Shown here one piece after another: positions 1 through 64,000 of a DNA stretch of 64,000 nucleotides. The notes below the pieces were generated by a model. It was not told the DNA's origin and did not search any database. It saw only the letters and a list, made by a program, of their open reading frames with translations. The translations under genes and the position numbers were made by a program. The stretch spans positions 7,936,001 through 8,000,000 of the forward strand of contig CM114271.1 in NCBI GenBank assembly GCA_050084515.1, in the 5' to 3' direction. Within the stretch, counting starts at the first letter, position 1, and every line of letters begins with the position of its first letter. Origin of the DNA: Blasia pusilla (lineage: Eukaryota).

Positions 1-2360
1 TTATACAAACTATCTAATTTGTACCCATCTGAACATGGATCCACAGGATCCTAGATCTTGAACACCTGGAAATTGTGCTCGGGCCGAACGAAGCAGTAAA
101 CGTAGGAGTGGTCCATCTGTAAAGAAGCACATTGGAAACAATGTCAGCAACTTGGCATAATGTGCAACACGTCACCGAAGAAGTCGGCTTGACCCTAGAG
201 AACTTTTTCAATTACTAACTTTGGATCAACCTGTCGGAGTCCGACGGGTTGTTTTGTCCCTGACCAACCCGTCGGAAGGCGACGGGTTGCTGGCCTAGAG
301 CAGCCCATGGTCGTCTAAGAGCAACCCGTCGCTTTCCAACGGGTTGCAGCTTTCCGGAAACACAGGGAAAAACCAAAAGCAACTGCAACCCGTCGGGTTC
401 CGACGGGTTGCAGGTACACCACGGCTTTCCCTGTGTTTCTGGGAAAGATGCAACCCGTCGGAAATTGACGGGTTGCTCTTAGTTGAGCATGGGCTGCTCT
501 AAGCCAACAACCCGTCGCCTTCCGACGGGTTGCTCATGGAGAAAAACAACGGAGATATACTATCTGAAATTTACACGCATTGAGCCTTACCCGAATTTGA
601 AAATATATTTGAGATTGTACTACAGGAATTGAGCCTTACCCGAATCTGACTCGTCGTAGATCGGAGTGGGTACTCGTTTTTTATGATCCACAATTGCGCC
701 GTCCTCCACTTTAGCGACCTCTTGACACATTGGAGGTTGAAGAGCTCGTCCTCGCTCCCTCCAGTCAACACTAAGAAGCAGCCCCTGTCACTCAGATAGG
801 CGTCTGCAAAGGAGAACAATAGCGCGATTTGGTCATAAGAGAGCGGCACATTCCACTCAGGTACCCCGTCCGACGGATTCTCGCCCCACAGTCGCAACCC
901 CGAGGGCAGATCAGCGATCAAGAGATCCACCGCAACCTCTTCGACCACTCCATTCACCGTTCAGGCAGCGTGCCCGTTTCGTTGGAGCTTCCGTCCCAAA
1001 ATTGTCAATTTATCAATAGCTGGTGTCAACGCTTGAGAACTGAAGCTTTTCAGCTCATCCAGTAAAGGAGTGAACTGAAGGAGGACGCTTGTCCGGGTCG
1101 TTGTTTCTCTGTGTCTTCCCAAGGATGATGGACTGTATTCTCCTTGGGACAACACTGGCACCTCTTGCTTCCGCTTTTCCCGAGTCTGCAGACGGCTTGT
1201 CGGGGTCTCTATGACCTCAGACTCTAGTGGGGTTTTTTTCACCAAGGACCTGGTCCGACCCTCTCTCCCCGCTCGCCCGGACGATTCTGCCTCTAGCCTT
1301 GAATCTTCAGCCTCTCTTTGGGAAGACTCGGCCTCGAAATTCTTCCCTCCCCTCGCCTTGCCTTTGAGACCCGTTGTGGATTTGTCTTTGGCTGTGCGGA
1401 CCTTGGAAGCCAACTCAGCTGTCTGGTGGGCTTGCTCTTCTGCATCTCCTCCTCCGAAGTCTTCAAGCTGCACAAAATTGGGGATGTCGTCTTGTCCTGA
1501 GGCCACTGCATCATGAAGCACTCGTAAATCCTTCTCGGTGATGTCTTCAGGGTCGTTGAAGTCAAGCCAAATGGGGCAATTCTCCACCTCCCAATCGGAC
1601 ATGTGTTGCGCCATCTCCATGTCGTACATGGAGAATGTCTCTCCATCAGGTGGCGAAGCCCACAATTTCAAGGCTGTTGGTAATTTTCCCCAGGTACCTG
1701 CATTCTTACAATGGACGAGGTACTTGAAGACCATCCGTTGGGCAACTTTTACTCAAACTGAATCGGCCGTCTGCTCTTGTAGATCTCGCTTCTTCTTTGC
1801 TTGATCCCTTTTGTTCCCATAGATTTCTTCATCAAGCTCTGCCTGAGGGAGGACGCAAACCTTGAACATTGTCTTGAATCCTGGGTTTTTGATTGGCTTG
1901 TCCCGGATGTCGTCGAGGCAAACCTCAAAATCTACAGAATTTTCCAGGTTTGCTTCATCCGGAATGGGCTCTAATCTTTTGAGCTCCGCTTGCAGACCGT
2001 CCAGCAGGGACTTCCCGATAACCCGCAATGCGTCCCAAAACGACCATTCGCGTAGCTAGTGGGAGATCACTGGATCGGACACACCCGGAGGATGGTGTGC
2101 CGCCCTCTTCTGGGCCTCTGTGCCCTCGAGACTGATTTTCATCAGTCGGATCCTCCTAAACTTGCTTATTCCAGACAACGCAAACCGATGCACGCGATCC
2201 AGGGACACTTTCTCCCCAATCCGACCTTGTGGATTTTCATCCCTTTTCCGTTGGCGCTTGATAATCTCCTTCAGCCCCTTGTAAAACTCCGGACCAAGTT
2301 GGGGGTTGAGAATGCTGATGTATCGCTGCATCTTGCTCGTGATGTATTTCGTGGCTGCAG
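1..2360 (-). pseudogene. MULE accessory gene copy 1, 3' part: central region and start of an N6A/N4C MTase-like domain; runs off the window edge
   Basis: ORFs 2056-2406, 1753-2028, 961-1734 and 571-957 align with copy 2 (27850-26116). VDLLIADLPSG (motif IV-like) and GCFLVL are present. Splice donor at 639. In-frame stops. Confidence 0.7.
226..535. repeat. Palindrome cluster (CAACCCGTCGGAnTCCGACGGGTTG family) in an accessory-gene intron
   Basis: e.g. 384-412 tgcaacccgtcgggttccgacgggttgca; about six copies. Confidence 0.95.
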
Positions 2361-2582
2361 ACTCGGGGGTCTCACTTCCACGGAAGAGACCCATCACGTA
2401 CGACAAAGTATAGGGTTTTTAAATTCGATTTTGCGGAAGACTTATAAAGTTTTGTGGAAGAACTTAAGGGTATTTTTAATATATCAAAACGCTTATAATA
2501 AAAATAGAGCATGATTAATTCTTCGTTTGTACATGGAAGCTGTTTAAGAAAGTAAGGGGCAGATAAAAAAATAGGAGACAAA

Positions 2583-3700
2583 ATTTAGGCTTTAGGATTT
2601 TTTTTCCATGTGTGGGTGTTCATTTGAAGTTTTGGTTTTTTCCATGTGTTCGTGGGTTTGGAGTGCCTCTTTGGGAAAAGTTTCATGATTTTTGGAACCA
2701 TGGTTGAGGGGGAGGGGAGAAAAACAGATATCAAGAAGGAAGAGGAGGGCTTCGAGTAGGAATGTTCCAAGTCTTTATTTCATTTTCATGTTCATATTGA
2801 GGTATGTTTGTTTGCAACCATTGGATGGCATTGAAGACCGTTTTTAGGGTTTAAAATTTTTATTTTCATAAGTGGGTATTTATTTGAAGTTTTGACTTTT
2901 TCCCTATGTTCCTAGGCTTGGATTTCCTCTTTGAGAAAAGTTTCATGATTTTTGGAACCCTGGTTGAGGGAGAGGGAAGTAAAAGAGGGGTCAAGAAGGA
3001 AGAGGAGGGCTTTGAGTAGGAATGTTCCAAGTTTTTGTTTCATTTTCATGTTCACATTGAGATCTTTTTTTCAACCATTGGATGGTGTTGACACTTGGAA
3101 AATACCTTGATATTACATCCCTTGCAATCTTCAGTGGTTCAGATCTACGTTTTTGGCTTCCATGCTCAAAAACAAAATATGATACCATTTTTAGGGTTTG
3201 AAATTTTTATTTTCATGTGTGGATGCTCATTTGAAGTTTTGATTTTTTCCATGTGTTCCTGGGCTTGAAATGCCTCTTTGGGATAAGTTTCATGATTTTA
3301 GGAACCCTGGTTGAGGGGAAGGGGAGAAAACGAGGGGTCAAGCGAGGGGTCAAGAAGGAAGAGGAGGGCTACGAGTAGGAATGTTCAAAGTCTTTGTTTC
3401 ATTTTCATGTTAGTATTTAATTCTCTTTTGTTCCAACCATTGGATTGTGTGGAAACTTGGGAGATGCTTTTCAATTAAATTCCTTGCAAACTTCAACGGT
3501 TCAGATGTGCCATTATGGCTCCCATACTTAAACAAAAAGGGAGACGATTTTTAGGGTTTATGACTTTAATCTCCATGTATGGGCGGTCATTTGAAGTCTC
3601 TATGTTCATAGGCTTGGATTGCTTCTTTGAGAAACTTTCTTGGTTTTTTGGGCTTGGATTGATTTTTTGGTTGGAAAAAATTGGATGATTTTTTAATCCC
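2583..3700. repeat. Subterminal tandem repeat, 3-4 units of ~260-360 bp
   Basis: tttagggttt..catttgaagtt..gaggagggc..gagtaggaatgttc recurs at ~2583, 2843, 3190 and (partial) 3550. Confidence 0.85.
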
Positions 3701-6700
3701 TAGCTTATGTGACACGTTGAATTTGATGTGGTAAGGTATGTGGCTTTGGAACATTGGGATTTTTAGGTTATTTTAGTTCAAAATTCCCGCTTTAAAATGT
3801 TAAGTACTCTGCTTTTTTTCTTCCCGACACATCCAAGCCGTAGATCAAACGGATCTATTGTCTCGTTCTAGTCGCATAGTGCGGCCGTGCTTTGGAGCCT
3901 CGTTCGAATCTAGTCTCTCGTTCTAACGTGGGATGCGGCCACGCTTTGGAGCCTTGTTTGGAGCTCTCTTTGCTTAGTGCGGCTGAAATTTCTCACTCTC
4001 TTGTCCTTCAGTTTGGAGATGTGCTTTGCCTTGCGCTGTTGAAATCTCTCTCTCCAGTGTTCCGGTTGCCAATAGAGATTGAAGGTGCTCATTGAATTTT
4101 TTTGCAAGGCAACGGTTTTGCATGAGCGCAGCTCCATACTCTCACCTGGTAAGCTTCAACATTGCTCCCTGCATCAATCTTTTGGGGCCCGCTGATTTTG
4201 ATTTGGAAATGGTGTTGGAGAGTGCTCAACTCACATTTACGTTTCCAATGTTGTCTCTTACGAGAGCTCAAGAGAGCTCTCACGTGAAGTGCCAATCACT
4301 CGAGAGAAGGAGAAGAAACATTCTAGCAGAATCGTTGATGAGGAAGTAAAGCCAAGCTCTGAGATCTGCAACAAACCACGATCAGGTGGGTGTGGCTCGT
4401 ATTCTTGCTCATCGGTTACACTCATGTCTCTATTTTGTTTTGATATGGTCGATTGAGGAGACATTTCTCCGTTGCTTGTGCCATCGTCGCTCATGACAGA
4501 TTCAATGCGTCAAGTCGAATAGATCTAGGTCGGTGTGACACTATACATGCTACTGATGATCTGCTCTGTCCTATTTTTTCCTGCGTCTGTTTTCCACAAA
4601 CCCATGACGCTCGTTTAGGTCTAGCCAGGGCAAACACTTCTCGCAGGCAGATTGGATAGTTCCAGTCATGGGAATTGTATGCATGAACATTACGCAGAGC
4701 GGACTACACACTTCATGTGCACCACATGATCAGATACAAAACAATAGCGCGTAAACAGGCAGAGCCCATGACCCAATCACCATTCGAAATCGACTCTAGC
4801 CTATTCATGAAATTAAAATATTCAGATCACACATGACTTGAGCTGAGCTTATAAAGTTATCTGCTTCAACCAGCTGATCAGCATTGTCCCCCTTCAGAGG
4901 AGCAAGGGTCCCTAATCAAGTCATTCGACACGCTTTCTTTTCTTCATTCAACTCAGCCCTAAATCGACAAAGCTTCCTAAAATGCAGTCTCTGACCTGAA
5001 TTGCAACATTCTCCGACCCCTGTCTCACACACATTTAGTTCCCCGGCTTGCCCAATCGAATCTCGACTATAAGACAATGGGATGTAGTCACAAATGATGG
5101 GAATATGAACACCCACTACCTGTGGATTCTGAAAACTCGAAGACCTACCACAGAGTAATTCTCAGACTCACTAGAACTCACTACCTAGGACTGGGTTGCA
5201 GTCATTGTAAACTTGGTATCACAAAGACAAGTATCCAAACAAGGAAAAGCATGAATGCGCGATTGACGTGGGGAGAGAAACTCACCAGAATATCACAAAA
5301 CAATGACAACTTACATACTCCCTAGACCTTCAACAAGCGGACGATACTGTAGACTCTCTATCTGTTGTAAGGCATGAGAATGCACCCGGATATTTGACAG
5401 AGCAGGCTTCGCTAAAGCTCCTAGACATCTGGGTTTGTGTTTGAAGACTGGGCCGAGGAACATTTCGATCCCACCGACCAACATGGCTGCACCACGTAAC
5501 CCCATCCTCATAAATTTCAGCGATTCCTGGATCTAAAAATTAGTCCAGAGGGTGTCACTCTCTCCAATCCCCCTAAACTTAACCGGACATATCCGTTTCT
5601 TCACCCATAAGTGTAAGTTTTACCAGGTCATCCAAGAATCATCCTCTATCCACAATGATCCTCTTCTTTACACGCAGAGTGCTCCTGCCCCACTGGATTA
5701 CACAAACAGTGATTTTCATGCGGCAATGAGTGCCATCAGAGATGAGCATGCACCAAATTTACCTCAGCTTTGCCTTCCAGCAGAGAGTAGCTCAGACGCT
5801 GTGATGCGCTTACCACCACTCAATCTTCCAGCTGTAAATAACTCGGACGGTGAAATTCGTTCACTAGATGCCCCACTGCTTGCTCTTCCGCTCAAGATCA
5901 CGATACCCGAGTGACAAGTCGAATGGATGAGATTTTCGTTCACAAGAGACCATGTCGGTCTGAGCATCACAATGGATAGTAACCCAATAATCATGTAAGA
6001 TCATAAACTTGTACCCTGTAGGATCTCTGTTCCTATTTTGCCCTAGTAGATACAAATCGTTTTGCAGTTTTGGAACTTCAGGTGAACCAGCTCAGTGGAT
6101 ATGAGCATTCCAGATCACATATTCCCATTTTGAGTGTGACTTTGGAACCAGTCAAAGTATGAAGCACATTTTGCATGACTGTTCACCTTTTGTACAGATT
6201 TCATGCGTAAAGCTTGATGAAGCAAGATTGGTGTCCATCCTCCACTTCATTTATGTGCATGGTCCAACTTAAATTTCTCACTGAGAAAGGAAAGTTGGTT
6301 ACAGGCCGTCTCACATGAAGATGTTTTTCTACTCTGATATTTATGTGTACAACTTGGTAGGTGGGTGACATGAATTTGCACATCTCAACCTTTAGTATTT
6401 TTATCCTCATCTATTTGTTACTGTTTGAAGTTTTACACCATCAGTACCATTCGCTTCGGTAGCTTTGGTGATGCTGCCGCCATGAACGTGCAGACGATCC
6501 GTTAGATGTTTTGAACATCCACGGAAATGTAATTAACATGTCACTGCGCGTAGGAATGGATTAGTGATGGGAAACTGGACCGGTCCTATTTTAGGAGTGT
6601 TGAGATAACTAGGCCGACTTTCACCGTTACTCTGTAGTGTACCACTTGTCCAGCTCGATAAGTGATTTTCCTGATCTGTCAAGATTATCATCAGCTGTTC

Positions 6701-6819
6701 GAAAATCCTATTTGCACCTCAGTTCTGCTCTACTGAGAGAGCAGTGTCCTTACCAGTGTGGCAGCTTTGGGTTTGTGAAGAGAGAGAAAGTATGAATGAA
6801 TGAATGTAGGAGTCATCTG

Positions 6820-7420
6820 TTCATATCCAAGATCATTCAATAAGCTCGTCAACCAGATCACCTCTTGAGCAGCAAGAGAAAGCGCCATGTACTCTGCCTC
6901 AGTTGTAGAGTCTGCTCCAGCTGATCACCCCTCCACTTAACAAGTAGACATATCCACTTGTTGATCTTTTTTCATCAGTATCATCTCCCCAACTTGCATC
7001 TGAGAACCCTTCCAAGATTGGTCCATTTTCTTGATGCATGTATTCCAAGTATGTTCTTGTTGTGCCACGCAAATATCTGAATACTCTCTTCAGACATTTC
7101 CAATGTTCTATTGTAGGTTTTCTGGTGTACCTGGCTAAGACACCAATTGGGTATGCTAAATCTGCTCTGACACCAACCTATGGTCTTTCTACCATGTGGA
7201 AAATCTACAAACTCCCATGTCTCATTTTTCTCTAATGAGACCTTTTCTTCGCCATAGCCTGCTCCCCCTTTGGTTCGAATCATTCATGCTCATAGCCTCA
7301 CTCAAAGAGTTGGGCTCTACAACTCCTTCTTCAATAGCATGAGCTTCATTTATCCCCAACCTTTCTCTGAGTTTGGAAATTTTTCCAGATTTCCTTTGCT
7401 CTAAGATCTCCTTGATCACT
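6820..7420 (-). mobile_element. Ty1/Copia RT-RNase H fragment, internally deleted
   Basis: EPNSLSEAM, KNETWEFVDFPHGRKTIG, HWKCLKRVFRYLRGT, FSDASWGDD..RSTSGY..GGVISW, STTEAEYMAL. Confidence 0.85.
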
Positions 7421-8008
7421 CCCTATGTGGACTCATGTGCTCGAATAACTTGCTTGGCTGCACTTCTAGGTGACCATTTTCAACATGATCTTCCTCTCTT
7501 ACACCTTGGGTGCAAGTATTTGGTAATAGGAATCCTCTATTACACCTTGGGTGCAAGTATCTCTTACACCAAAGACTCTCCGGAGTTGCAAAGTAAATGC
7601 AAATTGTTGAGGTGTCCCATAGAATTGTGCTAGAGATTAGATGAACTTTGGGATTCCTCCGGGAGTGTTTCTTTGATACTCAGTAGATGTAGATTGAAAC
7701 TTCCCTCTAGTCTCAGGCCTTATGTGATGATGAGGCTCAATGGGTGAACAATTCTGGTGTGTTACTAAACGGGGTTTGTGCATATAGGCTAGTGAATGTG
7801 TTGAATAGTTTTGGTGTTACCAAAACTTGTCAGCATAAATCTGATTGCACATGCTGGCATTCTATTTGTGCAGGGCGTATTGAAGGAGACCATAGGGAAG
7901 TGGCTGCCCTATTGGAGGCCATTGGATTTGACAACTAGTGGATTTCTGGTCCTTTTTGCACATCATAGAGAGTCATCGTGGGTGACTATTCTCTACCGTG
8001 GTTAAGAA

Positions 8009-8725
8009 TTGCGTACACACATACACAATGGCGAATGTTCCCCTATTAGATCAATACTCATATGCTTTGAGCATCACCGGATGGATCCCCATCTTCGCTT
8101 TTCTTGTGATGAGGGAGGTGATGTTATATTTTGTGATGGTGCTTGTGGTCGCCATTTTCATTGGATTGGAGGTAGCATGCCCACCAACCCAGATAGTGGC
8201 AAGGGTAAGACGTGCATCCCTGTTGTGCTGCTTAGAAATCACGATTGGAGTGGACCTTGGATATGTGACCTATGTGTTGATGACAGAGCCATTTGTTTCT
8301 CTTGTGGGCTGGTTGGTCGTGTTGTTGGGCATACTGAGTTTGAGACACGACTCATCAAGTGTGCTCACCCGGATTGTTATTCCTTTTATCACCCGGGATG
8401 TGTGAAGACCCGCTTGCTTGTCGGAGGACTCTCGCAGGCTCACCTCGAGGCTCACACAATGCAAAGCCATCTTGTTGCTCCTGATGCACTCATCTGCTCG
8501 CGTCACTATTGTGATGCGTGCAAGATATATCAGGCGGGTATATATGACTTAGTGCAGTGTCGTAGATGCCCCCGTGCTTGGTGTTATGATCAAACCCCAG
8601 GAGGCAAGAGACACCTGCATAAAGGTTGTGATGTTAATGGCATGTGGAATTTTGGTGAGTGGCGACTTGTGTATTGCCGTCGTCATATAATTCCAGAGGG
8701 CCACTCTGTACCTACTTGGGATTAA
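8009..8725 (+). CDS. Tandem PHD-type zinc-finger protein (EDM2/NSD-like), possibly a fragment
   Basis: CDEGGDVIFCDGACGRHFH..WICDLC..CFSCG..IKCAHPDCYSFYHPGCV..CSRHYCDAC..LVQCRRCPRAW. Confidence 0.75.
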   Translation: MRTHIHNGECSPIRSILICFEHHRMDPHLRFSCDEGGDVIFCDGACGRHFHWIGGSMPTNPDSGKGKTCIPVVLLRNHDWSGPWICDLCVDDRAICFSCGLVGRVVGHTEFETRLIKCAHPDCYSFYHPGCVKTRLLVGGLSQAHLEAHTMQSHLVAPDALICSRHYCDACKIYQAGIYDLVQCRRCPRAWCYDQTPGGKRHLHKGCDVNGMWNFGEWRLVYCRRHIIPEGHSVPTWD

Positions 8726-8999
8726 ACCTATATTCGTGTAATTGATGGAAGATCCACTTTAACATCAATTGATTTAGCAAGTTTGGCCACTAGGTTTTGC
8801 GATTTAGGATTGAGGATTTAGAAGAAAATGTTTGCCCCGTGGTGGCTTTAAACGCAATATCTTAAATTAAGGAGGTGACATCAATGTGTATACTCCTATG
8901 GTGTCCAAAATGCTATAACCTCTCACAAAGAATTGCTTTGGATCTGATCTGTGGTGTTGTATTCTCTGTTGTGGTTTGTATAACAGGTTCCTGTGTGTA

Positions 9000-11900
9000 T
9001 CCCCATAGTTTCCAATGTTGACCTGTACTAGAGCTAGTATCAGATTGGTTGAAAAGAGGGGTGAAGGAGAGAATGATGAGCCTATTTGTGTCTTAGGATA
9101 CTTAGATGGGCAGACACTAGCAGATTTGCGTCTGAAATGTTTCTGCAATTGTGGAATTTGATTTTGATTTTTGGGACTTCAGGCTCCCTGGTAGAACGCA
9201 TCGAAATGCAGAGAAGGTAATTCTGCTGATGGAATTGGATGGTATAGTAGGTGTCATTCAACAATTACCTATAGGCCCTTGTGGGAAGACAACGCAAGTG
9301 TCCTCTCAGTCTTCTGCGACCACCGTGGTTCATCAGAGTAAATCAGAGGTGTTCGGCTCTTGTGTCTCGAGAACCATATTGAAATTGAGGCACATCCGGT
9401 GGGTTCAATGGATATCTCAAACCAAGGTTCATTCGGGCCTCGTTTGAGTCAATGTTGATGGCGAGATCCAGCTGCAAAATCTTTGGAATGATGAGTTCAT
9501 CAGATTAGGGAAGTGGGTTGAGAAGAATGGATACAAAGACCACAATTGGAGGGTGAGGACATGGGATGATGGAACAGATGTCAGAGGACACCTAGAGTGT
9601 TTGGAGTGAAGAGTGAACTATGGGAATGCAGAGAATTCCCAAAATGTGAAAGCTATTGCAAATTGCTTTAGCAACTTTAGGACAAAGCATCTAGTTAACC
9701 CGAAACACAAGGATAGTTTTTGTAAGAGAAGAAAATTGCCTACATCATTGATGGAGCCTAGTGATGTTGTTCACAGATCTCATTTTGATCATGGTAAGGC
9801 CATCTCTAGAGGACTAGAGATTGTCTCCCAATTGAATGAGGATGTTGGGGGTGATAGGGAGGTGTTCTTTGTGACACCATCTCCCACAGATCCTCAGTAT
9901 GCCAATATGTCATACCTATTTAAGGTCAGGTGTAGGGTCTGTGGAAAGTTGCATACAGACATGTGCCCAAAGAAACTGAATTTGGATCATAATTTGAGAC
10001 AACACATGGTTAGCCGGGATCACTTGGATGCCTCTGAGGTCAAGGAGGCTTCTGTGGAGATTGCATTGAGGTCTGGGAAGAGAGGAAGACGAAGGAAAGC
10101 AGATACTAGGGATCAACACCCATCACAGGGATCAATCCTCAAGTTCTTTACAGGAGATAAGTCCAATGTTGGGAGCTCTTCAGGGAAAGGTGGGTCAGAT
10201 CCAGCAATAGATCCAAGACTAAGTTTGCTTTGTTGGGGATTGTGGGATGAAATGGTAAAGTGGAGAGGAGATCGGATGGATGTCAAGGTTGTTCTTGATG
10301 ATCAAGAGGGAGGGGCCTTGTGGGATTGTGAGTTAACATGTTGTGTACAGGTTTACAATCCTACTCTAGAGTCTATAGTGACCATTCATGGTTGTTTTAG
10401 ACACAAGCAATGTGAAAGGTTGTCTTACAATGGTGGCGGGTTTATGAACCTAACGTGTAGTAAATGTGAGTTAGTAAAGAGATTGGATGATTTCCGTGGT
10501 CGGGTGCACAGGGAAGCAGAAGCTGTAGTGCCAAGAGGAGCCAGAGATACCAGTGGGGGGATACGGTTGGATTGTCTTACCAAGACCGAGCACAAAAAAC
10601 ACGTTGCAAATTTAACTTCCAAATTCAGAAAGCAACGATGGCTTCTATCACAATATGCTGCCAAAGTAGCTGCCTTGAGTACTAGGCGGAGGAAGCTAGA
10701 GGAATTGTTAGGAGTAGCTACAGATAGGAAGGATCTGAGACTGTTCCTTAGGAATATAGTGAATGGGCATAGGACTTGAGCATTTGGTGGCAAAGAAGGG
10801 TTATGGGATTTCATGACAGATGTTGCTAGAAATCTAACCAGGGCTACCAAGGGTTTTAGGTACAGTAAGAGAACCAAAGCCATAGCCCAAGCAATGCTAC
10901 AATTTGGTGGTAGGCAAGTGGCCCACTGCTTTCAGAAGAACTTAGGTGGTCCAAGTCTAAAAACATTGAAGCGAGATAGAGCCAAGTTACCACCCTTCAG
11001 AGCTGGATTACGCAAAGAGATATTCATGGAGGTTGGCAGAATTTTGTATGCATCAAAGCAAACTCTTGGAATTGAAGGAGATGTCCCTGTAATATTTGTA
11101 GAGGATGAAACAAGGATTAAGGAGAGGCCCAGGTGAGTGTTTGAGATTCAATACAAAAAATTATAAGCCTTTGAGCAATTTTTTCCTTGTGAATACAAGC
11201 TAACATTAAAGAGTCATGGCTGACAGATGGGAGGCCAAGTATGATACCCTGATTGGATTTTGTGGGCCCAAAGAGGCACACCAATGTTCATATGGAATGG
11301 AAGTACTGGTCGGGGAGGGTGATGAGGGCTACCACAAGATTGTAAGTACTTTCCAGGGTTATTGTAAAGGCATGTATGCAAGAGTTGTGATTGTAAATCC
11401 TCTTCATGAATCTATGCCTAAATTGGCCATTTGTGTTACTACCACGTGTAACAAGTTCACTGCAAAGTGGGTGAGACAATAGTGGGTGCAGCTGAAAGAA
11501 ATGTGGGATGAGTATTGTCGGCTTGATGTCGAGCCGTTATTAGGACATGCTAGTGACGGGGATGCTCGTCGTAGAAAACTAATGATGGAGGATTTTAGGG
11601 GTGTTAACTCTACTGCACGTAGGTATAGTGTGGGATGGGAAGGATGGCAATATTCTGTCTCTATTCTTCCTAATGGTGATCTGTATGGCTTTGGAGACCA
11701 AGATGCACCTCACAATGGGAAGAAAGCAATTAATCCATTAGATAGATGCTCAACTACTTGTGTCCTTGGAAATCAACATGCATCTTTGTCATATATGACA
11801 AATGTCTATAACCACTACAAAATTCACGAGCATGGCTTGAAGTGGGATGATGTGAATAGGACTGATAGGCAAAATTGGGCTGGGCCTCAACGAATTGCTT

Positions 11901-13703
11901 CAAAGAGAGTGCAAGCTTGTTTGCAGGATATGTTTGAGAGAATGGATGTTCGCCATGACAGAAGCCTAGGGACCCAACTATACTTGGAGGTTTTTGGTAA
12001 TTACATTGATATTTTCTTCTCACGTAAGCATGACTTGAGGAGTCGTGCAGTTTTGGCATCTAAAGTGTTGTGGTTCTTTCGACTCTGGAGACTTTGGCTG
12101 AGACATGGTGATCATTCTGTGACAGGGAGTATAGGATCTATGACAGAGAAGAACATGATATCAGTGCAAGCTTTCCATGATATCAACATGTCTTGCCATT
12201 TTATTGTATTACTAATGTGTGCTTTCCGTGACAAGTATCCATACTTGCAAGTTCCATTTCACCTCCTAGGATCTGATTGTTGTGAGATCTTCTTCAACAA
12301 GGTAGGTGGAATGAGTGGCCATGAACGGAACTATGATTTTGGGTCTTTGTTGGATAGTGCAGTGGGGTTGAATAGACTGGCTGGCTTGGAATTTGGACCA
12401 GAAGGATTAAAGATTGGCCGGTCTCATCCAAAGCAAGATCACGTGTGGGAAACTCTCCATCCGTTAGGTATAGGAGAAGATGCTCCTAATCTGTTTGACT
12501 ATTCATTAATTCAGACTAATGAGATGGTAGTTCATGCCCTTAAAGACGGTTTGGATGAAGCAAAATCAATATTGAGCAGGTTAAGTATGTCTCCTAGGTC
12601 CTCTTTGCCTACAGGTCAGAGGCGATGGTGGTTGCATCCACAAGATGTGGAGGCAGAGACGTGGCTTTGATTCTCTTTATTATAAATGAGGTAGTTGCAT
12701 GTGATGACTCTGAGGATTTCGTTGAACATAGACCAACAGTAGGTCCTTGCCCACCCGAGGAGTCTAGAGTTGATGAAACAGAAATTGATAACCCAATGCA
12801 GAGGGATTTCAATAGTCTTGATGCTTGGGAAAGTGATGCACCAACCTCTCTTGAGTTTAGAGTGATTGGTGAGGACTTGGCTGAGGATGCAGATAACAAT
12901 CCATCCATAGAGACAAAAATATTGGGACATGAGGTAAGGCATGTATTCAGTTCAATTCTGCAGGAGTGCACAGATGGAGTTCCTTGTCAAATTGTGCCTA
13001 CTGTGACATTTGAAGGCAAAATATACTACAAGTCCACTTTGGTGAGTGATTGGGCCTGCAATCCTTTCATTTCTAAAGATAGGCTAACACGGATGTCACA
13101 GAAAATATATTACACCACAGGTAAGGTAAAAGAACCAAGTAATCTAGATTGCCCAACTTGTTATGTTGACATTGGAAGTGATGTAGCTATTTTGTTTGAG
13201 TCTACTACACAAGTTGGACCTTCTACTAGATCAAGTAAGTCAAAGAAGAGAAAAAAAAAAAGACTTGGATGAGAACAGAATAGTCCCTAGAAAAGAGTTT
13301 TGGTTAGGTCGCATTCTATTCATCAAACAAAAATACGGTAGTCAATGGGGTAGATGTAGATCTCCTATTGATCTTTTGGACCGACCTGTCCCAAAAGATG
13401 GACAGACAGCGATGTTGTTTGTCGATATTGTGCAATTGGTATCAAGCAGGTAAGAGCAACACCTTGTTCACATATGATGCATGTGATGGCCAATATATAG
13501 ACATTGAAATGGTAATTTCAAATGTGAGCTTGTCCATGAAACCAAGTCTTACATCCAGGATATATGAATTGGATAATAGTGATTTACGAGTGATCAATGA
13601 TTACATCCGCAGCGTGTCGTCTTTTGCCAAGTTATGTGCATGTTATAGTGTGAAGTCATTTTCTGAGTTTATGATAGGCTTGTTTTGGGAGGGGATAGAT
13701 TAG
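9000..13703 (+). pseudogene. P-element/THAP9-like DDE transposase
   Basis: Zn-finger CRVC..HMVSRDH; FVEDET, GHASDGD, DQDAPHNGKKAINPL (DxxH), DRQNW and GSDCCEIFF occur in P-transposase order. GT-AG intron 11133-11226. Stops at 10777 and 11480. Start position approximate. Confidence 0.7.
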
Positions 13704-14142
13704 GGGGATGACGGCGTGACCATATGAGCATCCTGCCCATACAGAGGTTCAATTCCTCTCCGTCATAGGTGTCATAGTAATGGGGAAAGTGGAAGTTGCA
13801 CTAAATATTGATACAATGGAAACATGCAGATAATTCCACCTTACATATCATACTATGTTTGGCAGTGGCTTGGGTATTGCTGAAAGCTTTTGATAGCCTA
13901 TTATCAAGTGCAAAATACAAGACCGCCGCGCGAAGGGTACTTATCTTTACTTTCAAGCCCCTAAACAAATCAAGGACACAAATTTACTTAACAAAATATA
14001 GGGGTCATAATTTTAAAAAAATTGCGATTTTAAAGTAAGTAAGGGGGAGGGAAAAAAAAAATTTCACTTATAAGTTAGGGGTTTCCGACCCCAAAACGTC
14101 GTAGGTGATGTAGGAGGTATACATAGAGTGTCCCCCAGAGGT

Positions 14143-16433
14143 CAGATATCTGCAGCTTGATGAATTTTCGCGCTCAGACCAGATACTTTCTCCCTCCGCT
14201 CCGGCTCGGTCTGGCGCTCTTCTTGGGCTTTGTATCTTTGACCAGCAAAGGATGGTTATGGCTGCATCTTGGGAAATAAACTTATTTGCCCAAGTTTTCT
14301 TTCTTATCTGTGCACCCTTTGCAAGCATCTGATTCACCAGGGCGTCGCCCAAGAACCCCTTGTACTCTGCCGGGTGCGTCGTAAGCACCTTCTTCACCCG
14401 ATCGCAATCTTGGATCCAGTGGTGGGTGACATTCCCCTCCGATACAATCTTGCACATCCAAACTCAACCCGTCAGAAAATTTGTAAGTTACATGGGTTCC
14501 TGCAACCCGTCGGAGTCTGACGGGTCGTCACAGCTCAAGGTCGGATTCTAGCAACGAGCTAAATGATGCAACCCGTCGGAGTCCGACGGATTGCATTCAC
14601 ATTTGTGAATGCTTGGTTTCAACCCGTCGGACTCCAACGGGTTGTCAGATACTCCATATCAAACATGAACATAGCAACCTGTCGGAGTCCGACAGGTTGC
14701 GCAATTGAATGGAAACTTGCAATTTGATGCGAAATTTGCTAAACCAACTTCCGAATGCAACCCGTCGGACTCCGACGAGTTGCTTTCGGCCAAAAACATA
14801 AAAAAAACCTCCAAACAATTTCGAGTCAAGCAACCCGTCGGACTCCAACGGGTTGCTTTGGGCCAAAAACATACTAAACCTGTGGTCAGTCGAACAACTC
14901 GTCGGAGTCCGACGAGTTGCTTTCTTCAAAAAACATCCTGAAAAGGCGCGAGTCGAGCAACCCGTCGGACTCGGACGGGTTGCTTTGGGCCAAAAACTTA
15001 CTAAACTTGTGGTCAGTCGAACAACTCGTCAGAGTCCGACGAGTTGCATTCTTCAAAAATCATCTTGAAAAGGCGTCGAGTCGAGCAACTCGTCGGAGTC
15101 CGACGAGTTGCTTTCGGCAAAAAATAACCTAACACATTCATCAATGAAAATTGAAAATGCGTTTGGCCAAAAGCATCCCAACAACAGTGCCGACCCAAAC
15201 AACTTGTCGGAATCCGACGGTTTGCAGCAAGAAGATACTTACGTGTTCATGGCATGCATTGCCATCTCCACCGTCACCATGTGATGAGGGAATGGATGAA
15301 GGACCACTGCCTTCACGCAAAAATGTGCCTCCAAGGAGTTGGGCCGCTCCTCTGCAAACTTGGTCCACGCCATGAACCTGTGATTTCCATCCCAGATGAA
15401 GAAATACAAATTCCTCATCCAGCTGAATTCCGTGCCCTCTACTTGCCTTCTGAAATCCTGGTCTCTCATCCTCCAGAATGTGTCAAGCTTTTCCAAGTCC
15501 TCCTCCGTAACCAGGGCTTGGGTTCTATGCTCGTCGTAATGCTGAACATAGAAGGGAGGAAAGCTGTCGACATAGGATGCTGTCACCGCCGATTGTTTAA
15601 GCTTCGCGATGTCCTCGTCGGATTGAATTTCGCGGACGTATTCCATTGTCCGCAATCGGCAGAGTGGAATCCTTGGGGCGTTGTGGCCCTCCATGAGTGC
15701 CATCTGCTTTACCACCTGTCAGAACCGGGACAAGATCAATAAGCTACACTAAATTCCCAATGAATTGCAATTCACATAATTCAAAAAACCCAGATCCTAT
15801 CTTACCCGCTCGAAAATTGGGTCAGTTTCTTGACCACCCAACTTGTCTGAGACAGGAGCTGGCGAATCGACTGGGAACTCGTCGATCCGATAGAGGTCGA
15901 TGTCTTCTGCCGGGCTTGGAGACGAGAATGACCGCTCTCCGGCTTCTTCGGCAATGTCCACCATCTCCACGCTGGCGGTCTTCATGACCTCATCGTCCGT
16001 GATTTGAACTTCTCGCGTTTCCGCTATGTTGATTGTGTCCCTGGGCTTCATCGGGGACATTTCCCGCATCTCAACACTTTCGGTTGGACGGGCAGGGCTG
16101 TCATCAATGGCTATCACTTTTTCCCTCCTTGCTTTAGCCAATTATGCTCTCCTCATCAACGCGTTCAGACGCTTCTTTTCTCTCTTTTCGTCGGCGATCC
16201 TTTTCTTCAAGGCCTGCGACGTCTCAGCCTCTGCGTTCTGTCTATCAAGCGCCTCTTGAACACGTCTCGCAAGAAGCTCCTAGTTGTGCATCTCCGCTTC
16301 CCTTTCCCGTTCCTCGATTTCTTGCTGCCTAATTTCATTTGCCGAACGAGGCCGGAGATGCTGACGCAGGAGTCCTAATGGACTTCAGAGTGAAGCTCCG
16401 AGACTTAGTTGCTTGAACTTTTTTCCTCGTCAT
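14143..16433 (-). pseudogene. MULE accessory gene copy 1, 5' part: acidic/coiled N-terminus and ParB/Sulfiredoxin-like domain
   Basis: Likely ATG at 16433. GT-AG exons ~16433-15806 and 15715-15243 (IPLCRLRTMEYVREI...FFIWDGNHRFMAW), plus an exon remnant ~14464-14143. Collinear with copy 2 at 31134-27850. Confidence 0.7.
14465..15226. repeat. Palindrome cluster in an accessory-gene intron, including a ~128 bp tandem duplication
   Basis: About a dozen palindromes; the unit ..ctttgggccaaaaac..tggtcagtcgaacaactcgtc.. repeats at ~14820 and ~14950. Confidence 0.95.
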
Positions 16434-16787
16434 TTTTCCCGGAATCGCTTGATCAAATCGCCTTGCTTATGTCGAGATGAGTTGCCTTGATGGGAAGTTT
16501 GAATCGTCTCGCGATCGTTCAGTCAAACCGTCTCGCTCTCGTTCGGTCAAACCGTCTTGCTCTCGTTCCCTCGTATCGACTCGCGATGACTCGCCGTGTG
16601 AAACGCCCCTTGGTATCTGATCAGCTGCTGCGCGGGAGAGAGAGGAATGGAGATCGCAAAATGAGAAACCGGAAATGAGTGATTTCTGCCCTATTTATAC
16701 TTTTCTAGCCGTTGGGCTGACCGTTCGGTCCCGTCGTCCTTTTGACGATGACGTGTCGGCCGTTACAAAAGTCCGGACGTGAAAAAT

Positions 16788-17095
16788 GGCAACCCGTCGG
16801 AGTTCGACAGGTTGCGCGCCTCCGCCGTCTTCGGACAAGAATGGGACGTACCCGCGCAATCCGTCGGAGACCGTTGGGTTGCACGCTTCCCTCGTCAATG
16901 GTTAACAACGCGGGCTTCCCGCGCAACTCGTCGAAGTCCGACAGGTTGCACACTTCCTTCATGTAAGCGAAACAAGGCGAGGCCCTTGCGCAACCCGTTG
17001 GAGGGCGACGGTTTGCACGCCTCGCCGTCTTTGGGCAAGAAGGTGCAGCACCCGTGAAACTCGTCGGAAATAGACGGTTTGCACGCTTCCTTCAT
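16788..17095. repeat. Palindrome cluster upstream of accessory gene copy 1
   Basis: Palindromes spaced ~62-65 bp apart; homologous to 31500-31950. Confidence 0.9.
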
Positions 17096-17539
17096 GTACA
17101 ACATAAGTTATGGCCGCCTTGAGCGCCGGGTCAATGCCCTAACCAAACATATGGAGCGCGCGGAGGGCCAGGATGGGGCCAATCTGCCTTCGGCTCAAAT
17201 AGCGCCTCGGGCCAGCGAGAACGGCATAAATGTCCCTCACGCCGCCGGCCTGAGATGCGCGCCTAGGCGATCGGTCACCGGTGTAGGTCCTGCGTGAGAT
17301 AAAGTACAAGTCCACGGTGTACTGAGGCTTTTAACTTATCCGGGTTCTACAACAAGGTTTTTTCGTTTTTATTTTCCGTCAAAATGACGTTTTAGCCATT
17401 CATTTTTTCCTCGTTTTTTTTACATCCTTGTGCTTTTGGGTAAGCCCCCGTAAAGCTAAAGAAGCGTCTGAAGGACTACGACCCAAAGGGCACGAGACAC
17501 TTTGTGGGTCCGAGGGACACGGGGCAAAGAAGTGTGCGG

Positions 17540-19772
17540 ACCAGAGCTTGGGAGCTTTCCGGTGTTTCCGAATACTTGGGTGGGGTGATATCATCATCCA
17601 AATCAATCACAGGGTTGGCTCCTCAATGATAATGCTTGACTTGTCTGAAGTCAATGTACTTATGTGGTCTCCAAGAGTCTCGTCCAGACTGCTCTACCAC
17701 CATCTGTATTGGACGTCTTGAAACTCACCCACGAATGTCCCCACTAATGTGGACATCTTCTCAAGAAGAGCTCCGAAAACCCATTGATTGAATGCTTTGA
17801 CATACATTTTCTCATCCCTAGATCTCACTACGGCCCTAACATAGAGTTCATAAATGGATGGGCCTTTTCCCTTGGTTATACCTTTTGTAAGAAATATATG
17901 GGATGCTGCAGATTGTAACATTGCTCTCGCTTGGTCTTGTTGGCATGCCTTCACGAGGGAAATTTTTTGACAAGCTTGTGATGACCTCCAAGATGAATGG
18001 ACACTCTCGGTTCCACTTCTGTTTGGGCACAAGGATTTTTCGTGAATGTTCAATCCCTGCATAGGAAAAATTGCTTGATGAAGTAGAAGTTCGGAATGTA
18101 GAAGAGCAGAAAACTGAGTTTGGCAACTTGTTGGATTCAAACACATTGCACACTTGTGCAACTCGTCGGAATCTGATAGGTTGCATACTCGTCAGACTCG
18201 TCAAAATTCGACAAGTTGAACCATCATGCAATCTGTCGGATTTTGATGGGTTTCCGAACAACAATATTTCCAAGGTCTAAATACGACTGGCCAGTGTTTG
18301 GAAAAATGTCCCAATCCTACACTCTGCACCCTTCTGCAATGTATCGGACTTTGACGAGTTGCATGAGTGTGCAAGCCCTAAGATTCCGACCGGTTGCACT
18401 AGTCTGCAACGCGTCGGAATCAGACGGGTTGCCACTTGTGCTACTTTGAGGAGACAACAGTTAGCATCTCTTTGCGACTTGTCTGCTTCCGACTGGTTGC
18501 ATCATTGTGCAACCCCTTAAAATCTAACGTGTCTCCACTTGTGCTACTTTGAGGAGGCAACAATTATCATCTCTCTGCAACTTGTCTGGTTCCGACTGGT
18601 TGCATCAATGTGCAACTTGTCGGAATCCGACGTGTTGCCATAGGTGCAATCCATCGGAACCGATAGTTTAGAGTTTTCTCCAATCTGTCAAATTCGAACG
18701 GGTTGATGTTAGACTTTGAACCTATTAGATTCAAACGGATTGCCAAACACCAGTATTTACAACCTGCTGGATTCATACGACTTGCAACTAGACGGAATGA
18801 AACCATAGCAGATGTGAGCTAGAAAGGGCAAAATATTTAACTCACATGGCGTATAAAGTTTCCTCATTGCCTCAAATGAATCATCCACCAACTCAACGAG
18901 GAACACAATTCTTTATATTTCCCTTCAATTGCATGCTTCCGCCACTACACATGAAGTTCTTCTTTGCACTCCATGGCTTGCTTCAAGGTTCTGCTCTCCT
19001 TGCATTTTTGTAGGAGAACAACGTGCTCCGTTCTCTTATTCTTCTTGATGCAAGATTTTGTGTATCGTGTCACAGATTGTTGCCAATGGAATGCATCCGA
19101 CCTCTCCCTTTCTAGTTGAGCTTCACCTCCCCATAACACCTCCCGGAAAGTAATCTAACTCGGGCATTGTCCGCCATGAATCCATAAATTTCAAGGGGTG
19201 GCCTTTTGTTTACCTTGACCACCTCTAGTAGGATTAACCAACAAATCTTCAAGCTTCCAACATCTTCTGCTTTTACCTCACAAAAAAATATGGTTTTTAG
19301 GCCCTTCTCCACATGGTCATAGACGTGTGCACCCATGGTCAACCATCCATTCAAAACCCTGTAGCAAATATCAAAACTGACCCAGCTCCCAAATAGATCT
19401 TCTCCCTCCCTCATTCTGTCAATAAGATCAAGACCATTGAATGGCCTTGTAGAAGACATTTTGAATACATACGCCGTAGATCCCTCACCTCCTTGACCCA
19501 TGAATTTCCATCTCTAAATAAATGGAAACCTAGAGTTTGCTTTGATCCTGGCGATGGCATTCATCTCTGCGGTTTTTCCATCAAGTATTCATATTCGCCG
19601 TAGCCAATTCCTCATGCATTCAAGATATGCCAGAAAGGCAAGATTCTCCTAGAGTTGTCTCTCCTCAGCAACTATGATCTCCCTTTGGCCAGGTATTCTA
19701 AGTAGTTGATCGTAGATTTGTGATGACGTTGCCAGTTTGATCACTCTAGGCTTAGATCCCTGAACTTGGTCT
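17540..19772 (-). pseudogene. Mutator-like transposase copy 1 (same family), truncated
   Basis: YVFKMSS..WVSFDICYRVLNGW..FMADN, ERSDAFHW, SGTESVHSS and NPVIDLDDDITPPKY all match 33381-35200. Intron 18845-18057 is at the same position as in copy 2. Interrupted by a LINE at ~19775. Confidence 0.8.
18120..18795. repeat. Degenerate palindrome cluster in the transposase intron (copy 1)
   Basis: Multiple gcaac..tcgga.tccga..gttgc variants confined to intron 18057-18845. Confidence 0.85.
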
Positions 19773-19774
19773 AG

Positions 19775-21761
19775 CGGGCAAAAGTCATCCCACAAAGATG
19801 GCGGGTGGGAGTCATTGTGAACCTCTTCAAGAAGGGTGAGCGAGAAGACCCTGGAAACTATAGGGGTATTACATTGTTAAGTGTAGTCGAGAAGCTCCTC
19901 TACCGTATACTTAACAATAGGATCTCTGTGTACATGGAGGAGAATTATGTCATCAAGGAATGCCAAGCTGGCTTTCGGCAAGCCCAAGGAATCGTGGATC
20001 ACATCTTCACCTTCAGTAATATTATTTAGGGTAAGAAAAAAGAGGGGAAACCCACCTATTTCTTCTTCTTGGACCTTAAGAAGGCATACGACACTTTATG
20101 GCGTGATGGGCTATCTTATAGCTTGTGGAAGTCGGGGCTCATAGGGAAAATGTGGAGAGTGGTGGAGAAGATGTACCAAAACACAATGAGTAGAGTTATG
20201 GTGAATGGCCAAAAGAGTGGGACATTCGACATCAAGCAAGGAGTGGCTCAAGGATGCCCGCTCTCCCCCACCCTCTTCAACATTTTCGTGAATACCCTAT
20301 TGGAAGAAATGGAGGATAGTGGACTAGGCATACAGGTGCCCTCATGTTTGCTGATGACTTTGGTGGCCTTGAGGAAACAAGAGAGAAACTCCAAGAGATG
20401 ATCTCCGTGACCAAAATCTGGTGTGACATGTGGGGCATGGAGGCAAATGTACTGAAGTGCGGTGTGATGACTTTCAATGGCAAGGAGGAGGACCAAGACC
20501 AACAATGGTACTGAGGGGAACAAGAGATCCCCTTTGTGGCTAGATACACCTATATGGGCATAGAATTCTTGGAAGATTGCATTGTGGGTTGCACACATTA
20601 AGAAGACTACTGAGAAAGGCCACAAAGAAGGTGAACGGTTTGTCTACATTCCTACACTGCCGGGACATCACATCAGAAGTAGAGCGCTCTGTCATTTTGC
20701 ATACCATTCGTCCCTTGCTAGAATATGGGGCAGCAGAGTGGGATGCCAACACCAAACAAAGGGACAAGCTTGAAGCTGTGTAGCTGAAGGCGTTTCAGGG
20801 TATGATGTCAACTTCCTCACGAACAACCTGAGTTGATGTGAGATCAGAACTTTGTGTGGAACCCTTGGAGGATAGATGTGACATCGCCAGGTTGCAATGG
20901 CGGAGGCAGCTGCAGACAATGGACTCCCATTGCTATCCTAAAGAGGTGATGGGGAAAACTTGGACCTCAAGAAGACCCGTAAAGCAGAACAAATCTTGGA
21001 CGAAAAAGGTTCAAGAGATTGTGCAAGCATCCAAGCTCGCAGCAGGGCATGAACTATGGGAGCAAGATGAGAATTCATTTGTGGATACCATAACCAAAGC
21101 AGTGGGCAAACGCTCATAGAAAAATAGCATGAAGGAAGCCATGAAAATTTCTAACCTCTCTCTTTTGACGGTATATCTTGAGAAGGCAGAACTGAAGAAC
21201 TATATGCGGGAAACCCCTTGTTTGGGAACCGGCCTCAAGTTCAAGTTCAGAACGGGGGCAATCCCCTTGAACCATAAGAAAACTAGGATGGGAACACAAG
21301 TAAACTCTTGCCCCTTGTGTGATGATGGGGATGAAACCTCTAGTGATTACTTGGTCTCCTTCGCAAAATTCACAACACACAAAGCAAGATCATATGCTGA
21401 TATTGCTAAGCTCGTAACACCAGAATTATTCAACACATTCAGTAGTCTTGATTCATTGCCAAAAGTTGTTGCACCGGTAAGTAATGTCTATTGGGGATCC
21501 CAATCAGGTAAAGTAGATGGTGTGGTGAAGAGTTTCTTGGTTGACACTTGGAAGCTCCGCACAAACACGTTGTTTGGTCAGCACTCCCACTATATGAGAG
21601 TATCTTCCTCCTCTCATATGGTACCTTCTTCACTTGCTTCTCTCTCTACACCCATCCCAGTCTCGACCCTATCTGCCACAAGAAAGAATGGACTAACCGG
21701 GATTTCAAATCGCTTTCCATGCTTGACTTGTCTCCTTCTCCATAACTCCGAGTTTTCTTAG
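19775..21761 (+). mobile_element. 5'-truncated LINE ORF2 (RT + C-terminal Zn motif), RTE/RTEX-like, degenerate
   Basis: LFKKGEREDPGNYRGITLLS, QAGFR, DLKKAYD, GVAQGCPLSPTLF, FADD (frameshifted), CPLC. Confidence 0.9.
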
Positions 21762-22059
21762 AGATGGTCTGCCTCGCAACATTTTTCGATCAAATTCCAA
21801 CCCCATTTTTAGACTTTACCTACTTCATACCCTTCTCTCTACTCAGGGATAAGAAGCTCCCAGAAAAATCAGGCTCCACCTCCCTAGACGACCCTGCCTA
21901 ACCATAGAATGGGCAAAAGCCAGGGATGTTGAGACGATTCTCAAACTCTCACCTCCCTTTGACTCCATAGACGGGACTATGATTTCTCTGGAGAAAAGCA
22001 CACCTTATCTAATTTTTTTCCCCATTCCCACTGCCTGAGCACATAGACCAGTAGATCGA

Positions 22060-23295
22060 GTGAACACTGCACTCATGACTACCATAGAAAAACCAATGTT
22101 AGAAACCTCGCCGGAGGAGGTCCACGACACGACCAGTGTCAAGGATCTTTCCCACGAGCAGACGAAGAGCAGGGACAGTGCACGATCGGGGAGATCAAAT
22201 GGCTCATGCAGATTGATTGCACCAAACTCTCGCCACTATGTTAGGAAAAAAATGAGGCAGTGTGACAAGGAACGACTCCACGCAACTGTCACACATTCAA
22301 CAGAGGTTATACCATATCTAGAAGTGACATCCATCACCAAACGGTTCTTTGAACTAGAAGGAAAATGGGAAAGCTTTCAAGCTAACCAGGTGTTGGCATG
22401 GAATACAATGATGCAGGCAGCAAAAGAAGAGCAGGGCACATGGATGTCCAACAAGGAATCGAACCTCCTCAAATGGACGGCTCAGAAGACAACTCTGGAA
22501 TTAGAGCTAGTCTCTTTGAGGGTTGAAAACATACAATTGAAGAAGGACTTAGCTGCTTGCTTTAGAGAGGATAACACTCAGCTTGGGAAGGTTATGTAAG
22601 AGTATTGTTTAATTGGGAGCAGCCTTGCAAATCCTGTTAGAACCTGGACTGAAGTAGTGGGCAAGCACACGACCACAACACAAATCACTGAGGTTGCAAC
22701 ACAGGTAGCCAAAGAGGTAGCAAAAGAGGAAGCAGATAGGGTCCTAGAAATCCGAGATAGGAAAACCAGAGAACTCAATTTAGTTATCATGGGAGTGCAC
22801 TTTTCCAAGGAAGAAGATTGTAATTCAGTTTTGCAAGAGAAGGTCTTCACAACACTAGGGGTCACACCAGCAGTCGCCTTCATAGGGATCACACTTGGGA
22901 AAGGAACAGCGGACCGGCCAGCACCAATGTTGGTACAATTAGATCCCTCACAATGAGGAACAGCGATGGAAACGAGGCTGGACATCCTCCGTAGTAAAGC
23001 AGTCTTGAAAGGATCCACTATCCGTATCTTCCCTGATCTGACCACCAAGCAAAGAGCAACACTCCCTATTGAAAGGGAGAAGGTTCTCGTTGCCCGCAAC
23101 AATGGTCTTTGGAGTGAATTAAGGGAAGGAAAGGCCACGACACCAGTACCTAGAAGACACAACAATGCAACACCAATACTACAAACAGGAGGGGCAATGA
23201 GCAAAAACTCGGATTCCAACCAGGGAATTAGCAATTCCACAACTCAGAACCAAAACTTGGAGGTGACAAACCTCCATGACAAGACCTTCCTATAG
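22060..23295 (+). pseudogene. LINE ORF1-like (coiled coil + RRM/CTD)
   Basis: ELNLVIMGV..RPAPMLVQL..ILRSKAVLKGSTIRIFPDLTTKQR is a typical LINE ORF1 C-terminal pattern. In-frame stops. Confidence 0.65.
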
Positions 23296-24239
23296 GGAAT
23301 GGTGGATGGGAAGGATATTACCAACCCATCCATTGAGGCAGTTTTTCACAATTGTGGAGGACTATTCTCGTTGGGGCTGGTATTCTGGCAAGAGAGAGGA
23401 AGAGAGGAGAGTCTCTCTTAAAAAAAAGGGCAGAATCCGCCTCCTCTCTTCAAAACTTTTTGACATACTTGAAATTTTTGTTTGCTTTAAAATACAAGAA
23501 ATCTTTAGAAGAGAGTAGCAAGTGGACCACATTCGGGCCTAAAGTAACCTCCTTTTTCCAGGGGACGAAAAACAAGTAGACATCATAAGACCACTACAAA
23601 CATTCTTCCATCACTCTCCATGTGAGCCTAAGTTTCTTCACATTTCCTGTCTCACTCTACATTAAGTTGTGCCCAGGGGAATTTTTAACTACTCTAACTA
23701 TGGTCTCAATAGACTCTGGTGCCCTTCAAGGTTTAACTTCTCGGAATATGTGGTTGACATTATGGATTGACATCTCTTCTTGCAAAAGGCATAAAATACT
23801 CCTCAAAAAGGGACAAAAGAAAGGCAAAAGGAAATGCCTTTAAATGATTGTTGACTCTTCTTGCAGAAGGCATCAATACTCATCCATAAGGGGGTTTTCC
23901 ACAACAGAACAAATCGCTCGTCACTCATGGTAGCCTTAGACTTTAATTACATCATTTGATGATGTGGGCTCTTGAATGGGTGCACAAAGCATACCATGGA
24001 CTGCTGTGCATTTGAAAACTTGGTTTCACCATTCTCTCTGCCATTGAGAAATGTGAACACACGAGACGACAATTGAACCAAAAGATTGAGAGCTGTCTAG
24101 AGTAAAGAGGAACTGATAAAAAAGAAAACGTGATAAGACGAGACGACAATTGAAGTAAAAGATATTTAGCTGTTAGGAGTAAAGAGGAACAAACGCACCC
24201 ATGTCCCTTCATTCAGATCCTAAATTTGTGAATCCAAGA

Positions 24240-24660
24240 AGTTGCACCCCTCCCAACCTGTCGGAATTTGACAGGTTGCAACTCTTGCAACCCGTCGGAA
24301 TCGGATGGGTTGCACCCCTTCCAAGCAAGATCACCATAACAAAAGAAGGATTTTGAGAAGTGATTCCATTCCGCCTTGCACCCCATGAGAAATCCAACAG
24401 GTTGGGAGTCCCAAATGGCAATCCGACAGGTAGTAGGAATCCAACATGTCTTAGAGAAGAGAAGAAGCCTACGACTGATTTGACGATAATATGGGAACGA
24501 GCCAAAAGTGAAGAAGCTCGCCATAATGCCTCAAAAGCTAGACTAATAGGAAAAGAGTTCAATCACTCAAGCAACCAACCTATCGGAATCCGGCAGGTTG
24601 CGTGAAAGTGGTTAAAATATTGTGAGAAGTTGCAACCCGTCAGAATCTCATGGGTTGCAG
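24240..24660. repeat. Palindrome cluster
   Basis: e.g. caacctgtcggaatttgacaggttg and gcaacccgtcggaatcggatgggttgc. Confidence 0.85.
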
Positions 24661-25841
24661 AATAAAAAGTCTGAGTAGATAAACCAACACAATCGACAAG
24701 ACCAAAAAAGATATTCAGCAAGATTTTACAAACACCATCATGGATCAAAAAATTCTTGTCCTTTATTACATCCGAGGGAAGCTCGGAATTGTTCATTTGA
24801 TCTAGTCTATGATTTCTTCAGCCTCGTAATCTACAAATCTACTCCTAACTCTCCTAGGTTCCTGTACAAAAGGAATGTCTTGGGATACAAGTGGCTCCTC
24901 TAGCCGATTGTAGACGGGGATTGCAAATGTTGGGGAATTCGAGAGCCTTGACCCCCCCCCTACCCCCCCCTAGGTACACCATAACGGTCCCATGTAACCT
25001 TATTTGAGTCTCACCGCCTTCCTCGGCAGTAAATCTTGCATGCTCTGCAAGGTGACACCCATCCACTATCAATATGTGCTCTGTCCTTGGAAACCAATAA
25101 ATCCCTACTCCAAAACGCTTCAGTCAAGTTGGGTCCTTTAGTTCTTTGAACTCACTCGTCATCGTCCGAGAGCTCTTCCATAATTACTGTCGGCCTTGCC
25201 CTCCCGATTTTTGGAATAGTCGGAAGTGACGATGGTGTCATTACCAATAGTGGGTCTGGAACCGGAGCTCTCGGCTTTGGAGGAGATTTGTATGCTCCAA
25301 CTAGCCTGTCGTAATATGCCTTTGCCTCTTTGCAAAGGTCATAAAGTTCTTGCCTTCCCTCAAGGCAGAGAATGTTCCTGCCACTCTGCCAGGCGCCTCT
25401 GATACTCGCCCTTGATAGGCCCACTAAGTCGAACACCAAGTCACCCGGCCTTGAACAGAGCTCGATGAGTGTTTGCATCAAGGCATGGGACTTTTCCCTT
25501 CCTCCAAGTAAGGGGGTCCTGTCTTGCATGTAAATTCCCGGGGGGGGGGGGGGATTTGTATAAACTATTTAAGCTGTACCCATCGGAGCATGGATCGACT
25601 CGATCCAGGATTTGGAACACCTGGAAGTTATGCTCGGGCCTTACAAACTTACAAAATAGTAAACAAAGGAGTGGTCCATGTGTAAAGAAGCAGGTTGGAA
25701 ACAATGTCAGCAAAATGAAAGAGCTACTTGACAAGTGGTCTACTCTCAATATGGTGACACAATGTGCAACACGTCCATAGTGCATTCTAGTCCCTGTTGA
25801 TTGCCAACCCATGAGAACTTGGCCTAAAGTCCTAACAGTAG

Positions 25842-26092
25842 AGCAACCTGTCAGAGTCCAACGGGTTGTTTTACAAGTGTAATTTTTTTTTTCCATGAGC
25901 AACCCGTCGAAAGCCGACATGTTACTGGCTTAGAGCAATCCGTCACTTTCCGACGGCTTGCACTCACTCAATGGAGACTTGTGGTAAATTTGCAACCCGT
26001 CGCTTTCAGACGGATTGCAACACCGTAGCCACAAGCTCTTAGGATCCGATGGGTTGCATGCACAGATGCAACCTGTCGGAGCCCGATGGATG
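25842..26092. repeat. Palindrome cluster in an accessory-gene intron (copy 2)
   Basis: Same intron as 226-535; about six palindromes. Confidence 0.9.
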
Positions 26093-28204
26093 GAATTTGG
26101 ATTAAGAGCCCTTACCCGAACTTGACTCGTCGCCGATCGGAGTGGATACTCATTCTTGATGACCCATGATTGCGTCGTCCTCCACTTCAGCAACCTCTTC
26201 ATGCACTGATGGTTGAAGAGCTCGTCCTTGCTCCCTCCAGTCAAGACCAAGAAACAACCCCTGTCACTCAGATAAGCGTCAACAAAAGAAAACAAGAGCG
26301 CGATCAGGTGATAGGTAAGAGGGACATTCCAGTATAAGACAGTGTCAAGGATTGTTTTCCCACAAGCAAAACCCAGAGGGAAAATCTATGATGAGGAGAT
26401 CCAACGCCACCTCCTCAACCACCCCATGGATCGTCTAAGGAGTGTGCCCGTTTCGTTGAAGTTTTCGTCCCAGCATGGTCAATTTGTCGATGGCGGGTGT
26501 CGACTCCTGGGAACTGAAACTTTGCAGCTCATCCACAAAATTCTTGAAGTGAATGAGGACATTTTTCTTGGTCATTGTTTCTCTATGTCTTCCCAAGGAT
26601 GATGGAGTATATTCCACATCCTTATATGCTCCTCGGGATGAACCACGCGCCTCCCGCTTTTGCTTCTCCTGAGTCTGCAGTCGGCTTGTGGGGGTCTCTA
26701 TAACTTCAGACTCGACTAGAGTTTTCTTGGCGGAGGACCCGGTCCGGCCCTCTCGCCCCACTCGCCCGGACGATTCCGCCTCTCACCTTGAGGTCTCAGC
26801 CTCTTTTCTGGACGAGTCGGCCTCGGAATTCTTAGATCCCCTCGCCTTTCCTTTCAGACCCGCTGTAGATTTGTCCTTGGCGGTGAATACCTTGGAGACC
26901 AACTCCGCTGTCTCGAGGGTTTGCTCCTTTGCATCTCCTTCGAAAAAATCTTCAAGCTGCACGAAATTCAGAATGTCGTCCCTAAACGACCACTGCATCA
27001 TACACCTGGCGTAGATTTTTTTCGGTTATGTCCTCAGGGTCGTTGAAGTCCAACCAGATTGGGCAATTTTCAACCTCCCAATCGGACATGCCCTGTGCCA
27101 TCTCCATGTCGTACATGGAAAATTCCTCTCCATTAGGCGGAGAAGCCCACAATTTGCAGGATGCTGGTATTTTTTGCCAGGTACTTGCATTCTTACAATT
27201 GATGAGGTATCTATACACCATTCGTTGGGTAGCTCTTTGTCGAGATGAATCAGCCCCCTGCTCCTGAAGATCCCGCTTCTTCTTTGTGAAATCTCTTTGT
27301 TTGGCCTCAATTTCTTCATCCAGGCCTGCTTGAGGGAGGATGTGATTCTTCAACATCATCCTAAAGCTTGGGTTTTTCGTGGGCTTGTCTCAGATGTCAT
27401 CAAGCCATAGTTCAAAATCTTCTGCACTCTCGAGGTTTGCTTCCTCCGGAACTGGCTCTATCTTCTTCAGCTCCGCGCGAAGACCCACAAGCATGGACTT
27501 CCCGAGAAGCCGCAACGCGTCCCAGAATGACCATTCACGTAGCCAATGGGAGATCATTGGATCATAAACTCCCGAACGATGGTGTGCCGCCCTCTTTTGG
27601 GCCTCTGTGCCCTTGAGATTGATTTTCATCGATCGGATTCTCCTAAACTCGGAAATTCCAGACAGTGCAAATCTGTGAATGCGGTCCAAAGATACTTTCT
27701 CGCCAATCCAACATTGGATCTTCGTCTCTCTTCTGCTGGCGCTTGATTATCGCCTTGAGCTCCTTGTAGAATTCCGGGCCACGTTCCGAGTTCAAAATGG
27801 CAATGTTGTGCTGCATCTAACTTGCACTGTACTTCGTAGCTGCAGATACTACAGCCTGGATAAACTTTGCACCTTTAGACGCAGACACGTTCTCCCTTCG
27901 CTCCAGTTCCAATGAAGCACTCATCTTGACGGCCTGGATCTTCGACCAACAAAGGATTGTGACGGCTGTATCTTGGGAAATGAAGGTATTTGCCCAAGTC
28001 TTCTTTTTAACTTGAGCCCCTTTTGCCAGCATCTCATTTACCAGATGGTCGCCCAAGAACCCCTTGTTCTCTGTCGGGTGCATCGTAAGCACCTTTTTCA
28101 CCCTCTCGCAATCCTGGATCCAGTGGTGGGTGACGTTCCCCTTGGATATAATCTTGCACATCCAAACTGTCGCGCCCCTACTCTCCTTGAACGTCAATCT
28201 TTAG

Positions 28205-29165
28205 TGTTGCGAAGCATACGTTCACTAGGTCACGATCTCATCGCCGATCTGTACCCAAACACGCACTCTCATTAGTCGGGTCTCGCCAACCAGCGTTCCA
28301 ACCCACCGGGTTCTCAACTCGGCGTCTCATCAAGCTCAACCTTCCTTAGTTCCGAGTTTCCAAAACATGGCAAGTCCTTCAAGACTTGGAACAGACTTCC
28401 TGGTTAGTCCAGAGATCTGCAACGGCACCCGCACGCCTAGCGATCCCAACTGTTCAACGGTCCTCGTGTGAGTTCCAAACCAAGACCCAATTAATTGAGT
28501 CGCGGGGTGGAATCCAAGAGGGATGTCTAAAATCACCTCAATAGACTTGGTGCAGGTTTTCCAACCCAACCCCCAAACTCGCGTTCCGTTCCATGCCCTT
28601 GAGCCGCCCCACGGCGCCCAAAGTGGGGTTCAGGTTCCAAGCACTCTCGGAGACCTTCCCCCTTACTAGTACTTCTGGGTTTCTCCACACCCCCCTTTTG
28701 GAAAAGGAGGGTCGGGCCCTTCATTGTGGCCTTCAACCCGACTCCACTTATAGTCGTTTCCGGGTTTTTTCTCAGCCACTGCTTATGCGTTTGCAAAGGT
28801 CTTTAGTGCATTTGAACTGGCTTTCCACAAGCTTTCCAACGCACTCTTATTCAATCCAAACGCATCTTGGCGCTAAAAGTTATGGTTAAAAATACAGTCG
28901 GAAACTCTCAAACGCTAGTGGCGTTCCAAATCCGGATTCTTCCTTTTGGCAACCCACTTTCTAGACTCGACTTCTTTCAAGTCTCATTCCACGTTTGGTC
29001 CAGGTTTCTTGGTCGCGACCACAACATCTGAAACACGAAGCCTCGCTCGCGTCTCGTCTCTTGTCTCCTCTTCGAGACTACTCCAACGCGCAAACCATCT
29101 TAGCGTGAACCCGCTAATGTTCTGATGTTCCGCTTGGCACTCGTTTGGTCATGAGGGTCGCGACA
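28205..29165. mobile_element. Solo LTR (~960 bp)
   Basis: TG...CA ends with inverted termini TGTTGCGA / TCGCGACA. Absent from copy 1. No matching TSD. Confidence 0.6.
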
Positions 29166-29199
29166 CAAATACACGCTAAGAATTATTGCAAGCTACAGG

Positions 29200-29905
29200 G
29201 TTCCTGCAACCCGTCGAACTCCAACTGGTCGCAACACATGGTTGTCAAAATATAAGCACAGAGAAAAATATTGCAACCCGTCAGGGTTCGACAGGTCGCA
29301 ACACCTTTTTTTCTGTTACACTTATTGCAACACTCACGCAAATTTTTAGCGATAATTGCAACCCATCGGAGTCCGACAGATTGCACCCGGATTTATGATT
29401 GTCTGATTATAACCCGTCAGACTCTGACGGGTTGTAACTCAGAGAATGGTTTCCGAAAAAAAATTGCACATATCAACCCGTCAGAATCCGACAGGTTGCG
29501 CAATTTTTAGTATAGCTGGAATTGGACGCCTAAAAGCAAGCTCTCCTACTCCGACCACCTACCCGTGGTGGCAAATGCAACCTGTGGGAGTCCAAAAAGT
29601 TGCTTTCGGCCAAAAACATCCCAAAAATAGCGAACAATCCATCAACTCATCAGCAACTCGTCAGACTCCGACGAGTTGCTTTAAGGCGTCGGATGATTTG
29701 TTACAACTAGTTTAACAACTCGTTGGAGTCCAACGGTTTGCATAACATATACATCATGCACTCATTTTTACACCCGTCGATGGTGAACTCGTTTCGATAT
29801 CCCGGCTTTCTCTGGTGTGCTTGGCCACCAAGAAACCCGTCGGACTCCGACGGTTTGGTTGAAGCTTTCCAATTATGCAACCCGTCTGACACCGACGGGT
29901 TGAAG
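29200..29905. repeat. Palindrome cluster in an accessory-gene intron (copy 2)
   Basis: Same intron as 14465-15226. Confidence 0.9.
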
Positions 29906-31499
29906 CAATCAAAATTAAGGAAGAGGAAACTTACGTATTCATGGCATGCATTACCATTTCCACCGTTGCCATGTGATGAGGAAATAGATGGAGGACGACT
30001 GCCTTAACGTAAAAATGTGCCTCCAATGAATTTCGGCGATCCTCTACAAACTGGGTCCACGCCATGTACCTGTGGTTTCCATCCCAGATGAAGAAGTAAA
30101 GGTTCCGCATCCAGCTAAATTGCGTCTCCTCAATCGCCCTTCTGAACTCCTGATCTCTCATCCTCCAAAATGTATTGAGCGCTTCCAAGTCCTCTTCCGT
30201 CACCAGCGCTTGGGTTCCATGTTCATCGTAAGGCTCAACATAGAACGGAGGGAAGTTGTCGACGTAGGATGTTGTCGCTGCCAACTGTTTCAACTTTGCA
30301 ATATCCTCCTCCGATTGAATTTCACAGACGTACTCCATTGTCCGCAATCGGCAAAGTGGAATTCTTGGGGCATTTTGGCCCTCCATTAGTGCCATCTGCT
30401 TAACAACCTGCCACAATGGGGACCAAGTCAATAAACTACACTGTTTTGCCAATAAATTTCCTCATGGGCCTTCACATAACTCAAACGTTTCTTACCTACT
30501 CAAAGATTGGGTCGGTGTCTTGGCCCGCCAAGTGCTCTAGGACAGCAAGTGGCAAGTCCACATGAAACTCATCGATCCGATAAAGGTTGATTTCTTCGGC
30601 CGGGCTCAAAGACGAGGAAGATTGTTCTCCTGCTTCTTCAGAGATGTCCACCATCTCCACGCTTGCCATCCTCATGACCTCATCGTCCGTCACTTGAACT
30701 TCGGCCGTTTCCTCAACCGATTTTATATTCATGGTGTCCCCAAACTTCATCGGGAATATTTCCTCCATCTCAACACTCTCTGTTGGACGGGCAAGGCTTT
30801 CTTTGATGGCAATTGCTTTTTCCCTTCGAGCTTTTGCCAATTCTGCTCTCCTCACATACGCGTCTAGACGCTTTTTCTCACGTTTCTCGTCCGCGACTCT
30901 TTTCTTCAAGGCGTGCGATGATTCAGCCTCGGCGTTTTGTTTTTCAAGTGCCTCTAGAACATGTTTTGCAAGAAGCTCATGCATGTGCATATTTGCTTCC
31001 CTTTCCTACTCCTCTATCTCTTGCTGCCTTATCTCATTGGACGAACGAGGCCCTGGAGATGGTAACGCAGGAGTCCTCATGGACTTGGGAGTGATGCTCC
31101 CTACCTTGCTTGCTTGCATTTTTTTCCTCATCATGGTTCCCGTCAATGCTTCCTCCTCGACAGTCTAGACTCTTTCTGTGCACGAAAATTCCCTCAAATG
31201 GTCTCGCGATGAATCGCCGTGACCCTAGATTGTGCACGAAAATTCCCTCGAATGGTCTCTCGATGAATTTCCGTGACCCTAGACCGCCGTGACCGTTTCG
31301 TGATGAAGCGCCCTCATCCTCCTCACCCCCCTTGGTATCTGGTCAGCTGCTGCGCGAAAGAGCACATGAAATCGCGAAACGAAAAATGGAAGTGAGCGAA
31401 ACCTCGGATATTTATACTTTTTGAGCCATTGAGCTTACCGTTGGGTTGCATTGTCGTACTGATGGCGACGTGTTGGCCGTTATGGAACTTTGGACGTGG

Positions 31500-32372
31500 G
31501 AACCCGGCCAACCCCACGGTCTCTGACGGGTTGCAAGCTTCCCGCATCTTGGGGATCCAGGGCGAGTTGCCCAAGAAACTTGTGCGAGACCCATGGGTTG
31601 CACGCATCCGTCCTCCTCGGGTAACAAGCCGAACTACACTGGCAACCCGTTGGAGACCGACAGGTTGCACGCCTCCCCCGTCTTGGGGTAACAACGCGAG
31701 GGACCCGCGCAACCCGTCGGAGACCGGGGGGTTGAACATCTCCCCCGTTTTGGGGTAACAACGCGAGCTACCCGCGCAACCCGTCGGAGGCTGACGGGTT
31801 GCACGCTTCCTTCATGTTGGCATTCCAAGGCGAGGTACCCGTGCAACCCGTCGGAGGTCGACGGGTTGCACGCTTCTCTCATCTTGGGGTTACAAGGAGA
31901 GGCACCCGGGCAACCAGTCGGATACCGAAAGGTTGCACGCTTTTCTCTCCCTCAGGTAAAAATGCGACAAAGCATAGTTCCAAGGCAACCCGTTGCCCTC
32001 CGATGGGTCACAAGGTCTACCCGGAGTTGGACACTTCCCAACATACGGCAAAACTACACTCACGGTTTGCACGGTTAATTGACTAAGAGAAATCGACTCG
32101 AGATGCAAAAGGAAAAGCAAGGTTAGGTACCTTTGGATCCCGTAAAAATCCCCAACGGGTTGCTGTAGCAAATCCATGCGAAGTCTCGTGTTTGATGTTA
32201 GCAATCTCGACTCAAATCACATTGGTCAGAAAAGAAGGGGGTATCAACCCAACGGACTCCGACGGGTTGCAACTCGCATTGGGACACTAACAAAAAATGA
32301 AACTCTGAGCTTCGCAACCCACGTATTTGATTCCCAAATTCTGCAACCTATCGGACTGCGACAGTTCCAACA
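31500..32372. repeat. Palindrome array in the divergent intergenic region
   Basis: Tandem ~65-67 bp units, each with a palindrome (..cttggggtaacaacgcgag..cccgcgcaacccgtcgg..). Confidence 0.9.
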
Positions 32373-32556
32373 CGATTGAATCCATTCCGTCAGAAAATCT
32401 CACCTACCAAACAGCATCTTGTCAGTCAAATTCTGTCAGGAGAATCTAAGTCGCTATTCACTATATATTAAACATTCTCATTCACATTCTCATTCTCATT
32501 CCCATTCTCATTCTTATTCTTAATCTCAGTCTCCTCCCGGTGGAATCTTCTCGAAT

Positions 32557-35500
32557 GGATAATTATGTGAAGCTCACTTGTGGCAGTCATCGAGCGGCCC
32601 TTCCTCAATCAGAAATAATTCGACCATAAGCTTGTGAGTCTTTCATACCAATGGATGAAAATTTTCTCTCAGTTCGATTTCTTCTCCAAATTGGAACCAT
32701 CTTTGTGTCCAAGGATGTTAGGGTGGACAGTACAGAGGACATAATAGGTGAGACAGTCAAGCCAGTGATTGCTGACCGTAAAGTATGGAATCTCCTACCT
32801 CTAGCAAACGATCAATACAGAGTTTACGGCTTGCCTCTGAATTTCTCTGTTTCCCAAGTAGATGGTCGAGAATTTCCTAGTGCACCGAGCTCTACGTTTG
32901 CAACTCTGAGCTCAATAGATCCGGCATCGACTCCAACTTCACATGTTCGTAACAATGTTGTACTTCCTGAAGACATTCCGGATGTCGTCAACCTCAGCCT
33001 ACTCGTTCCTCTTACGAGTATCAGGCAATAGTTTGCTATCGTCTCTGCCCTTTAAAATTTTCAAGCACATTCTTGTCGATGAGGTGCCGCCCACGTACGA
33101 TGGTAATTGCATTTTTGAGTTGCCTCCACTTGCTGCTCCTGCTCAAAAGAAAGATGGTGGACGCTTGAGGGGTATGGACAGAAAGTCTAATTGTCATCGA
33201 TGGTGCAGGCTTCAACGGACTAGTGCTTCAATTCCAGATGGTCCTTGGATTGTCTCCTGCCGCCAATTGGTTGGAGCCTTGGAGTGTAGAAGTCCAGCAT
33301 GCCCGTATCTAGAGCGCAATGGGTGAGTCAATACGTCGCAATTCCCCCCCAAGAATGCAGAAACTCCACATGAGGTCGGTGTGACCATACCACTGGGAGG
33401 CCATCGATGTCCTCATTGTCAAGCATTCCCTTTCTGCGTTGGAGCGTGTCATGCATACATATTTTTCATTGTCCACGACTTCAGTTCTACGTCAGAGTAC
33501 ACAAGGCTGGCAGTTCATGTTGGCTCCCACACTCATCCTGTGACCGGTGCAGAACTTACCAAAGGATCCAAGACTTATGTCTTCAAAATGTCAACGACAG
33601 GACCATCGAGTGGCCTCGATCTTATAGATCGAATGAGGGAAGGGGAAGATCCTTACGACAACTGGATAAGCTTTGATATTTGCTACAGAGTGCTGAATGG
33701 ATGGTTGACCATGGGTGCTCACGTTTATGACCATGTGGAGAAGGGACTCAAAACTATATTTTTTTGTGAAGTAAAAGTAGAAGAGGTTGGCAGTTTGAAG
33801 ATGTGTTGGTTACTCTTTTTGGAGGTGGTGAAGGAAAACAAAAGGTCACCTCTGGAAATTTATGGGTTCATGGCGGACAATGCACAACCTGGGTGGATTG
33901 CTATCAGGGAAGTGTTCTGGGGTGGAGAGGTTCAACCGGAGAGGGAAAGGTCGGATGCTTTCCATTGGCAATAGTCTGTGACCCGGTACACCAAATCTTG
34001 CATCAAGGAGAATAAGAGGACAGAGCATGTCACTCTACTCCAACGCTGCAAGGACATCAAAACCTTGAAACAGGCCATGGAATGCCAAGAAGAACTTCAT
34101 GGGTGGTGGAGGAAGCATGCGCTTGAGGGGAAGTACAAAGAGTTGTGCTCTTGGCTGAGTTGGTGGACTGTACGAATCAGACAGTGGGGAAACTTCATGC
34201 GGCAGGTGAGTTCACTATTTCGTCTTGTCAAGCTCAGGTTGAGAATTATTTGAAAAGTTGTAGCTCAAGATGAGAAGCGTGGGCACTATAGGGATTTCAA
34301 ACCGAAGAAACCAAGCAACTTGTCGGATGCGACAGATTGCCCGGGTGTGCAACCCGTCGGAAACAGACAGGTTGCATCAAGAATCTTGGTGCAACCCGTA
34401 TGCAAGTCGCATGTATACAAGGCATGCAAATAGTTCGACCCGGATGGGTTTCGGATGACTTGCACTTGGATCTTCTAGCCCAGAGTGGCCATAGGTTCTT
34501 GCAACGTGTCAAAATTCGACGGGTTGCAGTAGGTGGTTACTGGGTATTGCAACACGTTGGGACTCGATGGGTCGCAGAGTCATTCATGGGATGCCTTTGA
34601 CTTGCAACCCGTCTGGTTCCGATAGGTAGCTTTTTTCTCTGACTTTGGAGCTATTTTGGTTCCCTTCTCACATTGCCGTCGTTGCAGGGATTGAACATTC
34701 ATGAAAATGTCCGCTGCCCCAACACGAGTGGAGCAGAAAATGTTCATTCCTCCGAGAGGTCATCACAAGCATGCCAAAGAATTTCCCTTGTGGAGGCATG
34801 CCAACAAGACCATGCAAGAGCAATGCTACAGTTTGCAGCATCCCATATCTTCCTCACAAAAGGCATAACGAAAGGAAGGGGGCCTTCGATGTACCTCTAT
34901 GTCAAGGCCGTTGTGAGATTGGGTGATGAGAAACTCTATGTGGAAGCCTTCAATTGGTGCGTAGCAGGAACTCCCCTTGAGCAAGACGTACACATTGGTG
35001 GGGATATTCGTGGGCGCGTTTCAAGACGTCCCATACAGATGGTGGTAGAACAATCCGAGCGAGACTCGTGGAGACCAGATAAGTATCTTGACTTCAGGCA
35101 GGTGAAGAGGCAACATCGAGGAACAAACCCGGTGATTGATTTGGATGAGGAAATCACGCCGCCCAGGTATTCGGAGACCCCGGATTCCTCCCAAATCTGT
35201 GATGCAGTAACTTCTCCAAAATCAGTGAATGTTTTATTTCAAAAGCCCTCCGTTGCTGGAAGTTCACAACATCTGGTCGTTGGGATGGTTCAACAATATG
35301 GGATTCCGGTCATTGAGGTAGATTGCAACCTCAAATGGTGGCATTTATCTCAGAGAAACCCTGGATATGGACCCACTTGCAGGGCAGGATCTGATGGCAT
35401 TAGGAGAGCATGCGGCACTTTCCTAAATAAGAATTGTACAAGGACTAGACGACCATTGCCTGGATTTTGGGGACTCAAAACCTTTGATCGTTTCACGAGG

Positions 35501-36179
35501 ACTAGGGATCAATTGAAGTACTTCTTCTGCCCAAATGAATCTTCCACTTTTTGGAAGTCTTATCCGGCTGCCATTGGAGCTCCAAGGAATACCCCCATGA
35601 TTTGGCCCATTTCCGCAGGTACGAATTGCACTCAAGACGAAGTGGACAATCTTACAAGTGTCGGTTTCAAACTCGTAGATGGAGGAAGTTTGGAGCATGT
35701 TTGCATTACAAAGACCTTCGCATTTCATATTCAACCCTGTCAACATGTACCCGGAGAAGGTGGATGATCTCAATCCACTATTTCTATTTGAGTCTAGAAA
35801 TGGGGTGAAGAGAAACAGAATGTCCAGGCCAATGGTGGAGAGAGCAAAGTAAATTGCATCAGCTCGGGAGGCAAAAATGGAGATCATCGCCACGAAGGAT
35901 GTCCAGAGTGGCAATGGAATAGGAAGGATGTATTTGGTCAAGAACAACACTATAGATTCAAGTGTCACAGGGGTGTATGTGGTGCACATCTGTTGCTTTC
36001 CCACATGTTCATGTGATGACTTTGTCCAAAGAGAGACAAGTGGGAAAAGGTATTTCCCTTGTAAGCACATGTACTATGTGTTGCTTGTAGTTTTAAGAGA
36101 GTCGGAGGTAGGAGTAGGAATCCACCAACCAATTTTGTCCCTCAAAGAAGTGCAAAGTATTTTAAACAAACCACTTTGA
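32557..36179 (+). pseudogene. Mutator-like transposase copy 2: N-terminal GCM/WRKY-like Zn domain, DDE core, C-terminal SWIM finger
   Basis: GALECRSPACPY..CPHC..C..HVGSHTHP; WISFD; FMADN; DAFHW (CxxH position); TSGAENVHSS (E); CSCDDF..PCKH (SWIM). GT-AG intron 34206-34687. Confidence 0.8.
34313..34632. repeat. Palindrome cluster in the transposase intron (copy 2)
   Basis: Degenerate copies inside intron 34206-34687. Confidence 0.85.
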
Positions 36180-36599
36180 GGATGCAAAATGAGGTTTTAG
36201 ATTGTACTTTCATTTTCCAGAACCTTCACTTTGAGGTTGAACTCTATTAAGCCCAAGGCAAATGATAGATTTTTTCCAGACCTTGGATGGAAAAAGTGAT
36301 TGGTTCCACACTTATGATTCCACTCATTTTTCAGTTTTCTAAATTTTGTGCAATTAGCAACTCGTTGGACTCAGATGAGTTGCCAAAATGTGGAAGAGGA
36401 AAAACAATTGTGGGAGTGCTTAAGAACTTAGCAGAAAAGTGGAAAATAAATCACACAAAAAGTTTCCTCTCTTCAACCCAACGAAAACTCTCTTCTAATC
36501 ACAAGAAACTCTCTTAAAAAAAAGTATATTTTTTGGTTGAAGGTAGTTTCCTCTCTCCTCTCTCCTCTCTTCCTCTCTTCCTCTCTTCCTCTCCTCTTA

Positions 36600-38388
36600 C
36601 CGCACCTCCATTCTGGTCTAGAGGCAATGGCATTACATATCTGGGCACAAAACCGGACCTCGTCTTTTTTTCTGAAACACATGAACATGATTCCAACCGC
36701 ATTTCCAATATAGATGACTTCCAGGTTTTTTCTATCCACAACCCACTCACAAACAGCAAAAGAAAAGAACACGGTGGCCTAGCATGTTTGGTAGCACCAT
36801 GGTTACAACCTTTTGTCTCCATAGCCGACATTGATGAGGAGAAACACTTCCTCTGGATCAAGTCCACCAAAGAAGCGGGGTTACCAAAAGATCTCCTCAT
36901 TGTTGTTTGCTACTTCAGTCCCACTGTGCTCAAAAGAATTCCCGTATGAGGCTCTCTCTACATCTATTGAGCACCACATGCAGAGGGGAAATATCCTCCT
37001 AGTAGGAGATTTCAACGGGAGAACGGCCAACACTCAAGCTCCAATTTACATGTCAAACAACACCAACATGGAAGGGACTGATGCTCAGTCCGCTGATGGG
37101 TCTCTCAGAGAAGTATTCTTCCCACACATGCACCGCAACTCACTGGACAAGGAAAAAGAGCCAATGGAGAGAAACTTCTCCAACTTTGCTCAACACATTG
37201 TTTGGTACTCGCCAATGGCATGGCTATGTGGCCACAGTCAGGAGGTCGCACTTCCATTGGACACTCTGATTCCAACAGAGAAACATCGATATCAATGGTC
37301 GGCTACCTGATTGGGTAAGTACATCAACTACCACATCTGGTTTCCAATGTGCGGGTCACACCCGTTCTAGAATCTAATCATGAACCACTCTACTTTGACA
37401 TCATGGTCTCCAAAACCACCCCAGAGGCTGCAGAAAAATTAACCATGCCGACCAAATGTCGATACACTTTCCTTCAGGAAATGAAAGATGAACTCATCAC
37501 ACTCGTCAACAAGGCTCTTACAGAGTGCTCACCCACAATGAACACGACTTGGTTCAGCGAGATCCTACATTCAATGTTGCAGAAAAGTCCTACCTTTCCA
37601 TCTGTTGGAGGAAACACATTAGATCCACTTCTATGTTCTTCTCCCAACCCGGGTTTGACAAGGACTGCAAAGAGGCCCGCAAGGAGCTGAATCACCGGCT
37701 GAGGCAGAATCCACACTCTCCACACACTCAATTATTGCAAAAAACTTACAAATGATTGGTACGTAGGAAGAAACAAAAATATATTGCCATCAAGATCACA
37801 GAGTTCACAAAACAGATGAAATACCAATTGGCCAAATTCTGGAGAATACTCAAGAATAGACCGAACATCATTCCACTCTAGGATCTACAGATCTGGACCA
37901 CATATGGTACCCAACTTTACCACTCCAACACTGCCGCTCCCACCGACCCCTCGCCGAATGGGCTTCAGGATCTACCGGACCTCTTCACCATTCACGATGT
38001 CACATCAAGAATCAAAAGGCTACATAACAAACCAGAGGATGTCTTGAGGTGAAAGACTCAAATGTTCAAATTCGCAAGTGAGGCAATTGGTCCAACCCTC
38101 ACTAGAATGTTCAATACTGCAATTCAACAGGGCTTCCCCCCAGAATGGCAAATGAATACGATCTACCCGCTCTTCAAGGCTGGAGACCCAATGATACCAT
38201 CCAACTAGAAAACGATTATGGTGAGCTCCCTCATGGCCAAGTTGTACGGGCTACTGCTGGAAAGGAAAATCAGTGACTGGGCTGAAGAAAAGAAGGTGCG
38301 AGCCAGAGGACAAGCAGGTTTCCGACACTCACATAGCACCCTGGACCACCTTCTCACACTCCGGGTACTGATTGAAGAAACTTCCAAG
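36600..38388 (+). mobile_element. LINE ORF2 5' part (APE endonuclease + RT N-terminus), degenerate
   Basis: DLVFFSETH, GGLACLV, LVGDFNGRT, SNHEPL; PLFKAGD, QAGFRHSHSTLDH. Confidence 0.85.
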
Positions 38389-40719
38389 TCCAGCAAGAGA
38401 ACACCAGATGGCAAAACGTCACGCACTCTCAAGAAAATGCGCCCTGCAGTCATATCCAATGTTGTCTGCATGCCTCGCCACCAATACTGAATCTGGAGCA
38501 AGTTGTATGTCCGCTTCACCCCAAAGTGACCCAACTCCTCGCGGGCATGCTGCACTAGTCGTGCTCTCTGCAAAGGATGCGGCACTACGCGTACTGTGCC
38601 ATCCTCCCAAATCCTCAAAACATGTGTCCCCTCCCAACGGAACCGTCTGGCCCGCTGTAGGATCCGATCCCGCTCTCTAGCACCCACGGTGCTCGCAATG
38701 CTGCCAGTACAAAGGTACTCCAAGACTACTCTATCATCATGAATATCTCGGCCACTTGTCATCTCCTCGCTGGCCTCGAGATCCAAGGACTCTCCACTAG
38801 ACCTCGCCATCAAAGTCTCCACACTCTGGCTCTCCATAGCCAACATGCCTAAATAGATTGACGTGTGCCATCCTGGCATTGACTCCTCATCACTCTCTCC
38901 ATGCCATCGAGCTCCAGTCGCATCTTGCTGACTCGGGCATGGGTTACGACTTAGCCCATCTGCATGTTGGTTGAGCGTCCCAGGTCTATGTACCACCTAA
39001 AAATCATACTCCTGCGACAATAGAGCCCATCTCGCAAGCTTCTCTGTAAGCTTGTTGGACTCCATCAACCACTTCAGTGGTTGATGATCAGTGATGATGG
39101 TAAAGGGGTTGCCAAATAAGTAACACCTAAAATGCATGACAGCCCACACCGCAGCCAAGCACTCACCCTCATACGAGTTGTACTTTCCTCTGCAGCGTTG
39201 TTCGAGCGGCTAGCGTAAGCCACCACGAACTCTCTACCCTCATCATCATGCTGGGTGAGCACCGCTCCAAGCCCCAACATGCTCCAATCTGTGTGCAACT
39301 GGAAAGGACGCCCCCTGATCGGTCTCCACAAGATGGATGCGGACGTCAACCTGTCCTTGAGCAACTAAAATGCTTGCTCCTCTTTATTCCCCCAGTGCCA
39401 CTCGTGATCCACCTTGATCAGTAAGGTCAGCGGCTTCGCAATCGAACTGAATCTCATGACGTACCGCTGATAGAAGTTCGCCAATCCCATGAATGCGCGA
39501 ACACGGCTCACATCTGTAGGGAGTGGAATGCGTGAGATAGCCTCTACCTTTGTTCGCTGAACACCAAGGCCGTCTGGGTATATCGTATGACCCAGGTACT
39601 CAATCTGGTCGTAGAAGAACTTGCACTTGCCTGGATGTAGCTTCAGCCCATGTAATTGCAATCGTCAAAACACCTCCTCTAGATGTCGCTCATGCTTCTC
39701 AACCGTGGTGCTAAAGACTACAATGTCATCAATATAACACCTAGCAAAATCCAGACCAGCCAAGATCCTATCCATAACCCTCTAAAAGTCAACCAGGCGT
39801 GCTTTAACCCAAATGGTAAGAACCGCCACTGGTACAAACAATCCTTCCCGTGAGCATCGATGCCCCAAAATATCGTCTTCAGCCTGTCCTCCAATCTGAT
39901 AGGCAGCTGATGATATCCGACTCGCAAATCCAATAAATTGAAGACCTTTGCATGACCAATCGCATCAAAGATCTCCTCAGGGGTGGGCTTGGCATACCTA
40001 TCGAACTTTGTCTGCCGATTGATAGGTCGGTAATCCCCACACGGATATCCGCCTATCCGTCCACTTGCCATGCACATCCTTCTTGGCGGTCATGACATTG
40101 GCAGATGCATACTCCCCATGCGACATCTCCACTAGTCTTGGTCCGACCAAGTCCTGGCTCCTACTCTGAATCAAAGCCCTCTCCATATCATTGTACCTAT
40201 AGGGTCGTCGGAAGATTGGCGAATCACTCGAAAACTCAATGCGGATCGTGGGTCCTTTCAGCGTACCAAAATCCTCCATGCTAAACGCAAAGCAGCTCCT
40301 ATAACTCCTGAGGAACTGATGTATCCGGCGCCGCTCTCCTCCTCTCAACTTAGGTCCCATATCTGGCTCCCAAGTCTCCATTGTGACTACGATAGCACTC
40401 TCCGGCGCAGGTATCGGTGGTTGCTATGGTGCAACCCCGTCTCGAACAACACTCGGCTGCTCTCCTATATCCAACTACAAACTCTGATCTCCTCCACGTG
40501 CAGTATCCAGAACCACGCTCGATGGTGTGGCTATCATCTCCAGGCGTACCTACAAAACATCCCAAGAAGTCCAAGGGTGTCTCTCCCAATCTCCCCTCGT
40601 CTCTAGATCTCCTCGGGTCTCACTCCCAGCCACTGCCTCCACCGTCTCGGTAGGCATGGGGCTCACCAATGCAACCACCGTGATCTGTTGCGATCTCATA
40701 CAACACTCCTCACTCACTC

Positions 40720-41660
40720 CCAAGCTGAGGATCCATGTCAAGCAGTTCACGTCCATCGCCTGACCCAAGACATGACGTCGTGATACCTCTGACACTGACC
40801 GTACTGCCGTCACTCTTGTGGGAAATCCCATCGCTCGCTCGCTCTCGTCGGCGTTGGGCTCCACCAACCGCTAAACATGGTCATCCCAAACCAAGCCAGG
40901 ACCGGCCTCCTTGTATGCATAGGAAGCGAGAAAACTCATAAACGTGGGCAAGGCTGCCCGCGGCCTGTCTACCCTGTTGACCACAGTCAACGGTGGTCGA
41001 TCATCGTGCCTCACTGCCTATGATCGATGACCTGGATCCAGAATGGAATCCACTAACAAATGAAAGGGGTGCTCCACTCTCGCATACGCCCTCCATAACA
41101 CCGCATGGGGCACCAAGTTGGTCCACCATAGACGCGGGCAATGGGCTCTAGAACCTACACTCGCCGCATCCAAGAAGAGTGTTTGGCCGATCCAGGCACG
41201 CACCTGATGAGCACTTGTCACCACCCGTGACCTGGAGTCTCTTAAGATCGGCATATTCTCCAGAATGTAGGCTGGAGAACGAGATTGATGCTCCTACAAC
41301 TGCCGTAAGACCCTCAACATCTCCCAAAAAACCTGGACGGAGTGTCAGCCAACCCGTTGCCTCGTCCATCACTCGATTGGCCCTGACATGGCCAACCGGC
41401 AATGACCAAATCAATGGTCCCTACACACCCCCAACAACGAAATATCCCTTGGTAGGGAACTCTGGTACCCCTCTACCGCGGACGCAGACAATAAGTCGGG
41501 AAAACGTATGCGTAACTGCGCCACATGTCGTAGTGAGAGGCGCCTTCAACATCATCACTCTCCACATATAGATATTTTTGTACTTGCACTCTTGTCTGCA
41601 AAACAGCAGCTAACCCAGTGCTAATCTCTCCAAAGAGATCTAACACTCGAATACCCTCCT
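40720..41660 (-). pseudogene. DNMT3-like C5 cytosine methyltransferase domain embedded in the Gypsy pol
   Basis: Motif I IRVLDLFGEISTG (~41655-41615); IV DLVIAGWPCQG (41412-41380); VI YILENM (~41270-41252); VIII DAASVGSRAHCPRLWWTNL; IX-X ERAMGFP..RRHVLGQAMD. Frameshifted. Confidence 0.85.
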
Positions 41661-42483
41661 CCGGGATACACCACACAATGGGTGTGGTATCCAAGGGTAT
41701 CATCGTAGCACTCCCTCCAACCTTGGGTTCCTCAGACCCGTCACGCTCTGGTGCAAACGCCTCGCTCCACACGATCGGCACGTGCTCATCTGCCAATCGT
41801 CGAAGCTCCTCAATCAAGCCCCACACTGGCACCTCTCCTCCACAGAATGATGCGGCTACCATAACACTCCTCTCCATAGAAATGTCAGGAACGGGAGTAT
41901 CCTCTGCATGGACATGTCCCTCAATCAAATCACTAGGCCAAGTGATGGCACCGATAAATACTGCTAAGGTCGCCATCTCTCTTGGCCGTTGTTTGATCAC
42001 TGCACCTGTGAATCAAATGGGTAATGAGCTAAGGCGCCCATCACCTAACTGCCATCCTGGTCTGTAGGACGCTGACTCCTCCCAGTAATCCAGGGCAAAC
42101 CCCATCGGGTATAACACTGCTCCACCAACCAAGACGTCATAGGACTCTGCATCAGTCACTATCGTCTTGGCTCGCACCACGGACTCATCTGTAGGATGTC
42201 ACGGGCCAATCCTCACCACGACCTCCTGTCGGGTGATATTTTGTGTGGTTCTCGCTCTACCCAAGGATGTCTGTATCCGGAATGGACAACGTCCCACATC
42301 CGCTCTCGTCAAGTCCAATCCTCTGAATGAGGCTCTCCCCAACATCACGGGTTGCGCTCCTGAATCCAACAAGATGCGCTGCGGACTAAAAGCTCTGTCT
42401 CCGGGACTCACCAACTGGAAGACCTCTCCTTGGTTATCCAGCAACACAACACCAGGAGAAGCCATGGCACGCTCTATCGCGGC

Positions 42484-43101
42484 TGTCGTGCGCATACACA
42501 TCGCTACACAACATACATCGCTGTCATCAAACACACACACAAACACACACGATCCCATGCTAACTCATGGTATCCATACACAAAGGCGAGAAGTACCAAA
42601 ATATCTCACAACGCAAGGGACCATAGCTCCGTCGTCTCATGCCAAGAGGTTCAACAAAGAGAGAATGAGCCTATACCCCTCTCCTCTCCCAAGCTCTCTC
42701 CATGGTAACCTATGTCACCTCCTTGGCTCTTGACCTGATGTAGGAGGTCAATGGACAATTACCAAAAATATAAAGTCAACTATCCCTAATATGGAAACTT
42801 ACTCGAAATAGTAAGTTTCTCTATACGGCTCCAAATGAGCCGAAACGAAGGGGAAACCTGCTCTCTCACGTTTCTTGAGGCCTCAACAGGTCATTCTTGA
42901 CCTCATGGGCTTGTCCTACACTACTCGTGAAGACGCTCTGCTAGATCCCACCGATCTATCCTAACATTCGTGCTAGTTGTCGTGCGCATACACATCGCTA
43001 CACAACATACATCGCTGTCATCGAACACACACACAAACACACACGATCCCATGCTAGTTCTTGCCATCCATACACAGAGGCGAGAAGTACCAAAATATCT
43101 C
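42484..43101 (-). mobile_element. LTR copy (42484-42966, TG..CA) plus a partial second copy (42978-43101) inside gag-pol
   Basis: 42610-42966 aligns with 46970-47380; tgtcgtgcgcatacac.. is duplicated at 42484 and 42978. Confidence 0.7.
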
Positions 43102-46100
43102 CAATCGCCCCCCCTAGCTGGTGGTTAGGTCCCTCTACCTCCAGACACCAGGAGAAGCCATGGCATGCTCTATCGTGGGTCTAGCGGGCATCTCCGCCAT
43201 CCTAGCAGCCGCAGACTGCCATGAATCATGGACGGCCCAAGCATCCGCTCCAACGGTAGGTCCATCACCTCCTCTGCAATCACCTCTGAACGTGATGCAA
43301 GAACTCCAACTCCGTGCTCACATAGCAAAGCGGCAAGCCAAAAAGCCTCGGCGGGCGTACCCCCCAACGTCATAACATCGAAAGCATAAAATAAAGGAGT
43401 GCGGTACAGAATGGTGGCCGCTCCCAACAACGTGCTCGACACATGCCCCTCATAAGCATCAACAATAGGAGTCGTCGCACTCGCTTCTCCCATCGCCCTC
43501 CGTGCCTGCACACCAACTACATCACCAACTCTCCATGAACTTTGATGAGGACCCATCGATGGGGTCCTCATCGCTTCGGACAACGTAAAAGACTGAGGAA
43601 GCCTAGTCTGTTTTCTGGCTTCCCCTCACTGTGGATCCAACTCTGCGGCTGCTCCACGTGTCACAACTGTGGCGGCCTCCATCTAGGCAACCCCGCACAT
43701 CCAACCAGGATCCTCCAGATCTCTGGCTGCTCCATATGATGTCGATGCCACAAATCAGACATCGGATAACCTCAATGCCATAGCGGAAATCTACTCATGT
43801 AGCTGTTGGATCTGAGTTGCCATCCCAGCCTCACGTCTGGCGTCTCTCTCGGCGCGTCTAGGTGGTGGTACTCTTCCTCCTCCGCGGAAAGCTCCACCAT
43901 CCTGTCGGGAAGCTCCACCTCCTCGTCCCCAACGGGACCACCTGGTGCACGATCTCTAGCCCACCCGGACCGGCTACTCGCTATGGTGCCCTCTCTGGCC
44001 CTCGGTCCGAACGTAACTCAGAATGTAAGCTGAAACACATGGCGCGTGTATGACCATACCTCTGAAAATAGTCACATTGATAATATCCTGGTGCAGCACC
44101 ATCTCCTCCTCCATGCAGAGGCACACGTCTATGACCCTGACGAGTGCAATCGCGCTAATAACGGGCTCCACCACATGACCAACAAGTAATAGTAGGCGAC
44201 TGCTGCTGAGCCGCATATGAAGGCGTAGGTCTCTGTGGCACGGCCTCCCGGTATCCTCCCTGAGCTCGTGGTGCCACACTCGACCTATCTCGGAGTCCAC
44301 GTTGTTGCACAGGTAGTGCAGACAATCGTGACTTTTCTTGCCCAGAACCCATGGTGGCTACGCTCTCCTCCGCCATGTTGCGCTCAATGTTCTCGGTGGT
44401 CCTAAAAATATCTCTCAATGTAGGGGAGGTGTTCATAAGAAGCACCCCCTCCCACACCCGTGTCCATAGGGTCCGGTCCAGCATCGCGTACCATGACTGG
44501 ATAGCCTGAGCCTCTGTCACCCCCTGAGTGACGTTGATCAACCGGCGCATGCGAGTGTAAGCCTCATGCAAACTTTCACCCGGTCGCCTCTAGAAGTCAT
44601 GGATGCTCCGCAACTTCTCCGTCCGTACCCCCTAGTAGCTCGCCCTCAACTCATCAAAGAACTCAACCACAGGGTTGAACCTGGGACGAACCCGACTACA
44701 CGATGCAACTGCTCCCGTGCGAGTGATCCCTCCTAAAACGTCACTAGTGGAAGAGGAAGTAGCCTCTCCTGACTCCTCCTCCTCATCTAGGAACGGCTCC
44801 GTCCATGACATAGAATGTGGGTCATAGTAGAGCCTCCACGCCTCCATCTCACGTGCATATCTTTGAGAGAACTCATGGTAATCATCCATGGGCGCCCCCT
44901 CTAAATGCTAGAACATACTGTTCCATGCTGTAAACGGGTTGAAATCTCTAGAGTTCCTGGCCCGTTGGGAGTCACACCAACTCCTAAACTCTGCTATGAA
45001 ATTGTGCAACTCAATCGTACCTACTGCACCTGAAAACCTACGTTGTCCTCTACCCCGATCGTCCATCTCGTACGCCCAATTGGTAGGACCCCTCACAATG
45101 TGTGGCGATGTGCTCACAAACTCCTCTAGACCCTCCCCCTCATCTGACAATGACACAGAAGGAGGTCAAGGTGGTCCCTCACATGGAGACCCTCAGAACC
45201 TCGCGCCACTCCGCGTAAAACCTCTAGAGCTACTCTCGGGTTCACCACCTCGCCTCTCAAAGTCCCGAACAGACGCCGTGATGACCCTTGTGCCCCTCTC
45301 ACCCGATCACTCTCACCTCGTGAATAATCTTTCAATCACTCATCCCAAACATGCGGCACTCGATCTACACTCTCCCTCCCCGAGACGTGTAACGTGCGGC
45401 AACGAGCGGCGTGGTGCGGCAAATTGACCAGGCTATCATCTCATCGACAACCTACCCTCAACTCTGGACATCCCACACAAGTCTATGTTCCCTAAACCAC
45501 ATACATAAATGATGCTCTCAGCATCCACACACCCAATATCCCCACATAAACTTCCAAAATCCCATAATCCCTCACACGTGCAGGATAAAAGAGCAGAATG
45601 GATAACCTGAACACATGTCGATGTTGCTTCTCAACAACTGCAAATCTCGACCCCAACTCGGTTGTGGAGACAAATCCTCCAATTTGCAAGTCATACTCCT
45701 CCCGTTCTGATCCTGCTCAAAACTCCTCGATAGACTACGATTCCAACAGAATGGTGCGGCGTTACAAGCGGCACAGAACGGCTACGAACGACACGGCCCT
45801 CGATGGTGGGATGCGGCACTCGGCGGCATAACCTCCTCAATAAAAAATAAACCCACACTCTGCTCCACAATGATGGTGCGGATCCATGATCAAGACGGTG
45901 CGGCATGGCCACAAGCGGCACAGCGCGGCAATCGGCGGTGCGTTGCGGCTACGGGCGTCACAGCACGATACTCGATCGTCATCGAGTTGCTACCAATCAC
46001 AACATAGCAGCATGAAATCAGAACTCAAACACCATAACTGGAGGTCATCTGCCATCACTGGATGATGACGAAACTATGATGACGGTGGCGGCCAAAATAA

Positions 46101-46899
46101 ACTACGTGGTGGCGACGCAAGTCAGAGAATCAACGAACGTCGTGGAAGACCCTCCACTTCCTAATGACGACAATGGCAACCAAAGGGTGGACAACGGACG
46201 GTGGACCATTAACGGTGACGATTGATTGTCGACGGTGATGGTTGACCATTGACGGTGGACCATTTACGGTGACTATGACGGCGACGGCCGCCGCCGGCGT
46301 GGCAGCTGGGCGGCTGGTTTAGGATTGCCCTAAAAATCGCATAACAATGGCAGTTTTGCAAGATTGACCATAACTTTTTGCTCACAACTCCAAATTGCGC
46401 ATTGTTTGTTGCACAATGTGCACAGCTTCACGATCTACAACAGCGTCAAAAAATATTTAAAATCGAATATTCCAGTAAAAACTGATTGGGACTGTCGTAA
46501 AGCCCAATGTCTCTTTCTCCTACACAAAATTCGGCAACGCTTCAGCGCTGATTTCTCCCAACGAAAATGTAAAACTTGTAAAAATACAAATCAGAAAGCT
46601 TGATGGTGCTCCCGAGAGCACGGTATGGGGCAACCCGCCCCCATAATCAATCCCTATCAGAAATTGGGCAACGCTTCCGCGCGCCACTCTTCCACACGAA
46701 AAATCGGCAAATGCAAAAAAATCAAAGCAGCCCTTGCTCCGATGAGCACTCCCATGAGCCGCTGAACGGAGAAGACGGTCCCCAACCTGCAAAAACAGGG
46801 AGTGACCAAGGAGCTCCTCCATGAAGTTCTCTCACTCTCTCATTCTCTCTTTGTAAAGTAAGATCCAATCTCTCTCTACACCATCTCACACCATAGCTC

Positions 46900-47380
46900 T
46901 CAAAGGTGTGCACTCTCTCTCATATCAAACCAAAACCACTCTCCTAATGAGAGGCTTGGGTTACACTCACAAGGCAAGGGACCATAGCTCCGCCGCCTTA
47001 TGCCAAGAGGTTCAACAAAGAGAGAATGAACTCTCAGAGTCTCTCTCCTTGAGGTATACTCCTCCCCTCTCCCAAGCTCTCTCCATGGTAACAAATTCTC
47101 CCAAGTCACCTCCTTAGGTCTTGACAAGGAAGGTCAAGGGCCACTTACCAAAAATAGGAGGTCAAAGGCCACTTACCAAAACTATAAAGTCGATCATATA
47201 CTCAAAATCATACTTACCTAAAATAGTAAGTTTCTCAATATGGCTCCAAATGAGCCGAAACGAAGGGGAAACCTGCTCTCTCAGGTTTCCCGAGGCCTCA
47301 GCAGATCATCCTCGACCTATTGAGCCTGTCCTCCGCTACTCACGAAGGCACTCTACTACATCTCATTGATCTATCCTAAA
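46900..47380 (-). repeat. 5' LTR of the Gypsy element (inner boundary uncertain)
   Basis: Similar to the LTR at 42484-42966; ends gatctatcctaaa vs gatctatcctaaca. Confidence 0.65.
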
Positions 47381-47384
47381 AGAC

Positions 47385-47750
47385 GTGACAAAGAAAAGAG
47401 AGGACAGATTATGTAGATTTTGCAACTCGGGGCTTATTGATGATGAACATCACTACCTCTTCGTCTGCACCTTTCACAATCACAGTAGGCTTGACTTCCC
47501 GGATCTTTTTGTTCATGGGGCTCCCAAGGTCCTCGTGTTCATGGCTAGGCAGAATCAGACTCAGATTACTAAATTCTTGCATAGTTGTGTGAAGACCAGG
47601 GACACTCACCTGGCTCTGAGGACCCCTTAGGCCCTCGCTGGTGCTTGCTCTCTCTCCAGAATTGTTGTTAAGTCTCAAAACTAAGTCCCATGGCCCTGTG
47701 GGGTTCCCGTGGACAATAAATCTATTCATTCACACATTCTCTCTCTCTAA
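47385..47750 (+). mobile_element. LINE ORF2 C-terminus and 3' end
   Basis: RLCRFCNSGLIDDEHHYLFVC, then aataaa followed by a cattca/CT-rich tail. Confidence 0.75.
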
Positions 47751-50426
47751 CACGAATGGATATTACACTCACCTCCGCAATCACACAAGCTCTACGGCCT
47801 CGATGAAGCTGGCCTCAATATTTGTTGCGCATTGAACAATGGCCACTCCCGCTGTCCCCAACTCAGAGCCTCTCGCCCGCACACTCCCCCTCTTTCCCTC
47901 TCTGTCTCTCTCAAACACGAATGCTCACGAAAATGGGACTCATTACGCATCTCCAAATTGTCGTGCGCCTATCTCCGCAATTGAGATGAGACGAATTGAG
48001 CTTCGGATTTCATAGGCCCAAGGCTGCCATCATCGCAAGGCACCTCTTCTCATCTGAGCTGATCTGATCGCAACACAAGAAAGACAAGGTAAAGGATATA
48101 CACAATAGATAGCAACCCTCTCAAAAGTTATATTAAATTAAATTTAAACAATTTATTTTTTTAATTATTAAATTTTGACTTCAGTGCATCGCGCGGGCTT
48201 TCTTTAATCAGGAGGAGTGAAATTTGAACCCGTCGTACACTGTTAGCAAGGCGTGGTACAAGCGTCTGAGAGTAGTCGTACAACATGAAGAGCTGAAGCC
48301 GCTGAGATAAATTTGCAAGTGGAAAAGCGGAAGGAGATGAGGATCGGAGGCATTGGGACTGTTGTAATCTACAGTTGAGCAATCTAAATGCGGATGTCAT
48401 CCGTGGTAGTTAATTTGTCTTCTTTCACTCTGGGTCTACGGTGTGAACTTCAGGCTCACGGCGTTTCCAGTTTGGGCACTGTTCCTTCCTGGATAATCCA
48501 GGTGAACAGCCTTCTTTGGCTCTCGATATTCCGAGAGATCAGAGCCTTTATGGCTCTGGTCTCCGGAACTCCAGGAGCTCCGGGACCCGTCCTAACCCCC
48601 CTACCCACCCGCAACCCCACCACCGACCCGCGAGTTCTAACACAAGCGGTCTACCGGAGGAAACCCTCCGGCCGATGACTAAATGTCCGCCCTATGGGTC
48701 GGATATCCGATACCCAGGTCGGACCCATCCCACCATCTCATCCCAATCTAAATCGTCCCATCCCATCCCATCCATCCCATCCATGATGACATTACCTGGA
48801 GGTTGCATGAACGCTTGTGAAAACAGCGGAGAACAGTTGAATTGATCCACCAAATGTAGGGAAATAAAACCCCTGGGACGGCCGGCCTCCTTGAATCGAT
48901 CCGTGTAGTAGCCAATCATATTTCTCCCAACTTAAGGAGTCGATCCACCGCATTTAGAATTGACCAATGGTAGGAGGTCTAGAATCAAGTGATGCATTCT
49001 TAACCCAAGAGATCCAACGATGGAAATGACCCACACTCTTTGAATGACCCCTGTTAGGGCTCCTGCCCCTCCATTTTCCCTGGACCAAGAAGTGAGGCGC
49101 ATGAAGGTTCGGGCCTTGTTTGAATGCCTTCCATGTCAGAATACCTTCCGCTGGGCATTGCACTCTACTCACACTTCCGCAGTTGGAGACGAAGACAAGG
49201 GGATAGAATTGTTTCTAGGTTTTGGTTGCATTGCGGCGTTACTTTTCATTTCTGTCAGAAGGGCTCTCCGTCAACAAGCGGATCTGTAAGCGGGTTGATT
49301 GTTGCTTGTTGTCCCCAATGCTAATCGTCATGGGGAATCTGCAAATGGAATGTTCGTGAGGAGCCCCGAGTAAGCCCAAGTCGACCAGGAGAAACAGCTG
49401 AAGGAAAGAAGAAGGAAAGGAGCCGGAAAGGAGCCAAGCGGATTTGTCGAAACTGGCTGTTTTTTTATTCGCGTCAACGTTGCGAGGTATCCACGAATTT
49501 GCCTCCCTCTCCTCTCTCCATAGTAAGTTAATCCTTTTTTGTATTTACTCCCCCTCAAGGGCACTTTTATCGTGGGCGTTCCATGTTAAGAATGTGAAAG
49601 AATTGACGCTCATGTGGTTTGTATTCTGTCAAATCCGCCAGAATGCAATCTGGCGGATCATCATCATAGTAGCCACAAAAATACCGAAACTGTAGAGACT
49701 CGGCTGACCCGATCTTAGCCACAATGTAATCACCACCCAACACAATTGTCTGAGTGCCAAGATCTCCAGGTCCTGTGTCCAATCCAATGCGATACTGGCG
49801 GTAAGTACAACACCGCAGACCTGGAGAAAGCTATAATGGAAGCAAATGTTCTGAGTCATGTAAAGCAATCTTATATCCATATGGCTATAGTCTTCCCCAC
49901 CTTCGAGCGATGGGGGGAATAGAAATAGATCCAGGAGTCTCCTCGGATCAAGTCCCTTAGCAGTTCTGAAATAACGTACACCAAAGCCTGGCCGCCTTTT
50001 CTCATAAGTTCTGGATGAAATTCCAATCAATCCTGAACCTCATCTATCATCTCTAAACACCCAGGCATCCAAAAAAACTAAGCATGTATGTCGACTAAGC
50101 CAGTTGCTTGTAAGGACCTGAAAGAGCGAACTCACACAGAGCCGAGCCGTCTGTCTGAATTCGTGTGCGCACTTTGACTAGAGAAAATCTGCCCAGTGCT
50201 TGATATGGTCGTCCGGTCCTCTCTTCTCATCTCATCTCAGTAAAAGTGGTTGCATGCCCTTAATCTCTCGCTCCCCATCTGGCTCGAGACCGTCAGAGTG
50301 GTCGTAAATATTTGTCTCGTCTTCTTGCCGTGCGGTTCGTTAGTATTTTCTGGCATCGCGGGTGGCAGATGGCTTGGTAACTTGCCAAGTCGAATCAATT
50401 GCCCATCGCCCTCACGGATTGTAGCA

Positions 50427-51570
50427 ATGGGTCGCCGGGCCGCAGTGCCTTTTGGGACGGTTGGTTCGCTCTTGCTCTTGCTCTTGCTCTTGCAGCTCTC
50501 GTGGGCGGTGGATGTGCGTAACGCCCTCGAGCCCACTCGCCAATTGACAATGGCTCAAAGACCGAAAGCGGGACAAGGGGCATGCGGCGACTTCTTTCCG
50601 GGAGCTCTGGGGGCTGCGGCGGAAGGCGTGAGGTTGGATCTCATTCACAGAGACCACAAGGATTCTCCTCTTCGAAGCGGCTCGGAGGATTTGACATTCG
50701 AGGAGCAACTCGCACTAGTGTCCTACAAAGCAACAACCGGCGAAGCTTCTTGGCGTAACTCGGGCAATGTCGGGCGGCACGACGACTGATTTTGAGTCAT
50801 CTGTCATTTGTTGGCAACGGGAGTACATCACGCACCTGGAGCTCGGCACCCCAACAAAGAAATACTCGGTCATCGTGGACACGGGAGTGATCTCCCTTGA
50901 TCCAGTGTAGTCCTTGTTCGACTTGCTTCCGCAACCGAGTCCTCTTTTCGACCCGTCGGTCGAGCTCAGATAGAGCTCTAGAGTGCTCGGACACTCGATC
51001 TCTCGGAATTCGGAGCTCTTGGAGTTCGGAAACCAGAGCCATAAAGACTCGATCTCTCGTCGTGGAGACATGCTCTCCGAAGCCGGGCAAGATTTCTACG
51101 AGCACGGTGATCGATCGACCACCACCGTGGGGGTCTTCTCAATGAAATGGTGACATTGTCCAAAGACCAACAGATCAAATAGCAAGTCGGTGACATGGCC
51201 TTCGGTGAGGCACGACAACCAAGGCTCATTCTCCGGTGTCGATGGGTGATTGGGCTCGGCCAGGGTCCTATTTCTTTCACTTCTCACTCAGCTCACTCTT
51301 CAAAGAACAAATTCTCCCTCGCCTTGTGAGCATGGCGTCTTCCTCATCCCAGACAAGTCCCATGTTCTTGGAGGAGCTGCCGTCCCTTCCGAACAAAGGC
51401 AAAGACACTCCCATAGTGAAAAAAAGCTTTCATTCGACCTACACTGCGTGGGGCTGACGGTATCGGTGTTGGGGGCACCCTCTTGAGTATTCTAGTCAGC
51501 TCGTTTGCAATCGATTCATCGGGTAGTGGTGGTACCATCCTCAACTCGGGCACGACGATCACGCAGCTCT
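50427..51570 (+). pseudogene. Secreted A1 aspartic protease (nepenthesin/CDR1-like) pseudogene
   Basis: Signal peptide; RLDLIHRD..SPL propeptide; GEYITHLELGTP..VIVDTGS; IQCSPCSTC; GGTILNSGTTITQL. Multiple frameshifts; truncated at a (CT)n run. Confidence 0.85.
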
Positions 51571-53911
51571 CTCTCTCTGTGTCTGATAGAGATCAAATAA
51601 TTGCACTTACGTTGTAATAGCCACTAACTCTAAAGATACATCTCAAGGAACCTCGACACTGGCAAGCAGAAGAATAAACCGAGCCCAGAAGCTTTTCTAA
51701 AGCTCTCATCTTTACCACGAGCCTGTGGAGATCCAGATGTGTGCAAATCCTTTGGGGAGAAAGAAGGAACAAATTTTAAAGGAAGGGGAGCGTGGCACTA
51801 GTGCCCAAAGTGATGGGTGGACTATTGCCTCCGGGGATCAAGACGACCATTAGACTTGCCAGTGAAAACTGAATTATTGCCTCTGGAGATGAAGAAAAGT
51901 GAGGTTTAAAAGCGGCCCCAATTGTATTTGAAGCTTAGGAATGATGCAGGGATTCCCAGAGATGAGCAGTAGGATTTCTTGGTGTACCATGGTGGACCTC
52001 GGTTACCGATTCGTCGTCTAAGACCAGGCTCTGAGATATGACAAGAGGTCAACGTATGATTTCGATGCTAGAGTCTTACCTCGCATTACTCGACCTTAGG
52101 AAATCTGCACTTGATCGCTGGGCCACATGCCTCCTGGAACAAGTACAAGACCCGATGGGGCTTCAATTTTCTCCGACATTACCTGCAGAATTCATGCAAC
52201 GTTAGATTGCATTCTCGCAAAGCGTCATCCTGGTCACGCTCGTTCAGATCTCATGATCATAAAGGAGGAGCCGCTGGTCGATTCAAAGAACCTAAAGAAA
52301 TTTTCATTGATCGAAGGGTCAGCCTAGCTATGGAGGTCTGACTAGTCAGGGCGTCTAGTTCATGACTAGCACGTTCTAGAGTCGAAGTTTTCCTCAGGAT
52401 CACAAGATCTGGCAGAAACATGAAGCTGCCTTGTGTTGTGGAGTCTCTATTTGCCAATGGTGGTGTACACCCTATTCGCTGAAATCCTGAGATTTTCAGT
52501 ATTTGCATGACACCAAAGCCTGGCCGCCTTTTCTCATTAGTTCTGGATGAAATACAACACAACTACCAACCAAGGGCAGCTCTAGTTCGCACCCTCAACT
52601 TGCTGCCTGACTACTCAACTAATCACATGTCGCACTAAATCTACACGCCATGGGATGAGGTTAGATACATCTTGGAGAGGTCGTAAAGGCGCTCATGGCC
52701 ACAAGCACTATCACAGCTTGGTTGATTGAAAGGAGAACCTCCCACTTTTGAACAAAGATAAATCTGTTACACTCGACGAGTCATTCAGGTTGCCTGTGAT
52801 AAGCACTTGGGTGGCCTATCCAAAATATAAGTAAGCAAATCCACCCATGGTCGCATATCGCATCCAGTTCAAGATGAGAATCGAGAGGATGTCTTTTCTT
52901 TCGAAGAAGCACTCGCTCGAATGTTTTGACTTCTTGCTTGAGAAATATCCCTAAATAGAGCTAAATTTCTATGATATCTACAAGCACGCCCCAAACTTAT
53001 TTTCACTCTTAGCCGATTCATGAAGGAAAAGAGTGCTTCCATTACTTACATGAGAAAAATCCCCAAAAAGGCTAGATTTATGCAGCGGTTGAAGGGATGC
53101 GGATTCTTCACGCTTCAGGCAGAGAAGGCACACTGCATGTCCCTGTGTACCCCCCACAAACCAGAGGCAACTATCCCCAATCAATGATTTTATGTACGCT
53201 CTTTGGCGGATCTATGATATCCTTGCACTATGGGTCCACGGCGTATGCTACCACCACAACTGCTCCAGGAAAATCACATTATGGAATTCCATGTTTTAAA
53301 AGTTTGGATCAGATCTGTCTCTAGATCCTACTATTGTCAAACAGAAGGTCAAGAAAATATAATCCTTGTAATGCTTGTGTTTGTGCCTATACTCCTTGAG
53401 TGGTTCTTCAAATACAAGAAGAAGTGTCTAGAATTTTAGCCCCCAATGCATCTCTTGATGCCATGAACATACGGGTGTCTTGGAAAAAAAAAAATTAGTG
53501 GATGCGGTTCATTTCAAAGAGTAAAGCAGCAGACATCAATATTTGTCTCTTGTTTCCTCTAACATGGGATTCTTAGTAGTCAATATCACTATAAAGTCAG
53601 AAAAAAGAAGGCACTCTGTAAAATATGGAAGGCATTCTCAGTAAATTAGGGAAGGCATTCTCTGAAGACAATTCTCCCTTTAGTAATGTTTAGGAGCTTG
53701 TATTGTATCCTATCTTTGAATGAGCATGTTCCTTGCTCACAAGCAATGGGTTAAATATGGTGTAATCCCCTTGGGTCATTGTGAGGTGATGATTTGTGAT
53801 TCCTCATTGAATGTGTTTCAGGTTTTTTTCTTTCCCATGGCTACTTCCATATCAGATTCTATCCGGGTAGTGTGTGGTGTTGCATTGGGGGAAAATACCT
53901 ACTAGAGATAT

Positions 53912-56281
53912 TTGCATGATGGAACTAAGTGGATGTGCTTGGTTTGTAGTCGCATTTACTCAGCAAAGAACAAAACCAAGTGCAATCAGCACTTGACTAA
54001 GAAGCACCCAAACTTGGACCCATGCTACTTAGTACCTTTAGAGAATGCAGGCCGGCATCCAAAAGACCCTGTCAAGGGCCGTAAAAGGAGCATTAGTGAC
54101 TCACAGAGAGAAAAAGAATTGATGAAGAAATCAGGGGATGCTAGTGAGCGTTTAGAGAAAATGAGGAGGGAAAAATTATACAGATTTAGACAGCATTGGT
54201 CTGAGACATGGTTGACCATCGAACGGGATACTATCATCCCACACTTGTTCAAGAAGCCGGCCTTGTTGGCTCTAATGGAGTGTGATCTCCCAAAGTGTCT
54301 TTGTATCCAAGATTGGGACGAAATATTGGATAGAGATAAATATGCGTTCTGTATTGTGAAATTTCGAGAGTGTGGGGAGAGCAATGTCATGATGGATGTC
54401 ATGGTGTTGGGATGCTTGGGTGCCATTCAGAGAGCTAGTGAGCCTGATTCTACTGACCTCATTGGAAGGGGAAAAACTTACTTCATACATTTGGAGTTGG
54501 TGAAGAAACTTTGGGGAGTAATAAAGCAGAAAGAGGGAGTATCATTGGGTTTGCTTCCACCTGATTTCAATGAAGAGAGATCAAAGCAAGTGAAGGAAAC
54601 ACTTGCTTGGATTGCTCAGAAAAAAAAAAACTTGATGGGTTGGCTTGAGAAGGATCAAGCCAAGTATGCAGATTTCATGGCTAGGCAGCAGTTCAATGAA
54701 TGGTTGGAGAAGAGGAATGTGGAGAAGATGAAAGAAGTTTGTGAAAAATAAGCTTATGCATATGTCCCAAGGGAGAAGAGGGGTGTAGAGTTGGAATGGT
54801 CAAGGAAGACTATTCAAGAATCTGCAGTGGGGGGTAGCTCTAGGAAGTCATCTCCCACTTTACAAGGAGATGAAAATGATGATATTAGTGATTTTCAAGT
54901 TTTGCGCCCAAGGAGAAGATCGAAGATGGCTTCTAGGTCTACTGCCAAGCAGACTACAACAAAGAGTGGGGATGAGAATGTCGCTTCAACATCTGTGCAA
55001 GAGCCTAGGAAAAAAGGCATGCGTACTCGATCCATGGGAGGTGCCTCTTCTTCCAAGGAAGCACTTCCACATGTTGTTCACCAAGATGTTGGTGAGTCTC
55101 TTGCCTCGCCCAGAGAGAGCTTGGTTTCAGTTGGAGCGGATGAGGGTGGTTTTGGAGTAGCTTCATGTGTTGTTGAGAACAGAGGAAGGCATTCTTGCAA
55201 ACCAGAGTCATGAACTTGGCATTGGCTCTCCATCTGTTGAGACTATTCCATGTGGGAAAACCTTTCAATGTAGCTCACTTGTGGGTGACCAAGATGTTGG
55301 TGGGTCTCTTGCATCGTCAAGAGAGAAGTTGGTTTCGGCGGGAGTGGATGAGGCTGGTTTTGGAGTAGCTTCATGTGTTGCAGGAATAGAGGAAGGTAAT
55401 CCTACGGTGGTGGTTGGTGGTGATCTGATCGGATCATCACGGAGTGAGAGTCTTCCATTTGATTTCACCTCCGAGAGGCTATTGGAACACGGGTCAAGCC
55501 TTCATGGGGAGGATGAGCATGCGGAGATTTTTTATGAGTTGGGAGATAGTGTAGTTGACCCTGTGGATATTGTGGAGACATTGTTGAGCCGTGTGGATAG
55601 CATAAACCATAGTATAATGCATAGCCCTGCAGAAGATACATTTGTTACCCCGGTTGGTGGTGCTTTGGATGGTCATAAGACATCCAAAGAGGGTCACACT
55701 CATGATGATGGTGCTTCTCCTGTTGAATGTTCAGCTCTTGTGGGACCTTCTTCCCATGATCTTTGTGCTATAAGGAAGAATTTGTTGAAGGTTTCATCTT
55801 CATATGTACCCAAAAAGAGGAAGGGAAAGAAGAGTGTGGTAGTGCAGATTGAAGATGAGTCACATGAACATTGGGGGGGGTTTCATTCAGATGAAGATAT
55901 GGATCAGGTTTCAGAGAGCCAAATTCTCAGAGATCTCAATGAGGTAAATGATGAGTGGGCTACTCTACCCAAGAGCCAAATTGCTGATGCTGCTGATTGT
56001 GGGGAGGTACAAACAAATTTGCCAAATGCCTCCCAACTTAATGTTACTCAGATCATGGCGTAAATGCAGACCACGATCTTCTTGTAGATGGTAGCCACTT
56101 GAGGCCCAAGAGAGTTCTACGCCATACGGGATTATCCCCCACAGTGGAGGAGTGTAGAGAACTAGGGAAGTCCAAGGGTGAGATTATTCAAGATATGTTG
56201 ATTATACCACCAACTCGACAGGCAAAAAAGAAGAATGTGTATGGCAAATCAAAACTTGGGCAGAAGCGGCCTTTGAAATAG
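53912..56281 (+). pseudogene. C2H2 Zn-finger ORF with a low-complexity C-terminus; probable accessory gene of the adjacent MULE
   Basis: WMCLVCSRIY..CNQHLTKKH; broken into ORFs 53912-54751, 54791-55213 and 55167-56063. Confidence 0.45.
55081..55381. repeat. ~90 bp direct duplication, period ~208 bp
   Basis: ccaagatgttggtg.gtctcttgc..ggttttggagtagcttcatgtgttg at ~55081 and ~55289. Confidence 0.8.
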
Positions 56282-56899
56282 GTAACCTTTCAAATTTTAG
56301 TATTGAGAGCATTGCTTTTTTGTTGTTGTTCTCTTATGGCATGTAGGGAAGATCACATCCACAAAGGATAAGTGCTCATGATGTGGTTTGTTCATTTGTT
56401 CATTTCAGGTGGGAGTTGATTCTGGATTCAAATGGCAAAATTCTTGGCTTTTTCCATGGCTACAAACTTTATAGTGTATTTGTGGCATACGTTTGAAGTA
56501 ATAGATAGAGGAAAAGAGTGTTTAATGCTCTTTCTCATTACAAACCTATTTTAGTAAATGTCATTTTCGAAGGACAAATGCCACATTCTTTGATTCGGAT
56601 TGTAGGAAGATTGGGATAGGAAAGGAATGGAACTATAGTCGATATCTCCAACGCCTTCTTGGGAGGATAGGTGGCATTGTATTTGTCTACTATTGCAGAT
56701 TTTTGTACTGTGTTTCTTTATCTTTTGTATTTTCACCCTTTCTTTGTGACAGTAGGAGAGTAAACAAGAGTGTTACCTTATGAACATCATAGTATCAAGA
56801 ATGATGGTCATTTACCTCCTTACTTGTTACAAATATGGTTTTTTTTTCTGGATGAAAGAAATTTGAGATTGGAATCCTGTTGATTATTAGAAGCATTAC

Positions 56900-57650
56900 T
56901 TATGAGAGCGCGTGCATTGTCTATTGAAGGCAATTTACCATTCCCATTCATTGGGCGTGCATCTATATTTTCATGTTTACATGTTGTATGGTTGGTTACT
57001 CATCAAACAAGATGAATTGGAAGGTGTCTTGGTTTGATTTTTTCTATTTCTCTTGCTCCTTTTGGACATGCATTCTTCTCTTCTTCATTTGTAAGACAGT
57101 TTATTATTTAGATTCATTGAATGGTTGATCTTGTTGTGGTCTAGCTTGCTTGCTGATTGATATCCAAGGCAAGTTTACAAGTGGATGCATTTGACTCAGC
57201 ATGATGATGTACTTGTCATGTTTTGGTGAATACATAGTTAAAGCTTTAGACTACATGGTCCTTTTTAGGATGAACAAGTTCTGACATTGGAAACACTCGG
57301 ATTTTTTCACACAGAACTCAGATTGTTAGACACAGAACTTTCACACCCCTTTGCTGTGAAGAAAATATCTGTTTGTGAGTGACTTTAGTTTATGAGAGTG
57401 TGCGGACTGTCTTCACAAGCATTTCCGTGTATCCTATTTTACAGGCACATCCATTGTTTTGAGTGCTTTTGTGTTGTATGGTTTGTTATATATGGTATCA
57501 TGGTGAATTGGGAGATGTGTCTTGATTCAGATTTCTCTATTTCCCCAAAACCTGTTAGACATGCTTTCTTCTCTACTTCTTTTGTAAGCCGAATAATTTT
57601 TTGGATTCATTTAATGGTTGATCTTGATGAGTGCTATGTGGCTTGCTAAT
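56900..57650. repeat. ~250 bp diverged direct duplication
   Basis: ttatgagag..gaattgg..acatgc..atggttgatcttg at ~56900-57150 and ~57390-57650. Confidence 0.65.
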
Positions 57651-57921
57651 AAAGAACTTATAAGATTGGAAATAGCCATTATGTTGGTGATAGAACGTTT
57701 ACACTCCTTTTGTGTGAAAGTTCACAAGAGTTTCCATCATGTTTTTCCCTAATGATAGCATGGTGCTTCGAAGAAGGCATTCCGGCTATACTGTATCACT
57801 TTCAGTTTCTTAAGTCTACCTCTAGGGACTCGAGTTTTACTTCTAAAAAATATTTCACCATCTTTCTAATGTACTTCTCACTAACTGTAACTCTAGAGAT
57901 GATGAATGTGTGTAGGGAAGT

Positions 57922-60900
57922 ATGGACCTCAATAATCCTATCGACTTGACATCGACTCTTCCCCCATCACATGAAGCCATGGATAGAAGGATTCAACAAA
58001 GTGCTTTGACAAAAAGGATTTTGGCCATGAAGAGGACAGAGGTTCAAACAAGCATGCCGATGGGGAACATATCAGCAAAAGACCTCCAGTGGAATGTCTA
58101 TAATGCAGCATATATCCCTTGGTATAGGCTCGAGGATTTTATTATAGGTGAGGGTATCGGAGACAATATAAATCCCACTACCTTTTGGAAAGGTACATCG
58201 AAATGCATAGGAGAAAGGTTACGAGAAGAAGAAGGAGAGGAAGCATCTTACACTATTTATTTTTGTGCTTACAGGCCTCAAGACAATCGACGCTTGCATC
58301 AACCAGTTGTGAATAGGCGAGTAGGCATAAGTTTCATTATTTTTTACATATAATTACATAGTCCTTATTTTAATCGTTTATTATATTTTGGTTGAATAAG
58401 TGTCACACGTTCAATTTAGAGCATATGATTGTAGTCCCATGTAGTTGAGTGGTCAATTTATTCTCGATAGAATGCATTCTGCAGTATATTGAACAGTCAA
58501 ACCTTCCCAAGACAGCCCGTGAAGTCGCCCTCGTGCACAAAAATAATCCGAGGAGAGAGTTAGAAGCGAGGATGCCAATGTCATTTTTCAAGATCCGAAT
58601 CAAGTCTCCAATGCATGCGAGAATAGTTTACAAACACAGATTGCACATAGACAAGGATGGAAAACCATGCCATGGATCTAATGATCCAACAAGTTTGGGA
58701 ACTCCAACAATGTATTCTCCTAGGATCTCAAATGAGCTGAGATGCTACATAAAAGAGAGACTTCGTCTTGGGGTAAAGCCCCACCAGATTATGTCGCAGC
58801 ATGGCCTCATGCTAAAATATCGATCTGAAATATCTCCTGACTTTCAAAAAAGCATGATAAGGGATGATTTCATGCAAATGCATGATATTGCAAATGCAAA
58901 AAAGGAGTTGAATATGGAGACGTTCCAGTTTTGCATAGATGAGAATCAATCATTATATGCATTTGTAAATCTCTATCCAGAGAAGGTCTTTATTTATGAG
59001 CCTTATTTAGATGATGCCAGACCTTTCATATTGGGATTCCAAAGCACTTGGCAGATGCAAGCGATGGTGAAATATAGACACAACAGTGTTTTGAGCATGG
59101 ATAGTACGTTTGGTACCAATCGAAGAAAGGTACTAAGTTAAGTAGTCTTTGAAGTATACAATGATGAAAATGTGCTTTCATCATTGAAATGGAAGATATA
59201 TTTGAGATGCCATTGCTACTTGTAAGAAACCTCATCTGTTGTATACTCTTGTGCAGTTTCCTTTGTACACTATTTTGGTGTTCGATGAGCACCATACTGG
59301 AATACCTGTAGCTTGAATTTTGACTAGTAGCTCAAAGGAGGTGCATTTGGTGAAATGGTTGCGGGCAGTGGCGGAAAAGTGTAGACTACAACAAAAATCT
59401 TGGGAGCCGAATGCAATCATAGTGGATGATGCCAACGCCGAGCAAAATGCATTAAGGTATTCTTGGGATCCTAAAGTTGCGGTATCTTGGTGAAAGGGTA
59501 TATCACACTTTTTTTTAAATGAAAAAATTTGTGTCAAATTTCCATCCAGTTCAGATATTTATTACATTAGGAAAGGCATTCTGAGACTGTTATATCAATG
59601 AAAGTTAAGCACATGGTTATATTCACTTGCAGGGTAACTTTTGCAAAGTCAAATATCATACTTTGTCTTTGGCATGTACGCCATGATCAAGCAAAGCAAA
59701 CTAAAGCGGAAGGTCGATCTTGCGATAATGAGAGCTCACATGTCACGACGCCTAGGGGAGATTATGTATGTAAATCGATGTGGCACGTACACTAGAGGTG
59801 TGATCTTGGACAATGCGAGAATGATGTTGCATCAATTCTATGTAGACTTCAGGGATGAAGTGAAGTTCATCAACTATATACAGACTTATTGGGAGCCAAA
59901 ACTAGGTGGCTACAAACACTTTACGTTTTTTCCCCTTCCATAATTGTTCCCTTTTTTATCACACTTTCATTAACTTTGTGCCACTCATTGCAAGGGCCAA
60001 CATGTACAAGATAAGGATGTGATTTGTTTTTGTGTGCAGACAAGTGGGTTAAAGCGGCGAGGGACTACCCTCATGCAAACCAGGACACAAATGCTGCAAT
60101 TGAAGCATATCATGGAAGCATGAAGGCAGTTCTAGCAGATGACAACAGAAGTATGTCTCAAAGAAGAGGAGACTACTTGGTTTGGAAGCTCAATAGTTTT
60201 GTAGAGGCATGGTACTTCCATATACACTTGCTGAAAAAAAATGGGTTTGTTCGAAATGCAGTAGAGGAGCAATATGTGAATAATGCAGTTCTAAAGGGAA
60301 GAGAAATCCCAGCAGATGATGTGCAACTTACAGAATCTAGGGGGCAAGTTAGGATGGCACGGGTGAGGAGCCAAACCATACCCAATAAGTGGTATGAAGT
60401 CTACAACTATGACACTGAATGGGGCCATTGTGAGTGTCCTTGGTCACTAAAAGGAAACATATGGTAAGAAAAAGGTTGGTTTGTCTTGGATAGCATAAAA
60501 TTAAGCAATCTTGCACCTTTTTCTGCACGTCATTTTATTGATTGAATCTTTTCAATTGATTCCTTCCATTCCTTTGTAGATTTCTGCTCTACTACGAGAT
60601 GATTACAGCGAAGAGGACCTTGTGAAAATACTTGGGACAAGAGTAGGCACAAAGCATGGCGGAATTGCTCAATTAAAGATGAGCAGGACGGATTCAGTCA
60701 CTCTTGACCTTCCATTGTCCAATCACATCCTGGACCTCAATGATACAAAAGGTGAATGATATGGACACCATCTAAATTTACTCATGATTCAAGGGGACAC
60801 TTGTGAGGTTGCTTGTATACATATAGACGTGTGTTTTGGCAATTCATCACATTCTCATGTATTTATGCACTATTTGGTGTGATTCAGGAGGCATTCCATA

Positions 60901-61279
60901 TGAAGATATGGACACGTGCACTTTCACTCAAGATACACCAATACTTGAAGCACTGAACATCCCCAAACCAAGTAACAAGGATATGGAGGTTGCTATGGAC
61001 AAGTGACTCGAGTTTGGAATCGAGTGTCAAGGAAATGAGTTATTTCTTACGATGGCGTCCAAAATGTTGAGAGAAATAAACGGGCGGATTGAGAGCGCAA
61101 AAGTTATGTTTGTGAACGGCTTGACTAATCAGCCTGGAAATCCCTTCCAGATTTACAAGGACGGGTTCCAAAATAATAATTCGCTTAAACGAGTGAAGTC
61201 CAACATCGAACGATGGTCTAAACAAGCAAACAGACGAGGTACACAATATGGAGCAGGACATACCAGAGTGATGGCTTAG
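57922..61279 (+). pseudogene. SWIM-finger MULE transposase, multi-exon
   Basis: YIPWYRLEDFIIGE; HIDKDGKPCHG; SMDSTFGTN; IVDDA; LCLWHVR; TNAAIEAYH; CECPWSLKGNI (SWIM, damaged). GT-AG introns, e.g. 59130-59256. Confidence 0.85.
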
Positions 61280-61864
61280 GCACAGGTTGAAACTTCAAGC
61301 AAGTTACCATGCTTTCCAAAGCCCAAAACAAAGAAGAAGAAGTTGGGACCACAAGCTGAGTTGGACAAACAGGCAATGTCAGCTACCTTAAACAATACGA
61401 GCCGAGTACTTAGTGGCACATAATGTCAGTGGTATTTTTCAGTTGTGGGAAGGTATGCCTATGCCTTGTAAATGATGCATTTCCTTACAATGAATATCAT
61501 TGAATTTTTTTCCCACCACGAGTAGTGAATAATTAACGGAATGCCTTTTAGGAAAGCATTCTTACTTTACAGTTCTTCACCGCATTGGATCACGGAACCT
61601 AGCCTAACACAACCGCCGGCCCTAGGCTTCCAAACTTGCAGGACGAGGCATTTTTTATGCGCGTGTAGGACCTGGACCAAGCCATTCCCATTCAAGTTTT
61701 AAAGTTGTAAGGTCTAACACGATCAGGAGTGGCGTTTCGATTTCAGGGGGCCAATCTGCACGAGCTGGTATGGCTACTCTTAGACGCGCATTTTTGGATA
61801 GGAAATAGAAAAATTTTGGGCCACGGGGTTCTGTAATATTAGTGATATCGCAAGGAGAAATTGA

Positions 61865-62617
61865 GTGAACTGCTTCTTTAGGGAGAAACTTAGTGAGGAA
61901 GTACTCGACTCGCGCTCGTATCCTCCATTTTGGAGTTGCTCTGCCAAAATTTTGATTCCAGTCTCAATAAATCCATTTTCATCAGCGACCATGGAAAGTA
62001 TTGATGCAAGAAAGAGGACCAGAGAAGTTGTGATCGAGCTTGGCCAAGATTCCAAACCTGGACAAGCACTGGATGAAGGCGATAGAGGCAATACATCACT
62101 TCAAGACATTGGGAAACACCAGAGGAAATCCAACCACACCAATTCTTACTCTCCATTTTCTCGTACCAATCTGTCTTTATCAGATATGAATAGGAACTTT
62201 GATGATGCATTTGTGAAGATTTTCATGCGCCCTGTAGGAAACAAGGCACCTAAATCTCATAAGGGAACATTTTCAGAGTTGCAAGAGTTGTCAACCAGGT
62301 TGAAAGTAATCTCAGATGTTTGCATTACAATGGAGTCTATTGTGAAGGGATTTCAGAATCAACAAATTTTGCTAGGCAAGCTAGAAAGTTACCGTTTAGA
62401 AAAAACCATTGATGGTTTGCCGGAAATCATTGAGAAGTTTGTGTTACAAGTGAAAGCTCTTTTGACAGATGAGAGTATCGTACAATTGATGATGGAAAAC
62501 AGCGAGGTTTTGCAATGTTTAGATCAGAATGGTAGTGCTTGGGAATTTCTACGAGCTCGGATTTCCTTTGATCTTTGCCCCAAGAAGTTTAGGCATCCAG
62601 TTCTTCATCAATCTTGA
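61865..62617 (+). CDS. Hypothetical ORF, 250 aa, no recognised domain
   Basis: Only evidence is a long open frame in AT-rich sequence. Confidence 0.3.
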   Translation: MNCFFREKLSEEVLDSRSYPPFWSCSAKILIPVSINPFSSATMESIDARKRTREVVIELGQDSKPGQALDEGDRGNTSLQDIGKHQRKSNHTNSYSPFSRTNLSLSDMNRNFDDAFVKIFMRPVGNKAPKSHKGTFSELQELSTRLKVISDVCITMESIVKGFQNQQILLGKLESYRLEKTIDGLPEIIEKFVLQVKALLTDESIVQLMMENSEVLQCLDQNGSAWEFLRARISFDLCPKKFRHPVLHQS

Positions 62618-64000
62618 ATCCAGATTATCTCAGACAACATTTATTTGAGCTTTATTTTGGTTGTAGGCTTGGCATACTTGGGAGATGATCTTATGTATCT
62701 ATCTGTCACACAGATATTCTAATAACTTTATGATCAGAAATCAATTACAGAATCGTGTGTTTTCATGATATTTCCTTTATCATATCCTATTCATGGTCTG
62801 CTAAGTCTGTATTGAAATACACCTACACATGCACTATACACACTATGCTTTTAGCTGAAAGCACTGAACATGTTGAAGATGATTGCATAATGCCTTCCCT
62901 TCCATAAATTCCAAGTTGTTGGAGTACTTTATATTGCATACCATAATGGATCCAAAAAACATCGTGACACGTTAGATTTAGATAGCTAATCTCTTGAATA
63001 GTTTGGGTAAATTTGAGGATCTGCCCAACACATAGTCCAAATTGTATGAGCAAAATATTTACATGGCTTGAAAAGATAAATATTTTATGTATAAAAGGAT
63101 TGATCACTAGCAGGTTTTTTGACATACAATGTCAGAATACTTTCTGTTTTATACTTGCAATTGGAAATCCCATCTTCCAAGTGTTACATCCATCAAACCA
63201 TCTTGCCCATATCACATATGGGACCGCCACTAAGAATATACGAAGCATATAAGTATTTCCTCAATGGGAATGCTATAATGCTTTCTTTCTCATGCCAAAA
63301 TAATATGCGTCTGTGAGTTTGTGGCAAAGGTGGAATGTTCTTGTGTTCTTTAACATGTTTGCCAGATATAACCATTCTTTATAAAATTGCTTCATTTCAT
63401 GCTTGGTATATCACATAAGGAATGCCTACCAAATGGTCAGAACTTTATCCAATGTCAATTTAGGAAGTATATGACATAATATGAATCACAAGGACATTCA
63501 CTCTTCAACTTAAGAGTTAACCCTCTCTCAAGCAGTAGTACTTTTTACTACGTACTACATCATTCTCCTAGACTACACTGACAAAATCTACAATTTCTTG
63601 TAATATGCCTAATTTTGGCGACCAAACCTTAATATTCCGCCATCTTTCCTCCTCCTCGTCAATTTTCTTCTTGTATCTGGAAAGTTGTTCTTCCCACTGA
63701 TTTTCCATACACCATGCTAGAGCTTTAGCCTCTCTTTCTCCTCTTCCTCATCAATTGCACATTCGATGTAGAACTTGGCAACTTCCTCTGCAAATTGTTT
63801 TAACTCTTATTCCAATTCCTCAATTTTTTCCAGCTCTATCTCTTCCTCTATACTAGCTCTTCTAATTCTCACTGGGGGGACTTTGTAGCCAAATTTTTTT
63901 CATCTGATTCACTTGGAGGCATACGCCTTCAGTAGGTACCCTTCATTGACAACATAAACAACACAAGTTAAAATATCACCACCACTCAGTTAAAGCAAGT

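Follow-up and report, generated by a model that had tools for sequence, protein, structure and literature searches.

Gene content and state of the two element copies

Two copies (A and B) of one element, ~78–80% identical, are the host sequence of every palindromic unit described below in the 64-kb stretch of DNA that we analyzed (the window). Both copies are broken (Table 1). In copy A, an 11.8-kb insertion splits the accessory gene into 3′ and 5′ parts, the last accessory exon has an in-frame stop and a frameshift, and the transposase segment lies, with respect to the accessory gene, in the opposite orientation to that seen in copy B. The last accessory exon of copy B (25155–25713) is degenerate, DNA N6_N4 methylase-like and frameshifted at a C-run; minus-strand RNA covers it. 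Comparison of A with B yielded a dS of 0.65–1.3 and a dN/dS of 0.11–0.26 in 7/7 exon pairs, indicating that the copies come from long-separated lineages that had been under purifying selection.

The transposase of the element is Mutator-like but very divergent (RNase H-fold, SWIM-like). Exon 33327–33971 has 126 homologs, the best named of which are liverwort proteins, and transposase exons were also matched in metagenome loci. The AlphaFold model reaches a pLDDT of ~90 at residues 80–214 and has RNase H-fold matches, MULE or ZSWIM RNaseH-like proteins are among the named ESM Atlas matches listed, and the SWIM match has an E-value of 0.0047. The accessory gene is an orphan, as the homolog search found none. 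Pfam returned nothing for its ORFs besides weak matches to DUF1015 (E = 6e-4), which we take to be a member of the ParB clan, and N6_N4_Mtase (E = 6.7e-3), both below the curated cut-offs, while ParB_N and DUF3723 were the ESM Atlas leads. In copy B, the ParB-like “DGNHR” exon lies at 29934–30461, and the C-terminal stretch of the protein aligns with N6_N4_Mtase motif I but has lost the glycine loop.

Table 1. Genes of the two element copies and palindrome units, ordered by position in the window
Feature	Position	Strand	Remarks
Accessory gene, copy A, 3′ part	1–2361	−	Cut by window start; 77.5% identity to 26106–27846, 79% to 25556–25713
Array, 3′-most intron, accessory gene, copy A	226–533		6 units; between A/B conserved blocks 1–150 and 631–2361
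Accessory gene, copy A, 5′ part	14143–16441	−	Includes ParB-like exon 15242–15718
Array, middle intron, accessory gene, copy A	14502–15225		11 units; between conserved blocks 14143–14464 and 15226–16441
Array upstream of accessory gene, copy A	16789–17082		5 units, 67-bp period
Transposase fragment, copy A	17548–19513	−	Reverse complement of B 33564–35194; dN/dS 0.14–0.25
Array, transposase intron, copy A	18158–18638		8 units, TRF period 103
Lone cluster, copy B	24253–24658		4 units, 500–900 bp past accessory-gene stop codon; 3′ flank or possible subterminal region
Accessory gene, copy B	25155–31005	−	Several exons; Pfam, ESM Atlas, RNA, dN/dS
Array, 3′-most intron, accessory gene, copy B	25843–26094		6 units, one-to-one with the 6 units of 226–533
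Array, middle intron, accessory gene, copy B	29206–29903		10 units
Array, spacer between divergent accessory and transposase genes, copy B	31508–32270		9 units, 7 at exact 67-bp period
Transposase gene, copy B	32630–36176	+	N-terminal Cys/His-rich part; RNase H-like DDE core 33564–34236; SWIM-like C-terminal exon 35853–36176
Array, transposase intron, copy B	34349–34630		4 units; flanked by conserved blocks (up to 34236 and from 34683)
Single unit	36357–36383		5 mismatches; ~180 bp after stop of copy B transposase ORF

A palindrome confined to the non-coding DNA of the element

The repeated unit is a 27-nt palindrome, GCAACCCGTCGG-N3-CCGACGGGTTGC, with 24 specified arm positions. We found 64 units at ≤7 mismatches of these 24 positions (mean, 3.4), whereas each of 20 mononucleotide shuffles contained 0 to 1, which confirms that the palindrome reported in the earlier note is real; the full 29-nt pattern at ≤3 mismatches gave 12 matches versus 0 in 100 dinucleotide shuffles. 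Each unit carries four CpG and two CCG/CGG sites, in line with the motif having been described as dense in such sites.

All nine clusters previously listed were recovered. The claim that units are absent from exons and other transposable elements (TEs) held. One more unit, downstream of the copy B transposase, lies beyond the range given. Specifically, the 8.15 kb of non-coding DNA of the element hold 64/64 units, compared with none at ≤7 mismatches in its coding-like blocks (11.6 kb) and none in 44.2 kb of other window sequence, four other TEs included; the 11.8-kb insert of copy A, the 1,029-bp nested TE of copy B, a LINE-like stretch and positions 36.5–64 kb are all free of units. Most units (59/64) are internal, i.e., in introns or the intergenic spacer rather than the flanks. 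The clusters are tandem arrays with periods of ~51–127 bp (TRF periods 64/127, 67 and 103), and “intron” is an inferred status, based on A/B conservation, ORFs and homology, because the RNA reads listed include no spliced one.

The 226–533 array is a higher-order palindrome of ~320 bp centered on a perfect unit (385–411), with arms of 104 nt each (252–355 and 442–545) that are 88% complementary. The 3′ part of the copy A middle-intron array is a 64/127-bp tandem repeat, including a higher-order 127-bp repeat with 90% matches at 14821–15124, and the array upstream of the copy A accessory gene aligns with its copy B counterpart in HSPs of 70–77% identity. The remainder of the copy B middle intron (28169–29197) is a nested repeat without which other family copies exist (joint 28168→29198, 333 WGS reads). 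Other family copies also have one extra 73-bp repeat in the transposase-intron array (joint 34622→34550, 89 WGS reads, side 68). On the side of the copy B 3′-intron array, RNA depth falls from 21.5–22 (bin 25251–25667) to 0.17–0.19 (bin 25668–26084). The lone cluster of copy B is part of the repeated family, as its WGS depth is 349–565. Five RNA molecules of run X16 have one of their ends at 24761, near this cluster.

Short, clustered, palindromic units superficially resemble foldback MITEs, and independent MITE or dispersed satellite insertions would account for them in another way. However, direct flanking repeats of at least 4 bp occur at 0/64 units and those of 2–3 bp at chance level, no unit lies in unrelated window sequence, and the WGS depth of the arrays (130–276; transposase intron, 953) stays below that of adjacent exons (451–872; transposase, ~1,400). 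The metagenome, prokaryote and viral collections, scanned for exact occurrences, produced no match either. We therefore regard the MITE or satellite reading as largely refuted and very improbable, as the earlier note had anticipated in arguing against random MITE insertions.

Conservation and decay of the arrays

Arrays persist at 4/4 comparable positions in A and B, and in the 3′-most intron 6/6 units are paired between the copies. The five array positions have only the palindrome in common: spacers are position-specific, with no non-trivial 8-mer common to the spacers of different positions, and at any one position A and B share loop and spacer variants, which implies that no homogenization has taken place between arrays. 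All of our conservation tests carry an ascertainment bias, because units are recognized by their nearness to the consensus; read with this bias, arm columns were more conserved than spacer columns in arrays of constant period, both in the promoter arrays (0.879 vs 0.746, p = 3e-4, 11 units) and in the copy A middle intron (0.925 vs 0.744, p = 1e-4, 5 units). A/B identity was 76.9% at columns where both copies have the motif, 64.7% where either has it and 57.8% at other non-coding columns; the fairest comparison (64.7% vs 57.8%) gives a modest advantage. In the 3′ intron alone, motif-in-either columns reached 77.8% versus 68.5% (p = 0.044), while in the transposase intron they were no better conserved than the rest (91/185 vs 193/380).

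At the same time, C>T or G>A changes account for 141 of 219 differences in the units, and transitions at CpG/CHG columns for 118. The palindrome is thus eroding in both broken copies by methylation-type transitions at CG/CHG. The proposal that the arrays are maintained is moderately supported: equivalent positions despite a dS of 0.65–1.3, arms better conserved than spacers, the modest identity advantage and the arrays of other palindromes in relatives, one of them in the same intron (see below), speak for it.

Could the arrays be functionless minisatellites that propagate themselves? A palindromic seed might expand by slippage, hairpin-primed duplication or gene conversion, growing and staying homogeneous wherever DNA is not under coding constraint, in which case the apparent conservation would reflect concerted evolution plus ascertainment. 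The copy-number variation seen in the 73-bp “goes back” joint, the 127-bp higher-order repeat and the arm-to-arm identity of the long palindrome of copy A (88%), which exceeds the A/B identity of the region, are all consistent with such growth, as are the ordinary tandem repeats in the non-coding DNA of many related loci (see below). Nevertheless, the five positions agree in their arms even though they differ in loop and spacer variants, the 3′-intron units correspond one-to-one across a dS of ~1, and arms outlast spacers within the same repeat units, whereas methylation-type decay should erode a CG-rich motif faster than its spacer, not slower. We consider this explanation unlikely.

Every unit can also form a 12-bp stem, and entire arrays can fold back, so hairpins in RNA or single-stranded DNA, e.g., intronic stem-loops that influence splicing or give rise to small RNAs involved in host silencing or self-regulation, offer another reading. 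In two RNA runs, 11–30 reads contain a unit of the middle-intron type, their ends being loose to either side of 29653–29681, and Sasaki et al. (2023, PMC10398659) describe the non-coding regions of VANDALs as prime RdDM targets. Compensatory arm changes, however, numbered 15 against 11.2 ± 2.9 expected (612 of 5,000 shuffles reach 15), compared with 169 one-sided changes, and arrays also occupy a spacer that looks untranscribed (RNA depth 0–0.43 in the relevant columns, bins 31089–32756). Taken together, these observations make a hairpin role quite improbable.

Different palindromes in related transposase loci

The comparison set consisted of 80 related transposase loci from metagenomes (673 kb), from which the half-site of the window is essentially absent (2 matches at ≤1 mismatch in 673 kb). 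In L001, the closest locus, the orthologous transposase intron contains another palindrome, of 26 bp, three times. A third palindrome occurs upstream of the transposase core, in two arrays that differ in period, in L068 (equal in sequence to L069) and weakly in L042. Overall, a recurrent palindrome was detected at the first threshold in 3/80 loci (L001, L068 and L069, with two distinct sequences), L042 being added at a looser one, and among 11 related loci with coverage of this transposase intron, 1 has a palindrome array there. No homolog of the accessory gene was found among the 80 loci; the arrays of these relatives therefore cannot depend on the accessory protein.

Putative family-specific binding sites and comparison with known systems

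The location and structure of the arrays, the conservation of arms over spacers, the persistence in old lineages and the other palindromes in relatives are observed. On this base we tentatively favor, at somewhat less than even confidence, the reading that each palindrome is a putative symmetric site, of the dimer type, for a protein that the element itself encodes, and that the arrays are comparable to the targets of VANC. The decay of the units in both broken copies, the modest A/B advantage and its lack in the transposase intron, the small share of related loci with arrays and the lack of accessory-gene homologs among them weigh against this reading. We infer such binding; candidate binders would be the Cys/His-rich N-terminal domain of the transposase or the ParB-like/methylase-like accessory protein. 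The arrays may have grown by tandem duplication in introns, the divergent-gene spacer and 3′ flanks, since only there would the coding sequence be unharmed, and we propose that the lineage kept them because dense sites recruit the protein to the promoter and gene bodies of the element. By analogy with VANC/VANDAL21, cognate copies would probably stay transcribed or hypomethylated as a result, and transposase might be assembled there as well; recognition would be specific to the family and would evolve together with the protein.

The units might instead be subterminal (foldback) transposase-binding repeats, as in Muta1 or En/Spm, and serve transposition (end recognition, synapsis) instead of expression. 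Internal arrays would then have arisen from end repeats by inward spread, or would be what is left of ends that were nested or rearranged. Both copy B genes have units in their 3′ flanks, the 226–545 array is itself an inverted repeat of ~320 bp, and Muta1 subterminal repeats strengthen transposase binding and excision (PMC5499845). Nevertheless, internal units predominate and their arrays occupy the same places in both old lineages, and comparing 23300–24300 with 36150–37000 gave no terminal inverted repeat (TIR) but low-complexity matches only, the true ends being undefined in the window. A purely subterminal role thus appears doubtful. According to a preprint (Sasaki et al. 2026, 10.64898/2026.08.24.746577), the AtMu1 transposase not only binds its TIRs but activates cognate copies as well; roles in transposition and expression therefore need not be mutually exclusive.

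Among known systems, the putative binding-site arrays most readily recall VANDAL21, in which motif repeats in the introns of VANC21 and VANB21 and upstream of VANA21 have been tied experimentally to binding (Hosaka 2017, PMC5735166), whereas the palindrome arrays are known from sequence. The likeness to VANDAL21 and VANDAL6 (PMC5735166, PMC10398659) extends to a Mutator-superfamily element with a transposase and accessory gene(s), a family-specific motif in dense tandem repeats whose number varies among copies, its confinement to non-coding parts (accessory introns and sequence upstream of the transposase) and different motifs in related families. VANC targets, in contrast, are asymmetric AT-rich words of 9 or 8 bp in one orientation, and the 24 specified bases of our CG-rich palindrome, far longer than the 9-bp VANC motif, count against the binding-site reading. 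Unlike VANDAL accessory genes, the accessory gene here is an orphan whose ParB-like and methylase-like signals are weak, and the host is apparently a liverwort rather than Arabidopsis.

Muta1 is likewise a MULE with arrays of short repeats. It has a palindromic 10-bp terminal motif and, subterminally, nine repeats of 12 bp that multiply the binding of transposase, with palindromic symmetry being important (Liu and Wessler 2017, PMC5499845). Those 12-bp repeats are direct, lie within 145-bp TIRs and accompany a single terminal palindrome, whereas here the palindrome is itself the repeated unit. Unlike in Muta1, 59 of the 64 units are internal and no TIR was found in the window.

In En/Spm (CACTA), TnpA recognizes 12-bp subterminal motifs. 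That element resembles ours in having an element-encoded regulator with many short motifs, some in inverted pairs, that controls its own expression and methylation state, but it belongs to another superfamily, and its motifs are subterminal rather than intronic and form no long perfect palindrome. Related regulator work is included in the preprint of Sasaki et al. (2026; 10.64898/2026.08.24.746577). Phage and plasmid ParB-methyltransferase fusions and inactive methylase domains in eukaryotic TEs such as DIRS1, covered by Iyer et al. (2015, PMC4738411), parallel the accessory protein, with its ParB-clan-like “DGNHR” exon and motif-I stretch, although in our case both Pfam matches are sub-threshold.

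Distribution and arrangement of the palindrome units

We found 12 matches to the 29-nt pattern in the window at ≤3 mismatches, vs none in 100 dinucleotide shuffles. A scan for the 27-nt palindrome (two 12-nt arms with the 3-nt loop left free) that allowed ≤7 mismatches over the 24 arm positions recovered 64 units, averaging 3.4 mismatches each, compared with 0 or 1 in each of twenty shuffles. All 64 units are non-coding and lie within 8.15 kb of one repeated element, at densities of 6.7 to 9.7 units per kb; none occurred in the coding-like blocks of the element (11.6 kb) or in the 44.2 kb of other window sequence. Specifically, no unit was detected in the 11.8-kb insertion in copy A, the 1,029-bp nested repeat in copy B, the LINE-like stretch, or the rightmost 27.5 kb. 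The earlier note had described nine palindrome clusters that are absent from exons and from other transposable elements; the arm scan returned the same nine and bore out this absence, while adding one single unit.

The units form tandem arrays (TRF periods of 64/127, 67 and 103 bp), mostly spaced 51–83 bp apart, at five positions, namely the 3′-most and middle introns of the accessory gene, the promoter spacer, the transposase intron, and the 3′ flanks, which is a VANC-type layout. The copy A array in the 3′ intron (226–545) is itself a long palindrome of ~320 bp with 104-nt arms that are 88% complementary; this similarity exceeds that between copies A and B in the region, which suggests that one arm was corrected against the other or that a fold-back duplication occurred recently.

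Coordinates and whole-genome sequencing (WGS) depths of features in the window
Feature	Coordinates	Strand	WGS depth	Remarks
Copy A	1–2361 plus 14143–19513
Accessory gene, copy A	1–2361, 14143–16441	minus
NSD-like PHD-finger ORF in 11.8-kb insertion	8006–8722			PF22908, E=2.9e-7
ORFs in 11.8-kb insertion	9610–10776, 11483–12667, 12598–13269			224–395 aa, no Pfam match
Copy B	about 24000–36500
Accessory gene, copy B	31005 down to 25155	minus		multi-exon
Nested repeat in copy B middle intron	28169–29197		~1,090–1,420	1,029 bp, high-copy
Transposase gene, copy B	32630–36176	plus
Single additional unit	36357–36383			outside the range first noted
Whole stretch			130 to about 1,450
3′-intron array			273
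Exons flanking 3′-intron array			872 and 451
Middle-intron array			276
Exon next to middle-intron array			805
Spacer including its array			130–275
Transposase-intron bin (array)			953
Transposase exons			about 1,400

The carrier element and its predicted transposase

Copies A and B are 77–82% identical across coding-like blocks in a self-comparison. In copy B, the accessory and transposase genes are divergent and have a common spacer between them. The transposase segment (17548–19513 in copy A vs 33564–35194 in copy B) is inverted relative to the accessory gene in copy A, where the 5′ and SWIM parts of the transposase are missing.

The core exon of the transposase had 126 homologues in a library of 1.8 billion proteins, with the top named ones coming from the liverworts Calypogeia fissa and Riccia sorocarpa. 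An AlphaFold model based on 30 sequences reached a pLDDT of ~90 at residues 80–214 and matched RNase H-fold integrase/transposase cores; its PDB matches include the ISCth4 transposase (rank 24), which we take to be a member of the IS256 family. The ten best named ESM Atlas hits of the transposase homologue P0007 all belonged to one family or clan, with MULE / ZSWIM RNaseH-like among those listed, and the layout of D...D and C.FH motifs was seen by eye in alignment A1. The last exon (35853–36176), conserved in 21 related loci, matched the SWIM model (PF04434) with E=0.0047 and 16.9 bits, below the cut-off of 19.6. Hallmarks of MULEs are a DDE core, a C-terminal SWIM zinc finger, long terminal inverted repeats, and target-site duplications of 8–11 bp. 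The Pfam MULE model matched neither the window exon nor any of the homologues scanned (13/13), for which the Pfam scan yielded 0 families altogether, and a profile of the transposase alignment had 0 matches among PDB sequences. No inverted repeat was found between the flanks of copy B, both of which adjoin LINE-like sequence, and the element ends are undefined within the window. Because the MULE model went unmatched, we call the predicted product of the plus-strand gene a very divergent Mutator-like transposase, on the basis of homology and the fold model, and not a proven MULE.

The window holds other mobile sequences as well. The 11.8-kb insertion (2362–14142), which contains 0 palindromes and splits copy A of the accessory gene, is probably another, unclassified transposon. 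Further remains (19514–23429, 36500–38300, 38208–38996 and 53906–54748) are an ORF for a reverse transcriptase (RVT_1, E=1.4e-15), LINE-like sequence that adjoins copy B on its right side, the zinc-binding domain of a Gypsy-type integrase, and an ORF with a weak zf-BED match. The CpG observed/expected ratio was 0.39–0.63 in the other mobile-element remains vs 0.81–1.17 in array-bearing non-coding DNA.

Origin of the arrays and size of the family

The earlier note had argued against random MITE insertions, and our results agree, leaving independent insertion of the units as MITEs highly improbable. Target-site duplications, sought as identical direct flanks of 4–9 bp (4, 5, 8 and 9 bp at three offsets), were present at 0/64 units, and flank matches of 2–3 bp were at chance level. 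There were also no units outside the host element in the window and no excess of WGS depth, and the exact palindrome had 0 matches in each of the metagenome, prokaryote-genome and viral collections, which is weak evidence given how little plant DNA they hold. The spacers of arrays at different positions have no non-trivial 8-mer in common, while loop and spacer variants are common to A and B at equivalent positions; in the 3′ intron, six A units pair one to one with six B units. A second motif, AACAAGGCG, that by eye seemed common to the spacers of two array types found no support when 8-mers were compared.

The WGS depths (summed; 1% of one run with the same species label, mapped on copy B at ≥85% likeness) indicate that the family has many copies. 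Array bins were not over-represented, which counts against an independent satellite, with the caveat that fast-diverging arrays lose reads at the 85% threshold. In 333 reads, 28168 was joined to 29198 with 21 other letters, including a palindrome half-site; the extra kilobase in the copy B intron is thus a nested repeat that most family copies lack. Another 89 reads show that in other copies the transposase-intron array is longer by one 73-bp repeat. Joints at palindrome units ("opposite strands" and a 2,610-bp "skip") were considered as rearrangements; their shorter side (26–29 letters) is the unit itself, so we took them as alignment artefacts of the palindrome.

In two RNA runs, the accessory last exon and 3′ UTR (24761–25713) had a depth of 22–36, in an orientation that fits minus-strand RNA, vs about 0–7 for the upstream exons. 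This excess could be due to 3′ bias, to truncated copies being abundant, or to a separate transcript whose start lies just below the 3′-intron array. Plus-strand depth over the transposase gene was 2–17. Because no spliced reads were among the RNA alignments listed for copy B, the intron boundaries are drawn from conservation, ORFs and homology. A further 30–36 reads per run matched the ParB-like exon at 30317–30349 (33 nt) only and continued into unrelated sequence at either end; apparently, an unrelated transcript shares this short segment.

Conservation and erosion of the arrays

Exon pairs of the two copies (n = 7) displayed a dS of 0.65–1.3 and a dN/dS of 0.11–0.26, and the lineages were therefore long separated and kept under protein-level selection. 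Arrays persist at all four comparable A/B positions. We restricted the comparison of arms with spacers to constant-period arrays, in which each repeat unit has arms as old as its spacer. Arm columns were more conserved both in the promoter arrays (11 units; 0.879 vs 0.746, p=3e-4) and in the middle-intron array of copy A (5 units; 0.925 vs 0.744, p=1e-4). Between copies, identity was 76.9% where both keep the motif, a value inflated by ascertainment, and 64.7% in the fairer comparison, where either copy has it, vs 57.8% in other non-coding columns, which is a modest difference; in the transposase intron, motif and remaining sequence did not differ in A-vs-B identity.

Both window copies are dead. 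Copy A is broken by the 11.8-kb insert, the inversion and, within its last exon, a stop plus a frameshift; copy B is broken by a frameshift at a C-run. Among 219 differences in the units, 141 are C>T/G>A, and 118 of these are transitions at CpG/CHG columns, the signature expected of methylated, silenced copies. The proposal in the earlier note that the clusters are a maintained array, to be checked by comparing motif and spacer between copies, thus holds in part: equivalent positions, arms better conserved than spacers, and an overall gain in A-vs-B identity speak for it, while the small size of that gain, its absence from the transposase intron, and the ongoing erosion of units limit it or speak against it. 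We consider it unlikely that the arrays are functionless, self-propagating minisatellites, and very unlikely that the units act as hairpin or small-RNA elements. Compensatory arm changes (15 observed vs 11.2 ± 2.9 in shuffles) lend no support to a hairpin.

Palindrome arrays near related transposases

A profile scan of metagenome contigs yielded 383 loci encoding relatives of the transposase, of which 80 (673 kb) were kept. The window half-site is essentially absent from these (2 matches at ≤1 mismatch). Two other kinds of palindrome were found instead, each ~26 bp and arrayed. The nearest locus (L001; 41% identity) carries a different 26-bp palindrome three times (at 1105, 1189 and 1279), with one copy sitting inside a 60-bp palindrome. 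These lie within the intron between the exons homologous to window positions 33327–34236 and 34643–35764, i.e., the same intron that hosts the copy B array at 34349–34630. A third palindrome forms two arrays, with periods of 51 and ~127 bp, in L068 (identical in sequence to L069) and, more weakly, in L042 and L041, 1.2–6.7 kb upstream of the transposase core; here the pattern of one palindrome in several arrays with different spacers is repeated. Such arrays are infrequent: only 1/11 loci covering the intron has one there, and recurrent palindromes were detected in 3/80 loci at the first threshold (two distinct sequences), with L042 added at a looser one. No accessory-gene homologue was detectable in any of the 80 loci.

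Related loci are also rich in ordinary AT-rich tandem repeats (e.g., a 25-bp unit repeated 21.6 times at 17426–17965 of L068), indicating that non-coding DNA in this group commonly forms tandem repeats, whether or not palindromes are involved.

The accessory gene

Around its DGNHR motif, the accessory gene weakly matched DUF1015 (E=6e-4 in copy B and 0.032 in copy A), presumably a ParB-clan family. A second weak match, to N6_N4_Mtase (E=6.7e-3), covers profile positions 165–220 only, which is the C-terminal motif-I region of these methylases. By eye, the gene combines a ParB-like DGNHR exon with an apparent, degenerate beta-class DNA-methylase module. As a reference, an intact methylase has a catalytic (D/S)PP(Y/F) motif and an FxGxG SAM loop, and a ParB-type domain has a DGxHR-like motif; in the methylase-like stretch, the glycine loop is lost by eye (LVGLSRAS instead of FxGxG) and DPED stands for DPPY. 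The ESM Atlas offered ParB_N as a lead, found in 11% of one cluster, and the fold model of the ParB-like exon had a pLDDT of 43.7. Word-based searches returned no homologues of this exon (modes "longer" and "near") or of the 374-aa transposase ORF, and in a tblastn search of all element ORFs against the 80 related loci only transposase exons were matched. By sequence comparison, the accessory gene thus appears to be an orphan. Liverworts are reported, in the preprint by Walker et al. 2021, to have prokaryote-type N4-cytosine methylases.

A possible role for the arrays

The best-supported reading, which we hold tentatively, is that the arrays are symmetric, putative binding sites for an element-encoded protein. 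The arrays would be built by tandem duplication wherever coding constraint permits, and would be retained because densely packed sites draw that protein to the promoter and the gene bodies. As the accessory gene is missing from the array-bearing relatives, the transposase would be the more economical candidate binder, and the ParB-like/dead-methylase protein the more novel one; we infer both the identity of the binder and the effect of binding. The units could instead be subterminal repeats of the transposition type, a reading we consider unlikely.

Comparison with known systems

To our knowledge, sequence-specific anti-silencing by transposons is experimentally known only from the Arabidopsis VANDAL, Spm and AtMu1 elements. 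Accessory proteins of the VANC family carry DUF1985. Hosaka 2017 (PMC5735166) describes VANC21 as binding YAGTATTAY, which is tandem-arrayed upstream of VANA21 and within introns of VANC21 and VANB21, and as removing methylation locally, with other motifs in related families. A preprint (Sasaki et al. 2026, 10.64898/2026.08.24.746577) attributes the same local effect, at the AtMu1 TIRs, to the AtMu1 transposase alone, and work on Muta1 (Liu and Wessler 2017, PMC5499845) shows that binding by MULE transposases relies on arrayed repeats and palindromic symmetry.

A bolder and rather improbable proposal is that a bryophyte Mutator-like lineage independently evolved VANC-like self-recognition, with each family having its own ~26–27-bp palindrome arrayed through introns and promoter. 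In the Blasia family, the orphan accessory protein would act as the reader; it would join a ParB-like domain to a catalytically dead beta-class DNA-methylase module whose recognition of CG/CCG-rich sites would shield cognate copies from silencing. Keyword searches of open-access text listed no account of liverwort Mutator-like elements with palindrome arrays, nor of a MULE with a ParB/methylase gene. Apart from this proposal, a liverwort-type Mutator-like family that shares the non-coding motif-array layout, yet has a long CG-rich palindrome and an unrelated accessory gene, would suggest that the motif-array strategy is ancient in land plants or has arisen there repeatedly; a directly testable pair, the 27-bp site and two candidate proteins, would follow, and the palindromes differing among related families would be a natural experiment on the co-evolution of transposon proteins and their sites.

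The closest experimentally grounded model is VANDAL21, which the Blasia element resembles in its architecture of non-coding motif arrays. It differs in that no VANC-type domain was found in the accessory ORFs of both copies, which match only DUF1015 and N6_N4_Mtase, weakly, in Pfam; the Blasia motif is a long, CG-rich palindrome, whereas the VANC motif is short, asymmetric and AT-rich, and the host of the palindrome element appears to be a liverwort. By analogy, the Blasia arrays may work like a VANC-target system without being a member of it.

Follow-up and report, generated by a model that had tools for sequence, protein, structure and literature searches.

The 64,000-nucleotide stretch of Blasia pusilla DNA analysed here, which we call the window, contains two decayed copies of one DNA-transposon family (Table 1). 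Copy 1 spans about 24.2-36.4 kb and carries a spliced minus-strand accessory gene head-to-head with a plus-strand transposase gene. Copy 2 (1-19.5 kb) shares about 78% identity with copy 1 and is interrupted by an 11.8-kb insertion; as a preliminary description of this DNA had stated, both genes recur in it, at 1-2361 plus 14143-19483, with 77-80% nucleotide identity. The accessory gene adjoins the same type of transposase in both copies. The transposase segment of copy 2 is inverted relative to that of copy 1 and is partly missing, and the head-to-head arrangement is therefore found in one of the two copies.

Table 1. Positions of the features of both element copies within the window.
Feature	Position	Strand	Remarks
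Copy 1 palindrome cluster 3' of accessory gene end	24239..24660		3-4 units
Copy 1 last accessory exon	25152..25568	-	methyltransferase motifs X-I-II-III; motif I FDLVGLSRAS (GxG lost)
Copy 1 palindromes, last accessory-gene intron	25840..26095		5 units
Copy 1 methyltransferase-like N-terminal half	26110..26440	-	motif IV-like IDFPSG; GTAAGG donor at 3' end; dN/dS 0.14 against copy 2
Copy 1 middle region	26624..27846	-	homologous to Riccia residues about 440-740; dN/dS 0.23-0.24
Copy 1 exon 3	27931..28167	-	82% amino-acid identity with copy 2; dN/dS 0.14
Copy 1 palindrome array, intron 2	29200..29905		about 10 units, spacing 45-117 bp
Copy 1 ParB/Srx-like exon (WDGNHR)	29931..30458	-	ORF intact; GTAAGT donor
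Copy 1 first coding exon	30490..31050	-	charged, low-complexity N-terminus; dN/dS 0.18
Copy 1 intergenic region between gene heads	31500..32370		67-bp tandem array (6.2 units), one palindrome each, plus two more palindromes
Copy 1 transposase N-terminal and catalytic exons	32651..34253	+	D...D...DxxH pattern, by eye; in-frame stop 33975-33977
Copy 1 palindromes, transposase intron	34335..34631		4-5 units
Copy 1 distal transposase exons	34673..36179	+	SWIM-like zinc finger at 35877-36179
Copy 1 last degenerate palindrome	36358..36384
Copy 2 accessory gene, 3' part	1..2361	-	truncated by window start
Copy 2 palindromes, accessory 3' part	225-533
Copy 2 methyltransferase N-half	571-960	-	reads ADLPSG
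Copy 2 accessory gene middle region	961-2418	-
11.8-kb insertion splitting copy 2	2362..14142		outside element; free of palindromes
Copy 2 accessory gene, 5' part	14143..16441	-
Copy 2 exon 3, accessory gene	14227-14463	-
Copy 2 palindrome array	14501-15226		64/127-bp tandem
Copy 2 ParB-like exon	15239-15766	-
Copy 2 first accessory exon	15797-16351	-
Copy 2 67-bp palindrome array	16603..17097		5 units; homologous to 31325-31817
Copy 2 transposase remnant	17548..19513	-	inverted relative to copy 1; palindromes at 18157-18640

Transposase, element boundaries and selection

The putative Mutator/MULE-like character of the transposase rests on its motifs, a weak SWIM match and a language-model lead, and is unconfirmed by curated models. 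The Pfam SWIM match has an E-value of 0.004 and scores 17.1 bits against a cut-off of 19.6, and the closest ESM Atlas clusters with a name, which we treat as a lead, carry MULE or ZSWIM RNaseH-like domains (scores 0.83-0.88). The Pfam MULE model (PF10551) gave no match at E ≤ 10 in the transposase ORFs of the window, nor at E ≤ 1 in two homologues (P0150, 678 aa; P0151, 660 aa). Thus, of the earlier claim that a MULE transposase lies head-to-head with the accessory gene, the layout stands for copy 1, and the MULE assignment lacks a curated match.

Neither long TIRs nor a TSD of 9-11 bp, as in the Mutator superfamily, were found when 22501-25200 was compared with 35701-37000 by blastn-short, which returned simple-sequence matches of at most 19 nt alone, and the element ends are undefined. 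The right side of copy 1 abuts a LINE-like ORF that begins about 150 bp past the last degenerate palindrome, and copy 2 runs past the window start.

Both copies are pseudogenes, the accessory gene bearing several stops and frameshifts in each. In copy 1 the middle region has an in-frame stop and another stop, as well as a frameshift near 26989, and the methyltransferase N-half has a frameshift near 26348-26361; the transposase has the in-frame stop listed in Table 1. Nonetheless, the accessory gene and the transposase evolved under purifying selection. Between the copies, dN/dS is 0.12 for the core of the transposase and 0.13-0.24 across six segments of the accessory gene, and synonymous divergence is similar in both genes (0.67-1.10).

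The accessory protein and its two domains

The accessory gene encodes a conserved protein with ParB/Srx-like and beta-class methyltransferase-like domains, and this part of the preliminary description is borne out by homologues, motif order and splice donors. In both copies, three exons are followed immediately by canonical GTAAG donors, which shows the gene to be spliced. Among 1.84 billion representatives, 132 proteins match the ParB-like exon at E ≤ 1e-3; of 20 whose source was looked up, 13 come from Riccia sorocarpa and 3 from Adiantum nelumboides. Full-length relatives occur in the liverwort R. sorocarpa, where the gene is multi-copy (33 different locus tags), and partial ones in a fern. 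Over its full 1207 aa, the Riccia protein P0135 can be aligned with the exons of the window, and its tblastn search of 50,697 phage records gave no match at E ≤ 0.01. A Pfam profile search identified no known family in the middle region and neither a SET nor an oxygenase domain in the protein; nor was an HTH identified.

We confidently assign a ParB/Srx fold to the N-terminal domain on the basis of its AF2 model (pLDDT 90, pTM 0.84). In a VIA-align comparison with 48,161 chains, all eight with Z of at least 5 can be read from their titles as ParB/Srx-type or ParB-like, among them KorB and PadC (both 7.7), sulfiredoxin (7.2), a serine kinase (6.5) and pNOB8 ParB-N (6.2). The highest Z is 7.7, from alignments of 94-95 residues; on the scale of the tool, a Z below 8 counts as middling. 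Foldseek ranks ParB, Noc and Srx highest (E 0.02-0.4), none of them reaching E ≤ 1e-3. The motif WDGNHR, which fits the nucleotide-binding loop G-x-x-R / DGxHR of the superfamily and which we take to be equivalent to the GERR box of ParB, is present in both copies; the minus-strand ORF 29931-30452 carries FIWDGNHRYMAW. In 95 sequences, its G, N and H each reach 90% conservation or more, and D-G-N-H-R is invariant or nearly so among 12. Curated Pfam models of ParB (ParBc/ParB_N) were not reported for the ParB-like exons, which match DUF1015 alone (E 6e-4 and 0.032, below its cut-off). At E ≤ 0.01, 22 of 23 homologues match no Pfam family and the other (P0004) matches DUF1015 alone (E 0.0056). 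In true ParB, the N-terminal ParB/Srx domain is a CTPase clamp and not the parS reader; the palindromic parS site is read by an HTH.

The C-terminus is predicted to be beta-class amino-methyltransferase-like. The evidence is the order of its motifs, Pfam scores close to the threshold and a fold search with a model of low confidence. Alignment with Riccia, together with a Pfam match at the C-terminus, gives a permuted motif order, with IV first and X-I-II-III last. The exon upstream of the last holds a motif IV-like LLIIDFPSG, and the last exon (ORF 25152-25529) corresponds to the final quarter of the Pfam N6_N4_Mtase profile (positions 165-220 of 221; E 0.0056, 17.1 bits, below the curated cut-off). 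It is also matched by a family HMM, built with this same sequence included. Riccia members match N6_N4_Mtase at E 9e-6 to 5e-5, P0133 with 26.2 bits against a cut-off of 26.7, and P0142 bears a precomputed PF01555 assignment. The domain model, from 16 sequences and of low confidence (pLDDT 57), has 55 Foldseek matches at E ≤ 1e-3, headed by CcrM (7e-7) and followed by M1.HpyAVI, MboIIA, BceJIV, RsrI and rotifer N4CMT (Adineta vaga structure 8s9m, E 5.8e-4), with rmsd of 7-16 Å. Of the two folds expected at the outset, that of ParB is returned from a confident model; the methyltransferase fold, from a model at pLDDT 57, is tentative.

Canonical amino-methyltransferases have motif IV of the form (D/N/S)PP(Y/F/W). 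This tetrapeptide is absent from the aligned sequences of the window (DFPS/DLPS), Riccia (DLPT/DMPS/DMPT), fern (DVPF) and a related metagenome locus, L002 (DIPE), which share the pattern D-x-P-[S/T/F/E] without a second proline and keep the aromatic residue in fern only. Motif I varies strongly between lineages: Riccia has IDFAGGWGAT, in which G-W-G is kept, L002 has LDWNASTGT, and both glycines are lost in window copy 1. Because motif IV is non-canonical across the family and the GxG loop is lost in the window copy, the proposal that the element methyl-marks its own DNA is doubtful; on these motifs, so is methyltransferase activity of the protein.

Palindrome arrays in the window and in related loci

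A 29-bp perfect palindrome, TGCAACCCGTCGGA-N-TCCGACGGGTTGCA, occurs at 56 sites in the window at up to 6 substitutions, compared with none in 20 block shuffles; when as many as 3 mismatches are allowed, the pattern GCAACCCGTCGGANNCCGACGGGTTGC has 65 strand matches, compared with none in 100 shuffles. All 56 sites are confined to the two element copies (225-18611 and 24252-34603), where they sit in introns and the intergenic region, and the scan of the window found none in the 11.8-kb insertion and none past 36400. The earlier observation that one palindrome family occupies the non-coding parts of both genes holds, and within the window the family is tied to the element. Clusters occupy matching non-coding positions in the two copies, and some form tandem arrays with periods of 64, 67 and 103 bp. 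Unit counts differ between the copies, and the 14-nt arms are 70-100% kept per position.

The related set comprises 63 metagenome loci with a ParB-like gene, many of them short, duplicated between samples or decayed. From these loci, palindromes and transposase linkage are mostly absent. The window palindrome has no match in their 622,663 bp, and none of five loci examined (L001, L002, L007, L026, L039) has short-spacer palindrome arrays. The same transposase type adjoins the ParB-like gene in 4 of the 63, including head-to-head in L025/L026 and L039; among the 33 loci that extend at least 3 kb upstream, 3 have this transposase there on the opposite strand. A methyltransferase domain was detected beside the ParB-like domain in one locus (L002). 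The proposed co-occurrence of transposase, accessory gene and palindromes is thus seen in both window copies, with matching clusters, and extends to the related loci for the transposase in those four and for the palindrome in none.

Known systems and interpretation

The nearest named ESM Atlas clusters to the accessory protein, which we use as leads, are phage and plasmid ParB_N plus N6_N4_Mtase fusions (scores 0.82-0.83). With the ParB-like domain first and the beta-class methyltransferase last, these follow the domain order predicted for the window protein; in the listed clusters, however, they are 370-530 residues long and lack its roughly 600-residue middle region. The phage and plasmid enzymes have a canonical DPPY. 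Bdelloid rotifer N4CMT and Marchantia MpDN4MT1 have the beta-class N6_N4 fold that is tentatively indicated for the window domain, but are host genes with demonstrated 4mC activity, whereas the window gene is transposon-borne. The term 'ParB' does not occur in the text of the MpDN4MT1 preprint. Arabidopsis VANDAL21 is a Mutator-type element with an anti-silencing protein, VANC, and a short motif amplified in its own non-coding DNA. To our knowledge, VANC has no ParB or methyltransferase domain. The likeness to the window lies in an accessory protein combined with an amplified non-coding motif, and we claim no kinship of sequence or fold. The VANC/VANDAL21 system is cited in a preprint on Bostrychia (10.1101/2025.02.11.637652).

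Closer counterparts are described in algae. According to the accessible part of one report, the Ectocarpus transposon Sola1-1_Ec32 carries an accessory gene with ParB-like and DNA methyltransferase domains on the strand opposite the transposase, and its authors propose that the protein binds and modifies its own element (PMC12477816). Both this protein and that of the window have about 1,100 residues and lie inside a large DNA transposon. The likeness is one of description: the former belongs to a brown alga and the Sola1 superfamily, the latter to a land plant and a putatively Mutator-like element, with a non-canonical motif IV. Palindrome arrays are present here and go unmentioned with the Ectocarpus gene in the accessible text (PMC12477816). 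In red algae, Plavaka (EnSpm/CACTA) elements carry PAG2 and PAG3, which have homologues in Chondrus crispus Mutator elements; such accessory genes are described, in the portion of the preprint available, as moving between transposon superfamilies, and self-binding is proposed (10.1101/2025.02.11.637652). PAG2 and PAG3 are accessory genes that bring a methyltransferase of PF01555 and, at the N-terminus, a ParB-like domain into transposons, comparable to the ParB-like and putative methyltransferase domains of the window gene, and inverted-repeat tandem arrays adjoin the ParB-like gene (10.1101/2025.02.11.637652). As described there, PAG2 combines the methyltransferase with SET and PAG3 the ParB-like domain with a 2OG oxygenase, whereas the window protein fuses the two domains. 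The preliminary description knew of no account of this combination; as far as these partial texts go, its components are in print (PMC12477816; 10.1101/2025.02.11.637652), and the window gene is a land-plant example of an accessory-gene type already published for brown, red and green algal transposons.

We interpret the window as holding two old, dead copies of a land-plant DNA-transposon family that combines a ParB-methyltransferase-like accessory protein with palindromes of its own, a reading to which, as a whole, we give about an even chance. The autonomous element would have encoded two divergently transcribed genes, one for a DDE transposase that resembles the Mutator superfamily and bears a SWIM finger, and one for an accessory protein of about 1,100-1,200 residues, with an N-terminal ParB/Srx fold, a long helical middle and, at the C-terminus, a domain like that of beta-class amino-methyltransferases. 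Arrays of the 29-bp palindrome lie in the shared promoter region and in several introns. We infer that the accessory protein recognises these palindromes and assembles a complex with the DNA of its own element, perhaps analogous to those of ParB at parS, of TnpA at the subterminal repeats of En/Spm or of VANC at the motifs of VANDAL. Such a complex might either shield the element from silencing or help the transposase to find and pair the element; the mechanism in its entirety falls somewhat short of even odds. The methyltransferase-like domain would more probably be a SAM- or DNA-binding module than a standard 6mA/4mC writer.

Alternatively, the protein could be an active amino-methyltransferase, tethered by its ParB-like domain and writing 6mA or 4mC on or around the palindromes as a transposon-autonomous mark. 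We consider this rather unlikely: in motif IV, the fourth position, which known enzymes fill with Y, F or W, is taken by S, T or E in the window, Riccia and L002, and the first proline is nowhere retained; motif I is very different from one lineage to another, and Pfam scores are at or below the curated cut-off. Nevertheless, the fold search indicates a beta-class methyltransferase, albeit from a low-confidence model, Riccia retains the G-x-G loop, the motif-IV exon has a dN/dS of 0.14, the motif IV aspartate and one proline are kept in every lineage seen, and the accessible algal report proposes the same function (PMC12477816). It is also possible, though unlikely, that the palindromes are unrelated to the ParB-like protein, being either transposase-binding internal or subterminal repeats or hairpin-prone satellite DNA that expands by slippage in tolerant non-coding parts in this lineage. 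Tandem periods of 64, 67 and 103 bp, unequal unit counts and related ParB-like loci devoid of the palindrome and of comparable arrays are consistent with such an origin, as is the fact that the N-terminal domain of true ParB is not a sequence reader. Conversely, cluster positions are conserved despite a dS of about 0.7-1.1, and the arms are better kept than neutral decay over such a divergence would lead one to expect. Red-algal elements, as partly accessible, likewise have inverted-repeat arrays beside a ParB-like gene (10.1101/2025.02.11.637652).

Finally, a captured host gene or passenger without a role for the element, in the manner of a Pack-MULE, is highly improbable, given that the accessory gene is full-length with conserved introns, has the low dN/dS noted above between element copies, is multi-copy in Riccia and has diverged at synonymous sites to a degree similar to the transposase. 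Capture of host fragments is frequent among plant MULEs, and this, like the transposase linkage in few related loci, counts in favour of capture. Against it, the accessible text of the Ectocarpus report describes homologous architecture in algal transposons of other superfamilies (PMC12477816).

Two decayed copies of one element

The window is eukaryotic DNA rich in transposons. In copy 1 of the element studied here, a multi-exon accessory gene on the minus strand runs from approximately 31050 down to 25152 and faces a set of transposase-like ORFs on the opposite strand (see table). This recovers the head-to-head pairing of transposase-like ORFs with a spliced gene carrying ParB-like and methyltransferase-like domains that had been placed in the preliminary description at 25152-36179. 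The further claim that both genes occur twice holds in that a diverged second copy is present, with the qualification that the transposase segment there has the opposite orientation to that in copy 1 and is incomplete. Copy 2 is also interrupted by an 11.8-kb insertion and truncated at the window start. GTAAG splice donors lie immediately 3' of three exon ends in both copies alike.

Element features in the window
Feature	Positions	Strand	Remarks
Charged first exon, copy 1 accessory gene		minus	
ParB-like exon, copy 1 accessory gene	29931-30452	minus	intact; 173 codons; carries FIWDGNHRYMAW
Several middle exons, then exon with LLIIDFPSG, copy 1 accessory gene		minus	
Last exon, copy 1 accessory gene	25152-25529	minus	C-terminal quarter of Pfam N6_N4_Mtase, E 0.0056, below curated cut-off
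Transposase-like ORFs, copy 1	32651-36179	plus	head-to-head with accessory gene
Copy 2	1-2361 and 14143-19483		77-80% nucleotide identity to copy 1

Both copies are dead. The copy 1 transposase has an in-frame stop at 33975-33977, and each accessory gene contains several stops and frameshifts at positions that differ between the copies. When copy 1 is compared with copy 2, six accessory-gene segments give dN/dS values of 0.13-0.24 at dS 0.67-1.09, and the clean part of the transposase core gives a dN/dS of 0.12 at dS 1.10. These ratios, together with the similar dS values, indicate that both genes evolved as functional sequences over a similar span before both insertions decayed. Such similar selection and divergence fits one element lineage carrying transposase and accessory gene.

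The transposase is putatively Mutator-like, as suggested by a D...D...DxxH pattern read by eye, a weak SWIM finger at the end of the window ORFs (E 0.004, 17.1 bits versus a cut-off of 19.6) and ESM Atlas neighbors with MULE or ZSWIM RNaseH-like domains (scores 0.83-0.88, under the 0.9 line). Its homologues P0150 and P0151 (678 and 660 aa) share 50% identity. Pfam MULE matches are lacking for both homologues and for the window ORFs, a PDB sequence search with P0150 returned nothing useful, and a search for terminal inverted repeats between the flanks of the element found none. No curated model confirms the earlier designation as a MULE transposase.

The insertion in copy 2 (2362-14142) probably represents either a further large DNA transposon or a cluster of captured genes. 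It includes four long plus-strand ORFs, one with a PHD_NSD zinc finger (8009-8725, E 2.9e-7) and three that lack Pfam families (9613-10779, 11486-12670 and 12625-13272). In copy 1, two 54-bp direct repeats (92% identical, 31177-31283) are located just upstream of the first exon of the accessory gene and adjoin a palindrome array.

Domains of the accessory protein

An HMMER search with the ParB-like exon recovered 132 proteins at E<=1e-3 (best E 3e-19, about 31% identity), and a word-indexed protein search with the same exon returned no relative of greater length. Sources were checked for 20 of the 132, with 13 coming from the liverwort Riccia sorocarpa, which has many paralogues, and three from the fern Adiantum nelumboides. 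Window exons align over the entire length of one Riccia homologue, P0135 (1207 aa).

The ParB-like domain, modeled from a 95-sequence alignment, reaches a pLDDT of 90. A comparison of this model with 48,161 PDB representatives gave eight chains with Z of at least 5, every one of them ParB/Srx-type or ParB-like as judged by its title, including KorB (7.7), PadC (7.7), sulfiredoxin (7.2), serine kinase (6.5), pNOB8 ParB-N (6.2) and SbnI (5.5). Foldseek likewise placed ParB, Noc and Srx in its top rows, none reaching E 1e-3. At the sequence level, the domain has no match among curated Pfam ParB models; PDB searches gave nothing useful for the exon and zero matches for the domain alignment profile. 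Of the ParB and methyltransferase folds expected from the preliminary description, the ParB/Srx prediction comes from a confident model that lacks a curated ParB match, and the methyltransferase-fold matches come from a low-confidence model (pLDDT 57, 16 sequences).

Foldseek searches with that C-terminal model retrieved CcrM (7e-7), M1.HpyAVI, MboIIA, RsrI and the rotifer N4CMT, and the domain has its motifs in permuted beta-class order. Riccia members score 24-26 bits against the N6_N4_Mtase cut-off of 26.7, and one of them also carries PF01555 as a precomputed annotation. The best relevant match in a PDB sequence search with the Riccia homologue P0136 was the putative modification methylase 2zie (E 2.2). 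In the ESM Atlas, P0135 lies nearest to two streptophyte clusters (0.95 and 0.93), followed at 0.82-0.83 by phage clusters that combine ParB_N with N6_N4_Mtase and serve as a lead only; a tblastn search of P0135 against phages gave no match. UniRef names the Riccia proteins P0133, P0135, P0136 and P0141 "Trimethylguanosine synthase", a function that we reject on two grounds: the motifs stand in permuted beta order, and Pfam gives N6_N4_Mtase for P0133, P0135 and P0136 at E values of 9e-6 to 5e-5 and yields no cap-methyltransferase model. The UniRef name looks like an annotation error.

Whether the domain acts on DNA is a separate matter. The canonical motif IV of known amino-methyltransferases is (D/N/S)PP(Y/F/W). 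The accessory family departs from this pattern, with DFPS and DLPS in the window, DLPT, DMPS or DMPT in Riccia, DVPF in the fern and DIPE in the metagenome locus L002. Motif I varies as well, reading IDFAGGWGAT in Riccia, LDWNASTGT in L002 and FDLVGLSRAS in the window copy. Nonetheless, the motif-IV exon has a dN/dS of 0.14 between copies 1 and 2, which indicates that the domain is constrained despite its deviant motifs. The non-canonical catalytic motif calls for caution, and it may be that the "methyltransferase" has no DNA-methylating activity; we consider it rather unlikely that the domain is a writer of 6mA or 4mC in DNA.

A palindrome family and related loci

The palindrome consensus is a perfect 29-bp sequence, TGCAACCCGTCGGA-N-TCCGACGGGTTGCA. 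Across the window, a 27-bp pattern gives 65 strand matches at <=3 mismatches versus none in 100 shuffles, and the 29-bp version gives 56 sites at <=6 substitutions versus none in 20 block shuffles. All 56 sites are inside copy 1 or copy 2, in line with the preliminary report of one family in the non-coding parts of both genes, and none was found within the 11.8-kb insertion, in the DNA separating the two copies or beyond 36400. In both copies they occupy corresponding places: two introns of the accessory gene (the one following the ParB-like exon and the last one), the intergenic stretch that separates the two gene heads, an intron of the transposase and the 3' flank. Some of these clusters form tandem arrays, with periods of 67 bp (6.2 units), 64/127 bp and 103 bp. 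Of the 232 departures from consensus, 108 are C>T or G>A changes, a pattern that would be expected from decay of methylated cytosines. Being sharply defined and restricted to the element in the window lineage, the palindrome provides a concrete candidate binding site.

We also examined 63 metagenome loci (622,663 bp, many duplicated between samples) that encode relatives of the ParB-like domain at 21-50% identity, collected with the smaller alignment A3. The preliminary description had envisaged a transposase, a ParB-methyltransferase and palindromic sites acting as one system, and co-occurrence of the three parts was not borne out in these loci. Transposases of the P0150 type were detected by tblastn in four of the 63. 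Among the 33 loci that extend 3 kb or more upstream, three (L025/L026 and L039) have the transposase upstream of the ParB-like gene on the opposite strand; in L032 it lies ~9 kb downstream. Jackhmmer searches with P0150 and P0151 added no further loci among the 63. The methyltransferase HMM matched L002 alone, where ParB-like and methyltransferase exons share a strand within 3.9 kb, and an HMM for the middle region of the protein matched none of the 63. Pfam matches among 143 ORFs of 10 loci were confined to retrotransposon domains, DUF7869, zf-CCHC and one bacterial solute-binding domain. The window palindrome has zero matches in the 63 loci, and L001, L002, L007, L026 and L039 showed no palindrome arrays with short spacers. 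Given short contigs, small exons and decay, these absences are weak evidence; even so, the related loci lend no support to universal conservation of a three-part system.

Other palindromes do occur in metagenome loci, once or twice per locus and never in arrays. One of ~35 bp, with core GGAGTCAAA ... TTTGACTCC and GGTCGG/CCGACC flanks, shows this distribution in 14 loci (L009, L014-L016, L018, L019, L028, L029, L033, L035, L040, L044, L048 and L052). L018 also encodes DUF7869 (16633-17013, E 7.6e-24) 6.3 kb downstream of its ParB-like exon on the same strand, which may represent another transposon superfamily linked to a ParB-like gene.

Published counterparts and a possible role

Comparable accessory genes have been described in algae. 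Ectocarpus Sola1-1_Ec32 is a 21.5-kb Sola1 element with an accessory gene transcribed opposite the transposase; the encoded protein of about 1,100 residues has ParB-like and DNA methyltransferase domains, and its authors propose that it binds and modifies the element that carries it (PMC12477816). A preprint on Bostrychia Plavaka elements describes PAG2, which joins PF01555 to a SET domain, PAG3, which joins a ParB-like N-terminus to a 2OG oxygenase and is adjoined by tandem inverted-repeat arrays, and homologues of Plavaka accessory genes in Chondrus Mutator elements (10.1101/2025.02.11.637652). ParB-HTH-fused Dam-type enzymes are noted for chlorophytes and chytrids by Iyer et al. (PMC4738411). 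The window protein fuses ParB-like and methyltransferase domains in one polypeptide, whereas in Plavaka they are split between PAG3 and PAG2. A search of the openly accessible literature, supplements aside, for ParB in connection with Mutator-like elements (MULEs), methyltransferases and accessory genes returned no land-plant case, and a preprint on Marchantia 4mC does not mention ParB.

The accessory protein of the window belongs, as a land-plant case, to a class of transposon-carried proteins noted only recently; it is linked to a Mutator-like transposase and, in this lineage, accompanied by a very clean palindrome family. Transposon accessory proteins with ParB-like and methyltransferase domains have so far appeared only in algal genome papers, with putative functions; land plants are now found to have the same kind of gene, namely the organism of the window, a liverwort and a fern, and it is under clear purifying selection. 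The observations of the preliminary description are confirmed. Its interpretation is supported in part, for a transposon-carried gene of this kind with palindromes; joint conservation of the three parts in related loci finds no support.

Binding, methylation and an anti-silencing effect are activities that we infer for the accessory protein. Their fullest combination, which we regard as quite improbable, is that land-plant Mutator-like transposons carry a self-contained parS/ParB-style recognition system whose divergent SAM-dependent domain writes an unusual mark and counters silencing. The accessory protein would load onto the arrays of the 29-bp palindrome that the element carries in its introns and bidirectional promoter, the divergent domain would then deposit 6mA, 4mC or non-base methylation, and the mark would set the element apart from host DNA and counter its silencing. 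If true, embryophyte transposons would encode an epigenetic writer that comes with its own address tags. Riccia sorocarpa appears to keep intact full-length copies, with R1sor_027256 and R1sor_007218 as examples of its full-length genes, which brings bryophyte genetics, DAP-seq and long-read methylation calling within reach.

Other sequences resembling mobile elements lie in the window. A second, unrelated transposase-like gene set on the plus strand (53912-60467) has no match to the P0150 profile, no palindromes and no ParB-like gene listed alongside; it comprises a BED-finger-like ORF (53912-54751, E 0.004) and two ORFs (58449-59141 and 60024-60467) that end in a SWIM-like CxC...CxH pattern and lack Pfam matches. 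LINE-like ORFs identified by eye flank both copies (36533-37700 and 20069-20401), with an endonuclease-like LVGDFNGRT motif to the right of copy 1 and a reverse-transcriptase-like ORF beyond copy 2; ORFs 36831-37310 and 37349-37690 have no Pfam match at E<=0.1. The minus strand of 38205-46000 is GC-rich (52-53% GC) with strong negative GC skew and retrotransposon-like ORFs, among which that at 38205-38996 has the appearance of an integrase-type zinc-binding region.

Follow-up and report, generated by a model that had tools for sequence, protein, structure and literature searches.

On the minus strand of the 64-kb stretch of Blasia pusilla DNA analysed here (the window), we found a truncated Ty3/Gypsy element, extending from 45066 to 38466, that comprises gag with a CCHC knuckle, protease (PR), a C5 cytosine methyltransferase (DNMT), reverse transcriptase (RT), RNase H (RH) and the start of an integrase. 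There is little doubt that this is a Ty3/Gypsy LTR retrotransposon copy, dead and truncated at its 3' end, whose polyprotein was once a single frame running from gag-CCHC to integrase with a DNMT3-like domain inside. Judging from the deposited proteins, the annotation of Marchantia polymorpha contains intact and very similar copies of the lineage with the PR-DNMT-RT layout, named class A in this analysis, and Calypogeia and Sphagnum have relatives. The account set out below, which takes in the identity of the copy, its decay and the likely working of the live family, is as a whole very likely the best explanation of the element.

Structure and decay of the element

The features of the element are collected in Table 1. 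An earlier note, made from the sequence alone, had called it a Gypsy element, and this is confirmed here by the order of PR, RT, RNase H and integrase and by the RT_RNaseH_2 and Integrase_H2C2 scores, which exceed the Pfam cutoffs. The gag reading, with the Met of MDDRGRG at 45064-45066, no longer runs through: it contains several stops, TAG or TGA, as well as frame changes, and Pfam recognised no gag family among the ORF pieces. The CCHC knuckle, starting at CWSCGG (44167-44184), falls inside the gag portion of the alignment with the Marchantia protein P0154; a close paralogue of the latter (P0158) is named in the database as a CCHC-type domain protein, and a further relative, P0026, has Pfam zf-CCHC. 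Between gag and protease, the P0154 alignment jumps the interruption, with residue 619 at 43144 and residue 609 at 42480. The insert found there, of about 370 bp (42605-42972) and with 73% identity to 46966-47387, lies between two direct copies of a 124-bp piece of the element (42484-42607 and 42978-43101, 94% identical). Since Pfam gave no protease match on the window pieces, the assignment of this region rests on its active-site motif and on homology. The TAG at which the linker ends is not conserved, because homologues have K or G at the same position. The RT reading is broken by stops and frame changes, and Pfam RVT_1 reached 21.4 and 18 bits on the window pieces, under the cutoff of 29.6.

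Table 1. Parts of the element and motifs of its methyltransferase domain (positions in the window)
Feature	Positions	Strand	Basis or sequence
Gag-upstream sequence, possibly 5' UTR or LTR, boundary undefined	45067..46900	-	Inference; window holds no second copy to define an LTR
Gag region	43144..45066	-	tblastn: Marchantia P0154 residues 8-619 align to 45054-43144
Gag/protease interruption	42481..43143	.	Repeat finding; skipped by homologous proteins
Aspartic protease region	42013..42480	-	LLDSGA active-site motif (42355-42372); collinearity with P0154, P0164 and P0026 (residues 778-926)
DNMT3-like C5 cytosine methyltransferase domain, pseudogene	40733..41700	-	Family HMM and motifs
Motif I	41611-41646	-	VLDLFGEISTGL
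Motif IV	41374-41403	-	IAGWPCQGQS
Motif VI	41249-41272	-	AYILENMP
Motif VIII	41114-41155	-	GSRAHCPRLWWTNL
Motif IX	40820-40852	-	ADESERAMGFP
Motif X	40733-40771	-	VLGQAMDVNCLTW
DNMT-RT linker	40424..40732	-	Shares frame with both neighbours; ends at TAG 40550-40552
Reverse transcriptase	39365..40423	-	YIDDI (39722-39736); tblastn, P0164 residues 690-1037, 55% identity
RNase H, Ty3/Gypsy type	38997..39364	-	Pfam RT_RNaseH_2 5.3e-15 (55.7 bits) and RT_RNaseH 4.2e-10 (40.2 bits), both above cutoffs
Integrase N-terminal zinc-binding part	38466..38996	-	Pfam Integrase_H2C2 5.7e-08 (33.2 bits), above cutoff

The final homology of the element by tblastn places residue 1931 of P0026 at 38466; the copy has neither an integrase core nor a 3' LTR, and a tblastn search of the whole 64-kb window did not find such a core either. 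Because the 3' end is missing beyond that point, an LTR pair is impossible in this copy; a direct-repeat search and a self-BLAST of the window disclosed no direct repeat flanking the element, neither a target-site duplication nor a primer-binding site was noted, and the LTR part of the classification is therefore unproven for the window copy. Only one copy of the element occurs in the 64 kb.

The reading path of the methyltransferase runs through 41700-41548, 41545-41423, 41421-41335 and 41332-40553, with frame changes near 41547, 41422 and 41334 and with TAG stops at 41294-41296, 41018-41020 and 40871-40873, in keeping with the decay that the earlier note had described. A path with a single frameshift and a TAG at 41473 was rejected, since the family HMM (see below) shows three frame changes and leaves 41473 off the path. 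Along the homology path 21 stops were counted (14 TAG, 7 TGA and no TAA), at least one of which (41473) lies off the true path. TAG stands opposite a Q of the relatives at 44908, 44632, 41294, 41018, 39782 and 38997, and TGA opposite an R at 43626 and 42013. We infer that this pattern, mostly TAG or TGA where the relatives have Q or R, is the one expected from C-to-T decay of methylated cytosines; the CpG observed/expected ratio is 0.73 in the element versus 0.63 in the rest of the window, a depletion no stronger in the element. From what is seen directly and what can be deduced, function was also lost through the frameshifts, the insertion upstream of the protease and the loss of the 3' end. 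With three frame changes and three stops the enzyme of this copy cannot be active, and the copy is a fossil with no present function.

Elsewhere in the window, a second transposon ORF (11483-12670) had 35 matches, among which the 22 named by organism were all from Riccia; this family and that of the element are unrelated to one another and the named relatives of both are exclusively bryophyte, which makes a land plant the probable host, most likely a liverwort or some other bryophyte. A LINE beside the element was considered on account of plus-strand ORF fragments that looked LINE-like by eye, and was set aside, with no Pfam match on them. The search for RNA genes in the window turned up no tRNA, and no Rfam family reached its gathering score.

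The methyltransferase domain

Motifs I, IV, VI, VIII, IX and X follow one another in canonical order along the minus strand, from 41646 to 40733, in the order and within the coordinates that the earlier note had given. A family HMM (A1), built from 23 intact relatives, was searched against all 1687 stop-to-stop six-frame ORF pieces of the window. It matched six of them, all on the minus strand within 40553-42012 and collinear at profile positions 88-469 (E values from 2.3e-29 to 5.2e-07), and no other piece among the 1687; at the level of sequence, the methyltransferase signal far exceeds chance. This significance rests on the relatives, because the standard tools are weak on the window pieces by themselves. 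Pfam DNA_methylase (PF00145), the profile that the earlier note had proposed, gave 17.9 bits for 41314-41472 and 14.1 bits for the read-through N half, below the cutoff of 22, a shortfall due to the fragmentation of the pseudogene and the divergence of the family; the same profile was present in 12 of 22 and 10 of 13 intact relatives in the two sets scanned. Against the PDB, phmmer with a window piece reached DNMT3A at an E value of 0.17. For the C half the best PDB match was an unrelated dioxygenase (E 0.038), which we dismissed, Pfam and PDB searches on raw pieces being too weak to decide.

The window copy keeps 13 of the 15 invariant columns of A1 and 34 of the 39 conserved at 90% or more. 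Among the residues kept are the Cys of motif IV, the Glu-Asn of motif VI and the AH.R..W.N of motif VIII, and the substitutions with respect to the family are G to E in motif I, V to M in motif VI and R to S in motif IX. The C half of the methyltransferase and the RT lie in one common reading frame and the element is collinear with the single-ORF relatives P0164 and P0026, and for these reasons the methyltransferase, by its sequence, was in frame with protease and RT before decay set in.

We considered whether the domain could instead be a one-off capture or a chance neighbour, that is, a fragment or pseudogene of a host DNMT3 that came to lie, in this one genome, within an ordinary Gypsy element or next to it. 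The single copy in the window, its heavy decay and the lack of LTRs to delimit it would fit such an origin, but the shared frame just described does not, nor do the relatives. By tblastn, Marchantia P0154 is collinear with the element as gag-PR-DNMT from 45054 to 40556, and Marchantia P0164 as PR-DNMT-RT-RH, reaching 38613, so that the gag-DNMT-RT order is reproduced, and P0026 carries the matching domain order in a single ORF of 2188 amino acids. The location claimed from the outset, on the pol strand with the protease on one side and the RT on the other, was thus corroborated. Moreover, 36 of 172 related proteins show the PR-DNMT and/or DNMT-RT layout, contrary to what the earlier note had named as fatal to its proposal (other members lacking the domain), and in ten of them the methyltransferase runs straight into the RT within the same protein. 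A one-off capture is therefore highly improbable, and we treat the methyltransferase as a regular part of the element family.

Likeness to DNMT3 was evaluated with the family profile and with a predicted fold. Against the PDB, the A1 profile matched DNMT3A best (8.6e-26), followed by DNMT3C and DNMT3B (about 1e-23), tobacco DRM (1.5e-16), AtDRM2 (4e-13), M.HhaI (2e-10) and DNMT2 (1e-07); DNMT1 was not among its 57 PDB matches. The AlphaFold model of the relative P0153 (pLDDT 83.1, pTM 0.81) retrieved DNMT3A, 3B and 3C first in Foldseek (E about 6e-18, target TM 0.80-0.84), and the best 50 matches listed were all DNMT3A, 3B or 3C. DRM chains align to A1 positions 82-229 through their C-terminal residues 212-352 only (range of six DRM rows), and the motif order of the element is not DRM-like. 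These best matches to solved structures, by profile and by modelled fold, support a DNMT3-like domain, the label that the earlier note had given it.

Relatives of the element

A phmmer search of 1.84 billion representative proteins with the C half of the domain yielded 759 matches at E<=1e-3 and 30 at E<=1e-30, with a best value of 2.5e-83. Bryophyte proteins of the lineage were already deposited as hypothetical (13 from Marchantia polymorpha, two from Calypogeia and two from Sphagnum), and the tree placed the window row in a 24-row clade with all 17 bryophyte-named rows (SH-aLRT 96; FastTree 0.999), the terminal branches of the Marchantia copies measuring 0.01-0.16. No Klebsormidium name appeared among the organism-named matches, and an ESM Atlas search returned generic DNA_methylase clusters with no taxon of use. 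The earlier note had correctly cited the previous reports on Symbiodinium and on Gypsy elements of Klebsormidium (PMC5890265), and had suggested that the window extends this range to land plants. The bryophyte clade upholds the extension itself, although it is not unique to the window, given the Marchantia, Calypogeia and Sphagnum proteins already deposited. In the literature searched, Gypsy-DNMT3 elements were described for Klebsormidium only and we found no report of DNMT-bearing retrotransposons in bryophytes; the supplementary spreadsheet of PMC5890265 includes Physcomitrella, Selaginella and Klebsormidium, and does not include Marchantia or Sphagnum. We therefore found no paper on the bryophyte occurrence, yet its proteins are in public databases.

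A larger sister family (class B) occurs in chlorophyte algae and combines RT, RNase H, the methyltransferase, integrase and a PHD finger. Of the 20 class A domains, 19 have the catalytic Cys, as do all 46 of class B, and the Glu of motif VI is found in every domain of both sets. On the strength of these conserved catalytic residues and of the short end branches in Marchantia, the methyltransferase is, as far as such comparisons tell, kept by selection in the family.

What is conserved need not be DNA methylation, and the domain might instead methylate the genomic RNA, as an RNA m5C enzyme, or have no catalytic role and serve the polyprotein by binding nucleic acid or as a structural part. Glu takes the place of Pro in the catalytic Pro-Cys pair in six of the 20 class A and 26 of the 46 class B domains, which on sequence grounds makes canonical activity doubtful for some members. 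In addition, KnitGypsy-Dnmt3, the sole Gypsy-type DNMT3 reported to have been assayed (PMC5890265), gave no methylation in yeast, a result that its authors deem inconclusive, and the same paper suggests RNA methylation for a LINE-borne enzyme. Against this, the bryophyte clade retains the canonical Pro-Cys-Gln; across the 66 domains there is hardly any variation at the catalytic Cys, at the Glu-Asn of motif VI or at the Arg and Trp residues of motif VIII; and the best matches are the DNA enzymes DNMT3A, 3B and 3C, far ahead of the RNA enzyme DNMT2. We consider loss of DNA methylation by the domain improbable, and a DNA methyltransferase the better reading.

Possible role of the methyltransferase

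In a live element, the methyltransferase would be translated within Gag-Pol and packaged with the RT in the particle, where, with SAM as the donor, it could carry out de novo cytosine methylation of the new cDNA, or do so at the fresh insertion, and the new copy would then arrive pre-methylated. There is a precedent in Symbiodinium, whose retrotransposon DNMT3 domains methylate CG de novo in yeast and for which methylation of the cDNA has been proposed (PMC5890265); these are the only enzymes of such a retrotransposon kind reported to do so. As Marchantia genes carry little methylation (PMC5784723 and PMC11244446), and methylation in liverworts marks transposons rather than genes, the likeliest benefit would lie in self-limitation or in a shielding of the cDNA rather than in passing for a gene. 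On balance, self-methylation of the cDNA or of the insertion site might be the mechanism of the live family, with a chance that we place somewhat short of even.

The enzyme could also be directed at host DNA, either at the flanks of the insertion or elsewhere, steering integration into heterochromatin, blunting RNA-directed silencing or altering gene expression. Class B, which joins the same domain to chromatin-reading modules (a PHD finger and sometimes a Tudor domain), speaks for an action of this type, and effects on the host epigenome were discussed by de Mendoza et al. 2018 (PMC5890265). However, class A elements, the window copy included, have no PHD finger or chromodomain in the parts seen, and the methylome of Klebsormidium nitens is, according to the same paper, ordinary and plant-like despite its elements. 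We regard action on host DNA as a rather doubtful alternative to methylation of the element's own cDNA or insertion.

A joint reading of these data would make Gypsy-DNMT3 a lineage of green plants that is ancient, widely distributed and active to this day, derived from one capture, in which the position of the domain later changed (ahead of the RT in streptophytes and bryophytes, behind RNase H and with a PHD reader in chlorophytes); young copies in Marchantia polymorpha would express a working de novo methyltransferase that contributes to the methylation of new insertions. We put this forward tentatively, as a reading that is less likely than not. If true, Gypsy-borne DNMT3 would not be a Klebsormidium curiosity. 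Among transposon-encoded cytosine methyltransferases, activity has been reported only for enzymes of dinoflagellates, organisms in which experimental manipulation is difficult. The window points to land-plant elements of the same kind, with many near-identical copies with open frames in Marchantia polymorpha, a species with routine transformation, genome editing and published methylomes. With open copies in so tractable a plant, it becomes directly testable whether the enzyme methylates its own cDNA, whether this benefits or restrains the element and whether methylation leaks to the host genome. The pairing with a PHD finger in chlorophytes suggests, in turn, that retrotransposons have assembled chromatin toolkits repeatedly, which echoes a 2026 preprint on adenine methyltransferases.

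Comparison with known systems

Among the closest known proteins are those of Marchantia (Mp_8g17980, Mp_4g09160, Mp_6g11220, MARPO_0091s0058 and others), Calypogeia fissa and Sphagnum, which belong to the same lineage as the window element, are collinear with it from gag to RNase H and are 53-63% identical to it in the C half of the methyltransferase. The frames of these copies are open and their motifs canonical (GG in motif I, PCQ, ENV), whereas the window copy is broken. The latter forms a separate branch of the clade, with 54.7-60% domain identity to ten clade members and 65% identity to an incomplete Calypogeia row (187 columns compared).

With DNMT3A, 3B and 3C, plant DNMT3 and DRM2, the element family has in common the fold and the signatures AH.R..W.NL and E.ER..GFP, which line up with mouse/human DNMT3A in the profile search, at about 20-22% identity to DNMT3A/B/C. 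In Marchantia, a host enzyme of this class, MpDNMT3b, is identified in a preprint as Mp5g09290. Unlike host DNMT3, it lacks PWWP and ADD domains and sits in a retrotransposon polyprotein, and its stretch between motifs VIII and IX is longer and has conserved motifs of its own. The motif order of DRM is permuted, while that of the element domain is not.

Class B (for example, Haematococcus lacustris QJQ45_013313 and Chromochloris zofingiensis Cz02g39130) is Gypsy-type, as class A is, and its methyltransferase is 36-40% identical, with family-specific motifs in common. The two classes differ in that the domain follows RNase H in class B and precedes the RT in class A, and in the PHD finger, joined in some cases by a Tudor domain, that class B carries at its C terminus after the integrase. 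The named hosts of class B are chlorophyte algae, and its methyltransferase domains make up a separate clade.

Among the published elements, SymbioDIRS-Dnmt3 of Symbiodinium (PMC5890265) has, as here, a DNMT3-type domain inside a retrotransposon Pol, but it belongs to the DIRS class with a tyrosine recombinase and to another host kingdom, and is regarded as an independent capture. KnitGypsy-Dnmt3 of Klebsormidium nitens (PMC5890265), likened here by its published description, also bears a non-rearranged DNMT3-type domain in the Pol of a Gypsy element of a streptophyte. The elements of K. nitens have DIRS-like repeats and their host is a charophyte alga, whereas that of the window is a bryophyte; in both KnitGypsy-Dnmt3 and the window family, the key catalytic residues are conserved.

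Results

The element is a broken retrotransposon polyprotein spread over minus-strand stop-to-stop ORFs from about 45200 to 38200. In a Pfam scan of 15 ORF pieces, only two families exceeded their cutoffs (see the table); RVT_1 reached 21.4 and 18 bits (cutoff 29.6) and DNA_methylase 17.9 bits (cutoff 22; piece 41314-41472), and sub-cutoff matches to Pdase_C33_assoc and SpeFL were taken as chance. An earlier note had placed a DNMT3-like domain at 40720-41660, between protease and RT, on the basis of six methyltransferase motifs. All six were found on the pol strand, in canonical order and at positions fitting that interval. The element ends at about 38466, within the integrase zinc domain, and the integrase core was absent by tblastn from the whole 64-kb window, in which direct-repeat search and self-BLAST disclosed no LTRs of the element either.

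Landmarks, Pfam domains and methyltransferase motifs of the element
Feature	Position	Strand	Basis
gag Met	45064-45066	minus	landmark
CCHC knuckle (gag)	44167-44184	minus	landmark
Protease LLDSGA	42355-42372	minus	landmark
Methyltransferase motif I	41611-41646	minus	motif reading
Methyltransferase motif IV	41374-41403	minus	motif reading
Methyltransferase motif VI	41249-41272	minus	motif reading
Methyltransferase motif VIII	41114-41155	minus	motif reading
Methyltransferase motif IX	40820-40852	minus	motif reading
Methyltransferase motif X	40733-40771	minus	motif reading
RT YIDDI	39722-39736	minus	landmark
RT_RNaseH_2	39074-39364	minus	Pfam, 55.7 bits, above cutoff
Integrase_H2C2	38205-38996	minus	Pfam, 33.2 bits, above cutoff

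When the domain was read through as two halves with X at TAG stops, the N-terminal one scored 14.1 bits with DNA_methylase and the C-terminal one did not score, and the best DNMT3A match of the window sequence in PDB had an E of 0.17 (phmmer). Taken alone, the window sequence would thus be weak evidence for a methyltransferase, and it is the similarity to its relatives that settles the question. Against 1.84 billion representative proteins, the C half yielded 759 phmmer matches at E<=1e-3, of which 399 had E values of 1e-10 or less and 30 of 1e-30 or less (best, 2.5e-83). When all six frames of the window were searched as 1687 ORF pieces with a profile of 23 intact domains (A1), 6 pieces matched (E 2.3e-29 to 5.2e-07). 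These lie on the minus strand within 40553-42012 and are collinear with the profile, and no other piece of the window matched.

The same profile was compared with solved structures. It matched DNMT3A best (8.6e-26), followed by DNMT3C and DNMT3B (about 1e-23), tobacco DRM (1.5e-16), Arabidopsis DRM2 (4e-13), M.HhaI (2e-10) and DNMT2 (1e-07), and DNMT1 was not among the 57 PDB matches. The DNMT3-type signatures that had been claimed were borne out by the profile alignment, where AH.R..W.N and E.ER..G pair with AHRARYFWGNL and EMERVFGFP of DNMT3A. With DRM, only the C-terminal part aligned, consistent with the permuted order of that enzyme, whereas the motif order in the window is non-permuted. 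An AlphaFold model of the related protein P0153 (32-row alignment; pLDDT 83.1, pTM 0.81) had DNMT3A, 3B and 3C as its first structural matches (E about 6e-18, target TM 0.80-0.84, about 21% identity). By these best matches to solved structures, the domain is classed as DNMT3-like.

The element was collinear in tblastn with three relatives, each skipping a 663-bp interruption between gag and protease (42481-43143). Mp_8g17980 of Marchantia polymorpha (P0154; gag, PR, DNMT) aligned to the window from 45054 to 40556, and MARPO_0091s0058 (P0164; PR, DNMT, RT, RNase H) aligned down to 38613. The third was P0026, a single 2188-aa ORF with the Pfam order zf-CCHC, DNA_methylase, RVT_1, RNase H, integrase. 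A word-indexed search gave 22 proteins 38-64% identical to the C half, among them 13 from M. polymorpha, 2 from Calypogeia fissa and 2 from Sphagnum; PF00145 was present in 10 of the 13 relatives scanned. Local profile searches assigned layouts to 172 related proteins: 79 carried the DNMT domain only, 36 the layout of the window (class A; PR-DNMT and/or DNMT-RT, with DNMT running straight into RT in 10), and 57 a second one (class B), in which RT, RNase H, DNMT and integrase succeed one another and a PHD finger usually comes last. The frequency of the window layout and the collinearity with Marchantia proteins from gag to RNase H argue against a one-off insertion of the domain.

Class B represents a larger Gypsy family with the same kind of DNMT3-like domain differently placed (for example, P0021, P0031, P0055, P0172, P0253 and P0290), and accounts for most of the 120 matches listed from a profile search. 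Its named hosts are chlorophyte algae, such as Haematococcus lacustris (QJQ45_013313, P0253) and Chromochloris zofingiensis (Cz02g39130, P0290), and a Tudor domain accompanied the PHD finger once.

The catalytic residues are nearly invariant over an alignment of 66 domains: the catalytic Cys is present in 19/20 class A and 46/46 class B domains, and the Glu of motif VI in all of both classes. The Pro of the motif IV Pro-Cys is replaced by Glu (GWECQG, as in P0026, P0141, P0061 and P0054), with the Cys retained, in 6/20 class A and 26/46 class B domains; the pair is intact in the bryophyte clade and in the window.

The window copy is a fossil, and its decay had been pointed out in the earlier note. 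Besides the truncated integrase, A1 matches trace the DNMT reading path through 41700-41548, 41545-41423, 41421-41335 and 41332-40553, that is, with three frame changes, and TAG stops lie in the path at 41294, 41018 and 40871, with a further one at 40550 in the DNMT-RT linker. The copy retains 13 of the 15 invariant A1 columns and 34 of the 39 conserved at >=90%. The second Gly of motif I is changed to Glu and the Val of motif VI to Met (both residues constant in 20 class A domains), and the Arg of motif IX, present in 19 of these 20, to Ser. From gag to integrase, 21 stops were counted along the path of homology (14 TAG, 7 TGA, no TAA), one of which (41473) is off the true path. Homologues often carry Q under TAG and R under TGA, consistent with the decay of CAG and CGA codons by C-to-T change. 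The CpG observed/expected ratio was 0.73 in the element and 0.63 elsewhere in the window; the element thus shows no special depletion. The interruption contains an insert of about 370 bp (42605-42972) that is 73% identical to 46966-47387, upstream of the gag of the same element. On both sides of the insert, element sequence is directly duplicated over 124 bp (94% identical), longer than an ordinary target-site duplication would be.

FastTree, run on the window copy and 83 near-full DNMT domains, separated the layouts into two clades, class A (SH-like support 0.977) and class B (0.819); in P0092 the DNMT adjoins integrase, and thus this protein is no exception. A quick IQ-TREE run with 52 rows placed the window within a 24-row clade (SH-aLRT 96) that held every bryophyte-named row, as a separate branch sister (support 90) to a group with Calypogeia, Sphagnum and Marchantia. 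End branches among the 13 Marchantia rows were only 0.01-0.16 and one cluster represents 18 member sequences, which we read as recent amplification. The two domains from Sphagnum, a moss, fell among the liverwort rows, beside a JGI protein, and not outside them, so that the element tree departs from the species tree. Taken together, these sequence relationships suggest either sublineages that have long co-existed or horizontal transfer, and recent bursts of amplification in Marchantia.

Nearly all of the window derives from transposons, and no tRNA genes or Rfam families at gathering score were found in its 64 kb. At 9610-13272 (plus strand), long open frames of 389, 395 and 224 aa, without Pfam families, probably belong to a large, recently active DNA transposon. 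The middle one (11483-12670) has 35 relatives, of which all 22 with a named organism are from Riccia sorocarpa or R. fluitans, one being a transposase according to its source. Identity to these reaches 57%, and is 51% for the best match that covers the full length. Along with the bryophyte relatives of the Gypsy element, this indicates as host a liverwort or other bryophyte, one with no proteins of its own at high identity in the database. The ORF fragments at 36518-38490 (plus strand), which abut the truncated integrase end on the opposite strand, gave nothing in Pfam at E<=0.1; by eye, we take them to resemble the endonuclease and RT start of a non-LTR retrotransposon. At 33327-36179 (plus strand), ORFs that match the SWIM zinc finger weakly (16.9 bits, cutoff 19.6) suggest a Mutator-like transposase, and parts of this region recur inverted at 17548-19483 (about 79% identity). 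An ORF at 8006-8725 (plus strand) encodes a PHD zinc finger of the NSD type (PF22908, E 2.9e-07, above cutoff). Two more repeat families (77-79% identity) pair 634-2361 with 26110-27846 and 15226-16441 with 29918-31142; the latter encodes a 160-176-aa ORF with a sub-cutoff DUF1015 as sole Pfam match.

Discussion

The methyltransferase lies within the polyprotein, and both the observation and the interpretation of the earlier note hold. The enzyme would be produced with Gag-Pol and carried alongside RT, and could methylate freshly made cDNA or the newly inserted copy. According to the accessible text of De Mendoza et al. (PMC5890265), Symbiodinium DIRS enzymes caused CG methylation in yeast, from which self-methylation of cDNA was proposed; the Klebsormidium Gypsy enzyme caused none, a result the authors call inconclusive. 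In Marchantia, genes are reported to bear little methylation and transposons much (PMC5784723, in part), and gene-body methylation to be generally absent from liverworts and mosses (PMC11244446, in part), so that disguise of the element as a gene seems unlikely there. Self-limitation or cDNA protection fits better, although this is conjecture.

The consulted parts of PMC5784723, PMC6453930, PMC11244446, PMC9033089 and a Marchantia 4mC preprint make no mention of DNMT-bearing Gypsy elements, and our literature search, insofar as texts were accessible, met no paper describing class B. Nor did we find one on a bryophyte DNMT-bearing retrotransposon or naming the Marchantia loci, which closed-access papers or supplements could hold. 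The accessible text of PMC5890265 gives such retrotransposons in Klebsormidium and Symbiodinium only, and its spreadsheet includes Physcomitrella, Selaginella and Klebsormidium; Marchantia and Sphagnum are absent from it. A 2026 preprint (10.64898/2026.05.21.726589), in the part available, cites as prior cases Symbiodiniaceae and 'streptophytes (Gypsy-DNMT3)', to which it joins DNMT4-like ones from Cymbomonas and Euglena. The lineage of the window copy is of the Gypsy-DNMT3 kind, now seen in land plants. In a model plant that is open to experiment it has copies that appear young, and its sister family in chlorophyte algae is larger and of another architecture.
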